Shown: piece after piece, positions 1 to 64,000 of the stretch
Numbering within the stretch: the first letter of the stretch is position 1
Layout: each line of letters begins with the position of its first letter
From: an uncultured virus (IMG/VR IMGVR_UViG_3300008448_000047)
Lineage: Duplodnaviria; Heunggongvirae; Uroviricota; Caudoviricetes
Length of the DNA stretch: 64,000 nt
IMG/VR virus record: IMGVR_UViG_3300008448_000047
Reading direction: 5' to 3' (one strand)
The notes under the pieces: generated by a model
What the model was told of the DNA's origin: nothing
Seen by the model: the letters and a program-made list of their open reading frames with translations, nothing else
Databases searched by the model: none
Made by a program: the position numbers and the translations under genes

Positions 1-173
1 TATTCATTTTTTAATGTAAAAAAAACTGAGGAAGAACCACCTGCACCCTTAGTTCGCCCCAATGATTAGTGTCATTACCTGCACATACAACACGCCACCC
101 GATGTACTAGCCCGAACATGGGCATCGCTCAAAAAATAACCCAAACTGAAGAGAACCTTGCTAGTATGCCACC

Positions 174-1244
174 ATGCGCTTTCATGTAGTTTCATTGCCG
201 CACACAAACACAACAGAAGACTTTACGGCCTGCGCCTACACGGAAAAAGTCCGCAAGTTCTGCATAATGATGAAAAATCTTGGGCATACGGTATACCTTT
301 ATGCCGGAGAATTCAACGAGGCTCCATGCGACGAGCATATTATGTGCATAACCGAGGAAGAACGACTAGAAGCGGTAGGAGGAAAACACTACTCATCTGC
401 TTCTTTTGACTACACTCTGCCGCACTGGAAAAAATTCAACAAAACAGTCGTATCAGAGATAGGTCAACGGCTAGAGCACAAAGACTTTATTTGCCTTATC
501 GCTGGCTATGCATCAAAGCCGATTGCTGACGCATTCCCTCAGGAGCTCAGTGTCGAATTTGGCATTGGATACGGTGGCTCGTTTGCTAACTACAAAGTGT
601 TTGAGTCATACGCGTGGATGCATTCTTGCTACGGCTCAAAAGTTACTGACCCACATGCGCTTGATGGTAAGTTTTATGACACAGTCATCCCTAGCTATAT
701 CGACATCAACGACTTCCCAACACAGGACAAACCAGGAGACTACTACCTATATATTGGTCGCTTGATAGAGCGCAAGGGGTACCAGATTGCCGTAGAGGTC
801 TGCAAACATCTCGGTAAGCGGCTATTAATTGCCGGTGCTGGCGAACCTCCTGAGTACGGAGAATATGTCGGAATTGTTGGCACAGAGCGTCGAGCTGAAC
901 TGATGGGCGGAGCAATAGCAACATTCACACCGACAATCTACGTGGAGCCTTTTGGCACTGTAGCCGTAGAGGCTATGGCATGTGGCTCTCCAGTTATCTC
1001 GACAGACTGGGGGGCTTTTACTGAAACAGTTATAGATGGGGTCACTGGGTTTAGGTGTCACACGTTCCAAGAGTTTATAGACGCTGCAATTAACGCGTCA
1101 TTACTAGATAGAAAAGCCATAGGAGAATACTCGAAGAATAGATACGGCCTGGACGCCGTTGGTCTTATGTATGACCGATATTTCAGACGTCTTCAGACAC
1201 TATGGGGTGCTGGATGGTATGAACTGGGAGAAGCTACTCAGTAG
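174..1244 (+). CDS. Glycosyltransferase, GT-B fold (GT4-like)
   Basis: YIGRLIERKG and EPFGTVAVEAMACGSPVI motifs typical of GT4. Confidence 0.9.
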   Translation: MRFHVVSLPHTNTTEDFTACAYTEKVRKFCIMMKNLGHTVYLYAGEFNEAPCDEHIMCITEEERLEAVGGKHYSSASFDYTLPHWKKFNKTVVSEIGQRLEHKDFICLIAGYASKPIADAFPQELSVEFGIGYGGSFANYKVFESYAWMHSCYGSKVTDPHALDGKFYDTVIPSYIDINDFPTQDKPGDYYLYIGRLIERKGYQIAVEVCKHLGKRLLIAGAGEPPEYGEYVGIVGTERRAELMGGAIATFTPTIYVEPFGTVAVEAMACGSPVISTDWGAFTETVIDGVTGFRCHTFQEFIDAAINASLLDRKAIGEYSKNRYGLDAVGLMYDRYFRRLQTLWGAGWYELGEATQ

Positions 1245-1467
1245 TTATTGCGTGCCATTTCCCGATAGGGCATTCTGCTGCTGCGAGTTTTGTCTTTAGC
1301 TTCATAAAGCAACCGCATTGGGTGCATTGCTTTGTTGTTCGCCTAAGATAAGGACACCGGTTGCAGATAGCGAATCGAGATTCTTCTACTTCAGCCGAAA
1401 CATACTCTGTGTCACTTTTAAAAAAATCTAGTGGCGTTGGTTTTTTATCGTTTTTCATTTTTGCCAC
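1234..1467 (-). CDS. Small Cys-rich protein
   Basis: CxxC...CxxCGC...CP pattern; co-oriented with the tail genes. Confidence 0.6.
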   Translation of the reverse strand: MAKMKNDKKPTPLDFFKSDTEYVSAEVEESRFAICNRCPYLRRTTKQCTQCGCFMKLKTKLAAAECPIGKWHAITTE

Positions 1468-1488
1468 CTATGCACAGCAATTGTCGGT

Positions 1489-1794
1489 TTACGAAATTTC
1501 CCCAACCGCTTCAAAACCTTCCAGGTCCGGAAGAATAAACTCTGTTCCGTTCCACGGGGTTCCTTCTTTTACTGGCGGATGATTTATAAATTCGTGTTCT
1601 CCATCAAATAGGCTTGCGAATGTCACGTAGTCAGGAATGAATAATTGCGGCAACCCTCCAGGGGCATCCTGTCCCCTTGATATACACGCAACGGCTTTAC
1701 CATTCTTCACTGCGACTATAGACATTTCCGGAGCAACACCGTCAATTTCTGAATTGTGCTGAAAAAGCATCAGCATGTAGTGGGTTCTTTTCAT
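1489..1794 (-). CDS. Hypothetical tail-associated protein
   Basis: AAGGA RBS; directly downstream of the FN3 gene. Confidence 0.6.
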   Translation of the reverse strand: MKRTHYMLMLFQHNSEIDGVAPEMSIVAVKNGKAVACISRGQDAPGGLPQLFIPDYVTFASLFDGEHEFINHPPVKEGTPWNGTEFILPDLEGFEAVGEIS

Positions 1795-1805
1795 CGGTAT
1801 TCCTT

Positions 1806-3575
1806 TTATATGTATCTTTCGGTTCTATACCTATACGTTATACGAAGATATGTTTCTGGAGTCTGACCTGCAGCCCAGTCCCCCGTGATTGTTCCACCTC
1901 CGATAACTGAATACCTGTTTGTATTGTTTGTTCCGACAGGCCAGCCTAAAGCTTCATTTTCGATATTGACATTTTGGTCTGCGTGGTCCCATGTCGCGCT
2001 TCTCCACACATTGTTTCCCGTACCCCAGGAGCTGCCGCCGTTAAGTGCAAGAAACGTCGACGAGCCGCCACCGGTTCCGGTTGAAGAAGTTGCAGAAGAT
2101 AGGCCAACTGATGGGTTTCGTCCCGAGGTGATGGTGTTGATAACTGGGGAAGACTGAGAGACTCGCGCATAGACAATGGCACTTCTGACACTTTCTGTCG
2201 GAGTCGAATACCAGTCATAATATTTTCGAGTCATACTTCCTCCAGTAACGGTTATAGGTTCCGTATCCCAGGTTGTATTGGTGAACTCAGGCCAATAGTT
2301 TCCACTATCTGTAGTTAGCGACGCTGTAGCAGAACGCGAGTAACCTTCTGAGTTAAACGTTGTTACAGTTACAGACACCACCATACTGAGACCTATGCTA
2401 GTTGTTCCAGAATACCCTGGGTAAGTGGAGACATCTAGGGTTTGGTTCGCGGCAGTTGTCCAGTTGTATGTTGGCGGATTGAAGTTTTGTCCATAAATAA
2501 AATCACCACTAGTGGACACATACACTTCGGTTCTATCGTAGTTTTCGCAAGCTGTTGGTGAAAGGGTTATGCGTACTGGTCTCTTAAACCAAGTATTCGA
2601 ATCATACCTATTTCCATATCCCGGCAACATTGCAATCGACACTCCTGGGGCAGCAAATCCAGGGGTTGACCCAGCTGACTTCGCAGAATATAAACCGTCG
2701 CCGGCAGCATTATATGCCTGTACTCGACCTTTTAATTCCGTTCCGTTTGCGACAGTAAAGGTGTAACTAGTGGACGTTGTTGTAGTCGTTCCTGTCCAAG
2801 ATGCACCATCATTTGTAGAGTATTCAACCCTGTACCCACTAATCGCGCTTCCTCCATTGCCGGGAGCACTCCAACTGATTGTGAACCGCCTATCACCCGA
2901 AGAAGACGATGGAGTTCCAACCTGGTCAGGTGTCGTATACGGTGTTGCCGATGGTTCGTTGGAGCCTGCTCCACCTCCGCCTACGTTAACGCCTCTGACC
3001 TGAACTGTATATGAAGTTCCGTTAGCTAAGCTGCCGACATCCCACGGCCCAGTTGTGCCGGATAGCGAAATATAGTCTCCGTATGCGCTCCCGCCGCTTT
3101 TTATTCTGTATTGATACGAAGTTACAGCCCTACCATTCCCCGATGCTGCGGCGGATAATGTTATGCGCAGAGTTTGTGAAGATTGTCTAGCAACAGATAT
3201 TGTCGGCGCGCTAGGAACAGTAAACGGAGTGGTGCTGGTTGATAGAGGGTCGGACTCCAAACCCCCACCTAAAACGTTAGCTGCGCGAAGTTTTACATAG
3301 TATTTCTGGCCATTTGTTAGTCCGCCAATTGTTATTGGCGACACTATGTCTACAGGAGAAAGGGATGTCCATTCTCCATACGTGACTCCGTCGTCCGTTG
3401 ATAGCGCATATTGATAGTTTGTTATATCTAGTCCGCCATTAAAAGACGGCGTGGTAAAAGAAACTGTCAGCTGTTGATTCCCCTCGATAGATGACAGATT
3501 GGTTGGCAAGCCAGGAACCGTTCCACCGCCGAAGAAACCTCGAGCAGATTGTCCCCTAGATGACAGGAATGGCAT
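1806..3575 (-). CDS. Fibronectin type III repeat tail/structural protein
   Basis: Three FN3-like units (W/F..P..NGG..I..Y; L.NG..Y.V.VRA.N..G); Ser/Thr/Gly-rich C-terminus. Confidence 0.8.
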   Translation of the reverse strand: MPFLSSRGQSARGFFGGGTVPGLPTNLSSIEGNQQLTVSFTTPSFNGGLDITNYQYALSTDDGVTYGEWTSLSPVDIVSPITIGGLTNGQKYYVKLRAANVLGGGLESDPLSTSTTPFTVPSAPTISVARQSSQTLRITLSAAASGNGRAVTSYQYRIKSGGSAYGDYISLSGTTGPWDVGSLANGTSYTVQVRGVNVGGGGAGSNEPSATPYTTPDQVGTPSSSSGDRRFTISWSAPGNGGSAISGYRVEYSTNDGASWTGTTTTTSTSYTFTVANGTELKGRVQAYNAAGDGLYSAKSAGSTPGFAAPGVSIAMLPGYGNRYDSNTWFKRPVRITLSPTACENYDRTEVYVSTSGDFIYGQNFNPPTYNWTTAANQTLDVSTYPGYSGTTSIGLSMVVSVTVTTFNSEGYSRSATASLTTDSGNYWPEFTNTTWDTEPITVTGGSMTRKYYDWYSTPTESVRSAIVYARVSQSSPVINTITSGRNPSVGLSSATSSTGTGGGSSTFLALNGGSSWGTGNNVWRSATWDHADQNVNIENEALGWPVGTNNTNRYSVIGGGTITGDWAAGQTPETYLRITYRYRTERYI

Positions 3576-3576
3576 G

Positions 3577-4488
3577 TTAGAACCTAGATTGACTAATGAA
3601 TGCTGTGTATGCGTCAGTTCCGGTCTTTATCAACGTAATGGTGTAGCAATCAACAGAGCTGGCATTTCCGGATGGTGAAACATTTCCACCAAACCACTTA
3701 GATGTAACTGCCCCCGTAACTCCATCTACCGTTATTGACGAAAGCTTATGTGCGGAGGTTCCGTTTGTGGCGAACAAAGCAAACGTCACTGCCTGCCCTG
3801 TTGTCAGCATTGAGTTGAGGGTTGTTGACCCATCACCCCGTAGATTCCATATCCAGTTTGCTGAAGTGTTGGCCGTGAAGTAATGAACACTGCCGTCTTT
3901 GATATTGATGTCTACGGTGCCAGTCAGGGCAGTTGTATTTATAACAACTTTCTCAACTATTTCTTCTATTTTTGTTGTCCCTGATAAAGACAGGTTTTCC
4001 GCTAGTTTGCTGGAAGTTACCGCAGCGGCCCCTATTTTGTCGACCGTAACTGCTTCGTCGTCCAACTTCGCTTCAGTAACAGAACCATCTACTATTTCTG
4101 CTTCTGATACGGCCGTCATCCAGGACAACAGATAGGTATCTATTCCGGTCTTTGTCAAAGATGCTCTTGACCACCTATGGGTCAACGTTGTCAAAGAGCC
4201 TTCTGAGTTAATTACAACTGATGGAGCGCCAGTAATCGACAACGAGCCCGTGCCGCCATACACAATTTCTATTGAGTCTCCATTAGCAATAGCCAAACCT
4301 GTGGGTATTGTCAATGTAACTGGATTGGAGTTGCTGGTAAAGATAAGGATGTGACCGACGTCATCTGTCTCAAGAGTGTATGTAGACCCGGAAACTGTTG
4401 ACACCGGGTAGTTGTATGTGCTCGCCTGGAGCGTATTCATCTGTGATGCCGTCAAAGTTTGACCGGCAGAAAATACCTGAAGAGCCAT
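3577..4488 (-). CDS. Putative tail fiber/minor tail protein
   Basis: N-terminal FSAGQTLTASQMN, VTEAKL/VTVDKI/VTSSKL repeats, beta-rich C-terminus. Confidence 0.7.
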   Translation of the reverse strand: MALQVFSAGQTLTASQMNTLQASTYNYPVSTVSGSTYTLETDDVGHILIFTSNSNPVTLTIPTGLAIANGDSIEIVYGGTGSLSITGAPSVVINSEGSLTTLTHRWSRASLTKTGIDTYLLSWMTAVSEAEIVDGSVTEAKLDDEAVTVDKIGAAAVTSSKLAENLSLSGTTKIEEIVEKVVINTTALTGTVDINIKDGSVHYFTANTSANWIWNLRGDGSTTLNSMLTTGQAVTFALFATNGTSAHKLSSITVDGVTGAVTSKWFGGNVSPSGNASSVDCYTITLIKTGTDAYTAFISQSRF

Positions 4489-4548
4489 TTTTTCCTCGCG
4501 ATAAGCGTTTTGCTAATTATACAACGCTGAAACTATGCGAAAATGTAG

Positions 4549-4836
4549 CTATTTTAAGAAGTGCTTGACAATTGCTGTACACGCCAGAACCACCCACAAC
4601 ACGTTGAACAGAATGATTGTGGGCAGCGTTTTTACAGTTGATGACCAAATCAACGCAATGCTGCTTGCTATCGCAAAAATATAAAGCCACCAAAACTGCT
4701 GCTCAAAAAGCAGGCCGGGGAAAATGATTGCAATCTTCGTTGCAAACCCCCAGGCTTCAACTGTATTAGCCCGTGTCCAGTATCCGCGTTTTGACATAGT
4801 TTTGACGGCATTGGAAACCGCATAAAAGAATTTCAT
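4549..4836 (-). CDS. Small multi-pass membrane protein
   Basis: Three hydrophobic segments; GGAG RBS. Confidence 0.65.
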   Translation of the reverse strand: MKFFYAVSNAVKTMSKRGYWTRANTVEAWGFATKIAIIFPGLLFEQQFWWLYIFAIASSIALIWSSTVKTLPTIILFNVLWVVLACTAIVKHFLK

Positions 4837-4918
4837 TCTCCAACACTACACGGTGTCGCACCTTAGTTAACAGTCTGGCTAATGCTAAAATTAGCTACCG
4901 TCTTTTCTTTGGAGAACT

Positions 4919-6850
4919 ATGCGTTTACATGTCCGTCGTGGCGCGTGGATTTATTTTGCGCTTATTTTATGGGTATCCGTAGGCCCCTTCATGACGGGCG
5001 CATCAGCACAATCAGAGCCAGGATTAACCGTAACCATTTACAACAACTTTGGCTACAACGGCTCTCCGCCTCTTCCAGCAGTATCCGGAAGGCCGTCTGT
5101 TGGTCAGATGACCGTTTCGAGGGTTGAGCAAAACTTTGACCAGTCTCCACCTTTTAACTTATATGAGGACTTCATTGTCCAATACGAAGGCTATGTGACA
5201 TCTCCGGTTTCTGGGACATTTAATTTTTTGCCCACAGCAGATGACGGTACAAAGCTCTACATAGATGATGTTCTGGTCCAGAACGACTGGAGAGACAAGG
5301 GTGGCGGAGGAGCGGTTTCCGATGCTGTTACTTTTGAGGCCGGAGTTTCTAAGAAATTCGAGATGTGGTTCTACGAAAACGGTGGAGGAGCATGGACAAC
5401 TCTTTACTGGAACATAAATGGTGGATGGGAAGTTGTTCCAGATAGCGCATTTACAAAACAAGTTGCCACCACAACCACTACAACATTGGCTCCGTATTTT
5501 AACCCTCCAACAAACCTAACCGCGCTTGTCGTTGAAGACAACCAGGTAAAGCTCACATGGGAGGCCGGAGAGCCAAGCAACATAGAGCCACACATGTGGA
5601 ACATCACGTGGTTTGAGATGGATTCCGGAGAACGGAGCGGTGGTTGGGGGATTTGGACGTACGCCAACACGCTTACTGCCACTATTACTTTGGGTTCAGA
5701 CACTTCTGGTTATGGGGACACCCAATTTACTGTTAGCGCGGGAACTGCTGCGTGTGTTGGGGAAGGGCAAGGCTCGTGTTTATATGGACCACCTGCAGTC
5801 ACTGATATAAGCGTTTCTGTACCTACTACAACTACCAGCACTACAACTACGACCAGCACTACTACGACTACAGAGCCCGAGCCAGAAACCACTACAACTA
5901 CAGAGCCCGAACCAGAAACAACTACTACAACAGAGCCTGAACCAGTATTGCCGGAGGAACCAGTTGCAGGACCAATTTCCCCTGAAACGACAGAAGTCGA
6001 AGTACCACAACAAGAAGAACCAACGGAAACGCCGCCAACCACAGACGCGCCGGCACTAGAAGAGGAAACGCAAGCGTCGATTGATGAACTAGACACAGAA
6101 AATGTATCTACCACCGCTTTGTCAAATGCTGTATCAAACATAATCGACAGCATTGCCAACCCTGACGAGCTAGGTGAAGCAGTTAATGACATATTAGATA
6201 AGCCTCTGACTGACGAACAATTCACCGCTGTTATAGATGAAGTCTTTTCTGAGCCATTATCCACTGAAGAATTAACAAACGTCCTTGATGCAGTCTTTGA
6301 TGAACCGCTTTCTGATGAAAAGTTTGACGAAGTTATATCCACGGTTCTCGACCAACCCCTGACTGACGAACAATTTGCTGCCGTTATCGATGTTTTGGAG
6401 AACGACAGCATCACCGAAGAACAGGTCGCCAGTGCGGTCGATTCCGTTTTAGAAAACGGTGTTACAGAAGACCAGGCCACAGAGCTTGCCACGAGCGCAA
6501 AAGTCTTGGAAAGTATTGATGGCGAGCAGGCTGCTGAGATTTTCGCCGCTGTTGATATTGCCGAGGTAACCCCAGAAGAAGCTGCTCAACTTGTCGAGGC
6601 TGTCCAAGATGCCCCTGCGGAAGTTAGAAGTTCTTTTGAGGAAGAAATAAACGTCTTTGATGGGGTTGTTGACACTTATGTCCCACTTGACTCAAATGTC
6701 AGCGTAGGCGTACGTCGCGTCATAATAGCAGCTACTACTGTATTATCTATTACGGCATTACCTACTAGTCCATCGTCTGGCAGTTCCGGTGGAGGTTCTG
6801 GCGGTGGTTCCAGTGGTGGGCCGAGCGACAGCGGGAGAAGACGCAAATGA
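4919..6850 (+). CDS. Secreted/surface protein: PA14 domain, FN3-like domain, Thr/Pro/Glu linker, acidic repeats, C-terminal anchor
   Basis: Signal peptide; PA14 motif ADDGTKLYIDD...WFYENGGGA; TTTTEPEPE and PL(T/S)DE(Q/K)F repeats; hydrophobic segment near the C-terminus and terminal RRRK. Confidence 0.8.
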   Translation: MRLHVRRGAWIYFALILWVSVGPFMTGASAQSEPGLTVTIYNNFGYNGSPPLPAVSGRPSVGQMTVSRVEQNFDQSPPFNLYEDFIVQYEGYVTSPVSGTFNFLPTADDGTKLYIDDVLVQNDWRDKGGGGAVSDAVTFEAGVSKKFEMWFYENGGGAWTTLYWNINGGWEVVPDSAFTKQVATTTTTTLAPYFNPPTNLTALVVEDNQVKLTWEAGEPSNIEPHMWNITWFEMDSGERSGGWGIWTYANTLTATITLGSDTSGYGDTQFTVSAGTAACVGEGQGSCLYGPPAVTDISVSVPTTTTSTTTTTSTTTTTEPEPETTTTTEPEPETTTTTEPEPVLPEEPVAGPISPETTEVEVPQQEEPTETPPTTDAPALEEETQASIDELDTENVSTTALSNAVSNIIDSIANPDELGEAVNDILDKPLTDEQFTAVIDEVFSEPLSTEELTNVLDAVFDEPLSDEKFDEVISTVLDQPLTDEQFAAVIDVLENDSITEEQVASAVDSVLENGVTEDQATELATSAKVLESIDGEQAAEIFAAVDIAEVTPEEAAQLVEAVQDAPAEVRSSFEEEINVFDGVVDTYVPLDSNVSVGVRRVIIAATTVLSITALPTSPSSGSSGGGSGGGSSGGPSDSGRRRK

Positions 6851-7056
6851 AATATGTCAAGAAACTTATGTCAACACTTTTAAGTGAGTTTCACGCCCTT
6901 GCTTGGACTCTTGCTGGAGCAGTAACCGTGCTTATTACTCTTTCTGGAGCAACCCAGCAGCAAGGTCTGTGGATAACCCTAATAGCGCTATGTGTGCATT
7001 TGTTCGGAGTCACATGCAAGGCGTTCTTTAATAAGGAAGATAATGAAAACAATTAA
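6847..7056 (+). CDS. Small two-TM membrane protein
   Basis: ATGA overlap with upstream gene; two hydrophobic segments. Confidence 0.65.
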   Translation: MKYVKKLMSTLLSEFHALAWTLAGAVTVLITLSGATQQQGLWITLIALCVHLFGVTCKAFFNKEDNENN

Positions 7057-8476
7057 AACAATTAGGAATCTTTTTTTGTGCGTTGCTGCACTATTTGCTG
7101 TTGTTGCAGTGGCAGTACCCACGCAATATAAAGACGGAAAATTAATCGTAGGCAGTGTCGCTAAGGCTTCTGGGTCAGGCGGCCCGATTGTTCTCGACGG
7201 CATGGACCCAATCTGCCATGCTGCGTATAATGAAAACACCGACCAGTACATTGCAAAAGTAGTCAAAAGTGTTTACGACCAGTCTTTAATGCCTGGAAAC
7301 AACGGCAAAATTGCAATACTCGGTACTGGGACAACGCCCGGTGGATGTGGTGGCGACTGGACATCTTTGTTAACAACAAAGTTTTTAACACAGTTTGGAA
7401 CGCTTGCTTCAGGACTCCAGCCCGAGGTTCAGTTTATAAACAGCACTACCGACCTGAATGCTTTTTTCTCTTCCGGAATAACATCGACTCCACCGAAAAT
7501 GCTATGGATTCCAGATGACTGGTCCAGAAGCGATGAGGTCAACTCAATATTTACTACTAATGCTGAAAAAATTGCTGACTTTGTTAACTCTGGCGGTGGA
7601 TTGTTTTCCAGCTACAACCCTTATGGCTGGCTGACAGCGCTGCTTCCGAGTGCGGTTTTTAACCTTGGTGGTTGCAATGGTGGTCCAGACGCAACGGCTG
7701 ACGGAATCGCGGATTTTGGATTGAGTAACTCAATAGTTGCCGCATGCTGGCATGGATATTTTACTGGAAACGTTGGAACACTAAAAGTCCTTGTTGACTA
7801 TCCGTACCCAGACCCAACTAGCACTCGTAAGGCAGTTTCAATTGGTGGTGGCTCCGTATCTCTTCCTAGCTCATTCACTCTGGCAATTAGTCCTGCCAAC
7901 CCATCAGCCGGAACTCCACTCACAATCACAGCAACAGCTCAAACAATTGCTGGAGCCCCACAAGCCGGAGTAGTAGTTAGCATGACTGTTAGTAGCGGTC
8001 CAGATGCTGGACGGAATTTTACTGCAACAACAAATTCTTCAGGAATCGCCACAATAACTGTAAATACATCTTCGACTGGAACAAACGTATATACGGCGAC
8101 AGCCACTGTAAATGGCGTTGTCAAGACTGTTTCTACAACCGTCACATGGAGCCCTGCCCCCACTACTACGGCTGCACCGACTACCACTGCTGCCCCAACT
8201 ACGACCCTTACCCCCACGACCACCCTCGCCCCAACCACAACAATTGCGCCTTCAACTACCGTCGCTGTAACTACTACTGATGTATCAACTACAACTGCTC
8301 CAGAAGTAGCAATAGTTGCGCCCACAACTACTGTTCACGACCACTCAACCCATAGCCATGGCCCTCTTCCAGCAACTGGGGCTAATGCATGGAGGCTTTA
8401 TTTAATGGGACTTTGCCTACTATGCCTAGGTTCGGCTATTTATCTTTCCAGACTGCTTGTTAAGTATAAAAATTAA
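7043..8476 (+). CDS. LPxTG-type surface protein with Ig-like domain and Thr-rich stalk
   Basis: AAGGAAG RBS; signal peptide; APTTT repeats; LPATG followed by TM helix and basic tail. Confidence 0.8.
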   Translation: MKTIKTIRNLFLCVAALFAVVAVAVPTQYKDGKLIVGSVAKASGSGGPIVLDGMDPICHAAYNENTDQYIAKVVKSVYDQSLMPGNNGKIAILGTGTTPGGCGGDWTSLLTTKFLTQFGTLASGLQPEVQFINSTTDLNAFFSSGITSTPPKMLWIPDDWSRSDEVNSIFTTNAEKIADFVNSGGGLFSSYNPYGWLTALLPSAVFNLGGCNGGPDATADGIADFGLSNSIVAACWHGYFTGNVGTLKVLVDYPYPDPTSTRKAVSIGGGSVSLPSSFTLAISPANPSAGTPLTITATAQTIAGAPQAGVVVSMTVSSGPDAGRNFTATTNSSGIATITVNTSSTGTNVYTATATVNGVVKTVSTTVTWSPAPTTTAAPTTTAAPTTTLTPTTTLAPTTTIAPSTTVAVTTTDVSTTTAPEVAIVAPTTTVHDHSTHSHGPLPATGANAWRLYLMGLCLLCLGSAIYLSRLLVKYKN

Positions 8477-8553
8477 CAACTATAAGGTTCACAGTGTTGT
8501 AAAATATAGCTATGCGCTCTCGCATACGTTCGCTACGACCTGTGAGGAAGAAA

Positions 8554-9357
8554 ATGAAGTATCCATACAAAAAGTTGGTGTTGCCTAAAGAAGTGGAAAA
8601 AGTAGGCAACGGCAAGTTGACGCCAAAAATGCTCAAGAAGGTCAAGACTGGCGGAATCATGTGGACTGAGGCTGCTGACGCATTCAACCTTATGTATGAC
8701 GCAGCATTGGCTGCTGGGTTCAAGCTTCGCAACGTAGGTGACTTTAGGCCTTTTGAAGGTCAATTGGCCATGTTTAAGGACCGCTATAGCGAGAAAGACC
8801 TTGGCAGAAAGCCACAGGTTACCCGTAAGTACGAAGGCAAAACCTGGTACCTAAAGCCCGGCAAAGCCCCAAGCTCGACACCCGGCAACTCAAACCACGG
8901 ATTTGGACTAGCGATTGACCTTGGCTATGAAGCTAAGGGTGCACTTACATCAATGGGTGGTAAATGCTTAGAGTGGATGTGCGAAAACGCTCCCAAGTAC
9001 GGTTTCTACCTACAGGGCGACGACCCTAAGTCTCCAGAATTCGAGGCTTGGCACTGGCAGTATGTATGTGGGGACACCCCTCCAGCCGCAGTGTCGGGTG
9101 GAGCCCCAGCCGCTGCAGCGCCGGCTCCTGCTGCCGCTCCAGCTGCTCCAGCCCCAGGTGCCCCAGCATTCCCCGGAGAACTTGATGTTGGCTCCAAAGG
9201 TGGAGCAGTAAAGCTCGTTCAGGCAAAAGTTGGCGCTAAGGAAGATGGAGATTTTGGACCCGGAACAGGTGCGAAAGTTTCTGCATGGCGCGAAGCTAAT
9301 GGGTTAGGCAAGGGAACCAAGGTGGGACCAAAGACCTGGAAGGCGATGTTCGGCTGA
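8554..9357 (+). CDS. Endolysin: M15 (VanY-like) peptidase with C-terminal peptidoglycan-binding domain
   Basis: SNHGFGLAID and EAWHW zinc motifs; Pro/Ala linker; DGDFGPGT PG-binding motif. Confidence 0.88.
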   Translation: MKYPYKKLVLPKEVEKVGNGKLTPKMLKKVKTGGIMWTEAADAFNLMYDAALAAGFKLRNVGDFRPFEGQLAMFKDRYSEKDLGRKPQVTRKYEGKTWYLKPGKAPSSTPGNSNHGFGLAIDLGYEAKGALTSMGGKCLEWMCENAPKYGFYLQGDDPKSPEFEAWHWQYVCGDTPPAAVSGGAPAAAAPAPAAAPAAPAPGAPAFPGELDVGSKGGAVKLVQAKVGAKEDGDFGPGTGAKVSAWREANGLGKGTKVGPKTWKAMFG

Positions 9358-9373
9358 TAGCCGACAGACTTTC

Positions 9374-9622
9374 ATGGAAGCAGTGTACGTTGCCCTTATT
9401 AGTGCCGTCGGTGGCGTGATTATTGCCATAGTCGAGTCTGGACGCAGAACCAGCAGGGCAAGGTGGGAAGAAAACAAGCAAGACCACAACTTCGTCGTCG
9501 ACAAGATTGACACCCTCGGTAAGTCTCTAGGTATTTCGATTGACCGTGTTGAAAAAGGCGTAGAGCGGACAGAGCAAAAAATCGACGAACATATCCGCGA
9601 CCATGCAAAAGGAGAGGTCTGA
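9374..9622 (+). CDS. Lysis-cassette membrane protein (N-terminal TM plus coiled coil)
   Basis: TM helix; immediately after endolysin. Confidence 0.65.
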   Translation: MEAVYVALISAVGGVIIAIVESGRRTSRARWEENKQDHNFVVDKIDTLGKSLGISIDRVEKGVERTEQKIDEHIRDHAKGEV

Positions 9623-9858
9623 TGGCCGGCAAGAAACCAGCAAAACCAATGGCAGGGCAGTCCAAACAAGCCCCAGAAAACCCCGCTATCTATGGTACTC
9701 AAGTCATGTTCATGGGCTCAAAGCTTGCGAAGTTCACATGCGATAAGTGTGGTAAATCGATTGTTCGCGGAATGATTCGAGTTCTTGGTGACACCAGTTA
9801 CTGTTCAAAAGCCTGTGTGACTTCTGTCACCAAACAAAAAGAGGAGATGTCTCAATGA
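9622..9858 (+). CDS. Small zinc-binding protein
   Basis: CxxC...YCSxxC. Confidence 0.6.
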   Translation: MAGKKPAKPMAGQSKQAPENPAIYGTQVMFMGSKLAKFTCDKCGKSIVRGMIRVLGDTSYCSKACVTSVTKQKEEMSQ

Positions 9859-10133
9859 AAACTTTTCTATCTCTTATAGGTAGGGTCGCTGCAGTTTTCG
9901 GCAGCAGTGCGCTGGCTGCTGTTGCAGGTGGAGCAGTCTTCGGCGTCGAGCTATGGAAAAGCGCTGCAATCGCCGGCGTGATGGCTGCAGCAAAAGTTAC
10001 CGAGTCTCTGCTTAAGTCTTACGCTGATGATGGGGTGTTAGATAAAGAAGAAATTTCCCAAGCTTTTGGTGGAAATAATTCAATGACTACTGCCAAGAAG
10101 GCACGCAGAAAAGCTCCAGCCGAACAGGTATAA
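9855..10133 (+). CDS. Putative holin
   Basis: Two hydrophobic segments and basic C-terminus in the lysis cassette. Confidence 0.55.
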   Translation: MKTFLSLIGRVAAVFGSSALAAVAGGAVFGVELWKSAAIAGVMAAAKVTESLLKSYADDGVLDKEEISQAFGGNNSMTTAKKARRKAPAEQV

Positions 10134-10225
10134 TATAAGTGGGCCTTGGTGCCCGTCAAGGGGATGCAGTAGTTTTTTTAAATTTATCTGTTGTTGTCTC
10201 CCCTTATAACTACTAAAGTATCTAC

Positions 10226-10408
10226 ATGACTACTTTGCGACTATCTATCCTGCTTCGCGATATGGAAATTCCAGCGTCGCGCAGAGACACCACAAAGCCA
10301 GAGAATCTCCGCTGGATGCTCCGAAACCTACGCATTCGCAATCTGGAGAACCCATGCATCAGCGAAGCCATCACGCTTCTCAAGAAAGAAATAGATAAAC
10401 TTCAGTAA
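10226..10408 (+). CDS. Hypothetical protein
   Basis: ORF coupled to next gene. Confidence 0.55.
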   Translation: MTTLRLSILLRDMEIPASRRDTTKPENLRWMLRNLRIRNLENPCISEAITLLKKEIDKLQ

Positions 10409-10725
10409 TGGAAAAGGAAATGACGTGGCACAATGATGGCCACTCCCTCGAATTCATTATTGATAAATCCAACCTGATTATCTCCGCCGTCAATTGCCCG
10501 GCAGAAGAAGGCAAATGCAGGAACCGCCACGGCGCGTGCGTATTTAAGCTGTTCATTGACATCTATGGTCTTGAATGCAATGTCGGTGTAGTGAGCGCTG
10601 AACCGTTGCTTGAGTTTGCGTGGGCGTTTATCGGTGATTTCGACAATCCCCTAGAAGCATCTCAGTTGTGGATTATCCCCACAAAGGACGAAATCTTCTC
10701 AGCGTGGGCTGAAGCCCAAAATTAG
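10408..10725 (+). CDS. Hypothetical protein
   Basis: TAATG coupling; plausible composition. Confidence 0.6.
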   Translation: MEKEMTWHNDGHSLEFIIDKSNLIISAVNCPAEEGKCRNRHGACVFKLFIDIYGLECNVGVVSAEPLLEFAWAFIGDFDNPLEASQLWIIPTKDEIFSAWAEAQN

Positions 10726-11156
10726 AACGGTTCGCTCTCGATAGCAGCCGAAACTGCCTGCTGAAGGTACTTGATATCAGCAAGGTTGAGAAACTTGTCT
10801 ACATCAACTGTGTACATATTTTTGTTCTGAACTTTTGTCTTTGCTACGAGCTTCATTTCAGTCAATTGGCGTATGGTTTTCTGGACTGCAGCCTCGGAAA
10901 TACCAAGATAAATTGATAAAGCCCGCTGCGTCATCGAAGGCTCCATTAGAAGCGTAATGAGCATCCGCGCCGGCGCTGTCAACATCGATATGCCGTCTGA
11001 TGCATATTGGGCACTTTTGCCGTCTAGGGCCTTAGCTATTTCTATAGCGAGCTCTTGTGGGGAACGCTTATCTGATATTCCCTTTTTAATGATTACTTCT
11101 AGGGGTTCTGTCATGCCCCCGTATTCCTTGCGTCTCTTATCTATTGACATTTCCAC
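10722..11156 (-). CDS. Winged helix-turn-helix (MarR-like) protein
   Basis: MTQRALSIYLGISEAAVQKTIRQL HTH followed by wing. Confidence 0.7.
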   Translation of the reverse strand: MEMSIDKRRKEYGGMTEPLEVIIKKGISDKRSPQELAIEIAKALDGKSAQYASDGISMLTAPARMLITLLMEPSMTQRALSIYLGISEAAVQKTIRQLTEMKLVAKTKVQNKNMYTVDVDKFLNLADIKYLQQAVSAAIESEPF

Positions 11157-11169
11157 TATCCTTGACTGG

Positions 11170-11183
11170 CGAACATATGTTTG
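11170..11183. promoter_or_regulatory. LexA (SOS) box-like site in divergent promoter region
   Basis: CGAAC-ATAT-GTTTG between TTGACT and TAGTAT. Confidence 0.5.
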
Positions 11184-11231
11184 TACTAGTATTATTCATC
11201 AATGGCAATCCATGCGGGAGGGTGATTATCT

Positions 11232-11534
11232 ATGAGCATACACGCCAAGTCAGAACAACCAACTTCACTAAAGGACAAGCTAGCAAGTTTGACCGTACAT
11301 AGTGCAGGAGCATGCGCGTTTGGTCGCATTGCTAATGATTTAGATGATGAGACACGCCAGGCTTTATTTGACGCAATGCGTAGTCCTGCAAGTTCGAACA
11401 GTATCTGCAATAGCCTTCGTGAATCAGGGTTCAATATTGCACGTTCAACAGTTGTACAAAAACGGGCTTGCTTTACAGCGTCCGGCTCAAGCCGGTGCGA
11501 ATGCTTCCCAGATATGTATGCGGAGGAAATATAA
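11232..11534 (+). CDS. Hypothetical protein (partner of the metallophosphoesterase)
   Basis: GGAGGG RBS; HTH-like core, Cys-containing C-terminus; adjoins next gene. Confidence 0.65.
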   Translation: MSIHAKSEQPTSLKDKLASLTVHSAGACAFGRIANDLDDETRQALFDAMRSPASSNSICNSLRESGFNIARSTVVQKRACFTASGSSRCECFPDMYAEEI

Positions 11535-12710
11535 ATGGCAGCAAAAAAACTTGCGGATAATCTCAAGCAGTTATCCACAGAGCAAGAACGCAAGGACCAA
11601 CGTTCCAAGGTCCTGGGTGATATCGCTCAGATGTTGGAACGCAAAAACATCAGCCTGGAAGAAATTGGCAGCATCAAACGTGTGTCGCTGTATCAATCCT
11701 TGACAAAAAACGAAGAAGGTGACGCTGAGGTACATGACCTTGTGGCTCTCCAATTCTCGCCGGCCTTTGAGGATGGACCAAAGTGGCCCGTTATCCACCA
11801 AGGGCCAGCGGTGCAATTACCAAAAGTCAAGATTCCCAAGAAGCGTACAAAAGGCTTCAAAACGTGTGTGATAGTACCTGATATCCAGATTGGATATTTC
11901 CGTAATGCGGAAGGTCAACTTGAACCTACCCATGACGAGCGTGCTATCAGTATTGCGCTGGCCATCATCACGGACATCCAACCAGACCTTATCGTGTGCG
12001 TTGGCGACAACCTTGACCTTCCAGAGATGGGCAAGTACATCACGTACCCGGCATATGCACAGACAACGCAGGCGGCAATTGACGCTGCAACGAAGCTTTG
12101 CGCACAAATGAGAGCGGCAGCACCAGGTGCAGTAATACGCTGGTTGGCAGGAAACCACGAAGAGCGCCTACCAAAGTATCTAATTCAGAATGCTGCGGCA
12201 GCCTATGGACTCCGTAAAGGGATGACTCCAGACTCTTGGCCAGTAATGACTGTTCCTTACCTCTGCCGTATGGATGAATTTGGGGTTGAATACTTCCCTG
12301 GCTATCCCGCATCACACTGCTGGATAAATGAGAAGCTCCGTGTTATCCACGGGGACAAGGTTAACTCCAATGGCATGACGGCTACACGGTACCTCAATAA
12401 CGAAAAAGTGTCTGTTATCTATGGACACATTCACCGTATCGAGATGGCCTACAAGACTCGCGAGGATTACGACGGTCCAAAGACCGTGATGGCAGCATCT
12501 CCTGGATGTCTCGCTCGTATCGATGGCGCTATTCCGTCAACAAAAGGCGGAGTAGACCTAGATGGACGCCCCCTTGTGCGCCACGAAGACTGGCAACAGG
12601 GACTCGGTGTCGTGACCTATGAAGACACGGGCGAACACAAGTTTTCTTATGAATCTGTGCTGATTTACGACGGTTGGTGCGCCTTCCGTGGCACAGAGTA
12701 TAAGGTCTGA
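11535..12710 (+). CDS. Calcineurin-like metallophosphoesterase
   Basis: PDIQ, GDNLD, GNHE, HGD and GHIHR motifs. Confidence 0.85.
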   Translation: MAAKKLADNLKQLSTEQERKDQRSKVLGDIAQMLERKNISLEEIGSIKRVSLYQSLTKNEEGDAEVHDLVALQFSPAFEDGPKWPVIHQGPAVQLPKVKIPKKRTKGFKTCVIVPDIQIGYFRNAEGQLEPTHDERAISIALAIITDIQPDLIVCVGDNLDLPEMGKYITYPAYAQTTQAAIDAATKLCAQMRAAAPGAVIRWLAGNHEERLPKYLIQNAAAAYGLRKGMTPDSWPVMTVPYLCRMDEFGVEYFPGYPASHCWINEKLRVIHGDKVNSNGMTATRYLNNEKVSVIYGHIHRIEMAYKTREDYDGPKTVMAASPGCLARIDGAIPSTKGGVDLDGRPLVRHEDWQQGLGVVTYEDTGEHKFSYESVLIYDGWCAFRGTEYKV

Positions 12711-12756
12711 CGAAAAGCGCGCGCATTCTAAACCGCAACGGTAAGCAAAGGCAGCG

Positions 12757-13401
12757 ATGACCACCATAATAGGAATACAAGGGGACGGATATGCCCTAAT
12801 GGTAGGAGACTCACGTATCTCTGATATAGGGAGAGACGGTGAGATTCTTTCTACCAGTACTTTGGGTGGTGGTGTTAACAAGATTGCCAATACGAAGCAG
12901 TTCCTACTTGGTGCTGCTGGGGACTTACGAGCAATAAATCTGTTGACTCATGCTTTTGTTCCACCACCGCCACCGGTGGGTACCGGGAAGAAGCTAGACG
13001 CCTTCATGACCCTAAAGTTCATACCCGAACTACGCTCATGCTTTGATGAACACGGATATTCCTTACCCGAAAGGGACTCAAGCCAACATGTAGCCGAACA
13101 CGGTTCAACCATCATGGTTGCCGTAAACGGGATTCTGTACATCGTGGACAGTGACTATTCATGGATTATCGACTCATCTGGCCTGTTTGCCATAGGTAGT
13201 GGGGCACAGTATGCCCTAGGAGCCTTACAGGTATTGGTGAATGGCAAGAAGCTAGAACTGCAGCAGGCGAAGAGGGTAGCCCTAAAGGCTATTGCTATTG
13301 CTGCGAAGTATGACCCTGGAACTGGGGCTCCATACTCAACCCATATACAAGAACCTACCACCAAGCCGAAAGGTCAAAGTGGAACTAGAAGTACCCGATG
13401 A
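12757..13401 (+). CDS. Ntn-hydrolase, proteasome-beta/HslV-like peptidase
   Basis: N-terminal (M)TTIIG...GDSR, NKI, GAAG, AIGSGAQYALG, DPGTG. Confidence 0.8.
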   Translation: MTTIIGIQGDGYALMVGDSRISDIGRDGEILSTSTLGGGVNKIANTKQFLLGAAGDLRAINLLTHAFVPPPPPVGTGKKLDAFMTLKFIPELRSCFDEHGYSLPERDSSQHVAEHGSTIMVAVNGILYIVDSDYSWIIDSSGLFAIGSGAQYALGALQVLVNGKKLELQQAKRVALKAIAIAAKYDPGTGAPYSTHIQEPTTKPKGQSGTRSTR

Positions 13402-13723
13402 AAATGATGGATTAGAAGTACCTGAGCCTCCATCAGAACGTGATATACAAGATAACGGGTGGATGTTCTACGCAAACTGTAAGGGACGTACGAACGAGAT
13501 GTTCCCGAAGGGGCATAAGGACATCAGCTACATACCTGGGGCAAGAGCCTTGTGTGACGGGTGCTTCGTGAGAACGCAGTGCCTTAACTATGCGCTGGAG
13601 TTCCCTGTGGCGGATATGCACGGCATATGGGCAGGGATGACTAGCAGGCAGCTAGCAGCGGAACAGAGGCGTAGGGGTGTAGGAGCAATCAGGCCGACGC
13701 TAAGTCAAATGTGGGGCGATTGA
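13379..13723 (+). CDS. whiB: WhiB-family Fe-S transcription factor
   Basis: Four Cys (C...CxxC...C) and HGIWAG; GTG start uncertain. Confidence 0.85.
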   Translation: MELEVPDENDGLEVPEPPSERDIQDNGWMFYANCKGRTNEMFPKGHKDISYIPGARALCDGCFVRTQCLNYALEFPVADMHGIWAGMTSRQLAAEQRRRGVGAIRPTLSQMWGD

Positions 13724-13724
13724 A

Positions 13725-14063
13725 CTAAGTTCCCCTGACGCCGCATTTTTGGCAGAACTGCATGTTTTGTAGTTCCTCCCACACCGGCTCGCAGTCAGTC
13801 TTCCCGCACGGTTGGAGTATTACTTCCCCCACCATGTAGGCGCGAATCTGGTCAGCAGTCGTCGGCTTTGGTGCGGCGGGTGGCGGCGCGGGTGGTAGAC
13901 CCCGGGATTCTCGTACTGCTTCATACAGCACCGTCGAGACCCACTGGTTTATCCGTGCTTCGCCACAGGCGTCGAGTATGGCGTTCTTCAGCCAGCCCGG
14001 TATTTGGACAACCAGGTTGTACTTACCGTCTGGTAGCTCAGCGCGCTGGGGTGTCCGAGACAT
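13725..14063 (-). CDS. Hypothetical protein, ribbon-helix-helix-like N-terminus and C-terminal zinc finger
   Basis: LVVQIPGWLKNAI; CxxxxC...CxxC. Confidence 0.55.
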   Translation of the reverse strand: MSRTPQRAELPDGKYNLVVQIPGWLKNAILDACGEARINQWVSTVLYEAVRESRGLPPAPPPAAPKPTTADQIRAYMVGEVILQPCGKTDCEPVWEELQNMQFCQKCGVRGT

Positions 14064-14217
14064 CTTTGTCCACGAGCGTCAAGAGATACTCCGTGATTGT
14101 CATGTCGTAGGCGTCTGCCATGTCGACTATCCGGTTCTTGATGTCGGCGGAGACGCGCATGGTTATCGTCGTTTCGCCGGCCGCGTGCTGTGGCGGCCTA
14201 CCCATCCTCTTGCGCAT
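14038..14217 (-). CDS. Ribbon-helix-helix DNA-binding protein (59 aa, absent from ORF track)
   Basis: MRKRMGRPP...TTITMRVSADIKNRIVDMADAYDMTITEYL. Confidence 0.6.
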   Translation of the reverse strand: MRKRMGRPPQHAAGETTITMRVSADIKNRIVDMADAYDMTITEYLLTLVDKDVSDTPAR

Positions 14218-14231
14218 GGCAAGAGATTACT

Positions 14232-14702
14232 TTACGGAATCAGTTTGTAGTGGAGCTTTTCCCATTCACGCACTTGCTCCTGGTAGGCTTCCGAGAAGAA
14301 TGTTCGGTCTCCATTGGTGTTCACTGCGACGGAGGATATGCCTCCCATCAGGCGTACGGTGGCGAGCACGCAGGGATGATACTTATCTTCAGCGTAGGTG
14401 CCAGAGGACACTGATTCTGACAGTGAGCGGACCTGACCCCACGCTTCGACAGGAGAGGGAGCCGGCGGCAATTGGCTGCACGCCTTCAGTACGGCTTTCC
14501 GAATCTGACCTGGACGCGGCATGTACGTGTCGTGCAGGGCTGCGGTCGATATGGCTTGTACGACGGCGGCGTACTCCAGGTCAAGAATAAACTCAGCCCA
14601 GGCGCGCAGAGCAGCCTTCTTGGGGGCATCTGAGCTAGGCAGGCGGTCGTTCCAGTGTGAGTAGAGAAGTTCTACTGCTTTGACTACTTCGTCCTTGGTC
14701 AT
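14232..14702 (-). CDS. Replicative helicase loader/inhibitor-like (G39P-like) protein
   Basis: W...L.DL.Y..V..A......YMPRPGQIR...PSPVEAWGQV pattern. Confidence 0.65.
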   Translation of the reverse strand: MTKDEVVKAVELLYSHWNDRLPSSDAPKKAALRAWAEFILDLEYAAVVQAISTAALHDTYMPRPGQIRKAVLKACSQLPPAPSPVEAWGQVRSLSESVSSGTYAEDKYHPCVLATVRLMGGISSVAVNTNGDRTFFSEAYQEQVREWEKLHYKLIP

Positions 14703-15061
14703 TCTTCCTCCACCGTCGGCTTGTACATACTAGCGAATTTCTTGACGCGCCAATCATCGCGGAAGATGAGCTCGAGTGACGTGTACTGCTTGCCGAGGTC
14801 ATTCCCACCCATGTGGAACTCGGACTGAGAGCATCCCAGTACTGCCTTGATGGCTTTCTGTGCTCCGTGGCCGGCGATGCCGCGTGTGATGGCCTGGCGG
14901 CGGCTGTGGGTCAATTCAGGGCGGCGGCCGCGACCCGACCAAAATGTATCCACCCAAACAGTAAAGACCTCGAGTATGGAACTTTCTGTCACGGAAGAAA
15001 AGTATGGGAGATTTTCTACCTGAACTTTTTTACCCGACAATTTTTTGTGCGCCAAAATCAA
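14699..15061 (-). CDS. Protein resembling the C-terminal domain of phage replication initiators
   Basis: LTHSRRQAI...SEFHMGGN...YTSLELIFR; adjacent to loader gene; start uncertain. Confidence 0.55.
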   Translation of the reverse strand: MILAHKKLSGKKVQVENLPYFSSVTESSILEVFTVWVDTFWSGRGRRPELTHSRRQAITRGIAGHGAQKAIKAVLGCSQSEFHMGGNDLGKQYTSLELIFRDDWRVKKFASMYKPTVEEE

Positions 15062-15300
15062 TTACTCCTTCTACCCGACAATTAGTACTACAACATATTG
15101 GTAGGGAGTTGTAGTACTAATTAAGACTTATCTTACTCATAAGACTTAATCTATTTACTATTTACGGTTCTAACACAATCAGCGCTAGCTGATGTCTTAG
15201 AATCCAATTACTGTTCAGTACTGTTACCCACCCCCCTATAGTCCCCCCTCCCACGAGGCAGAAGAGTACTAAAAATGAATTAGGGCAGCACAAATAACGT
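15031..15300. other. AT-rich repeat-containing region, candidate replication origin
   Basis: TACCCGACAATT x2, AGTACT x4, TAAGACTTA x2, next to initiator/loader-like genes. Confidence 0.35.
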
Positions 15301-15471
15301 TGCTGGATTTTGGGCAACGTTTACTGAAGGTTTTAGGCCGGCCTTCGTATGTAGGGGGTGAGCGTAGCAGGCTCGAGTGGGTCACGCAACCATGATGTGG
15401 GAATTTCTTTGAGCTCTTCCGCCACCGTCAAATGCTAGCCAGCGCTGCGGGCTCGACAGCCCCGACATCCC

Positions 15472-15485
15472 CGAACATGTGTTCG
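15472..15485. promoter_or_regulatory. LexA (SOS) box
   Basis: Perfect CGAAC-ATGT-GTTCG upstream of the replication module. Confidence 0.6.
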
Positions 15486-15584
15486 TAATGGTGTACTCTA
15501 TTCCCCGGGAGGTCCCCTTCCCTCCTAGAGGGTTAAGAGTCCTAGTTGCAGCTTGTGGGTAGGTTGGCTGCACTAGGGCTCCCC

Positions 15585-16070
15585 TCACACCAGTTCTTTT
15601 TCGAACCAGCCGTGATTGAGCATTATGCCGATGGCTGCGTAGCCGGCGACATCGAGGATGTTGTCTTTAATCGATTCGTTCTGGGGCTCTGCAGCTTTTA
15701 GGATGAGGTGCTCGAGGCGTGCAATCTTGTCATGGCAGCGCACGATGACGCCGTAGGTCCCAAAGCGGAGAATGTTGTTGTGGCCGTAATCGCGCTGCTT
15801 ACGGATTAGCGTGTCAATTAGCTCCTGCGGTGTAAAGCTATTTCCAGTGTTCGTTGCATAGCGGTAAGCCGTGCGGCCGACGCCGGCCCAATGAAGAGAA
15901 GTACTCTCACTTTCCTTGTTACGCGAGAAGTCTTCTTCGAGGTAGGTAAACGCGAGACGAAGCTCGGCGATAACTATCGCGGGAGGCTGCTTCGGGAAGT
16001 CCATTATCTTCTCGACAGCCGCTGCGGCCGCGTCATTCCAGGTTTCGATGGGGTTAGTTAATGTGTTCAT
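15585..16070 (-). CDS. DUF1599-like nucleotide-modification-associated (all-alpha NTP pyrophosphatase-like) protein
   Basis: RKQRDYG...VRCHDKIARL...ESIKDNILDVAGYA. Confidence 0.7.
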   Translation of the reverse strand: MNTLTNPIETWNDAAAAAVEKIMDFPKQPPAIVIAELRLAFTYLEEDFSRNKESESTSLHWAGVGRTAYRYATNTGNSFTPQELIDTLIRKQRDYGHNNILRFGTYGVIVRCHDKIARLEHLILKAAEPQNESIKDNILDVAGYAAIGIMLNHGWFEKELV

Positions 16071-16110
16071 GCGGTAATACTAGTTCTTCCGCCACCGTAA
16101 AAGAGTTGTA

Positions 16111-16296
16111 CTAGGAACCTTTTTTGGTGGGTTTCTTCTCCAGGATGGCACCAGGGCCGCCAGATAGGAGCTCCATGGTCTGGGGCTTTCCAGTGTGAGA
16201 CTTCTTGTTTGCGCAAACAGGTGGAGTCGAGACAGAGACCATCAACTCCACCTTGTTGCTGCACTTTGGGCATTTCCATGCGAACCTCTTAGACAT
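16111..16296 (-). CDS. Small zinc-ribbon protein
   Basis: MSKRFAWKCPKC...PPVC...H. Confidence 0.55.
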   Translation of the reverse strand: MSKRFAWKCPKCSNKVELMVSVSTPPVCANKKSHTGKPQTMELLSGGPGAILEKKPTKKGS

Positions 16297-16375
16297 GGTC
16301 CGGGATGGTAGCACCATTTTTGTCAACTGCAGGTGAATAGCGCTACGACGGCCAAAGCGAATATCACTGTGGCCA

Positions 16376-16687
16376 TTATTGTTCGCCTGCCAGGCTGCGG
16401 ATGTACTGCAGAATTTCATGACGTTTCTCGTCTGGCTGGTCTGCGTAGACCTTGAACATGATGCTGACGAAGCTCTTAAGTACCTCGAGCATGCAATCGT
16501 TCAGCAGCTGGCCAGCTTCATCGATGAGGTCTTCAATCTCGTCGACGGTCCCAGCAGCGATAATTTCACGACGCCCAGGGTGGTCGAGGTGCACGCAGCG
16601 GATTTGGGGGCTCAGTGGGAACCCCTTCTTTTCCAGGGAGTCCCAGATATAGAGGTCTTCATATGGGTTGGGCATGTCATCAAACAT
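16376..16687 (-). CDS. Hypothetical protein
   Basis: AAAGGAA RBS. Confidence 0.6.
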   Translation of the reverse strand: MFDDMPNPYEDLYIWDSLEKKGFPLSPQIRCVHLDHPGRREIIAAGTVDEIEDLIDEAGQLLNDCMLEVLKSFVSIMFKVYADQPDEKRHEILQYIRSLAGEQ

Positions 16688-16704
16688 GTTGTTCCTTTCT
16701 GTAG

Positions 16705-16944
16705 TTACCAGTGCCGCCAGCTGCGGCCCCAGCGGGGAGATGTGTTACGTAGGTAGCGCGCAAAGCGCGGGAGAATCTTTTCCACAACCTCGGGGATAAA
16801 GATGTGGACAAAGATGTCGAGGCAGCGAATAAAACGACAAGGGCTGCCGAGTTTAAATCGACTTACTGGGGGGAGTTCGAAACGCGGTAGTTCACGGAGG
16901 GTTTCCTTGAGAGTCAATTCACGTGTCAGCATTTGGTGAGTCAT
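16705..16944 (-). CDS. Hypothetical protein
   Basis: ORF in minus-strand gene run. Confidence 0.45.
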   Translation of the reverse strand: MTHQMLTRELTLKETLRELPRFELPPVSRFKLGSPCRFIRCLDIFVHIFIPEVVEKILPRFARYLRNTSPRWGRSWRHW

Positions 16945-16957
16945 AGTAGCTACTTAG

Positions 16958-17185
16958 TTATGTAATTACAACCTCTTCCACCACCGTAAAAGAGTTGTCA
17001 GCGCTTTTTGGCAGTGGGAGTGTCACTGGCTCCAGGGCCAGAAGGAAACGTTCGACGCTCGAGAGGATTGTCGAGACGTCTTCGGGTGAGAAAGGTTTGT
17101 CAGTCACTGCCAAGGCGGCCGCATGCGAGATGCGTTCTTGTAGTAGCGCTGCAGCGATGACTATCTCGTCGTAGATGTCATCCAT
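16958..17185 (-). CDS. Hypothetical protein
   Basis: Overlaps upstream gene; motif A lies in its 3' end. Confidence 0.55.
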   Translation of the reverse strand: MDDIYDEIVIAAALLQERISHAAALAVTDKPFSPEDVSTILSSVERFLLALEPVTLPLPKSADNSFTVVEEVVIT

Positions 17186-17420
17186 TTTCAGGCTCGTCTT
17201 TCATCACTCCATACTCCAGAACAGCGTCGAAGACTTCGCCACGCAAACTGTTGAAGGAAACATCTTCCAACTCTGAAACAATCATCGCCCACTTTTCTGC
17301 AGGCAACCACATTTCGTCGTCGGGGTCAAAGTCGAACGACTCTTTGTCAAACAAGAGCACAAAGACGTCGTCGTCGTCATGCATCTCATTGATGGCCGCT
17401 TTCAGTTCAGAAATCTTCAC
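17178..17420 (-). CDS. Hypothetical acidic protein
   Basis: GTGA coupling. Confidence 0.6.
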   Translation of the reverse strand: MKISELKAAINEMHDDDDVFVLLFDKESFDFDPDDEMWLPAEKWAMIVSELEDVSFNSLRGEVFDAVLEYGVMKDEPENG

Positions 17421-17731
17421 TTGTACTCATTTCCATATTCGCCTAGGTCACCTGTGCGATTGATTGCTGGGTAAACAGGTCCGTAGCCATTTTTGTCGAG
17501 CAGGTCGCTGACCATTTCTAGACACTCTCCGTCGGTCGCTAGTTCTCCGTCGATGCGCACAATGCGAATAATTTCCTTGATGATTTCCTCAGGCGTCATG
17601 AGCAACTCTTTCTCTAGTTGTTTTTCTACTTCTATGCACGCGTTACACATTTCTTCTTCACACGTGCAGTTGTCAGGTATCGGGAATTCCCAAACATCAG
17701 CGGGGATGGGAATGTTGTGTACCGCTCTCAT
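17417..17731 (-). CDS. Hypothetical protein
   Basis: ATGA coupling. Confidence 0.6.
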   Translation of the reverse strand: MRAVHNIPIPADVWEFPIPDNCTCEEEMCNACIEVEKQLEKELLMTPEEIIKEIIRIVRIDGELATDGECLEMVSDLLDKNGYGPVYPAINRTGDLGEYGNEYK

Positions 17732-17958
17732 TGTTCTTGCAACACTTCATCTAGCGCTTCATAGTCGAGCGATTCGTCTAACCAGGCTACGCCGTCTGGG
17801 GTTCCTGCTGACGTGTACACAAGATAGTTAGTTGCGAAATCACGGTACGTCACTTCCTTATCAAGGCTTATGACCATGTTGTACAAAAATTCGTCATTCA
17901 TTAGCCACAAGGCCACGTTCCACGTTGCGTGGTTTTTCCATCCGTTGTAATCGCTCAT
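17728..17958 (-). CDS. Conserved phage hypothetical protein
   Basis: MSDYNGWKNHATWNVALWLMNDE motif, common in phage early regions. Confidence 0.7.
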   Translation of the reverse strand: MSDYNGWKNHATWNVALWLMNDEFLYNMVISLDKEVTYRDFATNYLVYTSAGTPDGVAWLDESLDYEALDEVLQEQ

Positions 17959-18425
17959 GCATCCACTCCACAGTTTGCGCAATACGAGTCGTACTCGTGA
18001 TTGCATAAAACCTTCTCAATAATTTTTGGCTCCACTGTGCCGTAGTCAAGGCTGTAACAGTGAATCTCTACAGGGTCGTTTTCTTTAGCGACGATGACGT
18101 AGATGTATTCCGCATAGCACTCGATTGCTTCTTCAAACGTCTTTATGAACGGTTCGTTTGGCGTATCGGTGTAATACTTGCCCCAGTATTCTTTTATCTC
18201 TATGTGGTTGCCGAACGTGTCGTCATCTTCTTGCTGAAATGGGCTAAGGAAAGACCAGCCGTTATGTTCGTCAAGTAGGACACGACATGTTGTTTCGTAC
18301 CCGTCACGACGGATGAACTCGGAAAGAACGCCCATCATGTGTGTGGGGTATCCATCCCAGTGGACATAGCGCCCCTCTAGTTCGCCGTTTTCCAACTGGC
18401 GTGCAACAACTGAACGAGTTGCCAT
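17955..18425 (-). CDS. Conserved phage hypothetical protein
   Basis: MATRS...YVHWDGYP...EYIY motif. Confidence 0.7.
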   Translation of the reverse strand: MATRSVVARQLENGELEGRYVHWDGYPTHMMGVLSEFIRRDGYETTCRVLLDEHNGWSFLSPFQQEDDDTFGNHIEIKEYWGKYYTDTPNEPFIKTFEEAIECYAEYIYVIVAKENDPVEIHCYSLDYGTVEPKIIEKVLCNHEYDSYCANCGVDA

Positions 18426-18586
18426 TATTCTTCCCCCTTTATGATTTCGACGGTGATGTTTTCCATGTGTGGACCAAAATCTTCTGTGTTGCGATTGCTA
18501 TAGAAGAAATCGTCAATCATGCAGTTCAGCACCTCGTACGGGTCTACCTCGTCTGGTACCGACAGTTTGATAAGAATCTCTTTCAT
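18425..18586 (-). CDS. Small hypothetical protein (53 aa)
   Basis: GAGGA RBS; TAATG coupling to next gene. Confidence 0.55.
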   Translation of the reverse strand: MKEILIKLSVPDEVDPYEVLNCMIDDFFYSNRNTEDFGPHMENITVEIIKGEE

Positions 18587-18589
18587 TGT

Positions 18590-18742
18590 TTATTCCTCTT
18601 CTTCGTCGTCTGGCATACAGTTGATGCAGGTGTAGATGATGATTGCGGGCTTGACATCGTCTTTGATGCTCAGCATCCCGTAGTACGGGTTCCAAGTGTC
18701 TTTGCACTTGTGGCAGTTCCAGTAGGTCAGTTCGCCTGACAT
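18590..18742 (-). CDS. Small zinc-ribbon protein (50 aa)
   Basis: CHKC...CINC; AGGGGA RBS. Confidence 0.55.
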   Translation of the reverse strand: MSGELTYWNCHKCKDTWNPYYGMLSIKDDVKPAIIIYTCINCMPDDEEEE

Positions 18743-18846
18743 GTGTTCCCCTTTGATAGTTAGTAGTTAGTAGTTGTGGGGTGCACGCTACACCCCACTT
18801 AGCCATTTTTGCAAGTGGCTACTGCTAGATTATTTTGTGACTTTGG

Positions 18847-19056
18847 TCACGCCATAACTTTGACACGGTGGCGCTCCACCCATACCTCGCCCTTGCCGTT
18901 TAGTGGCTTGACGAGATAGTCAATGTGTCCGAAGCGGACACGCACGTCAGCAATCTTCACGCCGACGTCTAGCCCTTCCATTGAAAGCACGCCGACTTCA
19001 CCACGTGCTGTCTCAGGCTTGATTTTCTCTACCTGCTGTTTGTCATAGGTTTCCAC
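18847..19056 (-). CDS. Hypothetical SH3-like protein
   Basis: AAGGAG RBS; DYLVKP...GEVWV. Confidence 0.6.
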   Translation of the reverse strand: METYDKQQVEKIKPETARGEVGVLSMEGLDVGVKIADVRVRFGHIDYLVKPLNGKGEVWVERHRVKVMA

Positions 19057-19250
19057 TGCTTCTCCTTTTCTGTAGTGGTGACCTAAAAGTTATCCAGTAC
19101 ACCTGACAAACACAACACGAAAGGCCAAACTTTTCTCGAGGGCCACGTGTCATCCACCACCGTCTGGTTGTAGCCCCGTTACCGGCAGCGGCCCCGCGGG
19201 GCTTCTGGGGTTCCGCCGCAGCCGGCAGCCGGTCGAGTAGTGTCAAGAGT

Positions 19251-19631
19251 ATGAACCGATGGGACAAAAACATTCAAGCACTATCCGCCTATGTTGCCGA
19301 GAACGGCACAGCACTCGTACCGACCTCGTACAAATGTTTAGTGGACGGCGAGACGGTATCGCTGGGGTCGTGGGTGACCTATGTGCGTATCAAGTACCGC
19401 GCTGGAACGCTTCAGATGGAACGCATGGCTCAGATGGAAAACTTCCCTGGTTGGACATGGGGTCCTTGTAAGCCTGGACCGATGGGTAACCCTGACCGTG
19501 ACAAGCAGATGGTCGCTATGCGTCAGGCTGGCAAGTCACTCCAAAGCATCGGAGACGAATACGGCTTGTCAAGGCAACGAGTTCATCAAATCCTAAATCG
19601 CATGGGACATCGGGAAACCGCTAGTGCCTAG
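19251..19631 (+). CDS. Helicase-associated (HA) domain plus sigma-region-4-like HTH
   Basis: LGSWV..VR..Y..G.L..ER......GWTW; SLQSIGDEYGLSRQRVHQI. Confidence 0.75.
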   Translation: MNRWDKNIQALSAYVAENGTALVPTSYKCLVDGETVSLGSWVTYVRIKYRAGTLQMERMAQMENFPGWTWGPCKPGPMGNPDRDKQMVAMRQAGKSLQSIGDEYGLSRQRVHQILNRMGHRETASA

Positions 19632-19848
19632 ACACCCTGAAGTAAAAAAAGAACCACGACCATCTCTACTTATCGCTTTAGGCGGAGTAGGGATAGCGGG
19701 TTCTTTTTATGGAAGTATTCTTTGGGTTGTGTTGTGGTTTGTTCGTTCTGCTGACATCGCAGAATGGAACGCCCCTTATTGGAAGTGTGCTATGACTGCC
19801 CTTGCCGTAAATGCCTTGCGCCTTTACGACAAAAAGGTATTCGACTAA
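19624..19848 (+). CDS. Small membrane protein
   Basis: Two hydrophobic segments. Confidence 0.55.
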   Translation: MPRHPEVKKEPRPSLLIALGGVGIAGSFYGSILWVVLWFVRSADIAEWNAPYWKCAMTALAVNALRLYDKKVFD

Positions 19849-19883
19849 GCCTCTTCCGCCACCGTCAAAGAGTTGTCCTCGTC

Positions 19884-20108
19884 TTATTCGGACTGACGGA
19901 ACACCATCAGTCCTGCGACTGCTGTGCTGTCAATGTGCGTTGGGTCTGCGAGTGCGATACCTGTCACCCACGCTTCTTTCGGTAGTGGCTGTGTCGGGTC
20001 ATCACCCACAATGCCACGCACCTTCTGTATCGCTTCGCTAATCGCTTCGCCATCTGTGTCGGCTTCTACATCTACGCCGACCATGACCTGAACACGGTAC
20101 TTTGCCAT
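19884..20108 (-). CDS. Hypothetical protein
   Basis: AAGGA RBS; KYRVQV...VEADTDGEAI. Confidence 0.6.
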   Translation of the reverse strand: MAKYRVQVMVGVDVEADTDGEAISEAIQKVRGIVGDDPTQPLPKEAWVTGIALADPTHIDSTAVAGLMVFRQSE

Positions 20109-20275
20109 TGTTTCCTTCTTTCTGCCCGTACCTTCCATACGGGTCGGGTGTCTTTCGTGCCTCTACGGGCTTCCTGTGGGGCGAGTTCAGGCGAGTGAGT
20201 GGCTGAAAGGGGGAAATGCCACCCACTCGCCACGCAATCGGGCAGGCTCACTACTGCGAACCTGCCCGATACGGT

Positions 20276-21811
20276 CTAGCGATAGGTGAGTTCGTGACCT
20301 GTCACGCTCTCGTACACACCTTTCATGTGTGACGGAACGATGGACTTCACTTTCTCGCCCTTTGACATGGCTTTCAGCATTGTGACTGCCTGCTCAGGTG
20401 TCTCACAGGTGTAGATACCGTGACGCTTGATGAGTGCCACGCACTCCATCACTAAGTCCTCACCCCAACTGTCACCCTTGCCTGTGACCCCACCATCGGT
20501 GACCCAAATGACAGGGGAAGTATTGCGCTGACGCTTTCCGATAGCCCAACGCAAGGCAGGTGCGTCCACTCCGTTGCCACCGTTCGGTGACGGAAGTTCT
20601 TTCACGCACTTGCCCTTGTTGGCGACCACATACAGGTTCGGGCGACTACTGCGCCCACCTGAATACTGCGCCACGAGTGCTGACGGTGCGCTCAACACCA
20701 TCTCCATCACTTCATCGTGTTCCAGCGACATAGAACCACTCGTGTCAATGAGTACCACGCCACCTGCGCCCTTCACAGTACGGTCAAAGATACGGCGTTC
20801 AGGGTCGGTGAGTAGGCGAGACATACGGCGTGGGTTACGCCCTGTCTGCGATGAGACACGCTTGCGTCCGATAGCACCCATCACATTACGCTCTAACGCT
20901 GGTGTGGAGATACGCAGTTCTTCCCACAAGGTCGCACGACCTTTCTTCGGGATAGTTCCACGACCCCAACGGTCATGTGTGAAGTTCTCGCTTGCCTTCT
21001 CTGTCGGAGACTTGCCATCTTCATCTTTGACTTCGCCTGACGGTGCGCCTTCGCCCTCTTTGCCTTCGCCCTCTTTTTGTGGCTGTGGCTTTCCTGTGGG
21101 GTTGTCACACAATGCGCCGACTTGTTCCTCTACCCACTTTGCGTAGTTCTCCACATAGCCAAATCCTGACAGGTGGAGACGAGAGTGAGTGGCGTGGAGT
21201 GATGGAGTAGAACGCTGGTTGTCCATTACAGAGCGAAAGTAGTTCTCGCCTGTGTGGGAAATCGTCTCCAACAGTTTCACCCACGATGGCTCGTGCTGTG
21301 CGACACCACGCAAGTATTGTTCGTATCCTGCCGTGCCACGAAACGCAATAGCGTCCATCACGCACGAGAGAAAGTCGCCCACCTCTGCTGTGCGCTTTCC
21401 TGCGAGATACTCGCTTCCGTCTGAAAGGTGAGTTGTTGGCTCAAATCCTGCGTAAGAACACAGGACATTGACACGCAGTTCCTCGCACACTACGAGCGTA
21501 GGTGCTTTGGCGTAGCCACGAGCCACCCACTTCTCAAACTGCTTCGCCGTAGGTGACACCTTTGCGTGTGTCATCTCGTGCGCTCGTATCACGCGAGAAT
21601 GTTCGGTGTCGTACATCGGCACACGCATCTCACGCAAGGTGACTTCCGTTGCTGGTTCACCACGCTTGGGTTGGACATTGACAATGTTCCAACGCTTCTC
21701 TGCGTCTTTCGCTGTGTTGTCTCCACGAGACAACATCTCAGGCTCAGGGTACTGTGGCGTAGTACCCTGAGCGATGTTCGCCGTAATCGGCGTTCCGTTT
21801 GACTTGCTCAC
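20276..21811 (-). CDS. vWA (MIDAS) protein with N-terminal HExxH metallopeptidase-like motif
   Basis: AHEMTH; LIDTSGSMS; WVTDG. Confidence 0.85.
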   Translation of the reverse strand: MSKSNGTPITANIAQGTTPQYPEPEMLSRGDNTAKDAEKRWNIVNVQPKRGEPATEVTLREMRVPMYDTEHSRVIRAHEMTHAKVSPTAKQFEKWVARGYAKAPTLVVCEELRVNVLCSYAGFEPTTHLSDGSEYLAGKRTAEVGDFLSCVMDAIAFRGTAGYEQYLRGVAQHEPSWVKLLETISHTGENYFRSVMDNQRSTPSLHATHSRLHLSGFGYVENYAKWVEEQVGALCDNPTGKPQPQKEGEGKEGEGAPSGEVKDEDGKSPTEKASENFTHDRWGRGTIPKKGRATLWEELRISTPALERNVMGAIGRKRVSSQTGRNPRRMSRLLTDPERRIFDRTVKGAGGVVLIDTSGSMSLEHDEVMEMVLSAPSALVAQYSGGRSSRPNLYVVANKGKCVKELPSPNGGNGVDAPALRWAIGKRQRNTSPVIWVTDGGVTGKGDSWGEDLVMECVALIKRHGIYTCETPEQAVTMLKAMSKGEKVKSIVPSHMKGVYESVTGHELTYR

Positions 21812-21817
21812 AATGCC

Positions 21818-22558
21818 CTACTTCTGTGGGGTCATTGTGTTGATAGCGATAGCGTCCACCACGCTCTTAGCACGGTCACGGAAAACCATTTGCGCCGCCT
21901 TTTTTGTTCCGAGTGCTGTACGCAGTTGGTCAAAGGCGTAGAACGCACGGAGAGAGATACGGCGTTCGCCTGCGTCTGCCATCTGACGGGCGTAGTCACG
22001 CAAGTCCTCGCTCAGACGGGCGAGTGCTGACGGGTGTGGCTCGTTGATACGGATACAGACGGGGAAACGGTCTTTGAGTGCCATTGGTAGGTCGCTCATC
22101 TGCTCAATGTTCGTGGTCATCACCACGCTGAAACCTGCGTTGGGGCGCAATACCTGACGGGTCTGTGGGTGTTCCCACTTTGCGCTTTCAGGGCTGTCTG
22201 TCATCGCCAGCAAGGTTGCGAACACATCGCCACCTGCCTTGTCAATCTCGTCAATAACGAGACGACCACCTGTGTTGCCATCGCCCTTCCACGCACGGAT
22301 AGCAGAGCCTTCCAGCCACGACCACGAGCCGTGGTCATTTGGTTGCCAGCAACCTGTTACATCTGCGTTGGTCATGTCATCGGTACAGATGAGACGGTGT
22401 GCGCCTGCTTCGGTGTTGCCGTATGTCAAGCCTGCGAATGTCTTGCCTGTTCCTGGCACTCCAAACAGAATGAGACGGTCTATGCCTGCTTCCAGCGCAT
22501 CATTGACTTCTTGCCAGCAGGCAGGAAGTGTGGTTGTTGTGTCTTGGACACTTGTCAT
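21818..22558 (-). CDS. MoxR/CbbQ-type AAA+ ATPase
   Basis: Walker A GVPGTGKT, Walker B VIDEID, MTTN, ALKDRF, ISLR. Confidence 0.88.
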   Translation of the reverse strand: MTSVQDTTTTLPACWQEVNDALEAGIDRLILFGVPGTGKTFAGLTYGNTEAGAHRLICTDDMTNADVTGCWQPNDHGSWSWLEGSAIRAWKGDGNTGGRLVIDEIDKAGGDVFATLLAMTDSPESAKWEHPQTRQVLRPNAGFSVVMTTNIEQMSDLPMALKDRFPVCIRINEPHPSALARLSEDLRDYARQMADAGERRISLRAFYAFDQLRTALGTKKAAQMVFRDRAKSVVDAIAINTMTPQK

Positions 22559-22709
22559 TGGTTTCCCCTTTCGTGGGAGTTTGTTGTGGGTGTGAAGTGT
22601 AGCCACATTGTTAGTGGCACACAACCTTGTTAGCCATCATTTCTAATGGCTCTCTATGTGGGGTGGGCGAGCATCTGCCGTGTCTCCCACCCCACACGAG
22701 ACTTTGTGA

Positions 22710-23123
22710 CTAGGCGACCTGCGCTGTGTCGGTGGACTTGGACTTTGCCTTCGCATCAGGCGAGATGGCTGTGGTACGCACCTGTGAGTAGGTGGTGACC
22801 TTTGTGATGGTGTCTGCGACTTCTTGTGAGACGATGCCCACCTGAACTGCGCTCTCCAACATTTCACCGTCCACTACGGGCTTGGTTACTTTCTTGTAGG
22901 TGGCAGGCTTCACGAGCATCGCCAACTTGTCTGCGTCATAGGACTTACGCTGTCCGTCCACGATGGCGACTTTGATGCCGTCCACAACGCTTGTGTTGAT
23001 GCCTGCGATGGCGAGTGCTTCACGCAACGCCTGCTCTGCTTCCTTCTTTTGTGCTTCTGCCTGTGCGCTGGCTTCTTTTGCCAACAGGTACAGGCGTGTT
23101 GCTTGCTCTACTGAGTGTGTCAC
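22710..23123 (-). CDS. Hypothetical coiled-coil protein (Gam/Gp157-like at best)
   Basis: AAGGA RBS; TTGACA-17-TAAGGT promoter upstream. Confidence 0.6.
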   Translation of the reverse strand: MTHSVEQATRLYLLAKEASAQAEAQKKEAEQALREALAIAGINTSVVDGIKVAIVDGQRKSYDADKLAMLVKPATYKKVTKPVVDGEMLESAVQVGIVSQEVADTITKVTTYSQVRTTAISPDAKAKSKSTDTAQVA

Positions 23124-23166
23124 GGCATTTCCTTCTTTCTTGGTAGGTGTCAAAGTGACAATGTGT

Positions 23167-23221
23167 ACCTTACAGGTGTCAATGGTAGTTGTCAATAGGT
23201 TTCTGTGTGTCGTTTGTCACA
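23167..23221 (-). promoter_or_regulatory. Sigma-A-type promoter with upstream CRP-like box
   Basis: TGTGACAAACGACACA (23221-23206); TTGACA-17 bp-TAAGGT. Confidence 0.7.
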
Positions 23222-23568
23222 CGCCTACCGACCTTGCCATCGGGCTGTTTGGTACAGGGTGAAAGATACAGGGTGTAAGGCACAGGCACAACACTCACAC
23301 AACATCTTTCTTCTGTGTCTGTTGTCACAGGGTCGGGCAGGCGCACAGGTACGCACACGCACGGGCAGGCGCACACACGCACGGGCGCAGGGGGCTTCTT
23401 CCACCACCGTCAGCCTTGTGAGCCCCGTTGGGCGAAGACGGCTCGCGGGGCTGTCACCCCAGATGTCGCCCCAGAAGTCGCATCTGGTTCAGCCGAAGTT
23501 TGGACTTGCTCAAAGTTTGGGGTTAGTCCGACTGTGATGTGTCCTATGTGATGTGTCCGACTAATCCC

Positions 23569-23613
23569 TGTGACAAACGACACATTGACATTGTGCCTTA
23601 CACTCTGTAACTT
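23569..23613 (+). promoter_or_regulatory. CRP-like box abutting sigma-A promoter
   Basis: TGTGACAAACGACACA-TTGACA-17 bp-TAACTT. Confidence 0.75.
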
Positions 23614-23647
23614 GTAATCACCTACTAGCCCACGAAAGGGGACAGAG

Positions 23648-24103
23648 ATGACCACATCATCACCTGTGCGTATGGCAGAACTTGCCCAGCGCACACTCAC
23701 TATGGAAGGGGGCGAAGGCTTCACTATGGAACAGGCGATACTGTTCGCATACTGCGCTGACGGTTTCCGTCTTCTCGCAACAGCAGAAGACATTTACGAA
23801 GCGTTGGAGAGCCTTCCACACATTCAGTCGCTCAAAGAAGACGACCAAGGCATTGGCATCATCACAACAGGTTGGGCTGCGCCACTCGGTGACAACGGAG
23901 AAGTAGAAGGCGCACCAAGCGCACACCCTGAGCGCAAGCGTGTACGCCTTTGCTCGTGCGTTGAGCGTGGTGGAAAAATGGGGTCGGCTCTCGCCTTTGA
24001 GACTGACCCTGACGACCTCGTGACAGACGAAGGCAACGGAACAGGCTCACTCGCTAACGCCTTGCTCTCTGCTCTCAACGCACTTCTCGCCAAGAACAAC
24101 TAA
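23648..24103 (+). CDS. Hypothetical cassette protein
   Basis: Own promoter, AAGGGG RBS and terminator; ends AKNN. Confidence 0.75.
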   Translation: MTTSSPVRMAELAQRTLTMEGGEGFTMEQAILFAYCADGFRLLATAEDIYEALESLPHIQSLKEDDQGIGIITTGWAAPLGDNGEVEGAPSAHPERKRVRLCSCVERGGKMGSALAFETDPDDLVTDEGNGTGSLANALLSALNALLAKNN

Positions 24104-24126
24104 ACCACAACCCACTTCCAACAGTT

Positions 24127-24160
24127 AGCCCTCACTTGCCTCGGCAGGTGGGGGCTTTCT
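24127..24160 (+). terminator. Intrinsic terminator
   Basis: GCCCTCACTTGC/GCAGGTGGGGGC hairpin plus T run. Confidence 0.65.
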
Positions 24161-24364
24161 GCTGTCCCCGAACTTCCCCACGAAGGGTCTTCCACCACCG
24201 TCAAAGTAGTGAAGACGGGGGTCGGTAGCCCCGGCGGGTTTTATTTAGGCCAGATAGTTCTGATGGCCGCTGCGCTGATGGCCGTGATGGTAGACAAAGC
24301 AAAACCCCCTGCTTCGCCAGCGTGAGACGAAACAGGGGGTTGAGCGTGACAGGGGTAGGAAAGA

Positions 24365-24646
24365 CTATCCCTTGTCGGTCTGTTGAGAACGGTAGAAGTC
24401 CATAGCGGGGACAGACATCTGCCCTTTATCTTCCAGTTCACGGGCGAACTTGACAAGGATAAGACCCATGCGCTCGTCATCTACCAAGTGATAGTGGAAG
24501 AAACGGTGCTTGGTGATGTCGTGTAGAACAGCCATGACAGCGTGTTCCCCCGTTGAGGCAAGCGTGTAGTAATGCTCGTAAAGCGTTTCCACTATTTCTT
24601 CATCTGTCCAGTATCGCCAACTGGCGAGGTCTACTCGTATGTCCAT
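24365..24646 (-). CDS. Hypothetical protein
   Basis: AAGGAG RBS; followed by a terminator hairpin. Confidence 0.65.
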   Translation of the reverse strand: MDIRVDLASWRYWTDEEIVETLYEHYYTLASTGEHAVMAVLHDITKHRFFHYHLVDDERMGLILVKFARELEDKGQMSVPAMDFYRSQQTDKG

Positions 24647-24849
24647 GTATCTTCTCCTTGTATTAGACCGAGTGATGAGCCGTTGTCCCACTTGACATGA
24701 ACAGTACCCATGTCGTCAATGTAGTCCACAACGCCTTCGTCACCACTTTGTAGTTTCGTGTATGGGTCTGAGCAACGGATAAGGCGCACCCGCTTTCCAG
24801 CAAGTGCGCCCTTCACCCATTCGTTTGCGAGTTGGTCAATGCGTTTCAT
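24631..24849 (-). CDS. DUF4314-like protein
   Basis: RVRL...DPY..L..G.EG.V..IDD.GT.HV.WDNGSSLGLI.GED. Confidence 0.75.
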   Translation of the reverse strand: MKRIDQLANEWVKGALAGKRVRLIRCSDPYTKLQSGDEGVVDYIDDMGTVHVKWDNGSSLGLIQGEDTWTYE

Positions 24850-25442
24850 TAGCAAATCTGAAAGCCACCGCAGTTTGCTAAGAAAGTAGCGAACTCACGG
24901 ACATTCTTCTTGTCAAACGGATAGTTCTTCGCAAAGTGTTGCTGACCGCCAGTTCCCCCACAGGCGTTACATTCTTTGGTTTCTTCCAGCCAGCCTTCGG
25001 GCTTCTCAACAGGTGTGTAGGTCGGCAAACAACCATTACCTTCGGTGGCTATCTCGTTGGCAAAGGCTTCCGCAATGCTGTATTCCACAGAAGGCGTGTA
25101 GTCGCCATTGTTGTCGGGGTTGGTGTACCAAGTGCGCTTACCAGTCGCCTGACAATGAACACAGGGGCGAATAGGCAAAGACGCAAGCCACTCGTTGCGT
25201 GTCTGCTCGTAGTTGTCCAGCGTTCCGTCACGCAGGCTCTTGCGTAGAACTTTGGCAAGTTCCTTCGCATCTTCTCCGTCAAGCCCGTCTCCGTCATTGG
25301 AGTATCCGTTCTCAACCATGCTCGTAAGTTCAGGTGCGACAAACTCGCAGAACTCCCACAGGGGACGCCACCACCACACATTGTTGCGGAAGTATTCGCC
25401 CTTTTCATTCTTTGGGTCTTGCCCAAATACGTCCATTCCCAT
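24849..25442 (-). CDS. Hypothetical protein with DnaJ-like zinc finger
   Basis: YFRNNVWWWRPLW; CxxCxxTG x2; CGGFQIC end. Confidence 0.75.
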   Translation of the reverse strand: MGMDVFGQDPKNEKGEYFRNNVWWWRPLWEFCEFVAPELTSMVENGYSNDGDGLDGEDAKELAKVLRKSLRDGTLDNYEQTRNEWLASLPIRPCVHCQATGKRTWYTNPDNNGDYTPSVEYSIAEAFANEIATEGNGCLPTYTPVEKPEGWLEETKECNACGGTGGQQHFAKNYPFDKKNVREFATFLANCGGFQIC

Positions 25443-25576
25443 TCCGTTCCCCTTATCTATTAGGTGTTGAGTGGGCGGGTGTGCCTTCCCTACGACATAC
25501 CCCCTTCCCTTCTAGTCCCCCTACGGGCAGGTCGCTTGCGAACTCGTAGGCTAGTTGGGTCGGTTGCCCACATAGA

Positions 25577-25633
25577 AGGGTACAGGTGTCAAGCACAGTT
25601 AGCAAGTGTCATTTGTCACAGAACAGGTGTTCG
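25577..25633 (-). promoter_or_regulatory. Promoter with CRP-like box and adjoining LexA-like box
   Basis: TGTGACAAATGACACT, TTGCTA-17-TACCCT; AGAAC-AGGT-GTTCG at 25620-25633. Confidence 0.65.
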
Positions 25634-25976
25634 GTGAGACACATTTGGTGCGACTGTCTCGTGAGACTAACTGGGGGAAAGTGTCTCAGACTGGGAGAAG
25701 GGTCTTCCACCACCGTCAAAGTCCTGTGGGAGCCCCGCGGGACAAAAATCCCGTCCGGGACTTCCGCCCCATCTGTGTTGCCATCGGCGACATCGGCGAC
25801 ATCGGGTTGCGTTGCTTGCCGACAGCCACTAAGGTATGCCCATGTCATTAGTCTCTATTGTTGTAGTCATCGCACTCATCGCATTGTTCGCAAGTGGCTA
25901 ATGTCACACAATAACTATTTGACAAGTGGCTACTAACTTTGTAGTCTTAGATTCTCAACTCACAAAAGGGGGAATC

Positions 25977-26333
25977 ATGACTGATTCTGTCATTGAGTGG
26001 GAAGAGGTGAGCAACACTTCAGACGAAGTGGAGTGGGACTTTGCGACAGACTTGTTCGCTGAGGTTGCCAACACGCTCATTGCCCATAATGAGGAACTTC
26101 ACGAAGGCGACACTTGGTGGCGCATTGAGGGATTCCCATTGTGGAGTGGTGGGCTTGACGGTATTTTCCACGCCGATACGCCGATGAAGTTGTTGGAAAG
26201 TATTACCGTTCGTTCGGAATGGTCATTGCGCTACACGCTTGACCCCGAAACAATGGTGCTTACTTGTCACCTCTCTCACCACGATGCAAGCGGAACTTTT
26301 ACGGTGAAGGCAATGCCTAATCCAGACCGCTAA
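25977..26333 (+). CDS. Hypothetical cassette protein
   Basis: TTGACA-17-TAGTCT promoter, AAGGGGG RBS, terminator. Confidence 0.7.
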   Translation: MTDSVIEWEEVSNTSDEVEWDFATDLFAEVANTLIAHNEELHEGDTWWRIEGFPLWSGGLDGIFHADTPMKLLESITVRSEWSLRYTLDPETMVLTCHLSHHDASGTFTVKAMPNPDR

Positions 26334-26355
26334 CAACTGAACAACACGGCGAACT

Positions 26356-26384
26356 GCCCGTCTCCGAAAGGGGGCGGGCTTTTT
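26356..26384 (+). terminator. Intrinsic terminator
   Basis: GCCCGTCTCC-GAAA-GGGGGCGGGC-TTTT. Confidence 0.75.
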
Positions 26385-26548
26385 GCTTGCCCAACGACTG
26401 CCCGTGCGCCGTCTCCCGCCACCGTCGGAAGGTGCGAGCCCCGGACGGTCGCATCGCAGCGCGGGGCTATCGGGCGCATCTGCGCCGTCGCCACTCAGTT
26501 TCGTCGCCACCTGCCAACTCGCCACCTGTCTGTCACCCCTGTCTCGCC

Positions 26549-26592
26549 TGTGACAAACGACACTTGACAAACTGTGTTATCGCCTGTATCTT
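26549..26592 (+). promoter_or_regulatory. CRP-like box abutting sigma-A promoter
   Basis: TGTGACAAACGACAC-TTGACA-17 bp-TATCTT. Confidence 0.75.
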
Positions 26593-26635
26593 CTACCTTG
26601 TAATACACACCAACTACCCATAGGGGGGTACACAA

Positions 26636-27211
26636 ATGGAAGAAGAACAGACACCATCTGAACTATTGGCTTCTGTAATCGCTCGCGCGATGGAAGTCAA
26701 GTACGAGATGTGCGTGGACAACAATGGAATGTGCGATACGCCACCTGTACTGCTCGGTGAACTACCGACAGGCGAAGGCTTCATCGCACCCGACTACAAC
26801 GATGGACACCCAACCGACACCTTGCCGTTGATGCTGTCAGCACTCGCTGAAACGATGATGGCACAGTTCTCATCGGTTCAATGGAAGTGGCTTGCGTATG
26901 TCGTAGAAGGCTACGCAAAGCCAACACACGAAGGGGTGGAGAGCCTGCCCGAAGATTGGAGCCGTGGAATGTACGAAGAAGAGTACAAGACGAACCCAAC
27001 AAGCGATGTGCGTGAAGGGCTTATCGTGGGTCTGTATCCGTGGGAAGGACAAGCCATCGGAACAACCGTGTTCTATCGCTACAACGACAAGGGCTTGCCT
27101 GTCTATGACGAGCCTGAGATGTTGGAAGGCGAGATGGAAGGGACTGTCGCAGACATCTTCAAGGCGTTCACGATGGCGTGTAAGACAATCACCAACGCCA
27201 AGAACAACTAG
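26636..27211 (+). CDS. Hypothetical cassette protein (possible paralog of 46853..47482)
   Basis: Own promoter, RBS, terminator; ends AKNN. Confidence 0.75.
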   Translation: MEEEQTPSELLASVIARAMEVKYEMCVDNNGMCDTPPVLLGELPTGEGFIAPDYNDGHPTDTLPLMLSALAETMMAQFSSVQWKWLAYVVEGYAKPTHEGVESLPEDWSRGMYEEEYKTNPTSDVREGLIVGLYPWEGQAIGTTVFYRYNDKGLPVYDEPEMLEGEMEGTVADIFKAFTMACKTITNAKNN

Positions 27212-27229
27212 ACCGTACCCCCTACGGAA

Positions 27230-27271
27230 GGGGGGTCGCCTGCCAAGTACGGTGGGCGACCCCCCTTTTTT
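27230..27271 (+). terminator. Intrinsic terminator
   Basis: GGGGGGTCGCC...GGCGACCCCCC-TTTTTT. Confidence 0.75.
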
Positions 27272-27352
27272 CGTGTACCCAACCAGCCCTCTTCCACCAC
27301 CGTCAAAGCAAACCCGTTGCGCTTAGCAGCCCCGCCCGGTATTATTTATGAG

Positions 27353-27574
27353 ATGTCGTACGTTCGCTATGTGTGTGAGTTCTGTAATCACGAAGTCCAG
27401 CCAGGGCAAAGTGGAACAATGAAGTTGGTGTTGGCGTGGGTGCGTTCAGACAACAACACAGGAATAAAGGGTGTGAAGAACCAGCACAAGTACGCTCATT
27501 CCATCTGTGTGGAAACAGAGACTAAGCGTGGTGGTAAGCGAGAAGGCTCAAACGGCGAGCAGACGCTGTTTTAG
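27353..27574 (+). CDS. Small zinc-binding protein
   Basis: CEFC...HSIC. Confidence 0.6.
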   Translation: MSYVRYVCEFCNHEVQPGQSGTMKLVLAWVRSDNNTGIKGVKNQHKYAHSICVETETKRGGKREGSNGEQTLF

Positions 27575-27621
27575 AGTGCGAACAGCAACGCAATCGCAAC
27601 GAGAACGATGATGGCAGTCAC
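27571..27621 (-). CDS. Hydrophobic micropeptide MTAIIVLVAIALLFAL
   Basis: GTGA overlap with stop of 27618..28007; four similar peptides nearby. Confidence 0.65.
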   Translation of the reverse strand: MTAIIVLVAIALLFAL

Positions 27622-28007
27622 TTTGTATCCTTAGATACGAGCACCCAGCCACCTTTGCCGTCTCCGATGTAGGTCTCTTTGCCTTTCCAACCCCAAGCCC
27701 AGCGACAGCATGAAGGGTCAAGGGTACAGTCATCATTACTGTCAAAGTCAGCGTGATGAATGAAGTTCGGGTGACAGCCACCACGAAGTTTCTCTCCGAG
27801 CAACGGAAAAGCATCTAGAAGTTTGACAACGCAGTCGTGACACATACTGATAAAGCGACTTTCATCGCTACCAAGTAGGACGCCCACATTGTCGTCAAAG
27901 CCACCGTAGTAGCCGAAGTGGTCAATAGGCAAAGACCAGCCCCCGTCAGGAAGGCTGTCTTGTTGTGTGTTCGGTTGCTCTACACCACAGGTATCGCAGG
28001 TAATCAT
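27618..28007 (-). CDS. Cys-rich hypothetical protein
   Basis: CDTC...GYYGGFDD...CHDC. Confidence 0.7.
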   Translation of the reverse strand: MITCDTCGVEQPNTQQDSLPDGGWSLPIDHFGYYGGFDDNVGVLLGSDESRFISMCHDCVVKLLDAFPLLGEKLRGGCHPNFIHHADFDSNDDCTLDPSCCRWAWGWKGKETYIGDGKGGWVLVSKDTK

Positions 28008-28015
28008 TGTGTCTT

Positions 28016-28219
28016 TCAGGGTTGGTAGATGTTGTACCCGTATGGGTCGTACAGAGTTGTCGTGGTCTCACACGGGTAGTGAAAATACTCGCAGTCAGGG
28101 ACGCCTTGTTTCTCATCTCCGATAGATGCGATAAGAAATAGAGTTGCGCCGATGAGAGTTGTCCAAAAGACAAACCTCACGAACGAACGCACCTTGTAAT
28201 AGATAGGTGGGTGGCTCAT
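28016..28219 (-). CDS. Small membrane protein with CEYFHYPC motif
   Basis: Single TM; paralog at 31801. Confidence 0.7.
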   Translation of the reverse strand: MSHPPIYYKVRSFVRFVFWTTLIGATLFLIASIGDEKQGVPDCEYFHYPCETTTTLYDPYGYNIYQP

Positions 28220-28425
28220 TCCTTCTCCCAACTACGGAAGTATTCAGGGTCGCCGACCCAAAATGCGCCTTCACCATTTGCCTTGTTCAGCCATTCGTCA
28301 AGGTTGGCATGAAGGAAGGCACGGTACCCCTCGGTCACCTCATCTGTGTTGTGCTTACAGATGTCCGACTGAACATTGTCGCCATCGGCATTGGTGTAGA
28401 TGATTTCTCCACAGAACTCTTTCAT
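28216..28425 (-). CDS. Hypothetical protein, probably leaderless
   Basis: ATG about 8 nt after the -10 TACCAT of a CRP-box promoter (28476-28433). Confidence 0.6.
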   Translation of the reverse strand: MKEFCGEIIYTNADGDNVQSDICKHNTDEVTEGYRAFLHANLDEWLNKANGEGAFWVGDPEYFRSWEKE

Positions 28426-28747
28426 GGGGTGAATGGTACAGGTGTCAAGCACACATGACAAGTGGCAGTTGTCACATCGTTGAGAGACAAGCAAGGGTGA
28501 GGTCGTCAAGACGGGGACACATCACGATGAGTTCTTCCACCACCGTCAAATCTCTCTGGGAGCCCCGATGGGCCGCTGCGGCCGTCCGGGACTTCCGCCC
28601 GCACTCGTGCGCCTGCGCCCGTGCGCCCGTGGGAGTTTCTCGGCTCGGCTGTCGGGGTTGGCTCGGACTGCCTCGCCTGTCGTGTGACAAACGCCACTTG
28701 TGTTAGTGCTGTGTTGCCTGTACCCTGTCAGGTGTAAGGGGGTGATT

Positions 28748-29110
28748 ATGAAAGCAACCAAAACAGACCTATCGCTTATGGCGTTACTCTGCTCAGACCG
28801 TGAAGGTCGCCCGTGCGATACGGGCGAAGTCTTAGCCCAAGTGGGCAAGATGAACTTTCTCGCTGTGTGCGGTGGCAAGTGGGCGAAGGTTTACGATTCA
28901 GGCATGGAGACTGTCGGCGTGTTGATGCTCTGCGGAGAATCTCGCGCGGTGGAAGTCGTGCTAGACCCGTGGGATACCTACACAGTGCGCCGTGTGCGCC
29001 TTGTGACCCGTGGAGAACTGAAGGGTTCAATCGTTGTGGAGTCGCAAGTTTCAGATGTCTATTGTGACAACTTGAGCGAAGTCGTCTATTCCGCTTCCTG
29101 CTGGAAGTAA
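28748..29110 (+). CDS. Hypothetical cassette protein
   Basis: CRP-like box at 28683, AAGGGGGTG RBS, terminator at about 29134-29166. Confidence 0.7.
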   Translation: MKATKTDLSLMALLCSDREGRPCDTGEVLAQVGKMNFLAVCGGKWAKVYDSGMETVGVLMLCGESRAVEVVLDPWDTYTVRRVRLVTRGELKGSIVVESQVSDVYCDNLSEVVYSASCWK

Positions 29111-29652
29111 CCAACAACCAAAACAACCGAGCAAGCCCGCCGTGTGCCCCCCGCACGGCGGGCTTTGCTTTGCCCGTGTGCCTGTGACCTTGACCCTTGC
29201 CCGTGGTGCGCCGTCTTCCGCCACCGTCAAAGTAAGTGAGATGGGGGCGAGAGCCCCGCTACCCCGCCCCCATCAAGCTCAGCTCAGCTCGACGGGCACG
29301 CTCAGCTCGAGGATTTTCTGCGTTTGTTTTTTGAAAAAGTCACGCTGCGTGGTCAAAGTTTGTCAAAACTCACGGAGAGTGGTCATTTTTGCTCGACTTT
29401 ACTTTTTAGTTCGAGAAAAAGCAAGCGAAGAGGGCCAACTTCCGGCTTTCTGGCCAGATGTCCCTGGCAGCCCCGATGCGGCCGCACGGCCGTCCGGGAC
29501 TTCTGCCCAGATGGCATCGCCAGACGGAGTTGCTCAGGTTGTCCATCGCTCTTGCTCGGTCAAGCCAAACTCGTGCTCGTCTCGGTGTGACACACGACAC
29601 GTTGCGACTGTGGCGTACAGGGTGTAGTTTGCTATTACCTAAGGAGGGGTTT

Positions 29653-29865
29653 ATGCCGGAGTTCTATCCGGAAGAAACCAAAGTCCAAAAGTCAAAACGA
29701 TTTGCTAAATCCCAAGGAAAGATAGTAAAAGCATTTAGTCACACAAAGTGTGGTAGGTGCGGAACCATCATTGGTGAAGGCGTTGAGTGTATTTGGCTCA
29801 ATGGAAAAGGTTGCTTCCACAAGCAAGGCGAATGTCCAAAGAAAGAAGAACAACAAGAAGAATGA
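29653..29865 (+). CDS. Small zinc-binding protein
   Basis: AAGGAGG RBS; CGRC...HxxxxC; CRP-box promoter at 29586. Confidence 0.7.
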   Translation: MPEFYPEETKVQKSKRFAKSQGKIVKAFSHTKCGRCGTIIGEGVECIWLNGKGCFHKQGECPKKEEQQEE

Positions 29866-29912
29866 CAGCGTTGATAGTTGCGCTGGCAGTTCTTTTATTG
29901 TTGGCAATCTGA
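29862..29912 (+). CDS. Hydrophobic micropeptide MTALIVALAVLLLLAI
   Basis: ATGA overlap; followed by terminator. Confidence 0.65.
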   Translation: MTALIVALAVLLLLAI

Positions 29913-30413
29913 ACGAAAGCCCGTCACAGAAATGTGGCGGGTTTTTTTGTGCCCGTCTTCCACCACCGTCAATGTAAATGAGACTGGGTCATCAGCCCCG
30001 CTGCTAACCCAGTTGATGTCCAGCATCTGAGTTCCTCACGACGTACGACATCGGATTATCAACTTTGTTTTCTTTTGTTTTTTGGAAAACGCTCACTCTG
30101 CGTGGTCGGAAAGTCAAAAAGTTCACGGAAAGTGGCAAAAACGAAGCGAAAGTCAAGTTCTTTGGAGTTTTTTGCTTGGCGCAAGCCCCCGTCGCTCACC
30201 CGTCGTACGTGCGATGGGTTTTCCCCGCGGTAGCCCCGTTTACCCAGTGCGGGGAAACGGGACTGTTCCGTGGTTTCTGGCCCTGGACGGCCCGGCGGCC
30301 CGGAAGTCGGACTGGCGCAGCGCAACTCGGACTGACCTGAGGCTCGGCTGTGACAAACGACACTTTGACATTTGCGCTTGACACCTGTAGCCTGTAGGCA
30401 AGAAGGGGGGGAA

Positions 30414-30581
30414 ATGAAGTTTTATGCCAACATCACGCTCAACATAGATGAGTTTGATGCAGATAACGAAGAAAAAGCAAAAGAAATAATAGATTCGTAC
30501 ATCACAAGCCTTGCAAACACTGAAGATGAAAGTCTTTCGTGGCAAGAAATGAACTACGAAGTGAAAGAAGCCACTGAATGA
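30414..30581 (+). CDS. Small acidic hypothetical protein
   Basis: CRP-box promoter at 30349 (TTGACA-17-TAGCCT); RBS. Confidence 0.65.
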   Translation: MKFYANITLNIDEFDADNEEKAKEIIDSYITSLANTEDESLSWQEMNYEVKEATE

Positions 30582-30634
30582 GCATCGCCATTACGGCGTT
30601 TACTCTTTTTTTGTTGTTCTCCGCCGTGAACTAA
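30578..30634 (+). CDS. Hydrophobic micropeptide MSIAITAFTLFLLFSAVN
   Basis: ATGA overlap; followed by terminator. Confidence 0.6.
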   Translation: MSIAITAFTLFLLFSAVN

Positions 30635-30845
30635 GAACCGCCCGTCCCTGAAAGGGGGCGGGTTTTTCTTTTCCCCGTCTTCCGCCACCGTCGTAAAAGT
30701 GCCATCACGAAGGTCGTGAGCCCCGCTGATTTACCAGATGCTCGTGTCTGGTTCGCCAGACAAACCGTGAACTTCGGCGACTCCAACTCGTGCCTGTGAC
30801 AAACAACACTTGACACTCCTTGTGCTGTTCAGTACACTCGCCCGT

Positions 30846-31130
30846 ATGCAAATAATCACCACTATCAACGAACCGATACCTTTTATCGGAACGGTTGATG
30901 AAATGTTAGCCAACTACAACACTCACCTATGGTGGCAAGACCCCGAATCGTGGGAATCGGTATGTGACCGCTGCGCCTGTAAAGGTTGGCACAAGGCTGC
31001 CAAGTATCCGTGTGGGACAGAGCCACCTCGCCGTGATGTCGTTGTGTGGGTTGATGCAGAAGGTAATCAGCATCGCAACCACCCGACCCTTGCTGCTTTG
31101 GGTATCGCTAGCGATGAGATTGTAGAGTGA
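30846..31130 (+). CDS. Hypothetical Cys/His protein, probably leaderless
   Basis: CRP-box promoter at 30795 (TTGACA-17-TACACT); ATG 7 nt after -10. Confidence 0.65.
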   Translation: MQIITTINEPIPFIGTVDEMLANYNTHLWWQDPESWESVCDRCACKGWHKAAKYPCGTEPPRRDVVVWVDAEGNQHRNHPTLAALGIASDEIVE

Positions 31131-31177
31131 CCGCTGTCATTTTGACGGTTGCTGTTTTCTTGCTGCTTGCTGTCTAG
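31127..31177 (+). CDS. Hydrophobic micropeptide MTAVILTVAVFLLLAV
   Basis: GTGA overlap; followed by terminator. Confidence 0.65.
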   Translation: MTAVILTVAVFLLLAV

Positions 31178-31800
31178 TAGATAATCCACTTGCCGCCCTG
31201 CTTAGTCGTGGGGCGGCTTTGTGCTGCCCGTAATCGCCTCGCATCGCCGTCTCTCTGCCCGTCTCGGCGACTTGCGGCTTGATGGTGTCCCTAAATACCC
31301 TGCTTCCAACCTGAGCCTTTCTAGATGTCTAGCGTTGCTCAAAGTTGGAACATCTCAGCCCGTCTTCCGCCACCGTCAGTTTATTGCGGGTAGTCGCGGG
31401 GCTCTCGAGCGCCAGCCGCACGGGGAGTTGCACGGGCGGCAGACCTCAGATGGCATCGGCTTTCGGGCAGTTTTTCGGTTTTCTTATTTTTTTAGAAACT
31501 GAAAAACCCGAAATCCTTTATTTTGGCGACTTCACGAACTTGACTTTTGAGTTTTTCGTGTTATGTTGGCAAACTTTGCCACACCCCCTTCTTCCGCCCG
31601 CGTTAGCCCCGTAAAGCTCGAAGAGCTGCACGGGACTGTCAGTCTTCTGGACGACGGAGTTGTTCTTCGGCTTCGGCTTGTTGCTGGCTCGGCTTGGAAC
31701 TTCGGAAGGCTTCGCAACTTTCTTTTCGGAAAGACTTGACATCGTGCCTTGTTGCTTGTAAGGTACAGGGTGGGTGGAGTGCCTAGCGAAAGGAAATGCT

Positions 31801-31998
31801 ATGTACTACTTCGTACGCTCGTGCGTGCGCTGGGGTTTACTAATGCTCACTCTTACTCTTGCTGTTTTTGGTTGTTCCAAACTCGCAAGCATAGATGAGA
31901 CGGAAATACCTGAGTGCGAGTACTTTCACTATCCCTGCCCGTGGGATACGACAGTACCCGACCCTTATTTTGACCCAACAACAGAGATAGGGGGGTGA
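31801..31998 (+). CDS. Small membrane protein with CEYFHYPC motif
   Basis: TTGACA-17-TAAGGT promoter, AAGGA RBS; paralog at 28016. Confidence 0.7.
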   Translation: MYYFVRSCVRWGLLMLTLTLAVFGCSKLASIDETEIPECEYFHYPCPWDTTVPDPYFDPTTEIGG

Positions 31999-31999
31999 G

Positions 32000-32053
32000 A
32001 TGGTTGCCGTTGTGGTTGCTTTGACAGTTTTTGCTTTATTGTCGGTTGGATAA
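32000..32053 (+). CDS. Hydrophobic micropeptide MVAVVVALTVFALLSVG
   Basis: Starts 1 nt after upstream stop, GGGGGTG RBS; followed by terminator. Confidence 0.6.
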   Translation: MVAVVVALTVFALLSVG

Positions 32054-32219
32054 ATACCCGAACACGGGGGCGCATCGTTATTCGGTGCGCCCCTTTTGTT
32101 TTGCCCGAACTCAGCAACCTGCTTGGGTGTTTTTTCTGCTTCGCAGTCCCGGCTCCAAACAAGAGCCTTGTTTGAAGCCCCGGAGTTGTTATTTTGTGTT
32201 GTCGCCGTAGAATCTACAT

Positions 32220-32564
32220 ATGCCAACACAGAAACTCTGGTCGGACCGCCACCCGGATTATGGAGTGCCTTATAAGGTCATCCAAAGAAATTCCTGGGCC
32301 GAAACCATTTTGAGCTACGCAGCTTTTACCGTGCGAGTCCGTCCACCCGGATATTTCACACATGATAGTTACTGCGAGTTCAGGATGGGAAACCTGCCGC
32401 GCAAAGAGTCATTCCAGTCAGCCATCAAGAAGCTTGTTGGTCTGGGGTATTTAATCGAGACATCGCCAGGTAGCTACCAAATAACATCAAAGGGGCTAGA
32501 CGCCAACCTGCGCATCTCGAGACGAAACGCTAAAGCGCGTAACCGCATTGCCGACGAGGATTAA
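32220..32564 (+). CDS. Winged-helix-like hypothetical protein
   Basis: AIKKLVGLGYLI...YQITSKG. Confidence 0.6.
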   Translation: MPTQKLWSDRHPDYGVPYKVIQRNSWAETILSYAAFTVRVRPPGYFTHDSYCEFRMGNLPRKESFQSAIKKLVGLGYLIETSPGSYQITSKGLDANLRISRRNAKARNRIADED

Positions 32565-32878
32565 TACTTTCTCCACTCGCCTTCGTTGTCGTCGTTGCCA
32601 TCCCAGTAGGTACAGACACTTCCTAAATGCTTTGCGGCAACGTCGATGGCGGGGAACTGCTTGGAGAGAGCCTCGTGCAAGTTTTCCAGCCACCCGGCAC
32701 ACCATATGTCTTCTGACATGTAAGCCATGAGGCGTGGCATCATCCATCTGACCGCCTGGAGTAGTTCGAGGTACTCAATTGTATGCGGGTCATTTTTGTA
32801 GCCAGCATTAAGAGCCACGTGCAGTTCGGTCCAAGACCGTGCTACGTCTTCAGGGTCATAAAAACGCTCTTCGCTCAT
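32561..32878 (-). CDS. Hypothetical protein
   Basis: AAGGA RBS; MSEDIWCAGW. Confidence 0.65.
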   Translation of the reverse strand: MSEERFYDPEDVARSWTELHVALNAGYKNDPHTIEYLELLQAVRWMMPRLMAYMSEDIWCAGWLENLHEALSKQFPAIDVAAKHLGSVCTYWDGNDDNEGEWRKY

Positions 32879-32916
32879 TGTTTTTTATTCCTTAGCGGAT
32901 TAGAATTGATATCGCA

Positions 32917-34872
32917 ATGGATGATAGCACTCTCTTTTTATGGGACGACCACCTAGCGGCGTCCTTCCCTTATAACGCTGAGCAAGTAGCGCAGGTGAAA
33001 GCTGTGCCGGGGGCAAAGTGGGACAAGGTCGCCAAAGTATGGCGCATACCGATGACCAGTCTTCATGAAGCCAGGGTGTTTGCCGAACTACATCGGTTCA
33101 AAATCGATAACGAAGTTCTCAAGTTCAACCTGCCGGAGTCAACCAACAAGGCTCAGGGTGTTTATGTCGACGATGATTGGGTGTACCTAAGTTTCAATTA
33201 CGACCCGGTAAAGGTTCGGTCGGTTAAATCGTTGCCATCAGTAACATGGCACCCACCAACCAAAGCGTGGCGTGTACCGCTTGCTGCCATCCACGACGCC
33301 ATCGCATGGGCAGAGAAGTTCGATGAACCCATAGCCGAACGTGTTCGAGCTATTGCTGGGGTTATGGAGCGGAGCAAAAACGAAACCATTGCGGCGTCAC
33401 GAGCAAAAGATGCGGAAATCGAAATACCAGGACTGCAGGGCAACCTTCTGCCGTACCAGCGAGCCGGAGTTAAGTATGCCGCCAATGCGCGTCGTTGTTT
33501 TATCGCAGACGACATGGGGCTTGGAAAAACCATGCAGGCCATCGCTACTCTTGAATACGTTCACGATTCCTACCCAGCCGTAGTTGTATGTCCTCCGACA
33601 CTGGTGCTCAACTGGGCTAAGGAGTACGAGAAGTGGCTCCCACACAGACGGGTTGCAACGGTAACAAACCGCAAGGACCTGCCGGAGCCGGGCACTTATG
33701 ATGTTGTCGTTGTGGGGTATAGCAATATTGACCACTGGCAAAACCATCTTAAGGGCCATCGGTCATATGTGTATGACGAGAGCCACTACGCAAAGACGCC
33801 AACAGCAAAACGTACCAAGGCGGCCATAAAGATGGCGCGTTCCGCTCCCAAAGAAGGAATAGTTCTGTGTCTAACCGGCACGCCAATCACAAACCGACCA
33901 GCCGAATACGCGGCTCAGCTTGACATCTTAGGTAACCTAAACAAATTCGGTGGCCTATGGGGTTTCTACCGACGATACTGTGCGGCTTTCCGTGACAGAT
34001 TCGGGCAGTGGCACATCGACGGCTCGTCTCACCTTGATGAACTCAACGACATGCTGCGTAGTCAGTGCTACATCCGTCGTATTAAAGCCGATGTTCTCGA
34101 AGAGCTGCCGCCAGTTCGCCACTCAAAGATTGTCGTTGCGCCCAACCCGACAGCCATGGCCGAGTACACCAAAGCCGAAGATGACATTATTGAATACATG
34201 GCCAATCGCGCTAAAGAGTTGGCTAAAGAACTCGGCAAGTCTCCATATTCCGCTGCTGTCGTAGCCCGCATCAAAGCAGAGTCAAACGAACACCTAGTTC
34301 GCATTTCTGTTCTGCGCCGACTAGCCGCAAAAGCGAAGATGGATACAGTCTTTGAGTGGATTGATGGCAAGCTGGCCGGTGGCGACAAGGTTGTTGTCGC
34401 TGCACATCACCGCGAAATTGTCGACCTCATTGCAAAGAAGTATGGGGGCTTGAAAATTCAGGGTGGCATGAAGGTAGAAGAAGTCGAAGAGAACAAGCGC
34501 ATCTTCCAAGCTGAATCCATTGACGAAGCACCCGTGATGGTGCTCTCGATTCAGGCTGCCAAGACAGGTCACACACTCACGGCAGCACAGGATGTTGTCT
34601 TTGTAGAAATGCCATGGACACCTGCTGATGTTGACCAGACCTACAGTCGGTGCCATCGCCTTGGGCAGAAAGGCTCAGTGATGTCCACATACATTCTTGC
34701 CGAGGGAACTATCGACGAAAAGATTTATGGTCTTATCGAATCAAAGCGCGACGTTGTGAATCAAGCAACCGAAGGTAGCGATGTAGAATTTAGTGATGGA
34801 AACCAACAGCTTGTGCTCGATTTCCTTGCCGAAGGCCTGCGCCGGAGCAAGATGAATGGAGTGGATGGATGA
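32917..34872 (+). CDS. SNF2-family helicase with two N-terminal HARP-like domains
   Basis: ADDMGLGKT, DESH, LTGTP, SRCHRLGQ; two F.Y....V..VK..P...W....K.WR.P repeats. Confidence 0.9.
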   Translation: MDDSTLFLWDDHLAASFPYNAEQVAQVKAVPGAKWDKVAKVWRIPMTSLHEARVFAELHRFKIDNEVLKFNLPESTNKAQGVYVDDDWVYLSFNYDPVKVRSVKSLPSVTWHPPTKAWRVPLAAIHDAIAWAEKFDEPIAERVRAIAGVMERSKNETIAASRAKDAEIEIPGLQGNLLPYQRAGVKYAANARRCFIADDMGLGKTMQAIATLEYVHDSYPAVVVCPPTLVLNWAKEYEKWLPHRRVATVTNRKDLPEPGTYDVVVVGYSNIDHWQNHLKGHRSYVYDESHYAKTPTAKRTKAAIKMARSAPKEGIVLCLTGTPITNRPAEYAAQLDILGNLNKFGGLWGFYRRYCAAFRDRFGQWHIDGSSHLDELNDMLRSQCYIRRIKADVLEELPPVRHSKIVVAPNPTAMAEYTKAEDDIIEYMANRAKELAKELGKSPYSAAVVARIKAESNEHLVRISVLRRLAAKAKMDTVFEWIDGKLAGGDKVVVAAHHREIVDLIAKKYGGLKIQGGMKVEEVEENKRIFQAESIDEAPVMVLSIQAAKTGHTLTAAQDVVFVEMPWTPADVDQTYSRCHRLGQKGSVMSTYILAEGTIDEKIYGLIESKRDVVNQATEGSDVEFSDGNQQLVLDFLAEGLRRSKMNGVDG

Positions 34873-35035
34873 CGCCGAGTGGGAAACCGAGTGGCAAATC
34901 TTTTTCATGCTTGAAAACGGGCTTGTTGAATATTTGGGAGACAATGATGACGGTGAGCCTCTCTTTAGGATTACCCCAGCGTTTCTTGAATTCTCACGCA
35001 TAATCGTTGATATGTTTGACGACGATGAAGATTAA
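34865..35035 (+). CDS. Small acidic hypothetical protein (56 aa)
   Basis: GGAG RBS; GLVEYLGDNDDGEPLFRIT resembles 49209..49406. Confidence 0.55.
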   Translation: MDDAEWETEWQIFFMLENGLVEYLGDNDDGEPLFRITPAFLEFSRIIVDMFDDDED

Positions 35036-35465
35036 TAAGAAGAGCGCGCCACAGCGTAATGTCGTTGACATCATAAAGACCGGAAGCTGGGGAAACGTTG
35101 AGTATCTCCATAGACTCGAATGTGGACACACGGAGATACGTAAGCGACATGCGTCCACGAGCGCTATCTCATGCACCGGGTGCGTCAAGGCGCAAATAGC
35201 TCAAGAAACCCTAACTCAGCTCGCTGTAAAGCCAACCGTCTTTGTGGACGTTGCTGACATACACGATGAACTTGCTACAGAAATCGCATCATACGAGCAA
35301 GACATTGGACGAACCAGGGCTTCTTTGGCGGCAGCACTTGGGGTTACTGTGGCGGATGTTGAGTTGATTGTTACCGAAAGCGATAACGGGTCACTAAGCG
35401 TCTCTCAGGCGATGGTTTTTCTCGGACCTTCAGCTATCAACAATCTCATCAAATCGGTCAAGTGA
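35025..35465 (+). CDS. Hypothetical protein with zinc-binding motif
   Basis: LECGH...CTGC. Confidence 0.6.
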   Translation: MKINKKSAPQRNVVDIIKTGSWGNVEYLHRLECGHTEIRKRHASTSAISCTGCVKAQIAQETLTQLAVKPTVFVDVADIHDELATEIASYEQDIGRTRASLAAALGVTVADVELIVTESDNGSLSVSQAMVFLGPSAINNLIKSVK

Positions 35466-36581
35466 CTCGTCTATTTGTGCCTGAATTGTGTACGCACGAG
35501 TGCCCGGCCCAATAGGGGTCACAGAACTGATGTTGAACTCATGGATGAGAAGGTTGCGTACTAACCAATGCAACGGGTAAGAGCGCGGGTCCTTGTTGTG
35601 TTTCTTGCGGAACTCTGAACAGTAAGCCATGGCTCTGTTGCGGAGGCCAGGAGTAACTACGTTCTCCTCAATGCAACGACGAACACCTTCCCAACCACCA
35701 GATGCGTACTGCATGATTCTGGCATCTAGGTCGTAGTCTGCCCAGAGTCGCCGTTGGGCGTCGATGTGGGGGAAGCATTCATAGAGTCGGTCATAGAAAT
35801 CTGGCTCCGTACGGCAGACATCATTGAGTCTTCGAATTGCCACAGCATGGAGAGGTATACCAACCCGGGTATTAGACCCTGTAAGTGCAGCGAGGTCATA
35901 GTACTCACAGTACGACGCACCGTGCTCCTCAGTAATGAATTTAAGCACATCATCGGTTGTCCAGTCATATATAACTTTAGCAAACCGAAGAGGTATGTTT
36001 TTCTTCATCTTGTAGGGCGTCACGATGTAGTTCTCGTGGAGCTTTTGCACGCACGAGCGATAGCGAATCATTGATTCATTTGCACGAACACCCGTGATGA
36101 ACGCGACTCGACCCTTCTTGCCCTGCATTGTGTAGTAGTCGATTGACTGTGGCAGCACTTCTTTGCGGTCTAGGCCAAAATGTTCTGCTGTGATTGCCCA
36201 AGGTGGCATCTCGCGGACCAATCGCCCTTGCGATTCGCGGTATGGAGACCAAAGCAAGCAGTACTCTCGGCGTCCAAGAACCCACACCTCTTGACCTGAT
36301 GGCAAGCAATACCACTCCATGTCAACCCAGTCGTAGTTGCGTACTTCTTCAATAAACTTCACTACAGCAGGAGAGACCATCTCTTCGTCGCGAAAGATAA
36401 CTTTCACGGGCCCAAGACCACGCTCTTCGTGTATCTCCTTGGCGAGGTACAGCACAGCCGTGCTGTCTTTCCCGCCGGAGAACTGGACGCATACAGTGTC
36501 AAACGTGTCGTACACATGGCGCATACGCTCTCGCGCTGCATCTACACAGTTGATATCAAGGAATAATCGTTGGCGTGTCAT
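35430..36581 (-). CDS. PAPS-reductase-family (IbrA/YbdN-like PP-loop) protein
   Basis: FSGGKDS, FRDEE, GVRANES..R, IYDW...DV. Confidence 0.85.
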   Translation of the reverse strand: MTRQRLFLDINCVDAARERMRHVYDTFDTVCVQFSGGKDSTAVLYLAKEIHEERGLGPVKVIFRDEEMVSPAVVKFIEEVRNYDWVDMEWYCLPSGQEVWVLGRREYCLLWSPYRESQGRLVREMPPWAITAEHFGLDRKEVLPQSIDYYTMQGKKGRVAFITGVRANESMIRYRSCVQKLHENYIVTPYKMKKNIPLRFAKVIYDWTTDDVLKFITEEHGASYCEYYDLAALTGSNTRVGIPLHAVAIRRLNDVCRTEPDFYDRLYECFPHIDAQRRLWADYDLDARIMQYASGGWEGVRRCIEENVVTPGLRNRAMAYCSEFRKKHNKDPRSYPLHWLVRNLLIHEFNISSVTPIGPGTRAYTIQAQIDESLDRFDEIVDS

Positions 36582-37000
36582 GCCGACACTATTTCTGGCC
36601 AGACGTATGGTGCTTCTGGGTCATCCGTCCACCCCCATTGGGAATAAAAAGACGGGTCTTTGCGGAGAAGATTAGAGCGGTGTGAACTGTGTACAGATTC
36701 ATCTCCCCACCAGAATGGCAGGTCAGTAGCGTCTGCTTCTCCATAAGAAAGAAGCTTGTCACGACACGTGTCTTTGTAGCCAAGGTCAAGCCATGCATCA
36801 CACATAGCGACTCCATAGGCAATCAACCCGTTGACATTGTCTGCCCACATCTTCGCAGCAGGATGGTTTTTCCACCCGAGTGACACTTCAAGGTTGCAAC
36901 GGACGAGCTGAAGAGTCTCAACACGTTGCTTGCCAAGACGGCGGTAGTCAAGAACCTTTGCTGACTTCTGAAAGTCTGCGTAAGGAACAAATGTTTGCAT
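36578..37000 (-). CDS. Pyrimidine-dimer DNA glycosylase/endonuclease V-like (MSMEG_6728-like) protein
   Basis: MQTF.PY.DF..SA..LD.RRLGKQRVE; HPA..MW; H.SHRSNLLRKDP..Y. Confidence 0.8.
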   Translation of the reverse strand: MQTFVPYADFQKSAKVLDYRRLGKQRVETLQLVRCNLEVSLGWKNHPAAKMWADNVNGLIAYGVAMCDAWLDLGYKDTCRDKLLSYGEADATDLPFWWGDESVHSSHRSNLLRKDPSFYSQWGWTDDPEAPYVWPEIVSA

Positions 37001-37251
37001 TACCCCTCCTGGGTGTTAATAGCGCGCAGTTTTGAGTATGCGTGTTGGTAAGCCTGTTCAAGGCTGTCTCCGGGCTCACACTTTGTAGTTGTTCCTGTCG
37101 TGAGACTATGAGCATGGATTGTGAACTTGTTATTAGAAAAATGGATGACGTACTCATAGTTGTTGAGAACAAACCACTTTGTGTATTGAGTAACGGTAGA
37201 GCTGTCGCTAGAAACATACTCTTTGTGGCCGTGGCCGTATTCGACAGGCAT
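37000..37251 (-). CDS. Hypothetical protein
   Basis: AAGGA RBS; TAATG coupling. Confidence 0.6.
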   Translation of the reverse strand: MPVEYGHGHKEYVSSDSSTVTQYTKWFVLNNYEYVIHFSNNKFTIHAHSLTTGTTTKCEPGDSLEQAYQHAYSKLRAINTQEG

Positions 37252-37358
37252 ATTTTCCTTCCTGGAAGTCCACCGCCGGGAGTTCGAACTTTTCCCGACG
37301 GTGGTACAACCGATTATAGCGAGCGCGCCTCACTGGACGCGATTATCGCTATGGGTAT

Positions 37359-38390
37359 TTAGTGCCAGCTCGCTGTTGGGCTGAGAGGCGAGGTGTTTAC
37401 TGATGGGAACTCAGTTGAGTCCTGTGACCATGGGCGCACAATCTGGAGTTGGTCGCCATTAACCCACTTGTTGAATGCTGTGATGATGGTTGCTGCTTCC
37501 AAGACGTTCTTGCCTGACTGGCCTTTACGCTTCGAGCCGCCACGACCAAACCACTGGCGGAGAGCCAAGGCTGGGTTACCAAACGACAGGCCAGCACCTG
37601 TCTCGATTGCGTGACAGAACTGAGCAACCTCGATACCGCTGTGACCAGCTTTCTGACGTTCCTGGAGCATCACGCAGTAGGCGATAACCCATGCGCTATT
37701 GACGCCACCAACAACAGAAGTAATGCGGCTGGAAACTGAATGCGCTTCCTGAAGCAAGTCATGGTTATCGTCAACGAAACGCAGGATGTCTTCTGCTGTG
37801 ACAAGGTTCAGCGTGGAGCGAACGGTTGGGCTGAATCCAGCTTCCATTGCTACGAGGATACGTGCAGCGGGCTGAATGTTGTGGGTGTTCTTGTATCCAG
37901 CAACGGACAGAACGTCGGCGTAGCTACGAGTCTTGCCACGGTCAATCGTGGAGAAGACGTTGTGCGGAAGACCCAGAACAAGGACTGTCTCGAACGAAAT
38001 GCCTGCAGCCACGCATGCACTCAGACGGTGCTGGCCATTCAAAAGAACCAAGGTGTTGTCTGCCTTGACTCCTACTTGGATTGACTCGCCGTTGAACACA
38101 TACTGCCCGCGAGTAAGCACGTCTGCATACTGCTTGACACGTGCATGGGACAATGGACGGTTTTCCCCGTTGATGGTCTCCAGCATTGCTTGGGCAAGCT
38201 CTGGGTTAACAGTTGCCTTCATGACAGAGCCTGGCTGGGTGAGAGACATGACGACGATGTCATTCATTGTCAGCCCACGGCTGTCTTGACGATATGAGCC
38301 GAGGGTTTGGACACCTGTGCTCGCAATTTTCACGGTGTCTGCCGTGCCAGTTGCGGATGTCTTCGCCGCATCGGAACCATTGGTACTCAT
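37359..38390 (-). CDS. ParB/Srx-superfamily protein (xGQHRL motif)
   Basis: NRPLS...V..YA..L..G....NGESI...LLNGQHRL.A; IDRGKTRS. Confidence 0.75.
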   Translation of the reverse strand: MSTNGSDAAKTSATGTADTVKIASTGVQTLGSYRQDSRGLTMNDIVVMSLTQPGSVMKATVNPELAQAMLETINGENRPLSHARVKQYADVLTRGQYVFNGESIQVGVKADNTLVLLNGQHRLSACVAAGISFETVLVLGLPHNVFSTIDRGKTRSYADVLSVAGYKNTHNIQPAARILVAMEAGFSPTVRSTLNLVTAEDILRFVDDNHDLLQEAHSVSSRITSVVGGVNSAWVIAYCVMLQERQKAGHSGIEVAQFCHAIETGAGLSFGNPALALRQWFGRGGSKRKGQSGKNVLEAATIITAFNKWVNGDQLQIVRPWSQDSTEFPSVNTSPLSPTASWH

Positions 38391-38537
38391 AGGTTTTCCT
38401 TCAAGTAAGGCTTCAGCACTTTGCCGAAGCTGGATATAGGATAAACACGAGTTTGAGAGATTTGCAACCCCCATATCACAAAAATTCTTCCGCCCCCCGC
38501 AAACCCTTGCTGCTATTGTGACTCCAGGTGAATTTAT

Positions 38538-39566
38538 ATGAGTCATGAACTGGATTTCACAAAAAACGGCAAGGCTAGAATGGCTTATGCCCTCGGTGGA
38601 GACAGGGTTATTCCCTGGCATCGACTTGGGGCTCCCATGGAGGGTTTGCAGACGGTTGACGCCATGCTTCAGGCTGCAGAGGCCGACTATGACGTGCTGC
38701 TGACACGTGTAGCAGCAGTGGACGACAATGGCGAACTGATACGCAATTCCGATGGTTCCGTAGTTCTCATCGATGACAGCCGGGCAACAGTACGTCAGAA
38801 TTCTGATGGGTCTATTGAGCCACTCGCAACGGTTGGAACCAGGTATGTGGTGCGTCAGAACAGGGAAGTTCTAGAGCGAGCCATCGCTGTAGTTGGGGCG
38901 TCTCCAGACGATGCGGTAATGGATACTGTTGGTTGCCTAAGGGGCGGAGCAAGATTCTTTGCAACCATTGAACTGAGCGCTACCTTCATTGACCCTGCAG
39001 GTGTCAACGACAAAGTGGCTCGCTATCTAGTTGTGTCGACTGGCCATGATGGCGTGTGGCCTATCCGGTATGCCAACACAGATATCAGGGCCGTATGCAA
39101 CAACACAGTCGTGCTTGGTCTCAAGAATGCACAGCGTGTATTCACAGCACGTCACACAAGAAACGTTGACACCGTTATAGAAGACGCCCGCACTGTTCTG
39201 CACCTCTCGACAACATGGTCCGATAAGTTCCGCGCTGAAGCGGAAAGAATGCTTGCTATAAGTGCGCCATTACGCAGTAAAAAGCTTAGCGATGTATTGA
39301 ATGGCGTATTCCCTGCGCAGCGTGATGAATCATCTAGACAAAAGAAGAACAGGGAAGAACTGCTCGACCAGGTTCTGGGAATCTATGTGAATGAACGCAA
39401 CGCCGGAAGCTACGGATTCAACGGCTGGTCGCTGTATAACGCGGTGGCGGAGTACCTAGACCACAACAGAACTGATGACAAAGTAAGCAATGCCATCGCG
39501 TCAATGGACGACACATCAAGTGTTACTCAGAAAAAGTTGCTTACACACTCCTTGGTGCTAAACTAA
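38538..39566 (+). CDS. DUF932-family phage/plasmid protein
   Basis: PWHRLG, VGTRY.V.QN, GHDG, RAVCNNT, RHT, WSLYNAVAEYLDH. Confidence 0.85.
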   Translation: MSHELDFTKNGKARMAYALGGDRVIPWHRLGAPMEGLQTVDAMLQAAEADYDVLLTRVAAVDDNGELIRNSDGSVVLIDDSRATVRQNSDGSIEPLATVGTRYVVRQNREVLERAIAVVGASPDDAVMDTVGCLRGGARFFATIELSATFIDPAGVNDKVARYLVVSTGHDGVWPIRYANTDIRAVCNNTVVLGLKNAQRVFTARHTRNVDTVIEDARTVLHLSTTWSDKFRAEAERMLAISAPLRSKKLSDVLNGVFPAQRDESSRQKKNREELLDQVLGIYVNERNAGSYGFNGWSLYNAVAEYLDHNRTDDKVSNAIASMDDTSSVTQKKLLTHSLVLN

Positions 39567-39570
39567 GGGA

Positions 39571-40047
39571 ATGTCTTTCCGTGATTTTTTCAATGACGAT
39601 ATGTTCGACTGGGAAGACGACGACGACGATATTGAAATAAGCACAGACTCTCTCTCTGAAGAAGAGATGGAAGAGATGGAAGATGCTTGGATTCTGCACC
39701 GGCAGCGTCAAATAAATGCCTTTGTCAAGGCAGCCTTCGAAAACGATGGTGCTGCTGCGATGACAGACCTGCTTTTGTCTATCGAGAAACAAACCAACTG
39801 GCGTCTAGAGATAATCGCAGACAAAGACGGTCTGGAGTCAATGACATTCCACAAGTATGACGGATTTGACCCGCTGCTGTGGGAGCAGTTCATCAACTCA
39901 GATAGCTACAGAGACATGGTTTACGAAATCACGGCTGTGTCAAATAGACGCGCGCAGGAATTTGTTGAGCGCTATCTGGGAATCAAAACATCAGCCCGTG
40001 AAAAAGTTGCGTACGCGTTCCGTCGTATCGCAGAAATATTCGACTAG
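39571..40047 (+). CDS. Hypothetical acidic protein
   Basis: ORF in operon. Confidence 0.65.
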   Translation: MSFRDFFNDDMFDWEDDDDDIEISTDSLSEEEMEEMEDAWILHRQRQINAFVKAAFENDGAAAMTDLLLSIEKQTNWRLEIIADKDGLESMTFHKYDGFDPLLWEQFINSDSYRDMVYEITAVSNRRAQEFVERYLGIKTSAREKVAYAFRRIAEIFD

Positions 40048-40102
40048 TTATTGCATTTCGCATAAAGCTCAACTATCCTTCGTAGTTCAACCGAGGAGGG
40101 TT

Positions 40103-40423
40103 ATGTCGGGTATTCGTTGGGTTATTCCATTTGAGGAGCAACCGCCACAAGACGGTGCATGTATCGGTTATCCGGTTGACTGGTGGTTTCCCGAGCGTCA
40201 CGCCAGAGGTGCACGCGCGCGCGACACTGTTGTTGCAAAAGAAATCTGTTCGGGTTGTCATGTGCGCAAAGAGTGTCTAGAGTATGCAATCTCAGCCCAG
40301 GAGCAACATGGCATCTGGGGTGGATTAAATATTGATGCACGAGAACAAATAGCCAGACGAAGAAAAGCTGACGGCACACTCAAACTATTTACAAAGATTG
40401 CGATTCATGAGCAATATCTCTAA
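40103..40423 (+). CDS. whiB: WhiB-family Fe-S transcription factor
   Basis: C...WWFP...CxxC.V..EC...HGIWGG; GAGGAGG RBS. Confidence 0.9.
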   Translation: MSGIRWVIPFEEQPPQDGACIGYPVDWWFPERHARGARARDTVVAKEICSGCHVRKECLEYAISAQEQHGIWGGLNIDAREQIARRRKADGTLKLFTKIAIHEQYL

Positions 40424-42194
40424 ACCCGTAGACACAGTCCTTAGTCTTCTTGAGGGAGTGCGCCAAACAGGCCGCAACCAATGGATGGCGCGTTGCCCTT
40501 GTCGCAATGATGACCAGAACCCTTCGCTTGCTATTTCGCAGAACGACGAGGGGACAGCACTAATGCATTGTCACCGTGGTAATTCTTGTTCGCTTGATGA
40601 GATATGTAAGTCAATCGGCCTAGAGGCACGCGAGCTTTTCTCAGAGAGTGACGACGACTGGGTTCCTGCCCCTAAGTTTCAACCAGACACCCGTAGTGCA
40701 TCTACTAAGCGCAACGTAGGTAAGAAGATTGAAAAGGTATACCCGTATTACAACGAAGAGGGCACGCTTCTATATGAGAAGGTGCGCTTTCGCTTGGATG
40801 ATGGCGGAAAATCATTTGCTAATCGTCAGCCGGACCCAGCAAATCCAGGGGAATACATCTGGAACCTGAAAGAGCCGCTTGTGCGTCGTGTTCTTTATCG
40901 TCTTCCTGAAGTAGTTAAGGCAATTGCAGCAGGTGAACCCGTGTGGCTTGTGGAGGGCGAGAAAGACGCTGACACATTGGCCGATATGGGTATCTGTGGG
41001 ACAACCATGGATAGCGGCGCAGGAAAGTGGGAGCAGTCATACACCGATGTTCTCTCTGCAGCGCATGTAGAAATCATTGCCGACAATGACGAAGTGGGTA
41101 AACAACATGCTTTGGCTGTAGCGGCAAAGCTTCAGGCTGCTGGTGCTCGAGGTTGCAACATATGGATGTCGCCAACAGCAAAAGACATTACTGACCATAT
41201 TGTGTCTGGGAAAGATATTGACGACCTGATTGAACTTGGTTTTTATGAGCGCGCAGAGACAATGCCGCAGCTAGAAGAGCCAACAGAAGACACGACAGAA
41301 GACAGTCTTCTTGAGCAAATCATTGATGTATTTAACAAGAATAAGCTGACTCTCCAGCAAAAAATTAATCGCTCTGTCGTGTTGTTAAATAGCGCAGACA
41401 CACAGCACGTAACAGGTCAGCCAGGACGACTAGTTAACTGGCAAGAGTTTCTTCAGGAGGCAGAAGATGATTCATATGATTGGGTTATTCCAGGCATTCT
41501 CGAACGCAGCGAACGCGTTATGGTCGTCGCGGCCGAAGGCGTCGGCAAGACAATGTTGGCCCGCCAAGTCGCAATCTGTGCAGCGGCTGGGATACACCCA
41601 TTCACCTTCCAGAAAATCCCACCCGTCCGAACGCTAACTGTTGACCTAGAAAACCCTGAGCGCATTATCCGCCGAACCTCGCGTAGCATCATGTTGCAGG
41701 CCATGAAACATTCAGGGGCAAAGCACGTAGACGCACATATGCTGATGAAGCCAGACGGCTTAGACCTAACAAGCACAAAAGACCGCGTTCTGCTGGAGTC
41801 CTACATTGAAACCATTAAGCCTCAGCTCATCTGTATGGGGCCGATGTACAAGTCCTTTGTTGACAGCGGCACCCGCACTAGCGAAGCACTAGCGATTGAG
41901 GTGGCAAAGTATTTGGACATGATTCGTGACGTCTATGGCGTTACCTTGTGGCTTGAACATCACGCTCCCTTGGGGTCCATGGGTTCACGTGACTTGCGCC
42001 CGTTCGGTTCGTCTGTCTGGTCACGTTGGCCTGAGTTTGGTCTTGCTCTAACACCAGACCCAACCAATCCTGGGGGATACGTCTACAACGTTGGGCACTT
42101 CCGTGGAGCCCGTGACCAGCGTGATTGGCCAAAGCAGATGGCTCGTGGCACAGATTGGCCCTTTGTGGTACTAGAATTTAGTAAACACTCTTAG
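40407..42194 (+). CDS. DNA primase-helicase (Zn finger, TOPRIM, RepA-like SF4 ATPase)
   Basis: CPC..D..PSL, VEGEKD, DNDEVG, AEGVGKT, LEHH. Confidence 0.88.
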   Translation: MSNISKPVDTVLSLLEGVRQTGRNQWMARCPCRNDDQNPSLAISQNDEGTALMHCHRGNSCSLDEICKSIGLEARELFSESDDDWVPAPKFQPDTRSASTKRNVGKKIEKVYPYYNEEGTLLYEKVRFRLDDGGKSFANRQPDPANPGEYIWNLKEPLVRRVLYRLPEVVKAIAAGEPVWLVEGEKDADTLADMGICGTTMDSGAGKWEQSYTDVLSAAHVEIIADNDEVGKQHALAVAAKLQAAGARGCNIWMSPTAKDITDHIVSGKDIDDLIELGFYERAETMPQLEEPTEDTTEDSLLEQIIDVFNKNKLTLQQKINRSVVLLNSADTQHVTGQPGRLVNWQEFLQEAEDDSYDWVIPGILERSERVMVVAAEGVGKTMLARQVAICAAAGIHPFTFQKIPPVRTLTVDLENPERIIRRTSRSIMLQAMKHSGAKHVDAHMLMKPDGLDLTSTKDRVLLESYIETIKPQLICMGPMYKSFVDSGTRTSEALAIEVAKYLDMIRDVYGVTLWLEHHAPLGSMGSRDLRPFGSSVWSRWPEFGLALTPDPTNPGGYVYNVGHFRGARDQRDWPKQMARGTDWPFVVLEFSKHS

Positions 42195-42202
42195 GGTATC
42201 CA

Positions 42203-42841
42203 ATGACCGAAAAATCCAACAGCTTGACACGCGAGTTCTTAGCCGAGCGCGACTTGAGAATCTTCAAGATGCGCCAAGCTGGCGTGCCCCATGGGGAAAT
42301 AGCCCGTAGGTTCAGTATTACTACTAAGGCTGTTACGAGCGCTATATCTAGACAGTTGGAGAAACTGAACCAGGAAGCCCTGTTGGCCTACCCGGAAGTT
42401 CTTCGCATGGAGCTTGAGCGCCTGGATGCTCTTCAGCAAGCAATTTGGCCAATGACGCAGCATCGCAAGGTAACACAAGACGATGGAACAGAAGTCCAGA
42501 TAGAACCAGACCTAAAGGCCATCACGTCCGTCTTGTCAATCATGGATAGGCGCGCAAAGCTTCTAGGTATGGACCAGCAGAACGTTAATGTGAACGTAGA
42601 CATTGGGCAGAGAATTCCAGCCCGTGCTGTGTTGGCCGGCGCTCTCCCTAGGTCGGCAGCAGAAGAGTTCAGCCCTGAGTCAGAAGCGCGCAAGATGCTG
42701 GAGTTGATGGGCAAATCGGGTGTTATGCCCGCGGATTACGTTGATTCAATACTTAACAAAACTAAACAACTAGAGAACATCCAGGTAGACGATGACATCG
42801 TTGATGCCGAGGTGGTGGAGGAAAGGCTTCCCGATGAGTGA
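42203..42841 (+). CDS. Terminase small subunit-like HTH protein
   Basis: N-terminal HTH; ELERLD.L...W; AI..VL.IMDRRAKLLG.D. Confidence 0.6.
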   Translation: MTEKSNSLTREFLAERDLRIFKMRQAGVPHGEIARRFSITTKAVTSAISRQLEKLNQEALLAYPEVLRMELERLDALQQAIWPMTQHRKVTQDDGTEVQIEPDLKAITSVLSIMDRRAKLLGMDQQNVNVNVDIGQRIPARAVLAGALPRSAAEEFSPESEARKMLELMGKSGVMPADYVDSILNKTKQLENIQVDDDIVDAEVVEERLPDE

Positions 42842-43145
42842 AGACAATATCGAAGCAGCAATGGATAAGGTGGCAGACTCTATTACTCCCACCCGAAAGA
42901 AGAACACAGGAACTTCTCCTGGTGAGCCAACACAGAAGCAGGTATTGGTCCGTGTCACAGAGTCTGACCATAAGCGCTGGCAGGAGTCGGCCGAAAAGAC
43001 TGGCATGTCCATGGCGGAGTTCATACGCCTAGCAGTTAATGACGCCTGCGCCAAGACCGGAGAGTGTCAACACCCCCTAGAAAGTCGCAAATCATACCCG
43101 TGGGCATCATTTTGTCTCTTGTGTAACACCCGTCTTAGTGGTTAA
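42834..43145 (+). CDS. Ribbon-helix-helix protein with C-terminal Cys motif
   Basis: QVLVRVTESD..RW...A...GMSMAEFIR. Confidence 0.7.
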   Translation: MSEDNIEAAMDKVADSITPTRKKNTGTSPGEPTQKQVLVRVTESDHKRWQESAEKTGMSMAEFIRLAVNDACAKTGECQHPLESRKSYPWASFCLLCNTRLSG

Positions 43146-43153
43146 ATAGATAC

Positions 43154-43387
43154 ATGAGTAATCAAGGCGCAGACAAGGTAAAAATTATCCTCGATGGTTC
43201 ATCTCTTCGTGCAGAAAAGCTGTCTGAGCGCGTGGGGCAGGCGTTCTTTAATATCCTGCATGTCAATTACCCAGAAGTAGCTGATTCTATACGTGGTTCT
43301 GAATACGACCCATTTCACCTTGATTCAGTGAGTGATGCGACGCAAGACAAGGTCGCTGAGTTAATAAATGAGGCTGGCATACAATGA
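43154..43387 (+). CDS. Hypothetical protein
   Basis: RVGQAFFN.L...DPFH. Confidence 0.65.
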   Translation: MSNQGADKVKIILDGSSLRAEKLSERVGQAFFNILHVNYPEVADSIRGSEYDPFHLDSVSDATQDKVAELINEAGIQ

Positions 43388-43701
43388 ATGAACTGACAGA
43401 CAAGAACTTCGATGCATTTATTCGCTCGTCAGACAAGCCAGCAATCGTAGACGTATGGGCTTCATGGTGTGGCCCGTGTTCGTTCTTTACTCCAATCATT
43501 GAGGAAGTTGCCCGTGAACATGCGCAACATATTTCTGTTGGGACACTAAACGTTGATGACTACCCGGAGATTGCGCAGCGTTACAGCGTTATGAGTATCC
43601 CTACGGTCTTAGTATTTGTTAATGGTCGGGTTGACAAACAGGTTGTTGGCGCGTACCCTAAAGACAAATTCGTAGAACAAATCAGCCAATACCTCGGTTA
43701 A
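43384..43701 (+). CDS. trxA: Thioredoxin
   Basis: WCGPC; VMSIPT. Confidence 0.95.
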   Translation: MNELTDKNFDAFIRSSDKPAIVDVWASWCGPCSFFTPIIEEVAREHAQHISVGTLNVDDYPEIAQRYSVMSIPTVLVFVNGRVDKQVVGAYPKDKFVEQISQYLG

Positions 43702-43708
43702 CAGGCTC

Positions 43709-43781
43709 CGGTCTGTAACTCAATTGGCAGAGTAACGGGCTTTTAACCCGAGAGTTGTGGGTTCGAGTCCCACCAGACCGA
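43709..43781 (+). tRNA. tRNA-Lys(UUU)
   Basis: CGGTCTG/CAGACCG acceptor; loop CTTTTAA; GTTCGA T-loop. Confidence 0.85.
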
Positions 43782-43792
43782 CAGGAGTATTT

Positions 43793-43939
43793 ATGAGCAA
43801 GAAGACTGACATCATACGCAAGGCTCTCAACAACAAGGGAATCCCGATTACCAATGGAATCCCTGAACATATTGAGACAGCGTTGCGCCTAAACGGTTAC
43901 AAGATTAAGAAACGTAAGCACAAGCACAATGCCAATTGA
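43793..43939 (+). CDS. Small basic hypothetical protein
   Basis: AGGAG RBS. Confidence 0.55.
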   Translation: MSKKTDIIRKALNNKGIPITNGIPEHIETALRLNGYKIKKRKHKHNAN

Positions 43940-44126
43940 TGACATCAAAGACAACAGCATCATAATATTGCGCTGCTGTCGAGACTGGCCGTGTCATGTG
44001 GGCGAAGCTGCATACATGAGTGGGCGTTGCGGAATATGTCGTCGTATTCCTGGGGTAGTCTGGGAAAACTACCCTCAGGAACTATACGCCCGTAACCGTG
44101 TTAGCGAACTGGACACGCTCCTGTAG
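43929..44126 (+). CDS. Small Cys-rich hypothetical protein
   Basis: Coupled ORF. Confidence 0.45.
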   Translation: MPIDDIKDNSIIILRCCRDWPCHVGEAAYMSGRCGICRRIPGVVWENYPQELYARNRVSELDTLL

Positions 44127-46026
44127 AGCAGTCGTCTAGGTCTAGAAGACCACCCGTGGCAACCTGCATCGGAACACTCATGTCCAACTTGGAGACAAGC
44201 TTCTCATATGTCTGTTGGTCAATCTCTTCGTATGGGGGAAGAGGGAAGTTGTGGTCTGCGTGCAACAAGAATGACACTGACTTAACACCCGTGTCATAGT
44301 TTTTCTCCAACCACTCTTTGATGCCGGCGAGCTCTTCCTTGCGGTAGTACACAGTCACTGACACCGCGTTGTCAGCCCACACTGTTTGCATGCGCTTGAC
44401 CCATTGCAGTTGCTCGATTGCTGTCATTTCTGCAGCAAGTACTGAACCCTCTGGTGATTCGCAAGGGAATTCAACAACATAGCGTGTATGGTCTTCGCGA
44501 CCGTCAAGGCCGATGTCCCACTGCACCTTGTGCCCGCGAGCACGACATGCCGCAACAAGCGGGTCGGCAGCACCAAAGCGAACGCGACGGATGTAGTACT
44601 TGGCGTATGCAGGGTGAATACCTGGCGTAACACCTGGGAGAAGAGAGAGAGTACCCGAAGGCTGAACCGTCGTTAAACGAACAGACGTAGGTAGTCCATT
44701 CTTCTTGGAGTATTCCTTGTCGAGTGCTTCAAGCTTTTCGTATGCAGGAGACAGCCATGAAATCTTTTCTTCTGAGCACTGCAAGACGCCCGTGATGCTT
44801 TGACCAAGACGAGCGTTCTTGCGAACAATCTCTGTCGTCTTTTCGTATGGGTAGTTCATGCGTGTAATGCTTTTTTGAACGACATAAAGAAGTTCAGATA
44901 TTTCACACAGTTGTTCGAATGAATCGATGTTTGGAAGGAACAATGTTGACAGGTTGCAGGACTCTCCGTCTCCAAGACCAATCTCTGCACATGGGTTAAA
45001 GCCTTCGATGGTGTTGTCCACTTTGCGCTCACCAAGACGCCCGTATGAGCGTGCAAGACGACGATTGACGAGACCATATGGCTCGCCTGAACCGTCGTAT
45101 CCCTTCCATAGTTCTGGAAGAATCTCATCGAAGTGGTCTGCATAGATACTGTTGTTGGAGTTGGCACGATATGCCGGAACATTACCCGTAGACCAATTCT
45201 TTGCACGAAGGAACAGAACATCGTCTGGGTCGCCAATAGCAATCTGTGCAGAGCGACGTGATGAGCCAGAAACAACAATCTTTCCAATGATGTTGCAGAT
45301 GTCAAGAACATCGATGCTGCGTAGCTTCTTGCCTTCGCGGTTCTTCATTACCTTGCAAATATCTTCGATGCCATCAATGAGCGCGCCAGGTCCGCTTGCT
45401 GTTCCACCAAATGTCTTGAGTGGTGCTCCAAATTCGCGAACCAGAATTGTGGAGTATGAGAAAGACTTACCCGTGTCGAAATATGACTTCAACACACTAT
45501 GCAAAAGACGACGCCAGCCAGTACGGCTATCTGGAACGATGATGTCTGCATCGTTGGTGCGTTCGTGAGTAATTGATACTCCTGTTTTGACCTTTGGAAG
45601 TTCGTGAATCTTGGAACGCTCTACAGAGAAGCCAACGCCGCCACCAAGCATGAGGTAATCGAATAGAAGTTCGAAGTCTTCTACCTTCTCGATGTTTGTG
45701 AAGTAGCAGTTGTTTAGCGATGTGCCACTGAACTGCTTAACCAATGGTGTGCCAAGCTGCCACAGCGCGCGACCTGACAGAGAGCAACGTAGATAGAACA
45801 TGTGGTCGAACAGCTTCTCTGCTTGTTCTTGGCTAAGTGGTGCACCAATTTCAATAGCACCATCAATAGCCCGTACGATACTTTCTGTCCAAGTTTCGTT
45901 GCGACCAAGACCTTCGACAGGACGGCTGTACGTTCTCAAGTACACCACTTCACCTAAACCGCCAAACCCCCAAGGAGTTTGTTTCTGTGAATATGAAGAT
46001 AGGAATTCTGGTGTAAATGCTGACAT
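44101..46026 (-). CDS. nrdJ: Class II (adenosylcobalamin-dependent) ribonucleotide reductase
   Basis: RTYSR, LNNC, GGGVGF, RRSA, NPCAE, ESCNL, QPSGT, C-terminal CSTGACP. Confidence 0.93.
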   Translation of the reverse strand: MSAFTPEFLSSYSQKQTPWGFGGLGEVVYLRTYSRPVEGLGRNETWTESIVRAIDGAIEIGAPLSQEQAEKLFDHMFYLRCSLSGRALWQLGTPLVKQFSGTSLNNCYFTNIEKVEDFELLFDYLMLGGGVGFSVERSKIHELPKVKTGVSITHERTNDADIIVPDSRTGWRRLLHSVLKSYFDTGKSFSYSTILVREFGAPLKTFGGTASGPGALIDGIEDICKVMKNREGKKLRSIDVLDICNIIGKIVVSGSSRRSAQIAIGDPDDVLFLRAKNWSTGNVPAYRANSNNSIYADHFDEILPELWKGYDGSGEPYGLVNRRLARSYGRLGERKVDNTIEGFNPCAEIGLGDGESCNLSTLFLPNIDSFEQLCEISELLYVVQKSITRMNYPYEKTTEIVRKNARLGQSITGVLQCSEEKISWLSPAYEKLEALDKEYSKKNGLPTSVRLTTVQPSGTLSLLPGVTPGIHPAYAKYYIRRVRFGAADPLVAACRARGHKVQWDIGLDGREDHTRYVVEFPCESPEGSVLAAEMTAIEQLQWVKRMQTVWADNAVSVTVYYRKEELAGIKEWLEKNYDTGVKSVSFLLHADHNFPLPPYEEIDQQTYEKLVSKLDMSVPMQVATGGLLDLDDCSTGACPVR

Positions 46027-46093
46027 AGCCTTGCTTTCTGTTGGAGGTCCCTTGTTTGAGAGACTCTATTCTACAACAGCACCCGTAAGCAAG

Positions 46094-46411
46094 TCAGTCT
46101 AGAATTCCCAACTCTTTTGCTTTGTCAACTGTGACATAACTTCCTTTGTGATGCACGATTACGCGAGCTTTAGTGAACGGAGTTATTTGTCTGTCTTCGT
46201 ATATATTCTCTTCAACTAAGACTGTTTGTGTGTCTTTCATTGTTTCAAGAGTGCTGTCAGTAAATGCGATGTGATTGATACCAACTGCTTCGTTGTCTTC
46301 GTGTTGTGCGCAGTCTCCTGTTGGATGCTGGCACACAGGGCATGCGTCACGTCCTGCTCTGAGGATGGGGATGCCAAAGACAGTGTCCTGATTGCGGAAT
46401 GCGTCGCTCAT
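46094..46411 (-). CDS. Hypothetical protein
   Basis: CPVCQHPTGDC. Confidence 0.6.
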   Translation of the reverse strand: MSDAFRNQDTVFGIPILRAGRDACPVCQHPTGDCAQHEDNEAVGINHIAFTDSTLETMKDTQTVLVEENIYEDRQITPFTKARVIVHHKGSYVTVDKAKELGILD

Positions 46412-46444
46412 TAAATAATGTTACACGGGGTTACCCGTGAGCCT

Positions 46445-46795
46445 TTAGCGTTTGAACCAGGCTAGGAATTTCTTCTTGACGCTTGCTGGCTTGACATCAT
46501 TTGCGTAGATGACTTTACCATTAACTGTTGCACTGACGTCTGCTGTATCGCTCTGGAATACATTCCAAATGACATCGGCATCAACAGTGCTTGTTGTGGT
46601 GCTTGTCTGAGAAACCTTGGCGACCTTCTTCGGCGCTGCCTTCTTCTTGGGCGCAGGCTTCTTAGGTGCGCTCTTCTTGGGAGCACTGTCTTTTGCTGCA
46701 GCTCTTTTAGCTGGCACCTTCTTGGCAGGTGCTTTCTTTGCAGCGGCCTTCTTCGCAGGGGCCTTTTTGTCTGTCTTCTTCTTTGGTGTTGCCAT
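46445..46795 (-). CDS. Histone-H1-like Lys/Ala/Pro-rich protein
   Basis: KKAPAKK-type repeats. Confidence 0.7.
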   Translation of the reverse strand: MATPKKKTDKKAPAKKAAAKKAPAKKVPAKRAAAKDSAPKKSAPKKPAPKKKAAPKKVAKVSQTSTTTSTVDADVIWNVFQSDTADVSATVNGKVIYANDVKPASVKKKFLAWFKR

Positions 46796-46852
46796 AACGG
46801 ATACATTAGTCGCCAAATCACACCCGTGGCGTAACTAGGCTAGTATGGCTAA

Positions 46853-47482
46853 ATGGGACAGGCCAAATATCCTCATCGCCTAGACAAGTTGGCTGTATCG
46901 CTACTGAGTGCTGTGAACGCCAAGGAGCAGTGTGTCAAGCAATACGGCATTGGCGAAGACCTGCCTATGTCAATCTTCTGCTGGAAGGAAAACGGGCTAG
47001 AGCTTGTGCTGTCGTTGGCTCAAACTCCTGAGACGAGAGACCACACAGAGCGGTTCAAGCGTGTGAGCGAGGCTATATGTATCGTCAAGAAGGGATGGGG
47101 CGTAGACGCCTTTACGATGGTGTCAGAGGGCTGGGTAAGTACCAATCCTGAGGCAACGTCAGGTAGGGAGCTGAGCGAAGTCTACGTTGAGAAAGACTCA
47201 CCCGTAAGCGAATGTTTGGCTATAACTCACGTAGAAAACGACGAAGTCACCTTCCTGGCTAAGCCTTATAAGCAGCTATGGGGAAGGAAGGTTGAATGGG
47301 AAGAGGAGCTGTACTTTCCTGGCAAGACGCTGGTCAGAGGACAGGACGCTATGTATCCAAACCTATTCGCCAGAGTGCTGGACGAGGTGGCCTACGAGGA
47401 ACCACCTGAGGACGAGGAGACGTACTACTCCTCACTGAGTAACGGGCTGTCTGATAAAGGCTTCGCTTGCGAATGGATGTAA
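46853..47482 (+). CDS. Hypothetical protein
   Basis: Long ORF; weak similarity to 26636..27211. Confidence 0.7.
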   Translation: MGQAKYPHRLDKLAVSLLSAVNAKEQCVKQYGIGEDLPMSIFCWKENGLELVLSLAQTPETRDHTERFKRVSEAICIVKKGWGVDAFTMVSEGWVSTNPEATSGRELSEVYVEKDSPVSECLAITHVENDEVTFLAKPYKQLWGRKVEWEEELYFPGKTLVRGQDAMYPNLFARVLDEVAYEEPPEDEETYYSSLSNGLSDKGFACEWM

Positions 47483-47502
47483 CCCGTATCGCCCGTGGGC
47501 TT

Positions 47503-47973
47503 CTACGGTTCGAACTGCGGAGGGATGCGGCTATCGTTCTTGATGAATATATCTGCGATGTGTATCGCTTCACGAGGTATCGTGCCTGAGTAGGTATAGG
47601 ACACGAGTCCTTCTGGGAGTGCGCCGGCCTTAGCAGCCTGCGTCTCGCTCTCGTTGATAGACAGCTTATCTATATCTAATCGACGTACGTTTATTGCTAA
47701 CACCTGTGCTGTGGTGAAGCTCTTCTTGTCTATGTTCGGCGTCTTTACACCGTTTACGTCGATTATCGTTATTTCGCCTATGCGGGAGAAATCTCGTATC
47801 GCGACGAATCCTGCTGCGAACTGCGGTTCGTTCGTCAAATTGACCACGCCATCAGTATTGTGTTGCAGTCCTGAGACGAGTATGGCGTCTACTGCGTCGG
47901 GGAACGTAGCGTGGTACAGCGTCTCTGGGAGTGTCGTGTTGTCCAAGATACACAGCCTTTCTTTATATCGCAT
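47503..47973 (-). CDS. ADP-ribosyltransferase-fold (Tpt1/KptA-like) protein
   Basis: LYHAT......IL.SGL, V.LT, VL.I, Y...IP..AI. Confidence 0.6.
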   Translation of the reverse strand: MRYKERLCILDNTTLPETLYHATFPDAVDAILVSGLQHNTDGVVNLTNEPQFAAGFVAIRDFSRIGEITIIDVNGVKTPNIDKKSFTTAQVLAINVRRLDIDKLSINESETQAAKAGALPEGLVSYTYSGTIPREAIHIADIFIKNDSRIPPQFEP

Positions 47974-48282
47974 CGTATATATTGTGCTGAATACAGCCTA
48001 AGGGTGGCGGCCTCAACTGTCAATAGCAAACAAAAGTATAGTCACACGGTAGGCGCGCCGGCCTCAACTGTTGTTATCACTTATGGCTTAACTGATAATA
48101 GCGCGACCCCCTATTATCACTTCGCCACTACGGGGCTCTTGTAAACTTTCTCGTCGCCGTCGGTGTGTGTGTGGGAGCGTACGATATTGTTTACAACTCC
48201 CATGTTTCCGCTGGATTTATCCAAACTCCGCTGCTAGAGTAGTGCTATGTTCATCCAGACAGCAAGGCGTAAGTAGCAGCCA

Positions 48283-48355
48283 GCCCTGATAGCTCAATGG
48301 ATAGAGCAACAGACTTCTAATCTGTAGGTTGTAGGTTCGACCCCTACTCAGGGCG
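48283..48355 (+). tRNA. tRNA-Arg(UCU)
   Basis: Cloverleaf; ACAGA-CTTCTAA-TCTGT. Confidence 0.92.
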
Positions 48356-48359
48356 CTTA

Positions 48360-48439
48360 GGGTCCGTGGCGGAATTGGCAGACGCGCTGGTTTTAGGTAC
48401 CAGTTCTACGGAGTGAGGGTTCGAGTCCCTCCGGGCCCA
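48360..48439 (+). tRNA. tRNA-Leu(UAG)
   Basis: Cloverleaf with variable arm; CTGGT-TTTAGGT-ACCAG. Confidence 0.92.
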
Positions 48440-48440
48440 C

Positions 48441-48662
48441 ATGAAACACATTATCCATGTTCATCAGCAGAAGATTCGTAAGTCTCTTGACGCAATCATC
48501 GACCGTACGTACAAGGGCTCTACTCACCATCGCCGGCTTGAGATTATTTGCCCCTGTGGTTGCGACGCTGTGGCGGCAACAGTCGTTCAGTCAGATACCC
48601 CTGACTCGTGTGGTGCGCGCGTATGGATTGAGGCCCAGGAGACAAGACAGATAAGCATATAG
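48441..48662 (+). CDS. Hypothetical protein
   Basis: IIHVHQ..IR...CGARVWIE. Confidence 0.65.
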   Translation: MKHIIHVHQQKIRKSLDAIIDRTYKGSTHHRRLEIICPCGCDAVAATVVQSDTPDSCGARVWIEAQETRQISI

Positions 48663-48719
48663 AGCTTCTGTCATTAAGCATTGGACCGTTGCTGAAAAGA
48701 AGTCCGATGGACGATAAGT

Positions 48720-48772
48720 CATTACTCATTTTGTGGATACCATTACTCATTTTGTGGATACATTGTGGGTAC
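48720..48772. repeat. 21-bp tandem repeat x2 plus partial copy
   Basis: CATTACTCATTTTGTGGATAC x2, then ATTGTGGGTAC. Confidence 0.9.
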
Positions 48773-48836
48773 ATAAAAAATGTGTGCGACCGGCATGTTC
48801 CTGCTAAATTTATCGAAACACAAGAAGGGAATTGGG

Positions 48837-49142
48837 ATGAATGTAACCGACATCATAAATAAGTTGGCAATAGAAGGCGAGCTGTTCGACGACTGGTTTA
48901 CCGATAACGACGGGAACGACTATTTCCCGGGAACAACCATGCTCGAGGCTGCTGAATGCATACAGACCCTTCGTGCGCAGGTGGAAGAGTTGCTGCCGTA
49001 CATGAAGCGCGAGATGGAGTCTTATTTGTCTATTGGTCCACCTCCGGATGGTCATGACGACGACTGCGCAGATTGCCACAGCTACAAATCAGCGGTAGAG
49101 ATACAGCAACGTCTGGCAGACGGGGAGTTTGTTCATGAATAA
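48837..49142 (+). CDS. Hypothetical protein
   Basis: AAGGGA RBS. Confidence 0.6.
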   Translation: MNVTDIINKLAIEGELFDDWFTDNDGNDYFPGTTMLEAAECIQTLRAQVEELLPYMKREMESYLSIGPPPDGHDDDCADCHSYKSAVEIQQRLADGEFVHE

Positions 49143-49208
49143 ATTAAAGCGTCGCTGTGGTGCTGGATAAATTTATCTATACACTGCTGGAAGAAGAAGG
49201 AAATACAG

Positions 49209-49406
49209 ATGAGTGATGATTACACCAAGGAAGACCTACACAAAGACATGGAAGCTTTGCGTAAATTAGGCCTTATAGAAGTTGTTGGCGTTCGTGAAGA
49301 CGGCCAATGGCTATGGGGACCTACTCAATCAGCCTTAAACATGACTGAAGAAGAACGCGCTCAGGCTATATATGACTCGTATCAGGACGGCTCGTTAGAC
49401 GACTGA
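49209..49406 (+). CDS. Small hypothetical protein
   Basis: AAGGA RBS. Confidence 0.6.
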   Translation: MSDDYTKEDLHKDMEALRKLGLIEVVGVREDGQWLWGPTQSALNMTEEERAQAIYDSYQDGSLDD

Positions 49407-49547
49407 CGGCTCCACCGCATCGAGTAGCTGCGACGCTGTTCGTTTCTGCCTAACGCGAGAATTTGCTCTGTTTCCGGGAGGCTCATTATCTTTTCGAGCC
49501 GGCGCTTTTGCTTTCTTTCGCGCTCGTATTCTCTGCGCTTGTCCGGG

Positions 49548-49808
49548 TCACGTATTGGCATTGTCCTCCTGCGTATCTGCTGATTTCATTAAGATATCAC
49601 GAAGCATGTATGCCATATTGTTATAAACATCGAATGCTGCTGCGAATTCTGATGTCTGGTCTTTCCCTGTGGCCATTTTGTTCATTGTCAACTCGGCCAT
49701 TTCTTCGTGGAATATAAATTCACTGATAATTAGGTCAGCAAGACGCTTTGTGTCTATGTCCGTTTTTCTTATTCCAAGGTGTTTTGCTAGTTGGTCGTCA
49801 ATTGACAT
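49548..49808 (-). CDS. Hypothetical protein
   Basis: AAGGAG RBS. Confidence 0.6.
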   Translation of the reverse strand: MSIDDQLAKHLGIRKTDIDTKRLADLIISEFIFHEEMAELTMNKMATGKDQTSEFAAAFDVYNNMAYMLRDILMKSADTQEDNANT

Positions 49809-49941
49809 TGTTCTCCTTAAACAGAAAAGCCTAGGAGGATATTACCCCCTAGGCCGTTCCATACGCGGTGCTGAAACTCGCAGATAAAGGAGTTGCCGCG
49901 CCCTCCAGTATGTGCGCCCTAGCCGAAACTAGGCTCTATTG

Positions 49942-50391
49942 CTAGAGGTCGTACTTATCTGAAAGCATGAGTTCCGACACCTGCGCCGGAGATAACAAAT
50001 ACCCTTTAGCGGGATTGTCAGAGCTGGCGGCGAAGACCGTTTTCTCCATGGTCGATAAGTTCTTGCGAAGATAGCGCTTTATTCTGTCAGTTGCAACAAC
50101 TACGAATGCGCCGTCAAAATGATATTGGTACACCCACCATTTTGCTGTTGTGACGTTGATGCCGCTCAGTACCCAGAGTTCATTTCCTTCAGCATCGCAG
50201 CGGCGTCCAGGCCACTGTTGAGTCTCGATAACCATTTTCCCGTTGCGGTATCGGTCGGTCTTAACTTCTATATGACCGGACGCAATGTCCTGGATAAATT
50301 TATTGATAATCTCTTCGCCCTGCTCACCAAACTCGAGGTCTTTTAAAAAATCCGGAGCGGGTATGTCGTATTTAGGGAAGTATCCAGTCAT
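49942..50391 (-). CDS. PD-(D/E)xK-like nuclease-fold protein
   Basis: DLEFGEQGE...IEVKTD...IE...SGI..T.A.WW. Confidence 0.6.
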   Translation of the reverse strand: MTGYFPKYDIPAPDFLKDLEFGEQGEEIINKFIQDIASGHIEVKTDRYRNGKMVIETQQWPGRRCDAEGNELWVLSGINVTTAKWWVYQYHFDGAFVVVATDRIKRYLRKNLSTMEKTVFAASSDNPAKGYLLSPAQVSELMLSDKYDL

Positions 50392-50504
50392 GCCTACTTA
50401 CTACCAGGAAATCCCAGAAAACACAACTAATAAAAAAATGGTGGGATAGGTTGCGACAGGTATTTCAAGAGGCTAATATTTGAATCTACGAAGGAGGAAT
50501 TCCA

Positions 50505-50750
50505 ATGACAAAAAAGAAACCACGTTCATACTCGGAGCTCAAGCAATCAGGTGAGGTAAAGCGCGGCCGCAAAAAGACCCAGCTTTCCGCTAAGGAAATT
50601 GCCGACCGCAAGGAGCGCGAGAATCTCGCAAACCGCCAACGTCAGGAAGCACGTCGCCGTGCAGCGATGGTACTGCAGCACAACTACCGCGATGAGTTCT
50701 CTGAGCTTTACCAGCGCGAGCTCGCCAACATTCAGTCCGAAGACAACTAA
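50505..50750 (+). CDS. Basic hypothetical protein
   Basis: AAGGAGG RBS. Confidence 0.7.
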   Translation: MTKKKPRSYSELKQSGEVKRGRKKTQLSAKEIADRKERENLANRQRQEARRRAAMVLQHNYRDEFSELYQRELANIQSEDN

Positions 50751-50800
50751 GACTTGTAGCGATGCTGTCTCTGACCATACGAATACAGGCCTAAATGCAG

Positions 50801-50873
50801 GCCCTTGTAGCTCAGTGGTTAGAGCAGCATCCTTATAAGATGTTGGCCGTGGGTTCAATTCCCATCAGGGGCA
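50801..50873 (+). tRNA. tRNA-Ile(UAU)
   Basis: Cloverleaf; GCATC-CTTATAA-GATGT; discriminator A. Confidence 0.85.
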
Positions 50874-50889
50874 CACAGAAGGGAAACTT

Positions 50890-51204
50890 ATGCCAAACAA
50901 CAAAGGGACGCTGGGAGAAATACATGTTGGCGGGGATGACTTCGATGTCGTTTACGTCATCTGGCACACATCAGACCCATCAAACAGATGGTTCGTTACG
51001 GTAGAAGGAACCGGACAGCGAGCAATATTAAAGTCGCTAGTAGATAGACGACCTCACCCTGCAAATCTCGGATATACGCAAGATGCGTGGACGTACAACA
51101 TTGTCGATGAAAAGACTTGGTTGAGAATGAACGCCGGCGGACTTCCAATACCACCAAAAAAATTTCTCATTGCGCAGGGTGATGAGAAAGCATCCGCAAA
51201 CTGA
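50890..51204 (+). CDS. Hypothetical protein
   Basis: AAGGGA RBS. Confidence 0.6.
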   Translation: MPNNKGTLGEIHVGGDDFDVVYVIWHTSDPSNRWFVTVEGTGQRAILKSLVDRRPHPANLGYTQDAWTYNIVDEKTWLRMNAGGLPIPPKKFLIAQGDEKASAN

Positions 51205-51212
51205 AGGAAAAC

Positions 51213-51818
51213 ATGCCCTACGACCAAAACAACAGATGGGTTAAGCCCAAATTGGCCCGACGTCCAATGACTAATCATGTACGTCCAGGAACAAGCAAAT
51301 TAATCAAAGATGACTCAATGAGTCTCTGGCTAGGGCTTCAGACATGGTCTGACTTTGCTCAAAGCCTGCACCAGTACTACTCAACCAATGGCGGCTTCAC
51401 TGAGAAGCAAATGATGTCGGCAGAAAAATTGCGAATCAAAGTTGACCAGAATTATGACCCTTATGGAAAGGGAATTGAGGATGGCGTTTACATAGATGAC
51501 GAATATAAATACATCTTCAAAATTTCTCTCGTAACCAACAGCAACGACAAGCAAATACGGTCAGTGAGAAAGCGTTTGATAGAGATGTCTGGATGGTCGG
51601 ATGTAAAACTTGCATCAAATAAAGCCACACTGTTTGAGTGCATCAAGACAGGTACATTTCGAATGCTAGACAACGACGAACTGATAGCAATTGGAAGAAG
51701 AACAGGAATATGCTGCGACTGCGGCAAGGTTCTCGACAATCCTCAAAGTGTCGCTGCAGGTATCGGGCCGTATTGTGCAAAGATTCGTAAATCCCAGAAT
51801 AAAAAGGAAACGAAATAA
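51213..51818 (+). CDS. DUF6011-like zinc-binding protein
   Basis: CCDCGKVLDNPQSVAAGIGPYC. Confidence 0.75.
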   Translation: MPYDQNNRWVKPKLARRPMTNHVRPGTSKLIKDDSMSLWLGLQTWSDFAQSLHQYYSTNGGFTEKQMMSAEKLRIKVDQNYDPYGKGIEDGVYIDDEYKYIFKISLVTNSNDKQIRSVRKRLIEMSGWSDVKLASNKATLFECIKTGTFRMLDNDELIAIGRRTGICCDCGKVLDNPQSVAAGIGPYCAKIRKSQNKKETK

Positions 51819-51904
51819 ATGAGTGAATTTATATCGATGATTATTGGGCATGTTGCAGTTTTGTGCTGCGGCATTTTTATGGGCAAGTCTTTTAAATAGT
51901 CATT

Positions 51905-51980
51905 GGGCGTGTAGCCCAGCGGCAGAGGCAGGGGACTTAAAATCCCTCAAGCGTGGGTTCGAATCCCACCACGCCCACCA
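51905..51980 (+). tRNA. tRNA-Leu(UAA), short variable loop, CCA encoded
   Basis: GGGGA-CTTAAAA-TCCCT. Confidence 0.88.
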
Positions 51981-51981
51981 A

Positions 51982-52057
51982 GCTTCCGTAGCTCAGCGGA
52001 TAGAGCGCCGGTTTCCTAAACCGTCGGCCGCAGGTTCGAGTCCTGCCGGAAGCGCCA
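51982..52057 (+). tRNA. tRNA-Arg(CCU), CCA encoded
   Basis: Anticodon loop TTCCTAA. Confidence 0.88.
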
Positions 52058-52058
52058 A

Positions 52059-52133
52059 TGGGGAATGGTGTAATTGGCAACACGCCAGGTTTTGGTCCTG
52101 AAGTTCGGGGTTCGAGTCCTCGCTCCCCAACCA
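52059..52133 (+). tRNA. tRNA-Gln(UUG), CCA encoded
   Basis: T1-A72 acceptor; loop TTTTGGT. Confidence 0.88.
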
Positions 52134-52151
52134 ATACAGCAAAAGGAAAGT

Positions 52152-52397
52152 ATGCAATTAGAAACGCTTATTCAATGCCTTCGTAATGAAGGGTTAAATT
52201 TATCCAAAGACGTTGATTCGCCAATTGGTCATATATCTGGTCTTTTGTTGGAGGCCGCCGACGCCATAGAAGAACAGGTGAAACTCGGTGATGAATTACA
52301 TACAGCACTGCATCACGCTTTGCAATGTTCGGAACCAGAGTGTTTGAACTTTGATTCTCTATGCGATTGGTGGGAGCTTACGCGCAGCTATTCGTAA
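52152..52397 (+). CDS. Hypothetical protein
   Basis: AAGGA RBS; LLLEAADAIE motif. Confidence 0.6.
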   Translation: MQLETLIQCLRNEGLNLSKDVDSPIGHISGLLLEAADAIEEQVKLGDELHTALHHALQCSEPECLNFDSLCDWWELTRSYS

Positions 52398-53041
52398 GGG
52401 TTGTTTTCTACAGAACCGATTCGTGTATCTATTCTGGAGCTGCCGCCAGGGTATATGTTGCGTAACCTTTCGCCGTCTGCAGTGGTTATTGCTCCACCGT
52501 GTATTACTTTGCCAGGGCTAAATCCGTAGCAGGCGTTCACAACATCGCACACGCCAAACATCATGACAGAAATCCTCTTGCGTCGCCATTTTGGTGCGGT
52601 AGTAATCTGTTGAATCATCGGGTCACCGGCACGCCAGTTAATCATGCCTGCCCATGAGGACATGTACTCTTTTTCAAGAACTTGAGACGCCTCTGGGCCG
52701 TCTAATACGGTCCCCCAGGGGTATCTGTCGTCTGCGAATCCAAGAAGAATCAAGTGGGCAGGCTGAATGTGTCTCCCATCAAGAAGCACAAACCACATTT
52801 TTACTACTTCGTCTTCTGGTCCAAAAACTTCTTCACGGTAGTACTTAACTACCAGACGACCTTCAGCGTCGACTTCTCCGCGACCCCATTCTGTTGGGTC
52901 ATTACTTGGCAGTTCTTCGTCAGATGTATACCAACGTTTAGGCTGTGCATCCATTCCAGACGACAACCAGCGGATGTCAAAGAAGCGGTCGCTAAGTTTT
53001 TCACCAGTATCTAATGCGTATGTTGATGGGAATTTTGCCAT
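52388..53041 (-). CDS. Hypothetical protein, C-terminal GNAT-like fold possible
   Basis: IQQITTAPKWRRKRIS...TADG. Confidence 0.55.
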   Translation of the reverse strand: MAKFPSTYALDTGEKLSDRFFDIRWLSSGMDAQPKRWYTSDEELPSNDPTEWGRGEVDAEGRLVVKYYREEVFGPEDEVVKMWFVLLDGRHIQPAHLILLGFADDRYPWGTVLDGPEASQVLEKEYMSSWAGMINWRAGDPMIQQITTAPKWRRKRISVMMFGVCDVVNACYGFSPGKVIHGGAITTADGERLRNIYPGGSSRIDTRIGSVENNPYE

Positions 53042-53050
53042 ACGGCAAGA

Positions 53051-53746
53051 CTAGTCGTTCCACCACGCTGTCCATGGTTTTGCTGGAGCAGAAACCGCTT
53101 CTGTATCGTGAATGCCTGTGTATGCAACCGAGATTGTGACCTTTGCATCATCTTCGTATCCTGTCCAGTCGCCACCATTGGCGTAGACGAACATCTGGAG
53201 GAACTCGTCAGTATTCATAACTGCGACATCTGTGGCGTATTTCCGTGCGTTGTACTCAGTTTCGTTATCCCAACTGTTGTTGAACGCAGTTCCTTTATCA
53301 ACAAGTGCCACGGCAGTACTGCGAAGGCTTGACACATTGCCGCCGACCCACGAAGAAGAGGCAAATGCACCGATTCGTCCTGCTGCGTCGTCTGGGTTTC
53401 CAAGCCACATTGTTGGCTTCAGGTCTTCGTCAATGCTGCCAGAATATGTGAAAACATCCTCAAACCCCCATACTAGGTCTGTTGGGTTGTCAATTGCATT
53501 GTGCTGTGTCTTGGAGTTCTTTGATTTGATTACAGCCAAAGACAACTTTCTTTCTGTTGTCTCAACATCTACAGTTTCCCCATCGCCCTGCCATAGACCT
53601 GCTGTTGGGCCGTAATTCTGTTGCGTAGTGAACCAGATTTTCTCAATCTTGACTCGGAACGGAAAAGACACATTCAAGAAAGAAGGGTCGCTGTCTCTGA
53701 CGGTCCATTCATAGTTGACGATTGATGGCGCAATAATTCCGGACAT
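53051..53746 (-). CDS. Hypothetical (possibly virion) protein
   Basis: GAGG RBS; beta-rich. Confidence 0.65.
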   Translation of the reverse strand: MSGIIAPSIVNYEWTVRDSDPSFLNVSFPFRVKIEKIWFTTQQNYGPTAGLWQGDGETVDVETTERKLSLAVIKSKNSKTQHNAIDNPTDLVWGFEDVFTYSGSIDEDLKPTMWLGNPDDAAGRIGAFASSSWVGGNVSSLRSTAVALVDKGTAFNNSWDNETEYNARKYATDVAVMNTDEFLQMFVYANGGDWTGYEDDAKVTISVAYTGIHDTEAVSAPAKPWTAWWND

Positions 53747-53797
53747 GTTTGACCTCGTTCGATATATGAGTACAATACAATTTTAACATCCATACAA

Positions 53798-53871
53798 CCG
53801 GACATAGCGCAGCTTGGTAGCGCACCTGCTTTGGGAGCAGGGGGTCGTAGGTTCAAATCCTGCTGTCCGGA
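53798..53871 (+). tRNA. tRNA-Pro(UGG)
   Basis: CCTGC-TTTGGGA-GCAGG. Confidence 0.92.
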
Positions 53872-53873
53872 CG

Positions 53874-54061
53874 TTAGAGGGCTTGCAGCATGTACAGCTG
53901 TTGGTTAAATGAGGCAAGTAAGAGCGATAGTACTTAAAGCAGAGATTAACGTTAGAGGCATATTAAGGTTATGTGCTGAAAGTTAGGGTTTACCTAACAC
54001 CTTGTTTGAGCGTTACTTTGAAGCTGGCTGGAACCGTTACGAAAGAAGCTAAACCCTCTAA
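53874..54061 (+). ncRNA. Candidate 188-nt structured ncRNA between two tRNAs
   Basis: TTAGAGGG/CCCTCTAA closing stem, nested stems and three hairpins; no ORF in the track. Confidence 0.55.
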
Positions 54062-54064
54062 TTT

Positions 54065-54136
54065 GCCCTTGTAGCTCAGTGGCAGAGCAACCGCCTTGTA
54101 AGCGGTAGGTCGTCAGTTCAATCCTGACCAAGGGCT
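54065..54136 (+). tRNA. tRNA-Thr(UGU)
   Basis: ACCGC-CTTGTAA-GCGGT. Confidence 0.92.
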
Positions 54137-54182
54137 CAAAAAATAGTTGACAAAAAACAAAAAAGGGTATAGCCTTACATTT

Positions 54183-54485
54183 ATGACCTACCTACCTAAT
54201 ACCTGGATGGACTTTTCGCTATGTCGCGGCCAGTCTCACCTATTTTTCCCTTCTCCAAATATTGTGGGGAAAAAACGTGCTGCGCTACAAAAGCAAGCAT
54301 TGGAGATTTGCGCTAAGTGTCCTGTTTCTGAACCGTGTCGTGAATACGGCGTAATGACGCAGTCACTAGGAATATGGGGCGGAGAAACTGAAGAGCAACG
54401 CGGGGAGCGTGGACTTCCTGTATCAATAGATGTCCAGCGCCGTATAAAGCGCCAGCAAGAAAAAGAAAAATCAGTTATAAACTGA
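54183..54485 (+). CDS. whiB: WhiB-family Fe-S transcription factor
   Basis: W....C.G...LFFP...CxxCPV...C...GIWGG. Confidence 0.9.
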   Translation: MTYLPNTWMDFSLCRGQSHLFFPSPNIVGKKRAALQKQALEICAKCPVSEPCREYGVMTQSLGIWGGETEEQRGERGLPVSIDVQRRIKRQQEKEKSVIN

Positions 54486-54490
54486 CAGAC

Positions 54491-54563
<73 letters not shown>

Positions 54564-54747
54564 CTATGGAAAATGAACAAAAATTTGCCGCCGCAGTAGC
54601 TATTGTGGCGATTATTCTAGGGTACGTTGTACTCCTGCTGGGCTGGTGACATGAATTTCTACATGTATTTCAGTGGTCTATTTATAGGCTGTGTCGTCGG
54701 TTATTTCATTGGATTTGCAGCGGGAAACAAAAAGCGAAAGAGATGAC

Positions 54748-54987
54748 ATGAGCGAAACAACATGGACATGGGTCCTTCTTGGGATGGAGTTCCTTGGTGT
54801 TTTTGGCATGTGGAATGTCGGCAACAGAAAATGGTGGGGATGGGCTCTGGTGTTGGTGCACTCCCTACCATGGCTTGCATACTCTATAATTTTCAATAAG
54901 CCTGGATTTATAGCCATGAGCTTTTTATGGATATCTATGCATCTTCGAAACACGGTCAAGTGGTTCCGGGAGCAGCGTCACACCTAG
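54748..54987 (+). CDS. Small PnuC-like membrane protein
   Basis: Three TMs; KWWGW...W..Y...N..KW. Confidence 0.55.
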   Translation: MSETTWTWVLLGMEFLGVFGMWNVGNRKWWGWALVLVHSLPWLAYSIIFNKPGFIAMSFLWISMHLRNTVKWFREQRHT

Positions 54988-54995
54988 GGGGTGTT

Positions 54996-55211
54996 ATGGA
55001 AATTGTTTTATTGGCGATGTGCATATTTTGCGCGTTTGTTCTCGGACGTCTGACCAACTTTAAGTCAGACAAAAAGACCGAAAAATTGAACAATGAGCTG
55101 CGCATAATGACGGAGTCGCGAGATAGATGGCGCGAAAAATACCTCGTGAAAGTCATGAGAGACAAGCTCGAAGAGCTAAACTGCAGGGACCGTGAATCTT
55201 ATAAAGACTAA
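54996..55211 (+). CDS. Membrane-anchored coiled-coil protein
   Basis: N-terminal TM; AGGGGGTG RBS. Confidence 0.55.
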   Translation: MEIVLLAMCIFCAFVLGRLTNFKSDKKTEKLNNELRIMTESRDRWREKYLVKVMRDKLEELNCRDRESYKD

Positions 55212-55308
55212 AACTTTTCAGTTGTTTGCAGCTTGCATTGCATTGTTTGTTGCTGCTAAGTACGGCATCGCGCGCTTAGAGCGTGACCACAATGATATGT
55301 GGGAATAA

Positions 55309-56061
55309 TTAGAAGTCGGAGTGAGCTTCTATAAATTCGAATAAACGTTCTGCTGTTGTGTCGCCGCCATATACGGCAGAAGACTTTAGATAACGAATAA
55401 AGTCATACCATCTACGTTGCTGTGCAGCAGAATCAAACACCAAAGTGTATTGAACTACTGCTTTTTCTGTTCCGCCGGATGTAATAGCCGTACTTCCTTG
55501 CGACACAGCAACGCCAGTGTCAATGTCCGGCCTTGCCTCAAGCCTCTTCTCTCCAGTACTTGGGTCAAGTGCTGCGACGGCTTCTATCGGTCTAACTATC
55601 TCTGGAGCAACATACCCCTGAACGTAGTCTTCGTCATATTTTTCTGCATGCTCTGACAGGGCGGCTATTTCAAAATCATCCCACTGCAACTGTTCAAAAA
55701 GATATGAATAGTCATCTGACACGCTAGACAGCATTTCGAATAACGCCGTTTCATCCGTGTGTCCTAATTCAACAGTTCGGTTGTCTGCAATGGCAAACGC
55801 TATTGCCGCTTTGTCGTCGGCATCAAGAACTATTGCCGCCATTTCAGTCCACCCAAGAGACTTGGCCGCCTGTAGTTGATGGTTCCCAGCAAGAACGGTA
55901 TAAGTACCATCATCGTTATCTTTCACGACAATTGGCTTTACCTGGCCAAACTCATTGTATGAGGCAGCTATCGCATCAACGTTGCCTCGTCTGGGGTTTC
56001 CTTCGAGAGGTAGCAACGACTCTATTGGGAGAGCAAGGCTAGAAAGACTTTCGTGAATCAT
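55309..56061 (-). CDS. ParB-like N-terminal domain protein
   Basis: NPRRG.V..I..S...FGQ.KPIVV...LAGNH.L.AA..LGW...ADNR. Confidence 0.85.
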   Translation of the reverse strand: MIHESLSSLALPIESLLPLEGNPRRGNVDAIAASYNEFGQVKPIVVKDNDDGTYTVLAGNHQLQAAKSLGWTEMAAIVLDADDKAAIAFAIADNRTVELGHTDETALFEMLSSVSDDYSYLFEQLQWDDFEIAALSEHAEKYDEDYVQGYVAPEIVRPIEAVAALDPSTGEKRLEARPDIDTGVAVSQGSTAITSGGTEKAVVQYTLVFDSAAQQRRWYDFIRYLKSSAVYGGDTTAERLFEFIEAHSDF

Positions 56062-56303
56062 AATTCCATATTTTCAGTTGTCTGCAAAGACAAAGCTACG
56101 ACGAACTTAGACTCGGATTTAATTTCTATCAACTCTAAGCCGAGGATATGGATAACCGCTCTGGCCAGCTCGCCCATAGAGTTGTCTAGTTCAATAAGGT
56201 CCTTGTCGGACAAGTCTCCAGGGTCCGTCATGTCTAGAAACTCTTCTTTTATATGGTTTTGGATGGCCGAAATGGCCTGGGAAAATTTCTGGTCGTTTGA
56301 CAT
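56058..56303 (-). CDS. Hypothetical acidic protein
   Basis: ATGA coupling to ParB-like gene. Confidence 0.6.
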   Translation of the reverse strand: MSNDQKFSQAISAIQNHIKEEFLDMTDPGDLSDKDLIELDNSMGELARAVIHILGLELIEIKSESKFVVALSLQTTENMEL

Positions 56304-56373
56304 TGCAACACTCTATCACTGGCGCTATAGTTAGTTCCACATCGGCTACGGCCACAACATGAGGAGAAAAAAA

Positions 56374-56856
56374 ATGACTACTCAGGTCACATTGATTGGG
56401 AACGCCACTGGCGACCCAGAACTTAAGTATTTCCAGAACGGAACAGCAAAAGCCACATTTGGTCTTGCCGTCAACCGTTACTGGAATGATGAGAGTGGAG
56501 AGAAGAAGGAGCAAGTCTCGTACTTCACAGTAGAAGGCTGGCGCTACACAGCGGAAGACATTGCACGCGTTGTCGAAAAAGGAATTCGCATTGTTGTCGT
56601 TGGCAAGCTCGAGCAGCAGTCCTGGGAAGACAAGGACAGCGGAGAAAAGCGCTCCAAGGTGATTATCACTGCTGACAACATCGGAATCCACTCCATGGCA
56701 ATCGAAAGCGTTGAGCGCCGTCGTGGTGGAAACTCTGCTGGAATTGCAGACGACTCTGTTGCGACAGCATCACGCAAGGCACCACAAACAGCGGCTAAAA
56801 AGCCAGCTCGTCCAGCTGCGCGCCGCGAAGATTTGGCCGACGAAGAACCGTTCTGA
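56374..56856 (+). CDS. ssb: Single-stranded DNA-binding protein
   Basis: VTLIGN...DPELKY, OB fold, C-terminal DEEPF. Confidence 0.93.
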   Translation: MTTQVTLIGNATGDPELKYFQNGTAKATFGLAVNRYWNDESGEKKEQVSYFTVEGWRYTAEDIARVVEKGIRIVVVGKLEQQSWEDKDSGEKRSKVIITADNIGIHSMAIESVERRRGGNSAGIADDSVATASRKAPQTAAKKPARPAARREDLADEEPF

Positions 56857-57045
56857 GCCTCGGATACCGGCTGTGACTTTGGTCACAGCCGGTTTTTCCA
56901 TATATAACAAGGACTTCAGGGCGGAATATTGTTAACTGTTACCTAAATAAGGTGCAACAAATTCTGCCCTTGGGGTATAATAGATAGATAAGTATTAACT
57001 AGCCCGGTGCGCCGGAGTCATATTCGCCGAACAAAGGAACGAACA

Positions 57046-58248
57046 TTGGATAAAGCAAAGCGTGTATTCGCTATCCTCCTGTTAAGTATTGTTGTTATTG
57101 GGACAGCACCGGCAAAGCTGTCCGCCAGCCCTTCTTTAGGAGAGGGGGTGGTTAGCCGGTCAGCACTTGATTCGCGTGCATGGGAGACCCCCACTAGTTC
57201 TTCAAATTTTGACCTTCGAAAATCGTCCACAGAACGCAAGCACGCATACCCAACAGATGAATTTTGGGACAAGCTAGCCCAGTGCGAAACAGCGCAGAAT
57301 TGGCAAAATGGCGGTCGATGGGCTGGTGGTCTCGGAATCATGAACAACAGCAAATTCCCCAAGCGAGAAATGGGGACATGGGAGCGTTTTGGTGGAGAGC
57401 AATTTGCCCCCACCCCAGACAAGGCAACGCGAGAAGAGCAGATAATTGTCGCTAACCGTATTGCCGTTGAGGGCTACCAGCAGTTGGTTCAGCGTGACCC
57501 AGATTGGGCGCGACGCCAAGGTGTCCCAGCTCAGTACCTGTGGGACCAAAACCCAGTTGGTCTCGGCGGCTGGGGTTGCTATAAGTCCAAGTCAAGCGGT
57601 AAATACCGCATGGACAAGCCAAAGATGTACTACTACGAAAACTACAAAGATGTTGTGCACTTTAAGTTTACGATGAACGAAAAGAGTAAAGCGGTTCACG
57701 ACTTGCAGGTCTTTTTGGGACTAAAGGTGGACAGCTGGTACGGGCCAAAGACTCGTCAAGCGCATCGTAAATACATTAAAAAACACAATATCCAGACGTA
57801 CGACACAATTCCTTACTTGTCCGGTGGGGTTACAGCACAAAGTGTTAGCAGCAATAAAACTGCTCCAGAAAAACGTTGCCCGAAGTGGGAGAAAATGCTC
57901 AAGCAATACAAATTGCCTGTTAAGGATTTTTCTTACATCATGTGGCGAGAGTCGCGCTGTATTTCCAAAGCCATTGGCTGGAACTACAGAAAAGGGATGA
58001 GCCATAAGGACTGCAATCTTGCCCCTGCAGTTCAATACAAAAAATGCAAGGCCGTGAAGTCGTACGACAGTGGTCTATTGCAAATTAATAGCTCATGGGT
58101 AACGGTAACGGCGCAGGTCTGCAAGTCAAAACGAGGAGATATGACAGTTCTCCTCAAGCCTGAATGCAACATTGCTGTCGCTCTGCACTTGTACAATAAT
58201 GGTGGAATGCATCATTGGAAGGCCACTTCTGGCCGGTATCCGGAGTAA
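57046..58248 (+). CDS. Secreted muralytic enzyme: Rpf-like transglycosylase, PG-binding and SLT-like domains
   Basis: WDKLAQCET..NW...GGL...TW..FGG...A...ATREEQI.VA; VD..YGPKT; IMWRESR...DSGLLQIN...P.CNI..A. Confidence 0.8.
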   Translation: MDKAKRVFAILLLSIVVIGTAPAKLSASPSLGEGVVSRSALDSRAWETPTSSSNFDLRKSSTERKHAYPTDEFWDKLAQCETAQNWQNGGRWAGGLGIMNNSKFPKREMGTWERFGGEQFAPTPDKATREEQIIVANRIAVEGYQQLVQRDPDWARRQGVPAQYLWDQNPVGLGGWGCYKSKSSGKYRMDKPKMYYYENYKDVVHFKFTMNEKSKAVHDLQVFLGLKVDSWYGPKTRQAHRKYIKKHNIQTYDTIPYLSGGVTAQSVSSNKTAPEKRCPKWEKMLKQYKLPVKDFSYIMWRESRCISKAIGWNYRKGMSHKDCNLAPAVQYKKCKAVKSYDSGLLQINSSWVTVTAQVCKSKRGDMTVLLKPECNIAVALHLYNNGGMHHWKATSGRYPE

Positions 58249-58252
58249 AGTA

Positions 58253-58453
58253 ATGGGCGTGTACTCGAGAGCTAATAAAATCGAAAAACTTGAAGTAAAG
58301 CATATTCACTTATGGTTCGGAGAGCGAATCGATAAAGATGACATTTCAATAGTGGATGTCACTGTCTGTGCTTGGGTTAACCCACCCAAGGAACAGATAA
58401 CACACAATAAAGAACTCGTAACATGCGATTCATGCATAAGAAGGGCAAGATAA
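58253..58453 (+). CDS. Small hypothetical protein
   Basis: H...C...VTCDSC. Confidence 0.5.
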   Translation: MGVYSRANKIEKLEVKHIHLWFGERIDKDDISIVDVTVCAWVNPPKEQITHNKELVTCDSCIRRAR

Positions 58454-58455
58454 AA

Positions 58456-58737
58456 ATGGTAGGGAAAGACGCTCCAAACATGGACCACTCACACTACGAA
58501 AAGAAAGAAATTTCTTTTAAAGAGTGGATGTCTATGGGTATTGCACGTGGATGGGCTGGTCCGCCAGTGTGTTATACACACGATGGATTACCAACATCGC
58601 CAGGCGAAGATGAAGAGTTTGATGAAGGATTGGACCCGTGTATTCATATTATTCGTCTCTATGAAGACGAGGAACATCGTGCCTCGATTGAAGAATCCCA
58701 CTCCCCTTCACAATGGCGTAACCATTACTTAAAGTAG
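58456..58737 (+). CDS. Hypothetical protein
   Basis: W...GI..GW...PVC.THDG.P...DPC.H..R. Confidence 0.65.
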   Translation: MVGKDAPNMDHSHYEKKEISFKEWMSMGIARGWAGPPVCYTHDGLPTSPGEDEEFDEGLDPCIHIIRLYEDEEHRASIEESHSPSQWRNHYLK

Positions 58738-58806
58738 CTCCACCGCATTATTCTCGCGTGCTGTATTATTGTGTGGGGACAATCCCACCGACAATAAGGA
58801 GCTCAA

Positions 58807-59199
58807 ATGCCGGCAACAATTCCATTTTCAATTTTCACTCTCACATCAGACGAGGTTTTAGCAACAGGTACGAAGGCACGCATGGTAGCCCCATGTGACG
58901 GCAAAATCGTAAAAGTTACAGCTGCTCTTATCAGCGCATCTGTAGGTTCTTCTGTGATTCTCGATGTGAATATCGGTGGAACAACAATTTTCACCACTCA
59001 GGCAAACCGCCCTACAGTGGCGGCAGCTGCAACAACTGCAACAACTGGAACTGCACAGGTTGTTGAGTTTTCAGCCGGCGATGTAATCACTGTAGATGTA
59101 GACCAGGTTGGTTCCGGTACTGCTGGTACCGGCTTCACAGTCGCAATTGCCTACGAAGACAAGGACTCGGCTTCCACACACGCCATTCAGGGTCTCTAA
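58807..59199 (+). CDS. Putative virion structural (decoration-like) protein
   Basis: AAGGAG RBS; Ala/Thr/Val-rich; AGDVITVDVDQVGS; terminator follows. Confidence 0.6.
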   Translation: MPATIPFSIFTLTSDEVLATGTKARMVAPCDGKIVKVTAALISASVGSSVILDVNIGGTTIFTTQANRPTVAAAATTATTGTAQVVEFSAGDVITVDVDQVGSGTAGTGFTVAIAYEDKDSASTHAIQGL

Positions 59200-59245
59200 T
59201 ACCCGACAAGGAGAATGGCCCGGGTGTAACAGCCCGGGCCTTTTT

Positions 59246-59530
59246 CTATTTATTGGTTATGTCGCCAATTTGTCGCGCAATCTGCCCTACAGAAGGGAGA
59301 TAGCTAGATATACCGGCGTTAGATACTTCTCCATCCTTTGCTGATATAGCTTTGGAGTACCCAATCCGTCGGGAAGACTCAACTTCTTCTAGGCGATTAA
59401 GATAGAACTTTAAACTGTTGGTTATGGATTCAATTTCGCGCTTAAGGAAAGCTATTTCTCTTTCTAGTGCGTCTACTTCATCTCTTATTTGGCCCGATAT
59501 GTCGTCAGAGCCACGCTTTGATTTTCTCAT
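59246..59530 (-). CDS. Coiled-coil hypothetical protein
   Basis: Coupled ORF. Confidence 0.55.
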   Translation of the reverse strand: MRKSKRGSDDISGQIRDEVDALEREIAFLKREIESITNSLKFYLNRLEEVESSRRIGYSKAISAKDGEVSNAGISSYLPSVGQIARQIGDITNK

Positions 59531-59883
59531 TTATAACCTTTGACTACTCCGTCAGGAATGACAGCAAACCTGCATTTTCCATTAGATTCTACGGGCATTG
59601 CCAGGATTTTGCAAGAGCTTCCGCCCTCGTACAGTACGCAGTTTGAGCACTTAACCCCGATTGAAGCTTTCTGGTTTTCAGCGGCGCTTTTATATCCGGC
59701 CCATATGCCTTTGCCGTCTTGGTTGAATTTGCCGTGCCTTTTGGCAATTGAAACCAAAGCTTCAGCCAGTTCTTTTTCTTCTTGCTGGAGTACGGGTGCT
59801 TGCTCTGTGACCTTGACTATCCTTATATTGCCTCCGCTCATTAGGGATGCAATGATGTTCATAATTGCGTTGCTATCTTTCAT
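59527..59883 (-). CDS. Protein with HiPIP-like four-Cys domain
   Basis: Y......KCSNC.LY....C......V...G.C.F. Confidence 0.55.
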   Translation of the reverse strand: MKDSNAIMNIIASLMSGGNIRIVKVTEQAPVLQQEEKELAEALVSIAKRHGKFNQDGKGIWAGYKSAAENQKASIGVKCSNCVLYEGGSSCKILAMPVESNGKCRFAVIPDGVVKGYK

Positions 59884-60278
59884 TTGAATTCCGTCCAAGT
59901 CTTATTGCCGACGCCATAATATTCTCTCGCTAGTCCTGATTGAATTATGTCGTTATTCAAGCATGCTGTAGCTGGGTCATTTACGTCTTCAGAGCTGTAT
60001 ATTTTTGCCAAGATTCTGCCGTATTTATCGTTTTTGTCTGGGATTGTGTTCACATATACCCATTTATGACTTGTTAGCCAGTCGGAGGTAAAGTCCTTGG
60101 CTTTAACACCAAGAGCTTTTTCTTCTTTGTTTGATGTTCTCGACTCTGGGGTATTAACGCCATACAGACGAACACGTATTTTGTGGTGTATATCAAACCC
60201 TAGGTCTATACGCAAATCTAGCGTGTCACCGTCTATTACCTTAAGTACTTCGGCACCGTACCAATATCTTTCGTTCAT
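59880..60278 (-). CDS. Thermonuclease (SNase) family nuclease
   Basis: VIDGDT, RVRL.GVNTPE, DKYGRILA. Confidence 0.9.
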   Translation of the reverse strand: MNERYWYGAEVLKVIDGDTLDLRIDLGFDIHHKIRVRLYGVNTPESRTSNKEEKALGVKAKDFTSDWLTSHKWVYVNTIPDKNDKYGRILAKIYSSEDVNDPATACLNNDIIQSGLAREYYGVGNKTWTEFK

Positions 60279-60302
60279 ATAGCAATTATCCCACAAAAGC
60301 AA

Positions 60303-60330
60303 AACCCCCGGGTTTTATCCCGGGGGCCCT
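60303..60330 (-). terminator. Intrinsic terminator after major capsid gene
   Basis: CCCCCGGG-ATAAA-ACCCGGGGG-TTTT on minus strand. Confidence 0.7.
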
Positions 60331-60350
60331 ACTATTGATTTTGTTTGTTA

Positions 60351-61694
60351 TTAGGCAGTTGGTGCTGCGTCGAAGTCAACCTTGACGAATGCTTCTGGAC
60401 GCTTCACTGCAAGAGCAAGACGCTGCTCAGCAAGAACCACAATTGCGTTGCGCACGAAGAAGTCTGCGTGCTGCTCTGAAATGCGGATGCTTGCCTGCTC
60501 GCGGTCGTACAACTGTGCGCCGGTGCCGAAAGCTCCGACGAGAGCTGTGCCCTCTGCGATTGCTGGGGTGTCGATAACTGGCATGCGCCAGATACGCTGT
60601 TCTCCACCAAGAGCTACCGAGACAGCAACGAGGTACTGACCCTGGTCGTCCTTTGCGAGTTCCATGTCTTCCCAGTCGTTCGGGTGCAAGACCACGCCTG
60701 TTGGCTCGTAGTACGAGAGGAATGACAGTGTCGCAGCACGACGGATTGCGTCAGCCTTGTTGTCAGCAACTGGCAAGTGAGCACCTTCGGACCATGCGTA
60801 CTCCTGGATGCCCGTGGTCTGAAGAACACCCTGAAGGTTCTCGCCGGTGCCGTCACCGTTAAGAATTTGAGAGTCCTCAAGAAGACGGAGACCGTACATG
60901 AGTTCGTTGTCGATAATGCTGCGGAGCTGTGGCTCGTCTGCAAGAACGTTGCGGTGTGCAGCTTCCCAGTGTGCAAGTGTGCGTACTGGGGCTTGCTCAC
61001 CGACGAACACCATGCTCGACTGTGGCTTAGCACCAAAAGCAGTATTGCCACCATTGCGCTCAGCAACTGAAGCAGCAGCATTTGTGCCGCCGCCGGCGCT
61101 TGTGAAACCAAGCTGGCGGAAGTACTCAATGACAGCAGCTGTCGTTGTGCGGGTTGGGAAGAGGTCACGAACGCGCTTGGTACGTGTTGGCGGGGTGACG
61201 ATTGGGTCACGCTGAATGGTACCGAACGAACCAGGTGTTCCTGATGGAAGTGCTGAGTAAACGTCCTTGACGCCGTAGTTTGTCAGTGACAAACCAGCCT
61301 GCCAAGGCGAAATCATGTTTGCACCATTCTTGCCACCCTGAAGTGACTTGAACTCTGGGGATTCGGTGAACATTTGACCAATTGACTTGAAGCCCATATC
61401 GCGAGCTGCTTCGTATAGTGCATTTTCTGCACTCTTGGCGTTGTATTCAACTGCGACAGAGTTACCCTCTTCGCGGCTCCATCCGTCAACATCCTTCATC
61501 TGCTCTAGGCCATCGATGAGGCTGCGGATTTCACGGATGTCGCGCATGTTTGAATCGAATGCGGACTTTTGTTCTGAAGACACAACAACTGTGCCATCTT
61601 CAACCTTGAACGAATCAGCAATTGACTTGTTCTCGGCCATTTTTGTTCTGAGTGCGCCTTGTAGTTCGCGTACTCTTGCTTCGTCGTAAGACAT
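60351..61694 (-). CDS. Major capsid protein (HK97 fold, with delta domain)
   Basis: RVRDLFP, VRTLAHW, QILNGDGTG.NL.G, LHPNDW, F.RN....AEQRLAL.V.RP.AF. Confidence 0.93.
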   Translation of the reverse strand: MSYDEARVRELQGALRTKMAENKSIADSFKVEDGTVVVSSEQKSAFDSNMRDIREIRSLIDGLEQMKDVDGWSREEGNSVAVEYNAKSAENALYEAARDMGFKSIGQMFTESPEFKSLQGGKNGANMISPWQAGLSLTNYGVKDVYSALPSGTPGSFGTIQRDPIVTPPTRTKRVRDLFPTRTTTAAVIEYFRQLGFTSAGGGTNAAASVAERNGGNTAFGAKPQSSMVFVGEQAPVRTLAHWEAAHRNVLADEPQLRSIIDNELMYGLRLLEDSQILNGDGTGENLQGVLQTTGIQEYAWSEGAHLPVADNKADAIRRAATLSFLSYYEPTGVVLHPNDWEDMELAKDDQGQYLVAVSVALGGEQRIWRMPVIDTPAIAEGTALVGAFGTGAQLYDREQASIRISEQHADFFVRNAIVVLAEQRLALAVKRPEAFVKVDFDAAPTA

Positions 61695-61837
61695 TTGTCT
61701 TTCTCCTTAGAAAGTTTGGATTTTTGGAATTTTGGGTCAGATACATCTGCTTAGGTAAGCACCCAGCTCCTGTTTCCTGATACCTAATGTACCAAACCTA
61801 ATATCTGTTGTAGTGGAAGTATTGCAAGAAAACAGTA

Positions 61838-62023
61838 TTAATTTGGAACTTGTAAAGCGTCGCCAGATTTAGCTAAATCGTTGGCAGCAAAGCGCATTCG
61901 CCAGTACATGGCGATGTTTTCTGGAGTTTGTTTGACACCATACTTAGACATATCTTCATCTCGTATTGCAGCAAGATAAATCTTTTCAATGTCATCGGAA
62001 AGAATGTTGTTTTCCATCGTCAT
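61838..62023 (-). CDS. Small hypothetical protein
   Basis: ATGA coupling. Confidence 0.55.
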   Translation of the reverse strand: MTMENNILSDDIEKIYLAAIRDEDMSKYGVKQTPENIAMYWRMRFAANDLAKSGDALQVPN

Positions 62024-64000
62024 GCACCTTTTCTTAAAATGTTTGTGACGTTGCCTGTTGTCATTCTGGCTACGTTCACTCCGTCAGGAATTGGCATTGT
62101 GTTGATTATTTCTGCAATTTCTTTATGGGTCAAGTTCGGTCTTGATTTAATCAAACGCTGTACTTCTCTAATTCGTTTGTCAACAAATTTTTGTGTCAAG
62201 CTTTTTTTAATTTTTCTAGCCGTTTGTTCTTTGTTGGGAAGGCGGTAGCTCTCGAGAATCCCAGCCTTACGCATGCGCGTCAACCGTGCTGTCCAATCTG
62301 TACGGTCCATAAGTATGTCGTACTCGTTCCGTAGCGCCTCTAGGGCGTCGGCGACCTGTAGACCGCGACCGTAAACATCCAGTATGGCGTCCTGTACGTC
62401 TTCCTTGGAGTATCTATCTTTGTCGTAGCGCGTAGCCATACTCCCGGATATTTGACCGCCAGAGTTTTCGGGAAGACGGCGCACAAACTGGTTTACGAAC
62501 CTGGCTCCCTCTTCTGAATACCGCTGCTGCCTTAAATCGACGTTGTAACGCTTAATTGCTTCAGACAGAAGGGTGCTGGCAATGCCCTTACGTTTTGAAT
62601 CTGGAGAAATAAAGATGTTTACATTTCCTTTTTTCTCAAGAGGAAGGTCTTGAGGGTAGTGGTAAACAATTCCTTTTAATATTCCTTTTTCATCTCTCCA
62701 CAGAAGACAGTCAACCCATTGTCCAGGCTGGAGACCGTTGCCCGTTCCTTTGAAATACGAAAATCCGGGAGGACCTTTTTTGTCAAACTGAGAAGCTTGC
62801 CCCTTGAATGGCCATGGCTCTCCACCAAGACTTTCTTTTACGTCTTTCCATGGTTTGCCTCTATATTTAGGAGCGTTTCGCATCTCTCTTCTGCTGTTGA
62901 AAGACTCCCAGCCTTCTGCTGGTTGAGTTATTCGACCAGATATTGAGCCACCCATTCTGCCGGAAACGGATACGGGTTCAACAGCACGTCTGTAGCGAAT
63001 TCTTGTATCAGGAAGTGTTACGCCATCGTCTTCCCATGCCAATAGCTCTTCGGGGGTAACGCCTTCACCAAACTTGTCTTTGCGCGACTTTTTGATAAGC
63101 GCCCTAATTTCATCCCGGGTTTTTCTTTCAGAATCGCCTAACTTTCCTCTAAAAATATCGTTTACTGATTCAGAAAGTTTTTTCAGAAATTTGTTTTTTG
63201 CATCCTCGTCGTACCAATAGTAACCGTTGCGCGGCCAGTGTGATGCTCCAAAGAGTCCTTCTGGGCTGTAATTATCTCCGTACAAAGATATTTCTGATAT
63301 GCCCAATTCTCTGTATATTTCTTCGTTTCGCGCGTTTAGTGCGGTTCCTATACCGAGTCCCTGTTGTTGAAATTTTACTACCATCCCCTTGTGTTCTGCT
63401 TCTGCTGAATTGTCGTCAAAGTACAAAACCCTGTCAAAAGATGCAAGGCTATTGTTATCGTTAAGTTGACTTGGATTGGTCCCTAAATGTTTGGGGAAAA
63501 CCAGTCCAGATATTTCTATGCGCGTTTTGTTTGCTGGGATGGTATAGCCACCCCTGTCATAACCTCCGTCGCCGGTGTTGGTTACCTTCACGTCTATAGG
63601 AATTACATTGAACTCATTGCCTCTGTTTGTTTTTGTTCTGTCTATGTAGTCTTTATTCCCAACTATTACACCGGTAAAAGCTTCCTTCATTGCTTTTTTT
63701 ATTTCGCTGTATTTGCCTTTATTTGCAATAAGCTGTCTTGCTTTTCTGGCTGCAGACCTCTCTCTGCCTGAAATAGCTTGATTTTCTGCAGATTTCTTTA
63801 TACCGGCACTTGACATTCTTCCGGATATGTCACCGTTTTGTGCTGCCCAGATAATGATGTCCATCGGGAGCTCTTCATTTTCAAATGCGTCCATTGCTCC
63901 AGGTGTCTTGTTCAAAACATCTTTAACAATTGATTGCTGTGCTGGGGTAAGTGATTTCCATGTTGACTCAAGCGCGTCATCTGATACAAAGTCATCAATT
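62020..64000 (-). CDS. Large multidomain protein with two GNAT-like domains, 5' end outside window
   Basis: Frame open to window edge; QQQGLGIGT and KRKGIASTLL acetyl-CoA loops; repeated (I/V)SG(R/S) linkers. Confidence 0.75.
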   Translation of the reverse strand, partial: IDDFVSDDALESTWKSLTPAQQSIVKDVLNKTPGAMDAFENEELPMDIIIWAAQNGDISGRMSSAGIKKSAENQAISGRERSAARKARQLIANKGKYSEIKKAMKEAFTGVIVGNKDYIDRTKTNRGNEFNVIPIDVKVTNTGDGGYDRGGYTIPANKTRIEISGLVFPKHLGTNPSQLNDNNSLASFDRVLYFDDNSAEAEHKGMVVKFQQQGLGIGTALNARNEEIYRELGISEISLYGDNYSPEGLFGASHWPRNGYYWYDEDAKNKFLKKLSESVNDIFRGKLGDSERKTRDEIRALIKKSRKDKFGEGVTPEELLAWEDDGVTLPDTRIRYRRAVEPVSVSGRMGGSISGRITQPAEGWESFNSRREMRNAPKYRGKPWKDVKESLGGEPWPFKGQASQFDKKGPPGFSYFKGTGNGLQPGQWVDCLLWRDEKGILKGIVYHYPQDLPLEKKGNVNIFISPDSKRKGIASTLLSEAIKRYNVDLRQQRYSEEGARFVNQFVRRLPENSGGQISGSMATRYDKDRYSKEDVQDAILDVYGRGLQVADALEALRNEYDILMDRTDWTARLTRMRKAGILESYRLPNKEQTARKIKKSLTQKFVDKRIREVQRLIKSRPNLTHKEIAEIINTMPIPDGVNVARMTTGNVTNILRKGA

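Follow-up and report, generated by a model that had tools for sequence, protein, structure and literature searches.

What kind of signal is a short word that recurs through the early region of a phage genome always on one strand, whichever way the neighbouring genes run? The array that raises this question belongs to a large uncultured lake phage with small early-gene cassettes, and the window analysed here is a 64-kb stretch of its DNA. An earlier note had reported 16 polar copies, 13 exact and three with one mismatch, confined to one region, and a recount agrees. At up to one mismatch the motif, TCTTCCRCCACCGT, starts at 16 positions from 14703 to 31363, all on the + strand, the inexact copies being those at 14703, 19150 and 26412. 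Shuffles of the window gave an expectation of 0.03 and reached 16 copies in none of 100 cases; the word thus occurs on one strand only and far above the shuffled level, not on both strands at a background rate. Allowing two mismatches adds a + copy at 31590 and two matches at chance level (0.79 expected), one on the + strand within a gene (12957) and one on the - strand (5298). The core of the motif is TCC-R-CCACCGT, and on the - strand the motif reads (TTG)ACGGTGGYGGAAGA, with the core as ACGGTGGYGGAA(GA). The copies are listed below; distances to the box AGCCCCG are counted from the motif start.

14703 to 14721, + strand: copy 1, TCTTCCTCCACCGT, one mismatch, inside the 3' end of the - gene 14699-15061, between two - genes; its reverse complement, GGAGGAAGA-ATG, adjoins the start of the - gene 14232-14702.
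15415 to 15433, + strand: copy 2, exact, AGCCCCG at +43, between two - genes.
16085 to 16103, + strand: copy 3, exact, followed by AAAGAGTTGT, in a 40-bp gap between the - genes 15585-16070 and 16111-16419.
16974 to 16992, + strand: copy 4, exact, followed by AAAGAGTTGT, between two - genes.
19150 to 19168, + strand: copy 5, TCATCC variant, AGCCCCG at +22 in a hairpin with CGGGGCT, flanked by the divergent genes 18847-19056 (-) and 19251-19631 (+).
19852 to 19870, + strand: copy 6, exact, followed by AAAGAGTTGT, between the convergent genes 19624-19848 (+) and 19884-20138 (-).
23397 to 23415, + strand: copy 7, exact, AGCCCCG at +24 and a partner CGGGGCT, divergent promoters and genes on either side.
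24188 to 24206, + strand: copy 8, exact, AGCCCCG at +39, a chimeric junction.
25703 to 25721, + strand: copy 9, exact, AGCCCCG at +28, divergent context.
26412 to 26430, + strand: copy 10, TCTCCC variant, AGCCCCG at +25, between two + genes, 33 nt past the + terminator 26356-26379.
27290 to 27308, + strand: copy 11, exact, AGCCCCG at +38, a chimeric junction.
28533 to 28551, + strand: copy 12, exact, AGCCCCG at +28, between the - promoter 28462-28476 and the + promoter 28683-28697.
29214 to 29232, + strand: copy 13, exact, AGCCCCG at +38, between two + genes.
29956 to 29974, + strand: copy 14, exact, AGCCCCG at +38 within a conserved hairpin loop, past a + terminator.
30678 to 30696, + strand: copy 15, exact, AGCCCCG at +41, 15 nt past the + terminator 30640-30663.
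31363 to 31381, + strand: copy 16, exact, box inverted (CGGGGCT at +34).
31590 to 31611, + strand: degenerate copy, TCTTCCGCCCGCGT, two mismatches, AGCCCCG directly after it.

The claim that the strand is kept regardless of gene direction also holds, with 16 forward and no reverse copies. When neighbour strands are taken from the ORFs conserved in relatives, all four combinations are found at the window sites (-/- 4, -/+ 4, +/- 2, +/+ 6), and the orientation of the motif is therefore not tied to transcription. The cassettes are driven by a separate family of host-type promoters, TGTGACAAACGACAC followed by TTGACA-N17-TAnnnT, which occurs on both strands from 23207 to 30838 and matches gene direction:

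23569, 26549, 28683, 29586, 30349 and 30795, + strand: host-type promoters.
23207, 23315, 25606 and 28462, - strand: host-type promoters.

Moreover, the copies at 24188, 26412, 29214 and 30678 are preceded, at 15-52 nt, by terminator-like hairpins, and hairpins with T-runs are visible ahead of those at 27290 and 29956. The motif would mark the junctions of self-contained early-gene cassettes, each with its promoter, gene and terminator.

The motif is common to the whole phage family and not a property of this window alone. Related IMG/VR phages have it clustered in 17 of 17 array regions retrieved, where up to two mismatches yield 7-18 forward and no reverse copies; the nearest record, G001, has 17 and 0. 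In 80 loci retrieved by way of the HA-HTH protein described below, RCCACCGTC lies 340 times on the strand of that protein's gene versus 22 times on the opposite one. It is found only in the hyperplastic early region, a block of 10-20 kb. In 34 orthologous junction comparisons, whose pairs share ancestry and are not independent events, the 10-base core differed at 8 of 340 positions versus 673 of 3650 (18%) in the flanks of 60 nt on either side; a core that stays nearly invariant beside such flanks indicates that the motif sequence itself is under purifying selection. Conservation ends abruptly at the motif edges, the flanks of 159 distinct copies being otherwise unconserved. The part invariant across clades comes to only about 10 bases, the 5' half varying by clade. 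A word that ignores gene direction and is under purifying selection bears out the proposal of a polar cis-signal acting at the level of DNA, and the 16 window copies would be the local form of a fixed-strand, family-wide site.

The earlier note had named membership of a known promoter class as one condition that would dispose of its proposal, and this applies only to a minority of copies in relatives. On the - strand, TANNNT stands at promoter spacing (16-18) from 56 of 158 distinct copies family-wide, amounting to only 0-3 per genome, and at these copies the motif supplies the -35 and the spacer of a sigma-70-type promoter. It does so at none of 17 window copies and none of the 18 copies in the relative G003, so that the motif is not a promoter here. 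If all copies were working - strand promoters, or an RNA element acting on - strand transcripts, they would yield sense RNA for the - genes and antisense RNA for the + cassettes. The copies of the form TTGACG-N17-TANNNT speak for such a role, as do - gene starts no more than 45 nt from 58 of 165 copies and the commonest context among relatives, which is between two - genes (34 sites). It is nevertheless very improbable in view of the copies lacking a -10 in both the window and G003. Furthermore, TTG precedes the - strand core, giving the -35-like TTGACG, in 8 of 16 window copies, and TTGAC is intact only there; the - strand shows no conserved position downstream of the motif; distant clades have lost TTG and kept ACGGTGG; and Rfam gave no match to the motif. 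The start-associated sequences of cluster K mycobacteriophages are conserved words of 13-17 bases at gene junctions. The motif resembles them as a conserved gene-junction word in an actinophage-like genome, often 0-24 nt ahead of a - start codon in relatives, but its offset from the start codon varies and for at least seven window copies there is no - strand gene that they could serve.

The motif is a place at which homology between related phages begins or breaks off, which makes it the crossover point for cassette swapping. Internal BLAST segment ends fall within -15 to +35 of a motif start in 39 of 340 cases, versus 10 expected, with starts piling up at motif position 0 and ends at +15 to +23; the remaining 301 lie away from the motif, that is, most breakpoints are elsewhere. 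The junctions at 24188 and 27290 are reciprocal chimeras of the G003 junctions at 16029 and 13837: at 24188 the left flank resembles the G003 copy at 16029 and the right flank that at 13837, and at 27290 homology to the copy at 13837 stops at motif base +18 and homology to that at 16029 starts at base 1. One flank or both were homologous in 109 pairwise comparisons of copies, of which 34 kept both flanks, 5 were chimeric and 70 kept one flank only; like the BLAST ends, these share ancestry and are not independent events. In a public contig, genes are replaced at 17186-17432 and 18430-18776, where no motif lies. The excess of ends and the reciprocal chimeras confirm that breakpoints of cassette gain, loss and shuffling fall at the motif, a check that the earlier note had put forward. 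Exchange between directly repeated sites preserves polarity whatever the orientation of the enclosed gene, which explains why one strand is kept.

Breaks of homology at the motif also suit a passive recombination linker of the PeSL (promoter-early stem-loop) type, that is, a relic of the upstream half (-35 and spacer) of an early promoter, without a dedicated reader, which would persist because the general homologous recombination of the phage exchanges motif-flanked cassettes. T4-type PeSLs are reported to act in this way (PMC2839356, PMC4122927), and the array shares with them the conserved elements between genes on either side of small orphan early genes of hyperplastic regions, the insertions, deletions and replacements that break at the element between relatives, and the promoter and terminator proper to each cassette. 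The minority of copies that are real promoter halves and the restriction to the hyperplastic early region fit as well. The PeSL, however, combines a working promoter and a stem-loop in about 100 bp and is oriented with its gene, whereas the motif is a word of 14-19 bases with sharp boundaries, devoid of a -10 in the window, separate from the cassette promoters and in one orientation for genes of both directions. The linker is considered unlikely, since the sharp conservation edges contrast with the graded similarity of PeSLs, copies without a -10 remain intact at orthologous sites with flanks 18% diverged, and about 10 invariant bases are short for homology-driven exchange between clades.

Alternatively, cassettes may be exchanged by a dedicated site-specific system of integron-like logic and unrelated parts, in which an unrecognised recombinase encoded in the array would excise and insert at the motif. 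For this role the HA-HTH protein comes into question together with the AAA ATPase, the 511-aa protein and the Gam-like module:

19251 to 19631, + strand: HA-HTH protein and candidate reader, 126 aa, N-terminal HA domain and C-terminal sigma-70-region-4-type helix-turn-helix.
20276 to 21811, - strand: ATPase partner, conserved, 511 aa, a hypothetical viral protein with no more than a weak hint of VWA.
21818 to 22624, - strand: conserved mid-array AAA_5 ATPase (MoxR/CobS-like).
22710 to 23195, - strand: conserved array gene, 161 aa, whose orthologues match a Mu Gam/Sipho_Gp157-like domain (4 of 10 members, best E 5.8e-5); a fold search gave no informative match.

Direct repeats at each variable cassette junction, the precise and reciprocal junctions, the conserved mid-array gene module in all relatives and a weak match of the HTH to resolvase/transposase HTHs are in keeping with this system. 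As in integron attC arrays, one-way sites stand between single-gene cassettes whose genes run in either direction; unlike integrons, the cassettes have their own promoters, no IntI is present and the motif lacks the attC-type imperfect palindrome, or any dyad symmetry. The statement that it is neither CRISPR-like nor attC-like is upheld. Site-specific exchange is decidedly improbable, given that no tyrosine or serine recombinase or integrase was found in five of five complete relatives, that a search for a transposase or recombinase signal in the 511-aa protein gave none, and that the array genes yielded no identified catalytic domain.

The signal had also been described as bipartite. AGCCCCG lies 22, 24, 25, 28, 28, 38, 38, 38, 39, 41 or 43 bp past the motif start at 11 of 16 copies, and its 15 occurrences in the window are all on the + strand within 15458-32176. 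Its two spacing classes are about 14 bp apart, and not about one helical turn as had been claimed. In distant relatives AGCCCCG and CGGGGCT are equally frequent on both strands and do not adjoin the motif; the pairing is real in the window and its clade, but it is not a feature of the family. Two further shared parts were found as described: AAAGAGTTGT after the copies at 16085, 16974 and 19852, and CCGTCCGGGACTTC(C/T)GCCC, counted three times (family D15).

The keeping of one strand whatever the gene direction could also reflect DNA metabolism: a site of programmed single-strand nicking, of the kind in T5, tf or phiKMV-type phages, a Chi-like site taming a host helicase-nuclease that enters from one end, or else a polar signal for replication. 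Nick consensus sequences are reported from some phages (PMC3517423), the G-rich strand of the motif contains GGTGGYGG, which resembles gamma-proteobacterial Chi words, and the array encodes the Mu Gam-like end-binding protein (4 of 10 orthologues). A signal of this sort is still quite unlikely: the sites occupy a 10-20-kb hyperplastic block, neither genome-wide nor at a defined end, the conserved word of 14-19 bases exceeds any known Chi length, and isolated, scattered matches were all that came from scanning about 186,000 species genomes (120 loci, none of those listed having two copies). The raw-read runs had next to no coverage.

The preferred reading, tentative and given somewhat less than an even chance, is that the motif is a polar, operator- or stoperator-like docking site for the array's candidate HA-HTH protein, doubling as a cassette crossover point. 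We infer both what binds the motif and what binding does. The HA-HTH protein, the likeliest reader, matches Pfam HA (E 8.5e-14) and Sigma70_r4 (E 3e-6), and its predicted model has two helical domains with a low-confidence linker, residues 73-78, between them. No fold match of the HTH reached significance (best E 0.38), and in sequence it matches solved structures weakly (best E 0.005). The recognition helix, SRQRVHQI, does not vary among 12 of 12 orthologues, whose overall identity is 44-82%. The gene occurs in all motif-bearing loci whose fetched DNA covers its usual place, being absent from the fetched DNA of the short loci L243 and L249; in the sole motif-less relative, the 13.5-kb piece L259, gene and motif are both absent. 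Because of shared synteny this co-occurrence is not independent evidence.

The closest functional analogy is offered by cluster A mycobacteriophages (L5 gp71 and the TipsytheTRex repressor), in which a monomeric repressor with two DNA-binding domains recognises an asymmetric 13-mer at operators and intergenic stoperators (PMC9283540). Both systems have a short asymmetric site in many copies, a few of them overlapping a promoter -35 and the majority standing in short gaps between genes, and here too a candidate reader with two domains is encoded. The likeness proposed in the earlier note stands in these respects but not in following local gene direction: classical stoperators are aligned with transcription and lose function on reversal (PMC9283540), whereas the motif is fixed to the genome. 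Also unlike cluster A, the sites form a single early block, and the word and the candidate HA plus sigma-4-type HTH protein are unrelated to gp71. These phages appear lytic, and the lack of an integrase in five of five complete relatives leaves no immunity-repressor setting.

The 16 window copies, lacking a -10, would act only as bound sites, and the 1-3 copies per relative genome that share bases with the -35 of a genuine - strand promoter look like operators. The HA-HTH protein would bind the asymmetric word as a monomer and control early transcription in the manner of an operator/stoperator network, the copies in the window serving perhaps as polar roadblocks or insulators.

The word TCTTCCRCCACCGT occurs 16 times in the window with at most one mismatch (13 exact copies and three with one mismatch), between 14703 and 31363 and in every case on the + strand, against 0.03 matches expected from dinucleotide-preserving shuffles; the pattern search thus bears out both the count and the strandedness claimed in the earlier note. 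Allowing two mismatches adds three matches: one degenerate copy, at 31590, and two that are probably due to chance. The motif is not palindromic and has no dyad symmetry, being an asymmetric short site that is present in many copies (16 in the window, 7-18 per relative) at gene junctions. Its readings as attC, CRISPR, DnaA box, ECF promoter or anti-Shine-Dalgarno element were dropped, since the required features are missing from the sequence, and an Rfam search gave no relevant match.

The window belongs to a large uncultured phage that has genes for tail, lysis, replication and capsid, as well as ten tRNA genes (Lys, Arg x2, Leu x2, Ile, Gln, Pro, Thr and Met), which lie at 43709-54564 on the + strand only. 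Three accessory genes were also noted:

Accessory genes in the window
11535-12710, + strand, metallophosphoesterase
12757-13401, + strand, HslV-like peptidase
35430-36581, - strand, PAPS-reductase-like protein

No nucleotide match was found among 50,697 phage records; at the protein level, the capsid protein and the helicase match those of Gordonia, Brevibacterium and Arthrobacter phages at 48% and 31-36% identity, respectively. The analysis rests on relatives and on the nearest record, G001, a fragment of 75 kb with a completeness rating of 50%. Public sequencing runs containing the DNA are labelled as lake/freshwater and fungus metagenomes. Moreover, the tetranucleotide GATC is absent from the 64-kb window, where 250 copies are expected, and from seven of the nine relatives' regions checked (L219, L221, L222, L229, L230, L231 and L250), while L223 and L259 contain 45 and 76 copies, respectively, which indicates that most of the phage family has been under strong selection against a GATC-specific host nuclease.

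The exact 17-mer is present in about 200 IMG/VR stretches, and a scan of some 186,000 species genomes returned single scattered matches and no arrays. The earlier note had named occurrence on both strands, genome-wide and at background rate, as the pattern that would speak against a specific signal; instead, in 21 related records the motif is concentrated in a 10-20-kb block and almost always on one strand, the rare opposite-strand matches being one-mismatch words distant from the block. Likewise, all 17 fetched array regions hold 7-18 forward and no reverse copies at up to two mismatches. The 5' half varies by clade (TCTTCC, TCAT(C/A)C, CTTTCC or TTTAC), (C)RCCACCGT is constant, and the element is sharply bounded, because the flanks show no conservation across 159 distinct copies. 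Other strand-biased repeats exist in the early regions of relatives (loci L420, from G014, L402, L429 and L443), namely ACTTATCTAC (24 forward, 7 reverse), TAGTAGGTA (14/1), CGTGTCGTG (14/0) and the DnaA-box-like TGTGGATAA (6/0), some of the repeated words resembling - strand -10 regions (TAGATAAGT).

The second box described in the earlier note, AGCCCCG at 22-28 or 38-43 bp downstream of the motif start in 11 copies and inverted in one, was recovered, as were the follower AAAGAGTTGT after three copies and the three occurrences of CCGTCCGGGACTTC(C/T)GCCC; the proposed spacing of a helical turn was not, the two spacing classes lying about 14 bp apart. In the window, the 15 copies of AGCCCCG are found on the + strand only, within 15458-32176. 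The bipartite arrangement holds for the window, G003, G022 and partly G020 (AGCCCCG at +22..45) and not elsewhere: in other relatives AGCCCCG and its inverse CGGGGCT are equal in number on both strands, do not adjoin the motif and look like the arms of GC-rich hairpins. AGCCCCG was therefore rejected as a universal second box, and the bipartite structure is a clade feature. In addition, the block at 15458-15500, after the second motif copy, is nearly identical in the window and G003 (AGCCCCGRCATCCCCGAACATGTGTTCGTAATGGTGTA) and holds a perfect palindrome, GAACATGTTC, which may be a separate operator.

Genes were defined by conservation against relatives, as hexamer-based gene calling is too weak for the early genes. 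The 16 sites in the window are placed between neighbours of every relative orientation (four -|-, four -|+, two +|- and six +|+), the orientation of the site itself being constant. Several copies lie 15-52 nt downstream of intrinsic terminators. Cassette promoters form a separate, host-type family, consisting of the 15-base upstream word TGTGACAAACGACAC followed by TTGACA-N17-TAnnnT, which occurs on both strands and tracks gene direction; ten copies (six +, four -) are found in the array at 23207-30838, and 11 matches window-wide compare with 2.1 expected. Since the cassettes have their own promoters, and terminators precede several copies, the motif sits between transcription units, past a terminator and ahead of the next promoter.

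Read on the other strand, the motif is (TTG)ACGGTGGYGGAAGA, and the earlier note had considered that it might simply belong to a known promoter class. This holds in part for the family and not for the window: TANNNT is found 5-7 nt past the word (spacer of 16-18 from TTGACG) in 56 of 158 distinct family copies, over a background of some 2 per offset, and in none of the 17 copies in the window or the 18 in G003, so that no sigma-70-type promoter on the - strand (TTGACN, 16-18 nt, TANNNT) exists at the motif in the window. The copies bearing a -10 are mainly orthologues of two sites and number 0-3 per genome, and TTGAC is whole in 8 of the 16 window copies and lost in distant clades. Sites in relatives lie most often between two - strand genes (34 sites, counted from greedy ORF calls that yield many spurious "inside ORF" labels), and 58 of 165 copies have a - strand start codon no more than 45 nt away, with a variable offset. 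Promoter function is impossible for the copies in the window; the word can form the upstream half of a promoter, and, as few copies per genome carry a -10 and TTGAC is often lost, a promoter role is not what maintains it. In promoter-type copies, such as that at 2231 of locus L221 of G002, an ATG is located about 8 nt past the -10 (TTGACG-N17-TAGAAT-N8-ATG), which suggests that these copies in relatives may give rise to leaderless mRNAs. Leaderless mRNAs are a common habit in Actinobacteria, and the arrangement fits the actinophage-like proteins, without proving the host.

What is conserved at the junctions is the word. In 34 comparisons of orthologous junctions with both flanks homologous, which include copies without a -10 and share ancestry, the 10-base core shows 8 mismatches in 340 positions, chiefly at the R position, and the +/-60-nt flanks 673 in 3650 aligned positions (18%). 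As judged from these alignments, the strand-fixed word at cassette junctions has been kept under purifying selection.

Furthermore, the cassettes bounded by the word have been shuffled. The window and G003 have their cassettes in different orders: at window motif 27290, homology to G003 cassette D stops at base +18 and homology to cassette E starts at base 1, and the window junction at 24188 is the reciprocal chimera of this arrangement, both being built from the G003 junctions at 13837 and 16029. The suggestion that breakpoints of cassette gain and loss fall at the motif is upheld by these reciprocal chimeras and by 14 genome pairs, in which 39 of 340 internal BLAST segment ends lie within -15..+35 of a motif start, with 10 expected; segment starts pile up at 0 and ends at +15..+23. 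Of 109 copy pairs that are homologous on one or both sides, 34 retain both flanks, five are chimeric and 70 share one flank only. Two observations argue against the motif as sole breakpoint. The remaining 301 of 340 segment ends lie away from it, and in a close relative's contig from public run X15 the intervals 17186-17432, 18430-18452 and 18568-18776 are replaced by 372, 182 and 51 other letters, these being gene replacements within a tight - strand operon, away from any copy of the motif. Homology breaks and reciprocal chimeras do nevertheless occur at the word.

The array also encodes a candidate reader of the word, within a four-gene module kept in every relative: a 161-aa protein, an AAA_5 ATPase, a 511-aa protein and a 126-aa protein. 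The 126-aa (HA-HTH) protein, encoded at 19251-19631 (+), combines an HA domain (E 8.5e-14) with a Sigma70_r4-type HTH (E 3e-6), and its structural model consists of two helical domains joined by a floppy linker (mean pLDDT 84). The same recognition helix, SRQRVHQI, is present in 12 of 12 orthologues sharing 44-82% identity overall; a fold search gave only local, non-significant HTH matches, among them sigma region 4, LuxR-type proteins and the HTHs of resolvases and of the cluster A repressor. Relatives of this protein are encoded by about 294 IMG/VR stretches, and in the best 80 of these RCCACCGTC has 340 occurrences on the strand of the HA-HTH gene and 22 on the opposite strand; at least three forward copies are present in 48 of these 80 loci. 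The sole motif-less relative, the 13.5-kb piece L259, has the HA-HTH and Gam-like genes missing from their syntenic places. This pattern is compatible with the HA-HTH protein being the putative reader of the word; synteny alone could give the same pattern.

Outside the array, each complete relative has a second sigma-70 region 4 protein, whose open reading frame spans about 220 aa and which may be a phage sigma factor:

Sigma-70 region 4 proteins (~220 aa) outside the array
G002:69828
G006:155178
G014:86923
G007:69276
G003:80263

T7-type RNA polymerase (PF00940) gave no match in five relatives, but the control genomes were equally silent, so that this negative does not count as absence.

As regards the other module members, a Mu Gam/Sipho_Gp157 domain is matched in 4 of 10 orthologues of the 161-aa protein, whose fold search was uninformative; a nuclease role, based on a weak RecE-like PHROG match (E 5e-4), was not upheld, the orthologues appearing Mu Gam-like. 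The 511-aa protein has no match among isolated-phage proteins. Neither tyrosine (PF00589) nor serine (PF00239) recombinases were found in the five complete relatives. It is improbable that the array is a cassette exchange system that the phage carries without a recombinase, in which the word would be a true recombination site, the HA-HTH protein its reader, and the Gam-like protein, the AAA ATPase and the 511-aa protein the source of strand exchange or end handling; if this were true, lake phages would use defined sites to trade early genes that are ready for expression, in an integron-like manner with unrelated parts.

Three known systems resemble the element. With the cluster A operator/stoperator network it has in common a short site without symmetry that recurs many times, mostly in small gaps between genes. 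Some cluster A copies overlap a promoter and act as operators; in relatives the -10-bearing copies could do so, and in the window none does. Stoperators orient with transcription, a defining feature that the motif fails. The cluster A reader is a temperate phage's immunity repressor, a monomer with two domains; the candidate here has two domains, and no integrase was found in five of five complete relatives. PeSLs of T4-type phages similarly flank variable orphan genes and contain indel and replacement breakpoints, and can form excised mini-circles between elements, but they are composites in which a functional sigma-70 early promoter is combined with a stem-loop, while the motif has 14-19 conserved bases and no -10 in the window; the PeSL carries its promoter within, whereas the cassette promoters here are a separate repeat family. 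The motif is much shorter than a PeSL (PMC2839356; PMC4122927) and, in the window, is not a promoter. Integron attC/IntI systems differ in both defining features, an adjacent tyrosine recombinase and the attC-type imperfect inverted repeat. The element departs from each family in at least one defining feature and is best placed outside all three, as a variant of the operator/linker kind; a literature search of limited coverage found no description of the word.

In the mechanism proposed, the candidate monomeric two-domain protein would bind the asymmetric word; the bound protein would act as an operator where a copy belongs to a promoter, which few do, and elsewhere as a polar roadblock or insulator, a role described for cluster A stoperators (PMC9283540). 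The uniform polarity of the sites would arise because exchange occurs between direct repeats: a cassette gained by two crossovers would retain the site orientation, whatever the direction of its gene. The same exchange logic is known from PeSLs (PMC2839356; PMC4122927). Less likely readings are a polar replication signal, programmed nick sites as in T5, tf or phiKMV-type phages, where virion DNA would be interrupted on one strand at the consensus, and a Chi-type hotspot, a word that the host's RecBCD/AddAB-type enzyme would recognise and that would be skewed and over-represented in the host genome.

A large family of uncultured lake phages keeps one exact DNA word between fast-changing early genes, and the data join two ideas usually kept apart, a putative regulatory docking site and a point for swapping accessory genes. 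The word is also a ready marker for cassette boundaries and for the variable gene pool in metagenomes. If the HA-HTH protein reads it, this would be the first function for the widespread HA domain, and would provide a simple, testable account of the way in which lytic phages both insulate their host-takeover genes and swap them.

Follow-up and report, generated by a model that had tools for sequence, protein, structure and literature searches.

The window analysed here is a stretch of 64,000 nucleotides from a large uncultured lake phage, which has a gene for a tail sheath and whose hosts appear to be Actinobacteria. Nearly all short restriction-enzyme words have been lost from one block of about 13 kb, called the zone below. 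The features of the zone and its left edge are as follows (the 15-nt motif A and the hairpins are described further on):

19240..32150, no strand assigned: whole purged zone (12.9 kb), from the site list, sliding windows and edge sequences
19870..29210, no strand assigned: purge core, from Markov expectations, codon shuffles and six-letter counts
29211..32150, no strand assigned: right third with a weaker purge (11.6 strict-set sites per kb)
19150..19236, plus strand: element at the left boundary, in which a GC-rich hairpin patch follows a motif A copy (one mismatch), from the site list and motif search
19251..19631, plus strand: first zone gene, encoding 126 aa in which a helicase-associated domain (Pfam PF03457, 8.5e-14) and a sigma-70 region-4-like helix-turn-helix (PF04545, 3.1e-06) were recognised
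19852..19866, plus strand: motif A copy (motif search)
19884..23195, minus strand: leftward four-gene operon encoding a 161-aa protein, a 511-aa protein (20,276–21,811; matches phrog_33218), an AAA_5 ATPase (21,818–22,624) and an 84-aa protein
23397..23411, plus strand: motif A copy followed by a box-N18-complement hairpin (motif and hairpin analysis)
23568..23619, plus strand: promoter-like element comprising a 16-nt box, a TTGACA-like hexamer and a TAnnnT-like -10 element
23648..24103, plus strand: cassette gene, 151 aa, acidic (pI 4.4, net charge -12), its position varying among lineages
24188..24202, plus strand: motif A copy, with a terminator-like hairpin behind it and a patch (24,231–24,283) that holds CCGG and three GGCC
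24365..25442, minus strand: leftward three-gene cassette (197-aa acidic protein with Cys motifs, 74-aa DUF4314 protein, 108-aa protein), stopping at a terminator (24,303–24,341)
25703..25717, plus strand: motif A copy (motif search)
25926..26333, plus strand: cassette gene, 135 aa, acidic (pI 4.3, net charge -17), relocated in relatives, with a terminator behind it (26,356–26,379)
26412..26426, plus strand: motif A copy (one mismatch) followed by a hairpin (motif and hairpin analysis)
26636..27211, plus strand: cassette gene, 191 aa, highly acidic (pI 4.2, net charge -21)
27290..27304, plus strand: motif A copy (motif search)
27618..28431, minus strand: three small leftward genes forming one cassette (129, 71 and 71 aa), acidic for the most part
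28533..28547, plus strand: motif A copy with a patch behind it (28,571–28,590) that holds GGCC twice and CCGG once
28700..29110, plus strand: cassette gene, 136 aa
29214..29228, plus strand: motif A copy, then a hairpin with a 10-bp stem, then an AGCT/TCGA cluster (29,276–29,310)
29653..29977, plus strand: small gene with a strong ribosome-binding site upstream
29956..29970, plus strand: motif A copy followed by a hairpin with a 7-bp stem and the conserved box in its loop
30372..31130, plus strand: two small cassettes (69 aa, pI 4.2; 106 aa), each equipped with a separate promoter box and terminator (30,640–30,663 and 31,192–31,217)
30678..30692, plus strand: motif A copy (motif search)
31363..31377, plus strand: motif A copy, the last (motif search)
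26,548; 28,682; 29,585; 30,348; 30,794, plus strand starts: further promoter-like copies (repeat families D5, D6, D10, D13)
23,222; 23,330; 25,621, minus strand starts: further promoter-like copies (same families)

The transcription units of the zone run in both directions, and many of the encoded proteins are small and acidic, with pI values of 4.2–4.7 and net charges from -9 to -21. The zone has a private promoter family and thus its own regulon; nine of the ten matches to the promoter box in 87.9 kb fall inside the zone, and shuffled sequences give 0–2. Pfam and domain searches revealed no known anti-restriction families among the zone proteins, and no nuclease domains were found in them. 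The 191-aa protein has 19 homologues, none of them named; it was the sole zone protein folded, and its predicted fold had no match among solved structures.

The borders of the purge are sharp: the GC-rich patch at 19,123–19,236 forms the left edge, and the right edge lies just past a terminator at 32,066–32,094. The sliding-window palindrome count named as a check in the original prediction separates the zone completely from its surroundings, since all 20 of the 3-kb windows in the zone carry 11.7–21.0 four-letter palindromes per kb, and the minimum among the 138 windows outside is 41.7 per kb. Strict-set density rises from left to right through the zone (0.8, 2.9 and 11.6 sites per kb) and is 36.7 outside. 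The core (9,331 nt) contains eight six-letter palindromes, i.e., 0.86 per kb, which is 16-fold lower than the 13.45 per kb found outside, and the longest stretch devoid of the 12 strongly purged palindromes measures 1,852 bp in the zone and at most 222 bp elsewhere. The leftward operon is the cleanest part, with one site against 49.6 expected in the gene of the 511-aa protein and none against 31.2 in the ATPase gene; non-coding zone DNA is likewise purged (8.8 sites per kb vs. 43.1 outside). The eight words CCGG, GGCC, TCGA, AGCT, TGCA, AATT, ACGT and TTAA, originally predicted to be absent from 19,870 to 23,390, are in fact absent over a longer interval, 19,842–24,230. The predicted extent of 19,240..29,210 needs correction at its right end, which lies near 32,150; the purge itself is real and stronger than had been claimed. 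The core nevertheless retains five CCGG, five GGCC and eight CGCG, so the zone is not site-free. In the right third, AT-rich palindromes are still missing (AATT, TTAA, TATA and ATAT do not occur from 18,500 to 32,217 in the site list), and GC-rich and mixed ones are partly back; the small gene at 29653..29977 keeps two CCGG (29,656 and 29,668), aligned with the relatives L015 and L016. The GC content is 0.54–0.55 inside the zone vs. about 0.48 outside, and the GC content of third codon positions is raised.

A codon-preserving null, another check named beforehand, was built from 300 synonymous-codon shuffles of 17 zone ORFs (7,692 nt) and 18 outside genes (23,865 nt), and the depletion persists under it. 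Twelve of the 16 four-letter palindromes are near-absent in the zone ORFs, and for each of them none of the 300 shuffles was as low; the observed and expected counts are AATT 0/18.7, ACGT 2/33.8, AGCT 0/20.7, ATAT 0/12.1, CCGG 1/19.1, CGCG 5/29.8, GGCC 0/21.9, TATA 0/11.1, TCGA 0/30.7, TGCA 5/30.1, TTAA 0/9.8 and GATC 0/20.9. CATG (17/31.3) and CTAG (6/11.3) are reduced to about half, and GCGC (38/30.8) and GTAC (29/29.8) show no depletion, though almost all six-letter palindromes containing either of these two spared words are lost. The only word missing from the 18 outside genes is GATC (0/67.9), which is missing throughout the phage; GGCGCC and, partly, CCGCGG are also avoided genome-wide. 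Among the interrupted words, CCNGG, GANTC, GCNGC, GGNCC and TTNAA are low in the zone; CTNAG, GTNAC and ACNGT are not. Asymmetric words are purged together with their complements on the sense strand of the zone, e.g., CGACG 0/17.0 and CGTCG 0/10.3, CCTCC 0/4.6 and GGAGG 0/15.4, CATCC 0/4.8 and GGATG 0/7.4, GACTC 0/7.0 and GAGTC 1/5.7, which indicates that double-stranded DNA is what is read. The dinucleotide odds ratios of TA and AT are 0.61 and 0.73 in the zone vs. 0.76 and 0.92 outside.

Motif A has 17 matches, every one on the plus strand, where 0.17 would be expected by chance. It forms part of a linker, in which the one-directional motif is joined by a variable hairpin whose arm or loop contains a conserved 7-nt box; perfect stems of at least 7 bp occur in 24 of 48 linker copies vs. 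7% of shuffles. The left boundary patch holds CCGG, GGCC, CGCG and TCGA, and the boundary element is conserved in three relatives, where it occupies the same position. The stretches following motif A had been described as packed with sites and had been suggested to act as decoys, methylation sensors or site-rich spots shielded by a bound protein; the counts support none of these. The 12 stretches of 100 nt 3' of motif A contain 30 sites, i.e., 25 per kb, which is five times the coding density of the zone (5.0) yet below the density outside (43.1). Mononucleotide shuffling of the same stretches gives 63.4 ± 7.1 sites, with 1000 of 1000 shuffles at or above the observed number, so that the patches hold fewer sites than their own GC content alone predicts, an outcome of the kind that the original prediction had named as refuting this part of it. 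One of the clusters cited as a post-motif patch (30,279–30,303) lies about 320 nt from the nearest motif copy, well beyond 100 nt. The patches are hairpin linkers between cassettes, where the purge is partly relaxed and the DNA still depleted; stems made of GC only and a fast turnover of the linkers may keep some sites alive there.

Comparison with relatives indicates that the purge is maintained. In four lineages, the gene of the 511-aa protein, which differs at 300–542 of about 1,500 bases (20–36%), contains 1, 1, 1 and 3 sites vs. 49–59 expected, and relatives with 64–80% DNA identity in this gene are still purged, with word sets specific to the lineage. L016 has purged CATG (5/39.5 observed/expected) and tolerates ATAT (10/19.8); G004 and G005 tolerate AATT and TGCA, and AGCT is absent throughout. 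Cassettes are reshuffled and replaced among relatives while the purge persists. Each genome has one zone, located at about 91.3–104.6 kb in a complete relative of 137,811 bp, where it makes up about a tenth of the genome. A more distant relative, G006, has no purge apart from GATC, and in other distant relatives the purge extends across an entire contig of 30.9 kb or appears as a weaker contig-wide depletion (G003, G004), so a strictly local logic may fail for the group as a whole. There is good support for restriction enzymes as the selective agent behind the purge, since the signal survives the codon null, is strand-symmetric and word-specific, differs between lineages and is upheld despite divergence.

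The assembly of the complete relative is circular, its ends overlapping by 127 bp, which fits a permuted genome and hidden repeats equally well. The contig spanning the zone and its flank has a depth of 11.2 and the neighbouring contig 10.5, so that this sample gives no indication of a terminal repeat at doubled depth; 0 and 3 reads were obtained from the raw-read runs. Contig ends in other assemblies do not coincide with the borders of the zone, and a tblastn search found no homologues of T5 pre-early proteins (best E-value 0.13). If packaging is by the headful, the DNA that enters first is not fixed, a caveat also raised in the accessible text of PMC12455610.

Several other explanations can be considered. 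A constraint unrelated to nucleases, such as avoidance of cruciforms or RNA hairpins, avoidance of silencer binding to AT-rich DNA or a mutational bias, might account for the absence of all four AT-only palindromes, the low TA and AT steps and the raised third-position GC. Hairpins, however, cannot arise from four-letter palindromes; the purge has hit GC-rich and mixed palindromes as hard as AT-rich ones and has left GCGC and GTAC alone, asymmetric words are gone on both strands and long hairpins are plentiful in the linkers. This explanation, already contradicted by the codon null, strand symmetry and hairpin counts, is extremely improbable. Import of the block from an element that avoids these words genome-wide, the signature being a relic, would agree with the different GC content, with the contig-wide depletion in G003 and G004 and with the lack of significant similarity between the ATPase and its 511-aa neighbour and the ATPase/CobT-like pair of the nearest cultured relatives. 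A relic would decay, though, and the four diverged lineages remain almost free of sites; the purge also outlasts the replacement of cassettes, and the purged word set has shifted between lineages. The comparison of the 511-aa gene largely refutes import as a sufficient explanation, which we regard as very improbable. Much the same low probability is given to avoidance of the phage's own nucleases, by which early nucleases would cut short words and the DNA then in the cell, i.e., the zone, would have to lack them. For T5 protein A1, something comparable has been suggested (bioRxiv 10.1101/866236, accessible text), and the strand symmetry fits; more than 12 palindromes along with asymmetric and interrupted words are nevertheless too many for the few unassigned zone proteins, among which nuclease domains were not found, and the purged sets vary among close lineages with the same core genes.

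Some phage hypermodification pathways employ oxygenase-like, kinase-like and related enzymes, and the complete relative carries a cluster of two genes for 2OG-Fe(II) oxygenase-like proteins, one for a kinase-like protein and one for a halogenase-like flavoprotein; a PAPS-reductase-like gene and a glycosyltransferase gene lie near the zone. A modification made by the phage could thus guard most of the genome and leave the zone bare, so that only the zone avoids sites. We consider this improbable: a modification of the nucleotide pool would reach the zone as well, genome-wide avoidance of GATC should be needless under general protection, there is no evident mechanism to spare 13 kb, and methyltransferases of the families PF00145, PF01555 and PF02086 are absent from the complete relative and from G001, which means that self-methylation by these three main families does not explain the tolerance of sites outside the zone. 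Somewhat less doubtful, but still unlikely, is a need for early-gene integrity without staged entry. All DNA would enter together; cuts elsewhere would be survivable, because early proteins would swiftly block enzymes and exonucleases and cohesive ends would be resealed, and a cut in the early genes would prevent this rescue, so that only the zone is purged. Restriction cuts can be resealed in vivo, and the circular assembly without detected fixed ends, the exonuclease, Erf-like and RuvC-like recombination proteins encoded by the complete relative, and the two-directional units, which suit a need for expression better than entry pulled by transcription, all agree with this explanation. On the other hand, with 36.7 strict-set sites per kb outside the zone, a single infecting genome would hardly be restored after cuts at dozens of places, and the purge of non-coding DNA goes beyond the needs of reading frames, an objection tempered by the fact that promoters and terminators would need protection too.

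Phages can avoid restriction sites and short palindromes genome-wide, with a strand-symmetric and word-specific loss that is seen here for GATC, GGCGCC and partly CCGCGG; the broad purge, unlike such avoidance, is confined to one sharply bounded block, the other 90% being normal. In T4-type phages, small early gene units are separated by PeSL promoter/stem-loop linkers, and their cassette order varies among relatives as it does here; the linker of the present phage differs in its strictly one-directional 15-nt motif and the 7-nt box in a variable hairpin. We know of no report of a restriction-site purge in PeSL regions. The first-step-transfer DNA of T5 and BF23 (Tequintavirus) likewise makes up about a tenth of a genome (120–140 kb); its small early genes have strong promoters and terminators of their own, and repeats are numerous in it. 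It shows no general loss of palindromes (58–80 four-letter palindromes per kb vs. 53–77 elsewhere) and sits in a terminal repeat of 10,139 bp, whereas no repeat or genome end was detected here; unlike T5, the present phage has no homologues of dmp, A1 and A2, has a tail sheath and appears to have an actinobacterial host. EcoRI cuts T5 only in the first-step-transfer DNA, according to the accessible text of bioRxiv 10.1101/866236. For Murciavirus, the available part of PMC12455610 reports that Type I motifs make these phages sensitive only when located in the first-injected region, and its authors conclude that selection is concentrated on that segment; these are podoviruses with one Type I motif, known ends and transcription-driven entry, whereas the present zone has been purged of more than a dozen Type II-like words along 13 kb. 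The two-directional units of the zone also differ from the one-directional leading region of T7. Conjugative plasmids have a leading region that enters first, carries many anti-defence genes and is GC-rich, yet across 1,751 plasmids it was "not consistently depleted" in 4–8-bp palindromes (PMC13478746, accessible text), whereas the depletion of the zone is near-total. To call the present case an undescribed anti-restriction or DNA-entry system, as in the original prediction, is too strong, since the principle is in print (PMC12455610 and bioRxiv 10.1101/866236, as far as their accessible text goes).

The zone is probably an early host-takeover module kept free of restriction words by continuing strong selection, a reading that we hold with some reserve. 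It can be seen as an array of small self-contained units, each with a promoter, one to four genes, a terminator and a polar hairpin linker, probably transcribed by host RNA polymerase directly after infection. By analogy with T5 and T7-like phages, it is reasonable to suppose that zone DNA is exposed unmodified on entry; it would have to stay whole and expressed while host restriction enzymes still act, and selection would remove palindromic four- and six-letter words together with some interrupted and some asymmetric ones. We infer an early timing, a place in the order of entry and proteins acting against restriction from this picture. Among the ways in which the remaining DNA could be protected, staged entry as in T5 and T7-like phages, with the zone entering first, is the likeliest, at about even odds. 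The remaining genome would be protected later, keeping normal site frequencies except for GATC, GGCGCC and partly CCGCGG, and the block has probably lost its sites because it has to function in the host before the phage can disarm restriction.

The zone, a block of putatively early genes that extends from 19,240 to about 32,150 (core 19.9–29.2 kb), is swept of short words of the kind read by restriction enzymes. GATC is missing from every 2-kb bin of the window, and many other palindromic four-letter words fall to zero at approximately 19–32 kb. A second-order Markov expectation computed over 19,870–31,500 indicates the depth of the loss and the two tetramers that remain near normal.

Palindromic tetramers at 19,870–31,500, observed count / Markov expectation
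AATT 0/19.2
ACGT 5/54.0
AGCT 4/35.1
ATAT 0/13.3
CCGG 11/34.1
CGCG 10/62.8
GGCC 12/55.3
TATA 0/11.0
TCGA 5/47.2
TGCA 6/48.1
TTAA 0/9.8
GCGC 55/64.4 (near normal)
GTAC 40/50.5 (near normal)

The original prediction, made from the sequence alone, described a region purged of palindromic restriction sites and named a codon-preserving null as the check; the depletion is upheld by this check. When the protein sequence and codon usage of 17 zone ORFs were kept, none of 300 shuffles was as low as the zone for 12 of the 16 palindromic tetramers, whereas 18 genes outside the zone were normal apart from GATC. The separation is complete at the level of 3-kb windows: the density of four-letter palindromes in all 20 zone windows is below that of all 138 outside windows, and in the complete relative G002 all 21 zone windows lie below all 237 outside windows. 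Six-letter palindromes occur at 0.86 per kb in the zone core vs 13.45 per kb outside, and hexamers built on the spared GCGC and GTAC cores are also nearly gone; AGCGCT, TGCGCA, AGTACT and TGTACA are each found zero times in the zone, where about 2–3 of each are predicted from the outside density. The right border, placed at 29,210 in the original prediction, proved too short; the purge reaches about 32,150 and weakens towards the right, with successive densities of 0.8, 2.9 and 11.6 sites per kb vs 36.7 outside.

Several compositional features accompany this region. The GC content of the zone is about 0.54 vs 0.48 in the rest of the window, and the third-codon-position G+C is 0.57 vs 0.475. 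The stretch directly to the left (14000–18000), with small minus-strand genes and four more copies of the repeat designated motif A, is enriched in palindromes: six-letter palindromes reach 20.5 and 26.0 per kb vs 13.2 ± 3.0 elsewhere, and a single 2-kb bin contains 18 copies of TCGA. An explanation of the leftover CATG and CTAG words by start and stop codons was rejected, as none of 21 CATG words lies on an annotated start and four of 15 CTAG words lie on stops.

Exhaustive enumeration of all four- and five-letter words in the zone revealed that several non-palindromic words are purged as well, and that a word and its reverse complement are alike at or near zero on the coding strand, including CGACG (0 observed, 17.0 expected) and CGTCG (0 and 10.3), GGAGG (0 and 15.4) and CCTCC (0 and 4.6), and GGATG (0 and 7.4) and CATCC (0 and 4.8). 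Since the words of both strands are equally lost, the reader of these words acts on double-stranded DNA; neither mRNA nor translation is the target. The interrupted palindromes CCNGG, GANTC, GCNGC, GGNCC and TTNAA are low, those with no depletion being CTNAG, GTNAC and ACNGT, and the sparing of the tetramers GCGC and GTAC is likewise word-specific. The list of purged words fits a set of sequence-specific DNA enzymes and not a general dislike of palindromes, hairpins or AT-rich DNA.

A second layer of avoidance covers the whole genome. GATC is found zero times in 87.9 kb of this phage and zero times in the 137.8 kb of G002, and it is absent from every related contig examined, including that of the distant relative G006, which lacks a purged zone. 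Outside the zone, GGCGCC occurs 0 times in this phage and once in G002, and CCGCGG four times and once, respectively. The pattern suggests two tiers, in which host systems that cannot be countered are avoided everywhere and others only until the early genes have acted. Tolerance of sites elsewhere in the genome might be attributed to self-methylation; this fails as an explanation, because no DNA methyltransferase of the three major families is encoded by G002 or by the IMG/VR record G001.

The window is part of the genome of a large tailed phage with an HK97-type major capsid protein (Pfam Phage_capsid, 2.1e-41); it also encodes WhiB, DUF932, ParB, an Rpf-like transglycosylase, ribonucleotide reductase, a primase-helicase and a VanY-type lysin. 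WhiB, DUF932 and the Rpf-like transglycosylase give the phage an actinobacterial flavour, and the sequencing runs in which the sequence occurs carry the labels lake water, freshwater and "fungus" metagenome. Ten tRNA genes lie at 43.7–54.6 kb, and no Rfam or tRNA hit fell within the zone. Capsid proteins sharing 48% identity with that of this phage occur in Gordonia and Brevibacterium phages with genomes of about 90 kb, and the nearest cultured relatives include Gordonia phage ChisanaKitsune (48%); a megablast search of the zone against 50,697 phage records found no near-identical match. G001 (74,950 bp) is identical over the zone and adds 24 kb beyond the window. G002 is a complete circular assembly of 137,811 bp with a 127-bp end overlap, and it encodes a tail sheath, baseplate, terminase and portal; the nearest relatives of the terminase are those of Brevibacterium phage Cantare (40%) and Felix-O1-like phages (31%). 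Between its portal and capsid genes, G002 carries two giant ORFs of about 2,460 and 3,460 codons (38,628–46,007 and 50,408–60,796). At about 122–127 kb (L023:1976-7681), it carries a kinase-like gene, two 2OG-Fe(II) oxygenase-like genes and a gene for a tryptophan-halogenase-like flavoprotein, a cluster that may be a modification or auxiliary metabolic module.

The same zone, in the same place, is present in three IMG/VR relatives, whose counterparts of a 511-aa zone protein are 78, 82 and 66% identical to it, and in these relatives the left border is equally sharp and the spared words are identical. The 1.5-kb gene for this protein differs by 300–542 bases between lineages, yet each copy contains 1–3 sites vs 49–59 expected; analogous genes of ChisanaKitsune contain 90 sites vs 96 expected and 69 vs 71. 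Because the diverged copies all keep 1–3 sites, the purge is maintained and not merely inherited. ChisanaKitsune and the other nearest cultured relatives have no purged zone, and their ATPase/CobT-like pair shows no significant similarity to the zone pair, so vertical descent of the zone genes is not demonstrable from them.

The purged set itself differs between lineages. In the relative L016, CATG is purged (5 observed, 39.5 expected) and ATAT is tolerated (10 and 19.8). More distant relatives were reached via a 191-aa zone protein (G003, L045–L046; G004, L047–L049; G005, L042–L044; G006, L050–L051). The zones of G004 and G005 measure at least 17 kb, with AATT and TGCA tolerated and AGCT absent everywhere; the whole 30.9-kb contig of G003 is in the purged state; G006 has no purge beyond GATC. 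A weaker contig-wide depletion, with AGCT absent throughout, is seen among these distant relatives. The spread of purged sets is what changing host restriction repertoires would give, while the distant relatives also caution against extending the strictly local pattern, a feature of this lineage, to the whole group.

Coding-potential scoring places about 20 genes in the zone, in units on both strands. The longest unit is a leftward operon containing an AAA_5 ATPase gene and the gene of the 511-aa protein, which matches phrog_33218; the other genes mostly encode small, acidic proteins without a family. Searches of Pfam (at E up to 1), PHROGs and a protein atlas revealed nothing useful on the function of the zone proteins. 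No Pfam or PHROG match to Ocr, ArdA or a similar anti-restriction protein was found in the zone, where acidic candidates exist. A confident fold of the 191-aa acidic protein was obtained in one of five models only (pLDDT 84 vs 46–50), and a Foldseek search with it found no match in the PDB at E ≤ 0.001.

The units start with a promoter-like element composed of a 16-nt box, a TTGACA-like hexamer and a TAnnnT-like −10 element, and nine of the ten matches to the box in the 87.9 kb searched are located in the zone; a generic promoter scan of the zone indicated no enrichment (7 vs 8.4 expected). Terminator-like sites are enriched (34 vs 14.7 expected), and terminator-like hairpins close the units; conserved promoter and stem-loop linkers bound the cassettes. 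The cassettes at 25,926 and 26,636 occupy different positions in G002, L016 and another relative, L015, and the homologue of the 28,016 cassette is inverted in G002, where the flanking SNF2 helicase is 91% identical and the zone proteins are 28–91% identical. The zone is thus modular and evolves fast, with a promoter family of its own, as would be expected of early host-takeover genes; its early timing is an inference.

The linkers between the cassettes contain motif A, a 15-nt repeat with 17 matches at no more than two mismatches, all on the + strand, from 12,957 to 31,363. A conserved 7-nt box lies 10–26 nt downstream of it within a hairpin, whose stem sequence varies among the copies. Single-strand folding of the patches, the stretches of about 100 nt after motif A, gave energies no better than those of shuffles (z from −1.5 to +1.1); the hairpin signal appears only on counting perfect stems across the 48 linker copies of four lineages, where a perfect stem of at least 7 bp is present in 24 copies vs 7% of shuffles. 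Motif A is read at the DNA level, because it is strictly one-directional although the flanking genes point both ways. Its copies are spread over 14.7–31.4 kb, plus a weak match at 12,957, a range that overlaps with that of the purged zone and is not identical to it. A related strain present in one freshwater run differs by a 13-nt insertion at 26524, within the linker that follows the 26,412 copy of the motif, and by a deletion of 207 nt (18,568–18,776). An AT-rich element of about 100 bp, found twice (29310–29420 and 30060–30170), each time after a motif A hairpin, contains two short inverted repeats, CAC-N5/6-GTGG, and can be aligned with its counterparts in two relatives; it may function as an operator or as an origin-like site.

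The original prediction had the patches packed with sites and serving as decoys or methylation sensors. Sites do cluster after motif A, in the window and in the relatives, but the dense packing was not confirmed: 12 post-motif stretches contain 25 sites per kb vs 43.1 per kb outside. The patch composition (GC 0.60) predicts 63.4 ± 7.1 sites, and for CCGG, GGCC and CGCG together 19 were observed in the 12 patches vs 30.1 expected. With sites below both the outside density and the prediction from their own composition, the decoy or sensor role is not borne out. The patches are GC-rich hairpin linkers with the purge partly relaxed, conspicuous only against near-empty neighbouring genes; the relaxation is most simply explained by the inability of GC-only stems to avoid such words and by the fast turnover of the stems. 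The site-bearing stretch at 29.27–29.67 kb is a conserved non-coding element with the start of a small gene, which keeps two CCGG sites aligned in L015 and L016.

Why one block should be swept is best considered against its size, about 13.3 kb of the 137.8 kb of G002. If all of the genome were equally exposed, purging one tenth of it would bring no gain; hence, the zone must be either the first and sole DNA exposed or the only part whose integrity matters. In the proposed mechanism, the zone would enter the cell first and alone in a staged entry, or cuts would matter only within it. Staged entry has a precedent in phage T5, where EcoRI cuts only sites in the first-step-transfer DNA (bioRxiv 10.1101/866236), and in Murciavirus phages, where only motifs in the first-injected region give sensitivity to a Type I system (PMC12455610). 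Like the T5-type first-step-transfer region, the zone makes up about 8–10% of the genome and has its own, putatively early promoters; however, T5 first-step DNA shows no general palindrome loss, the zone being far more extreme, and a tblastn search of 10 T5 pre-early proteins against 18,800–32,600 revealed no homologue of dmp, A1 or A2, the best E-value being 0.13. In a T7-type leading region early transcription follows the direction of entry, whereas the zone units lie on both strands. PeSL-like modular early cassettes resemble the zone in their promoter/stem-loop linkers and in cassette order and content that vary among relatives. The GC content and third-position bias of the zone recall plasmid leading regions, which are GC-rich and codon-adapted; a 2026 study describes no consistent palindrome depletion in them (PMC13478746).

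Assembly data were compared with these readings. The depth of the zone-covering contig is 11.2 vs 10.5 for the neighbouring one, with no doubling, a comparison at contig level only (two raw-read runs gave 0 and 3 reads), and other assemblies have their contig ends away from the zone borders. At about 12,400–12,950, three independent assemblies end (G001 at 12,942, another IMG/VR contig at about 12,399 and a Logan contig at about 12,619), while the window and a fourth contig read through; these shared ends may be a strain variant or a physical end. It is a tentative and rather unlikely proposal that the purge borders mark the exact DNA of the first step of a staged entry, independent of that of T5, in large sheathed-tail phages of freshwater Actinobacteria, with the one-directional motif-plus-hairpin linkers read during entry as pause or protection sites.

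Restriction-site avoidance concentrated on early-exposed DNA is of a kind already known; what is new relative to the literature searched is the breadth of the purge, which covers most four- and six-letter palindromes plus some asymmetric words, the sharp restriction of the purge to a single 13-kb block and the fact that a family of uncultured lake phages conserves it, with word sets that are specific to each lineage. Searches of the literature, subscription journals lying outside them, found no report of a kilobase-scale phage region swept of most short palindromes. The zone is a very clean natural example of sub-genomic restriction pressure, with one block swept and the rest of the phage untouched, and it leads to the testable prediction that an uncultured group of lake phages uses staged entry or has an anti-restriction function of unusual breadth. 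The small acidic, putatively early proteins make a short list to test as counter-defence factors. The purge also serves as an inexpensive sequence marker by which early or anti-defence regions can be located in phage genomes from metagenomes and, if the staged-entry reading is true, a simple palindrome scan of uncultured phages would show the order of DNA entry and where anti-defence genes lie; the sets of words purged in each lineage may also be informative about the restriction enzymes of hosts that have never been grown.

Follow-up and report, generated by a model that had tools for sequence, protein, structure and literature searches.

KdpF, MgtS/MgtR, AcrZ, CydX, papillomavirus E5 and the artificial traptamers made of Leu and Ile only are single-helix modulators of membrane proteins; such small modulators have 26 to 50 residues, are encoded in a single copy, and generally end in polar or charged residues. 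SHP and ComS are short hydrophobic signaling peptides of Gram-positive bacteria. Comeau et al. reportedly described PeSL in 2014 as mobile regulatory cassettes of T4-type phages. Recombination of these mobile regulatory cassettes is documented in T4-type phages (Arbiol et al. 2010, PMC2839356). Among the type I toxins of the Ibs/Sib systems, IbsC (19 residues) is described as depolarizing cells within minutes, with a 15-residue truncated form still being toxic (PMC8309996), and IbsA, of the same length, reportedly acts as an inhibitor of the ATP synthase at its Fo sector (bioRxiv 10.1101/2025.05.26.656083).

Here, we compare these systems with a family of micro-ORFs for hydrophobic peptides in the DNA of a large uncultured freshwater (lake) phage, whose cassette region is of the lytic type and not chromosomal. 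The whole stretch analyzed, 64,000 nucleotides, is referred to as the window. The helicase of the window phage is 31 to 37% identical to its best match among cultured phages.

Results

Micro-ORFs in the cassette array

The micro-ORFs belong to an orphan-gene cassette array of about 19 kb and lie, all seven, inside its span or at its edge.

12957 to 31377, plus strand: cassette array, the span of 17 same-strand copies of the 15-mer TCTTCCRCCACCGTC, counted with up to two mismatches

Each copy of TCTTCCRCCACCGTC is located shortly 3′ of a gene end or a terminator. A promoter-associated box, GTGACAAACRNCACTTGACA, is repeated in four direct copies plus inverted copies, the promoter scan gave matches to TTGACA-17-TAnnnT at 26564 and 30810, and the repeated junction unit contains a further 450 to 580 nt of conserved noncoding sequence. 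Close relatives differ in cassette content, and none of 11 cassette proteins tested reached a curated Pfam cutoff. The micro-ORFs are as follows.

27571 to 27621, minus strand: micro-ORF A, 16 codons, GTG start that overlaps the stop of a 129-codon gene as GTGA
29862 to 29912, plus strand: micro-ORF B, 16 codons, ATG start, ATGA overlap
30578 to 30634, plus strand: micro-ORF C, 18 codons, ATG start, ATGA overlap
31127 to 31177, plus strand: micro-ORF D, 16 codons, GTG start, GTGA overlap
32000 to 32053, plus strand: micro-ORF E, 17 codons, ATG 1 nt past the upstream stop (TGAgATG)
16323 to 16376, minus strand: micro-ORF F, 17 codons, ATG start, TAATG overlap with a 103-codon gene
25842 to 25901, plus strand: micro-ORF G, 19-codon subtype, or 21 codons from the ATG at 25836

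The initial annotation had listed A to E as a family of five, with four starts overlapping the upstream stop and one lying 1 nt after it. All five are confirmed, their coordinates and translations agree when read directly and recomputed, and so do the junctions (GTGA at 27621, ATGA at 29862 and 30578, GTGA at 31127, and TGAgATG at 32000), but F and G had been missed. The start-to-stop offsets of A to E are −4, −4, −4, −4, and +1, and the start overlaps or abuts an upstream stop codon in six of the seven copies. Micro-ORF A closes a minus-strand operon of three genes, with no terminator behind it; E has a G-rich Shine-Dalgarno sequence within the final codons of its upstream gene; F lies inside a minus-strand operon and has an ortholog in the complete relative G003. 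For G, no clear upstream gene is coupled; its stop abuts the next promoter-like box, and it is conserved in the relatives L017, L021, and L022. About half of the neighboring plus-strand cassettes have no micro-ORF, for example those ending at 24103, 26333, 27211, and 29110. A Pfam search at E ≤ 1 returned no family for the 21-residue form of G or for a 24-residue ORF at 43892 to 43963. The genes that precede copies A to F are the following.

27618 to 28007, minus strand: upstream gene A, 129 aa, Cys-rich orphan
29653 to 29865, plus strand: upstream gene B, 70 aa, Cys-rich orphan
30414 to 30581, plus strand: upstream gene C, 55 aa, acidic orphan
30846 to 31130, plus strand: upstream gene D, 94 aa, orphan
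31801 to 31998, plus strand: upstream gene E, 65 aa, hydrophobic N terminus ending in Cys
16376 to 16687, minus strand: upstream gene F, 103 aa, orphan

That these main genes are unrelated, as had been annotated, is borne out by an all-against-all BLASTP with E ≥ 0.1 for every pair among A to F; the sole real pair was upstream gene E with its paralog at 28019 to 28219 (minus strand).

The junctions show a predicted translation start that is tied to the preceding stop, either by overlap (ATGA, GTGA, TAATG, or TGATG) or by a short spacer with a Shine-Dalgarno sequence. Most copies are in the −1 phase (offsets −4, −1, and +2), as would be expected if frameshifting or stop-codon read-through placed the peptide as a C-terminal membrane anchor on a fraction of the upstream protein. 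We regard such an anchor as highly improbable: the junction offsets of the orthologs (−4, −1, 0, +1, +2, +3, and +10) cover all three phases, the frame is open for just 0 to 3 codons 5′ of the start in several copies, and no common slippery sequence is visible at the junctions. Furthermore, every copy has an ATG or GTG start, with a dedicated Shine-Dalgarno sequence where a spacer is present; the +10 form has its own, which is G-rich.

Conservation and selection

At orthologous sites, the micro-ORFs are retained. They follow upstream gene A in four of four homologs at 51% identity or more (and in none of four at 37 to 46%), gene B in six of six homologs, two of them at 34 to 36% identity, gene C in two of two, gene D in seven of seven distinct contexts, gene E in seven of seven ortholog contexts at 60% identity or more, and gene F in two of two close homologs; the single gene F homolog in G004 has none after it. 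In G003 (137.8 kb), six of the seven coupled matches lie within 90.8 to 107.4 kb, beside 15 copies of the motif, and all six family copies are in the cassette region; the remaining ~121 kb contain a single coupled match, with a TTG start. Where helicase identity falls to about 65% or below, the family is absent from the helicase-upstream flanks of the relatives, with a single ORF in L259 as one possible exception, and therefore it is dispensable for the lineage. Clades at 58 to 61% helicase identity have the 15-mer and cassettes without micro-ORFs. A variant family in the 67% clade is 0.15 to 0.21 identical to the window type at any shift, which is near the level given by composition only.

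The ORFs are very short and fall below any gene-caller cutoff, as would also be expected of chance ORFs in T-rich sequence ahead of terminators. The comparative data refute a chance origin, whose probability we consider negligible. The window contains 8 coupled, charge-free micro-ORFs of 14 to 22 codons (one of which, at 43889 to 43963 on the minus strand, is outside the family), compared to 0.365 expected from 200 Markov-1 random windows (standard deviation, 0.6; maximum, 3; none at 8). The differences at codon positions 1/2/3 between the window and L016 are 16/1/17; they are 31/12/38 against L017 and 32/12/27 against L022. Summed over 405 codons of paralogs, they are 230/99/277, with a dN of 0.58 and a dS of 2.8, and T (63%) and C (32%) predominate at codon position 2. 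Together with this excess and the codon-position signature, the retention in orthologs, the restriction to the cassette region in G003, and the specificity of the peptide pattern (see below) speak against chance.

Reading frame, start codon, length, and hydrophobic pattern are thus conserved while the DNA diverges. The annotation had noted this for the peptide pattern of its five copies; the orthologs, the codon-position signature, and the position-specific residues agree. Its proposed check on the frames in relatives likewise turned out positive, with substitutions avoiding codon position 2. Because relatives keep them intact, the micro-ORFs are, judged from sequence comparison, almost certainly conserved genes and not chance ORFs. 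The codon-position signature is proof of selection on codons in frame, not that a released peptide acts.

Peptide pattern

The peptides follow the consensus M-[S/T/V]-A-h-[I/V]-h-x-h-A-h-h-h-L-[L/F]-[S/A/T]-h (h, hydrophobic). Among 23 distinct peptides (385 residues), there is no D, E, K, R, H, Q, or W; 13 have 16 residues, 3 have 17, and 7 have 18, and Ala3 is found in 19, Ala9 in 19, and Leu13 in 22 of the 23. Paralogs are 0.31 to 0.58 identical, compared to 0.14 to 0.18 with residues shuffled within each peptide, and in each of four genomes none of 2,000 shuffles was as high as observed. Position 2 is Ser in four of four copies of the L017 lineage, encoded by two codon families (AGT twice, TCT, and TCA), and mostly Thr or Val in the copies of the window and L022. 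A search of IMG/VR with a degenerate pattern gave 47 matches; all 24 in this clade stop after 16 to 19 codons, compared to 2 of the other 23 (the same sequence twice). In bacterial and archaeal genomes, none of 120 matches stops after 16 to 19 codons.

Helix packing is suggested by the position-specific small residues (positions 3, 9, and 15), and a role as putative membrane effector is plausible. For a helix to span a bilayer, 16 residues are at the lower limit of length, which counts against a membrane reading. Size and hydrophobicity also resemble those of short hydrophobic signaling peptides such as SHP and ComS, and the peptides might be exported, trimmed, and sensed as a pheromone-like signal by the host or by other infected cells. 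It is very unlikely that they are, since many diverged paralogs per genome are a poor fit to one specific signal and most of the 23 peptides have no processing-type motif.

Terminators and junction units

The plus-strand copies B, C, D, and E are each followed by a strong hairpin-plus-T-run terminator, as annotated, at about 29915 to 29946, 30640 to 30663, 31192 to 31217, and 32066 to 32094, respectively. The features were delimited as follows.

29915 to 29950, plus strand: intrinsic terminator after B, 14-bp stem and T run, from RNA folding
30640 to 30672, plus strand: intrinsic terminator after C, hairpin and T run
31192 to 31225, plus strand: intrinsic terminator after D, hairpin and T run
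32066 to 32104, plus strand: intrinsic terminator after E, hairpin and T run

A position at the cassette end before a terminator is not a general rule, since three copies of the seven, A, F, and G, lack one. The distance from stop to stem after B, C, D, and E is about 5, 5, 14, and 12 nt, and in orthologs the stop lies 4 to 20 nt ahead of the terminator. This proximity would fit a cis-acting role, in which translation up to the terminator tunes termination or read-through into the following cassette or protects the 3′ end of the mRNA and the peptide is a by-product. Coupling would ensure the delivery of ribosomes, and the codons are almost entirely those of Leu, Val, Ile, and Ala, codons in which branched-chain amino-acid leader peptides are also rich. 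We consider a cis-acting role, which would resemble that of a Leu/Val/Ile-rich attenuator leader but with a 3′ placement, unlikely. Apart from the three copies without a terminator, the stop-to-stem distance is variable, and therefore there is no fixed geometry. In four of four folds, the terminator hairpin forms alone and the micro-ORF region forms local hairpins only, with no alternative pairing of the micro-ORF to the 5′ arm predicted. A cis-acting role also leaves unexplained the lack of charged residues, the tight length of 16 to 18 codons, and the maintenance of Ala3, Ala9, and Leu13 through saturated synonymous change.

The junctions bear on a further explanation, in which the micro-ORF is a passenger, the left edge of a mobile unit of terminator, 15-mer, hairpin, and promoter that mediates cassette shuffling in a PeSL-like manner; it would persist through the spread of this unit and bring the phage little benefit or none. 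The relatives L022 and L023 are near-identical from the micro-ORF start through terminator and 15-mer, whereas their upstream genes are unrelated; in this one case, the breakpoint is at most ~5 nt from the start codon. Junction elements are repeated 17 times, and recombination of this type is documented for PeSL (PMC2839356). Yet we consider the passenger explanation unlikely. Third codon positions of paralogs differ in 277 of 405 codons, and the paralogous micro-ORFs are unfit as recombination homology because they share too little DNA identity. Moreover, the clades at 58 to 61% helicase identity do without micro-ORFs, as does every second junction or so of the window, and purifying selection on the peptide pattern is unexpected for a neutral passenger.

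Discussion

In sum, our data point toward separately initiated, translationally coupled, and dosage-amplified membrane peptides as the best explanation of the family and, on balance, the probable one. In our model, ribosomes that end translation of the upstream gene would re-initiate on the micro-ORF, and therefore each cassette transcript would also yield one peptide. The six or seven copies would sum to a high peptide dose while the orphan-gene array is expressed, which is probably early. The released peptide would insert, as a single short helix, into the cytoplasmic membrane of the host, and there it might disturb membrane energetics or bind a membrane-protein target. It is imaginable that this serves host takeover, the exclusion of rival phages, or the blocking of a membrane-bound defense, with an action comparable to that of the 19-residue Ibs toxins. 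When upstream genes are swapped, the micro-ORF would move together with the terminator, 15-mer, and promoter junction.

The initial annotation had alternatively considered a cassette addiction module, which is not supported. Nothing like an antidote or an antisense partner came to light, half of the neighboring cassettes have no copy, and the family is missing from the flanks examined in more distant relatives (L259 possibly excepted). The annotation also suggested a search for antisense RNAs; Rfam, scanned across the entire window with gathering thresholds, yielded 10 tRNAs only and no known antitoxin RNA family, and a consensus promoter scan, which is a weak indicator, predicted no minus-strand promoter beside the plus-strand copies. 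What stands of the annotation is a multicopy family at the ends of unrelated genes that is real, conserved, hydrophobic, and coupled; membership among the Ibs-type toxins, with which it compared the peptides in size, is not supported.

The likeness to the Ibs peptides, which act in the inner membrane, is one of size and hydrophobicity, not of gene organization: both are very short (18 to 19 residues in Ibs, 16 to 18 in the phage), near-wholly hydrophobic single peptides of the single-helix type encoded in several copies per genome. In contrast to Ibs, the phage micro-ORFs have no transcription unit of their own, that is, neither a promoter nor a silencing structured leader, and in most of them the start codon overlaps the stop of an unrelated gene. 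An antisense sRNA of a described family is lacking, with no match to Sib or another known antitoxin RNA in the window by Rfam. The phage peptides are also entirely charge-free, and they are encoded in a lytic-type phage region and not in a chromosome. Membership in the Ibs type I family is therefore not supported, on gene organization (no transcription unit of their own) and on the absence of a match to a known antitoxin RNA family.

Attenuator leaders of the ilv/leu type were also considered and rejected. The phage ORFs are located 3′ of a gene and are followed by the terminator and then the next promoter, which is not the position of a 5′ leader, and antiterminator pairing that competes with the terminator is absent in four of four folds.

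PeSL cassettes share with this locus the repeated intergenic stem-loop terminator and sigma-70-like promoter around orphan genes of a hyperplastic, variable region, and in both the units mark points of gene swapping between close relatives, here seen once, between L022 and L023, whose breakpoint falls within the repeated unit, at the micro-ORF start. PeSL are noncoding elements of T4-type phages, whereas the unit described here opens in many copies with a conserved, protein-coding micro-ORF and adds a one-strand 15-mer and 450 to 580 nt of conserved noncoding sequence. The main text of the PeSL paper (PMC2839356) has no occurrence of either "hydrophobic" or "small ORF."

The small single-helix modulators of membrane proteins offer a third comparison. 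Like them, the phage peptides may amount to a minimal hydrophobic helix, with a few small residues that could pack specifically against a larger membrane protein; they differ in being shorter (16 to 18 residues), multicopy, and charge-free.

RESULTS

Micro-ORFs and their junctions

Comparison with related phages shows the micro-ORFs to be, at the level of sequence, coding, separately initiated, and under peptide-level constraint. Five of them (A to E) had been proposed in the initial annotation, and their coordinates and reading hold exactly as given there; two copies (F and G) were added.

Micro-ORFs of the window
16323-16376, minus strand: micro-ORF F, TAATG overlap with a 103-codon gene, within an operon
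25842-25901, plus strand: micro-ORF G, 19-codon subtype, directly before a promoter-like box
27571-27621, minus strand: micro-ORF A
29862-29912, plus strand: micro-ORF B
30578-30634, plus strand: micro-ORF C
31127-31177, plus strand: micro-ORF D
32000-32053, plus strand: micro-ORF E

The coupling to the upstream stop, claimed from the outset, was found again: the start lies inside the stop codon (GTGA or ATGA) in four of the five original copies, and that of the fifth, micro-ORF E, lies 1 nt past the stop and is preceded by a G-rich Shine-Dalgarno sequence. Likewise, all four plus-strand copies among A to E are followed, about 5 to 14 nt downstream, by a terminator (a hairpin of 10 to 14 base pairs plus a T run), and the upstream proteins are, as had been stated, mutually unrelated. 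Copies A, F, and G have no terminator after them, and it is therefore missing in three of the seven copies.

In the predicted fold of cassette B (29850-29905), a helix forms between the upstream gene, at its purine-rich end, and the U-rich central part of the micro-ORF. This helix, seen in one cassette only, encloses the start codon of micro-ORF B, whose translation would depend on ribosomes opening it.

The phage and its cassette array

The window carries phage replication, structural, and auxiliary genes with matches to PHROG families, and a set of tRNA genes.

Phage genes with PHROG matches, and tRNA genes
1806-4488: tail proteins (PHROG match)
32917-34872: helicase (PHROG match)
40398-42194: primase (PHROG match)
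43709-54564: ten tRNA genes
44101-46026: ribonucleotide reductase (PHROG match)
60351-61694: major head protein (PHROG match)

Five of the ten tRNAs (Leu-TAG, Leu-TAA, Ile-TAT, Thr-TGT, and Met-CAT) serve residues that predominate in the micropeptides, and the corresponding codons CTA, TTA, ATA, and ACA are used in the micro-ORFs, a match that may be coincidence. A close cultured phage is absent: cultured-phage records gave no blastn match to 27000-33000, and the helicase is only 31 to 37% identical to those of Arthrobacter phages and other cultured phages. The nearest record (G001) is 100% identical to the window over 27000-33000, and one relative (G003) is complete, with 137,811 bp and direct terminal repeats. 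Sequencing runs that contain the window stretch are labelled lake water or freshwater, and RNA runs do not figure among them.

The 15-mer TCTTCCRCCACCGTC occurs 17 times between 12957 and 31377 (at most 2 mismatches; 0.17 copies expected by chance), including sites at 29214, 29956, 30678, and 31363. All 17 copies lie on the plus strand, and the 15 copies of G003 (91446-108974) also share one strand. Such strand invariance points away from an ordinary element of promoters or terminators; candidates would include a signal for recombination, for replication, or for transcription specific to the phage. The orientation is constant even beside genes on the opposite strand. The 15-mer is also present in relatives at 58 to 61% helicase identity that have no micro-ORFs. 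Its copies are located between small genes without a Pfam family, most of them with a strong terminator before and a repeated promoter-associated box after, and the array therefore resembles a series of self-contained cassettes that carry orphan genes on one strand or the other, and this architecture suggests that the genes are "early."

Copies of the repeated box GTGACAAACRNCACTTGACA
25575-25620: inverted copies
26546-26569, plus strand: single copy
28431-28476: inverted copies
28680-28703, plus strand: single copy
30346-30369, plus strand: single copy
30792-30815, plus strand: single copy

The box overlaps or immediately precedes −35-like hexamers in both orientations and is probably a shared cassette promoter and operator. 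At 30810-30838, a −10 hexamer ends 8 nt ahead of the ATG of gene D (the small gene preceding micro-ORF D), which has no Shine-Dalgarno sequence, and so a leaderless mRNA may be produced. Three noncoding spacers of 450 to 580 nt reach from a terminator to the next gene.

Noncoding spacers
29112-29652: terminator to next gene
29950-30413: terminator to next gene
31225-31800: terminator to next gene

Their conserved blocks comprise a hairpin of the AGCCCCG...CGGGAC type (repeat families D7 and D10) and A/T-rich stretches with repeated GTCAAA-like words. None of the three matched an Rfam family; novel regulatory RNAs, or arrays of protein-binding sites, are conceivable. Over the whole window, Rfam returned tRNAs only, and the curated cutoffs of Pfam were reached neither by the two small ORFs that were long enough nor by 11 cassette proteins. 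Two of the array's proteins, encoded at 31801-31998 (plus strand) and 28019-28219 (minus strand), are paralogues of 65 to 67 residues (39% identity, E = 1e-11). Both have a hydrophobic N terminus, which in one of them ends in a lipobox-like ...G-C, and share a Cys-containing C-terminal motif, and they may be exported or membrane proteins of the array.

Chance expectation and distribution

Coupled ORFs were filtered for a length of 14 to 22 codons, absence of D, E, K, and R except in the last two residues, a mean hydropathy of at least 1.8, and a start −4 to +12 nt relative to a stop that ends an open frame of 40 or more codons. The window gave 8 matches, one of them (43889-43963) outside the family, a number reached in none of 200 Markov-1 random windows (mean, 0.365; standard deviation, 0.6; maximum, 3). 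Real genomes are the better null. In G003, six of the seven coupled matches lie at 90.8 to 107.4 kb, adjoining its 15 motif copies, and the remaining ~121 kb hold a single one, with a TTG start. In G004 (169 kb), which belongs to a clade with 67% helicase identity, four variant copies are grouped at 27.0 to 31.7 kb, and four weaker matches lie elsewhere in the genome. The variant family of that clade (L034 and G004) could not be shown to be homologous to the window-type family; the variants may be analogous, or too diverged to judge.

Two ORFs were set aside. The one at 27446-27499 (minus strand) passed the hydrophobicity filter, yet it is antisense to a conserved plus-strand ORF and lacks coupling to a long frame (24 codons), and we regard it as spurious. 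The other, a hydrophobic 24-codon ORF at 43889-43963 (minus strand) between the ribonucleotide reductase gene and tRNA-Lys, is present only in near-identical relatives, is missing from the G003 scan list, and is not a family member.

A degenerate consensus pattern matched 47 places in IMG/VR. All 24 matches within the window's clade stop after 16 to 19 codons; among the 23 outside it, one sequence (seen twice) does so, and the others continue for 21 to 83 codons. In bacterial and archaeal genomes (screen of 120 of an estimated ~580 loci, drawn from 14 of 64 parts), none of the 120 matches listed stops after 16 to 19 codons, and 105 run beyond 30. By this sequence definition, the family is confined to the present phage clade. 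Helicase-upstream flanks of relatives at ~65% helicase identity or less contain no such family, possibly excepting L259 (62% helicase identity), where a single 17-codon coupled hydrophobic ORF at 3204 lies ~275 nt upstream of the helicase gene on a contig with two copies of the 15-mer. This ORF hints that the trait may extend past the two clades analysed. A scan of metagenome contigs mostly returned IMG/VR contigs again and revealed no new lineage of the window-type family, the possible L259 ORF being the sole addition.

Retention in relatives

Relatives were collected as 48 IMG/VR loci via the helicase, with up to 10 kb upstream; some five diverged lineages are the basis for all conclusions.

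Retention of the micro-ORF after homologues of the small genes A to F that precede the like-lettered micro-ORFs
Gene A: 4/4 close homologues (at least 51% identity); 0/4 distant (37 to 46%)
Gene B: 4/4 close homologues; 2/2 distant (34 to 36% identity)
Gene C: 2/2 close homologues
Gene D: 7/7 distinct contexts
Gene E: 7/7 orthologue contexts
Gene F: 2/2 close homologues; 0/1 distant (G004)

The junctions vary while the ORF persists. Orthologues of gene A join it by GTGA, TAA-ccc-GTG, or TGATG, those of gene D by GTGA, TAAGTG, or ATGA, and those of gene E by TGA-g-ATG or by TGA plus a 10-nt spacer bearing its own Shine-Dalgarno sequence. Relative to the upstream gene, each of the three phases is represented, and several copies have a micro-ORF frame that is open for no more than 0 to 3 codons upstream of the start. 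Both observations rule out a frameshift or read-through tail and point to separate, coupled initiation. Two loci, L022 and L023, are near-identical from the micro-ORF start through terminator, 15-mer, and beyond, and their upstream genes are unrelated; thus, the micro-ORF is the left edge of the inter-cassette unit.

In the L017-type lineage, an additional hydrophobic ORF of 14 codons, ATGA-coupled, lies between cassettes D and E; it is missing from the window.

Extra 14-codon ORF
L018, 621-665
L021, 8700-8744
L244, 3334
L245, 2172
L286, 2047

Selection and peptide features

Differences at codon positions 1/2/3
Window versus L016: 16/1/17
Window versus L017: 31/12/38
Window versus L022: 32/12/27
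Paralogue pairs within three genomes (405 codons): 230/99/277

A dN/dS comparison, which the initial annotation had called for in related phages, was run on paralogue pairs and gave a dN of 0.58 and a dS of 2.8. The annotation's view that the DNA has diverged while the peptide pattern is kept is borne out: third positions are near saturation, and the hydrophobic or small character of the residues is held. Codon position 2 is T in 63% and C in 32% of cases. The 23 distinct peptides are 16, 17, or 18 residues long, and D, E, K, R, H, Q, and W are absent from their 385 residues. Ala3 and Ala9 each occur in 19 of the 23 and Leu13 in 22; position 14 is Leu or Phe in 22, and position 15 is a small residue in 19. 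In each of four genomes, paralogue identity (0.31 to 0.58) exceeded all 2,000 within-peptide shuffles, and therefore the family has a common register, not composition alone. All four copies of the L017 lineage have Ser2 via two unrelated codon families, which makes gene conversion hard to invoke and suggests a selective pressure common to all copies.

Foremost among the rival explanations is one in which translation as far as the terminator matters, purely in cis. It leaves unexplained the copies without terminators, the variable spacing between stop and stem (4 to 20 nt), and the position-specific residues, and the folds predict no antiterminator pairing. An attenuator model was rejected on ORF position, variable spacing, and folds. 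The constraint pattern contradicts the view of the micro-ORF as a neutral passenger of the junction unit, as do the junctions and clades that have the 15-mer without a micro-ORF.

DISCUSSION

In a coding family of this kind, ribosomes finishing the upstream gene would reinitiate on the micro-ORF, and six or seven copies would add up to a high peptide dose. A nascent chain of 16 to 18 residues is too short to emerge from the ribosomal tunnel before its release, which makes cotranslational targeting unlikely; the peptide would enter the membrane spontaneously. There, it might perturb membrane energetics or bind a membrane complex.

It is imaginable, if rather doubtful, that the junction unit is a "coding PeSL" (PeSLs being promoter plus stem-loop mobile cassettes of T4-type phages) with an effector gene, and that the peptide binds specifically, as a transmembrane ligand, to a membrane complex of the host or to an anti-phage effector. 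The unit would then consist of terminator, one-strand 15-mer, and promoter, with a 16-residue effector gene at its left edge, and therefore each acquired orphan gene would add one peptide dose. The peptide would not be a generic pore former; it would have a target such as the Fo sector, the respiratory chain, or a membrane-bound anti-phage effector, contacted by the small residues at positions 3, 9, and 15, and the parallel Thr-to-Ser changes in the paralogues of one lineage would reflect tracking of the host target.

At 16 residues, the micro-ORFs would rank among the shortest conserved protein-coding genes of any phage. They escape gene callers, and because the peptides have no Lys or Arg, tryptic proteomics misses them too. 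Early-type regions of phages can thus conceal dosage-amplified micropeptide families, and regulatory junctions that shuffle orphan genes can themselves be coding. The comparative signature (few changes at second codon positions, a junction phase that varies, confinement to a single genome region, and a length-filtered scan for a degenerate pattern) could be used on other phage genomes. If membrane active, the peptides would provide a natural scaffold of minimal size on which to study how bacterial membranes are depolarised or targeted by very short helices, and they would form a new class of candidate factors for host takeover, exclusion, or anti-defence.

A full-text search of a limited literature collection found no description of multicopy hydrophobic micropeptides coupled to phage cassette ends. 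What is new on this comparison is the genomic arrangement; small membrane peptides as a kind are already known. The Ibs-type toxins, hydrophobic type I toxins of about 19 residues, are alike in size and chemistry. The 19-residue IbsC causes depolarisation of cells within minutes and can be trimmed to 15 residues (PMC8309996), and for the 19-residue IbsA, a block of the Fo sector is reported (bioRxiv 10.1101/2025.05.26.656083). The likeness to Ibs raised in the initial annotation stands for size and hydrophobicity but not for type I organisation: the micro-ORFs have no transcription unit of their own and no match to a known antitoxin RNA. The suggested search for antisense partners yielded no known antitoxin RNA in Rfam and no predicted antisense promoter, the latter a weak test. 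The other known system is the PeSL of T4-type phages, a promoter plus stem-loop repeat that mediates shuffling of orphan genes and is described as noncoding (PMC2839356). The swap at the inter-cassette unit between L022 and L023 follows the same logic. The architecture is alike, but the left edge of the unit in the present phage is coding.
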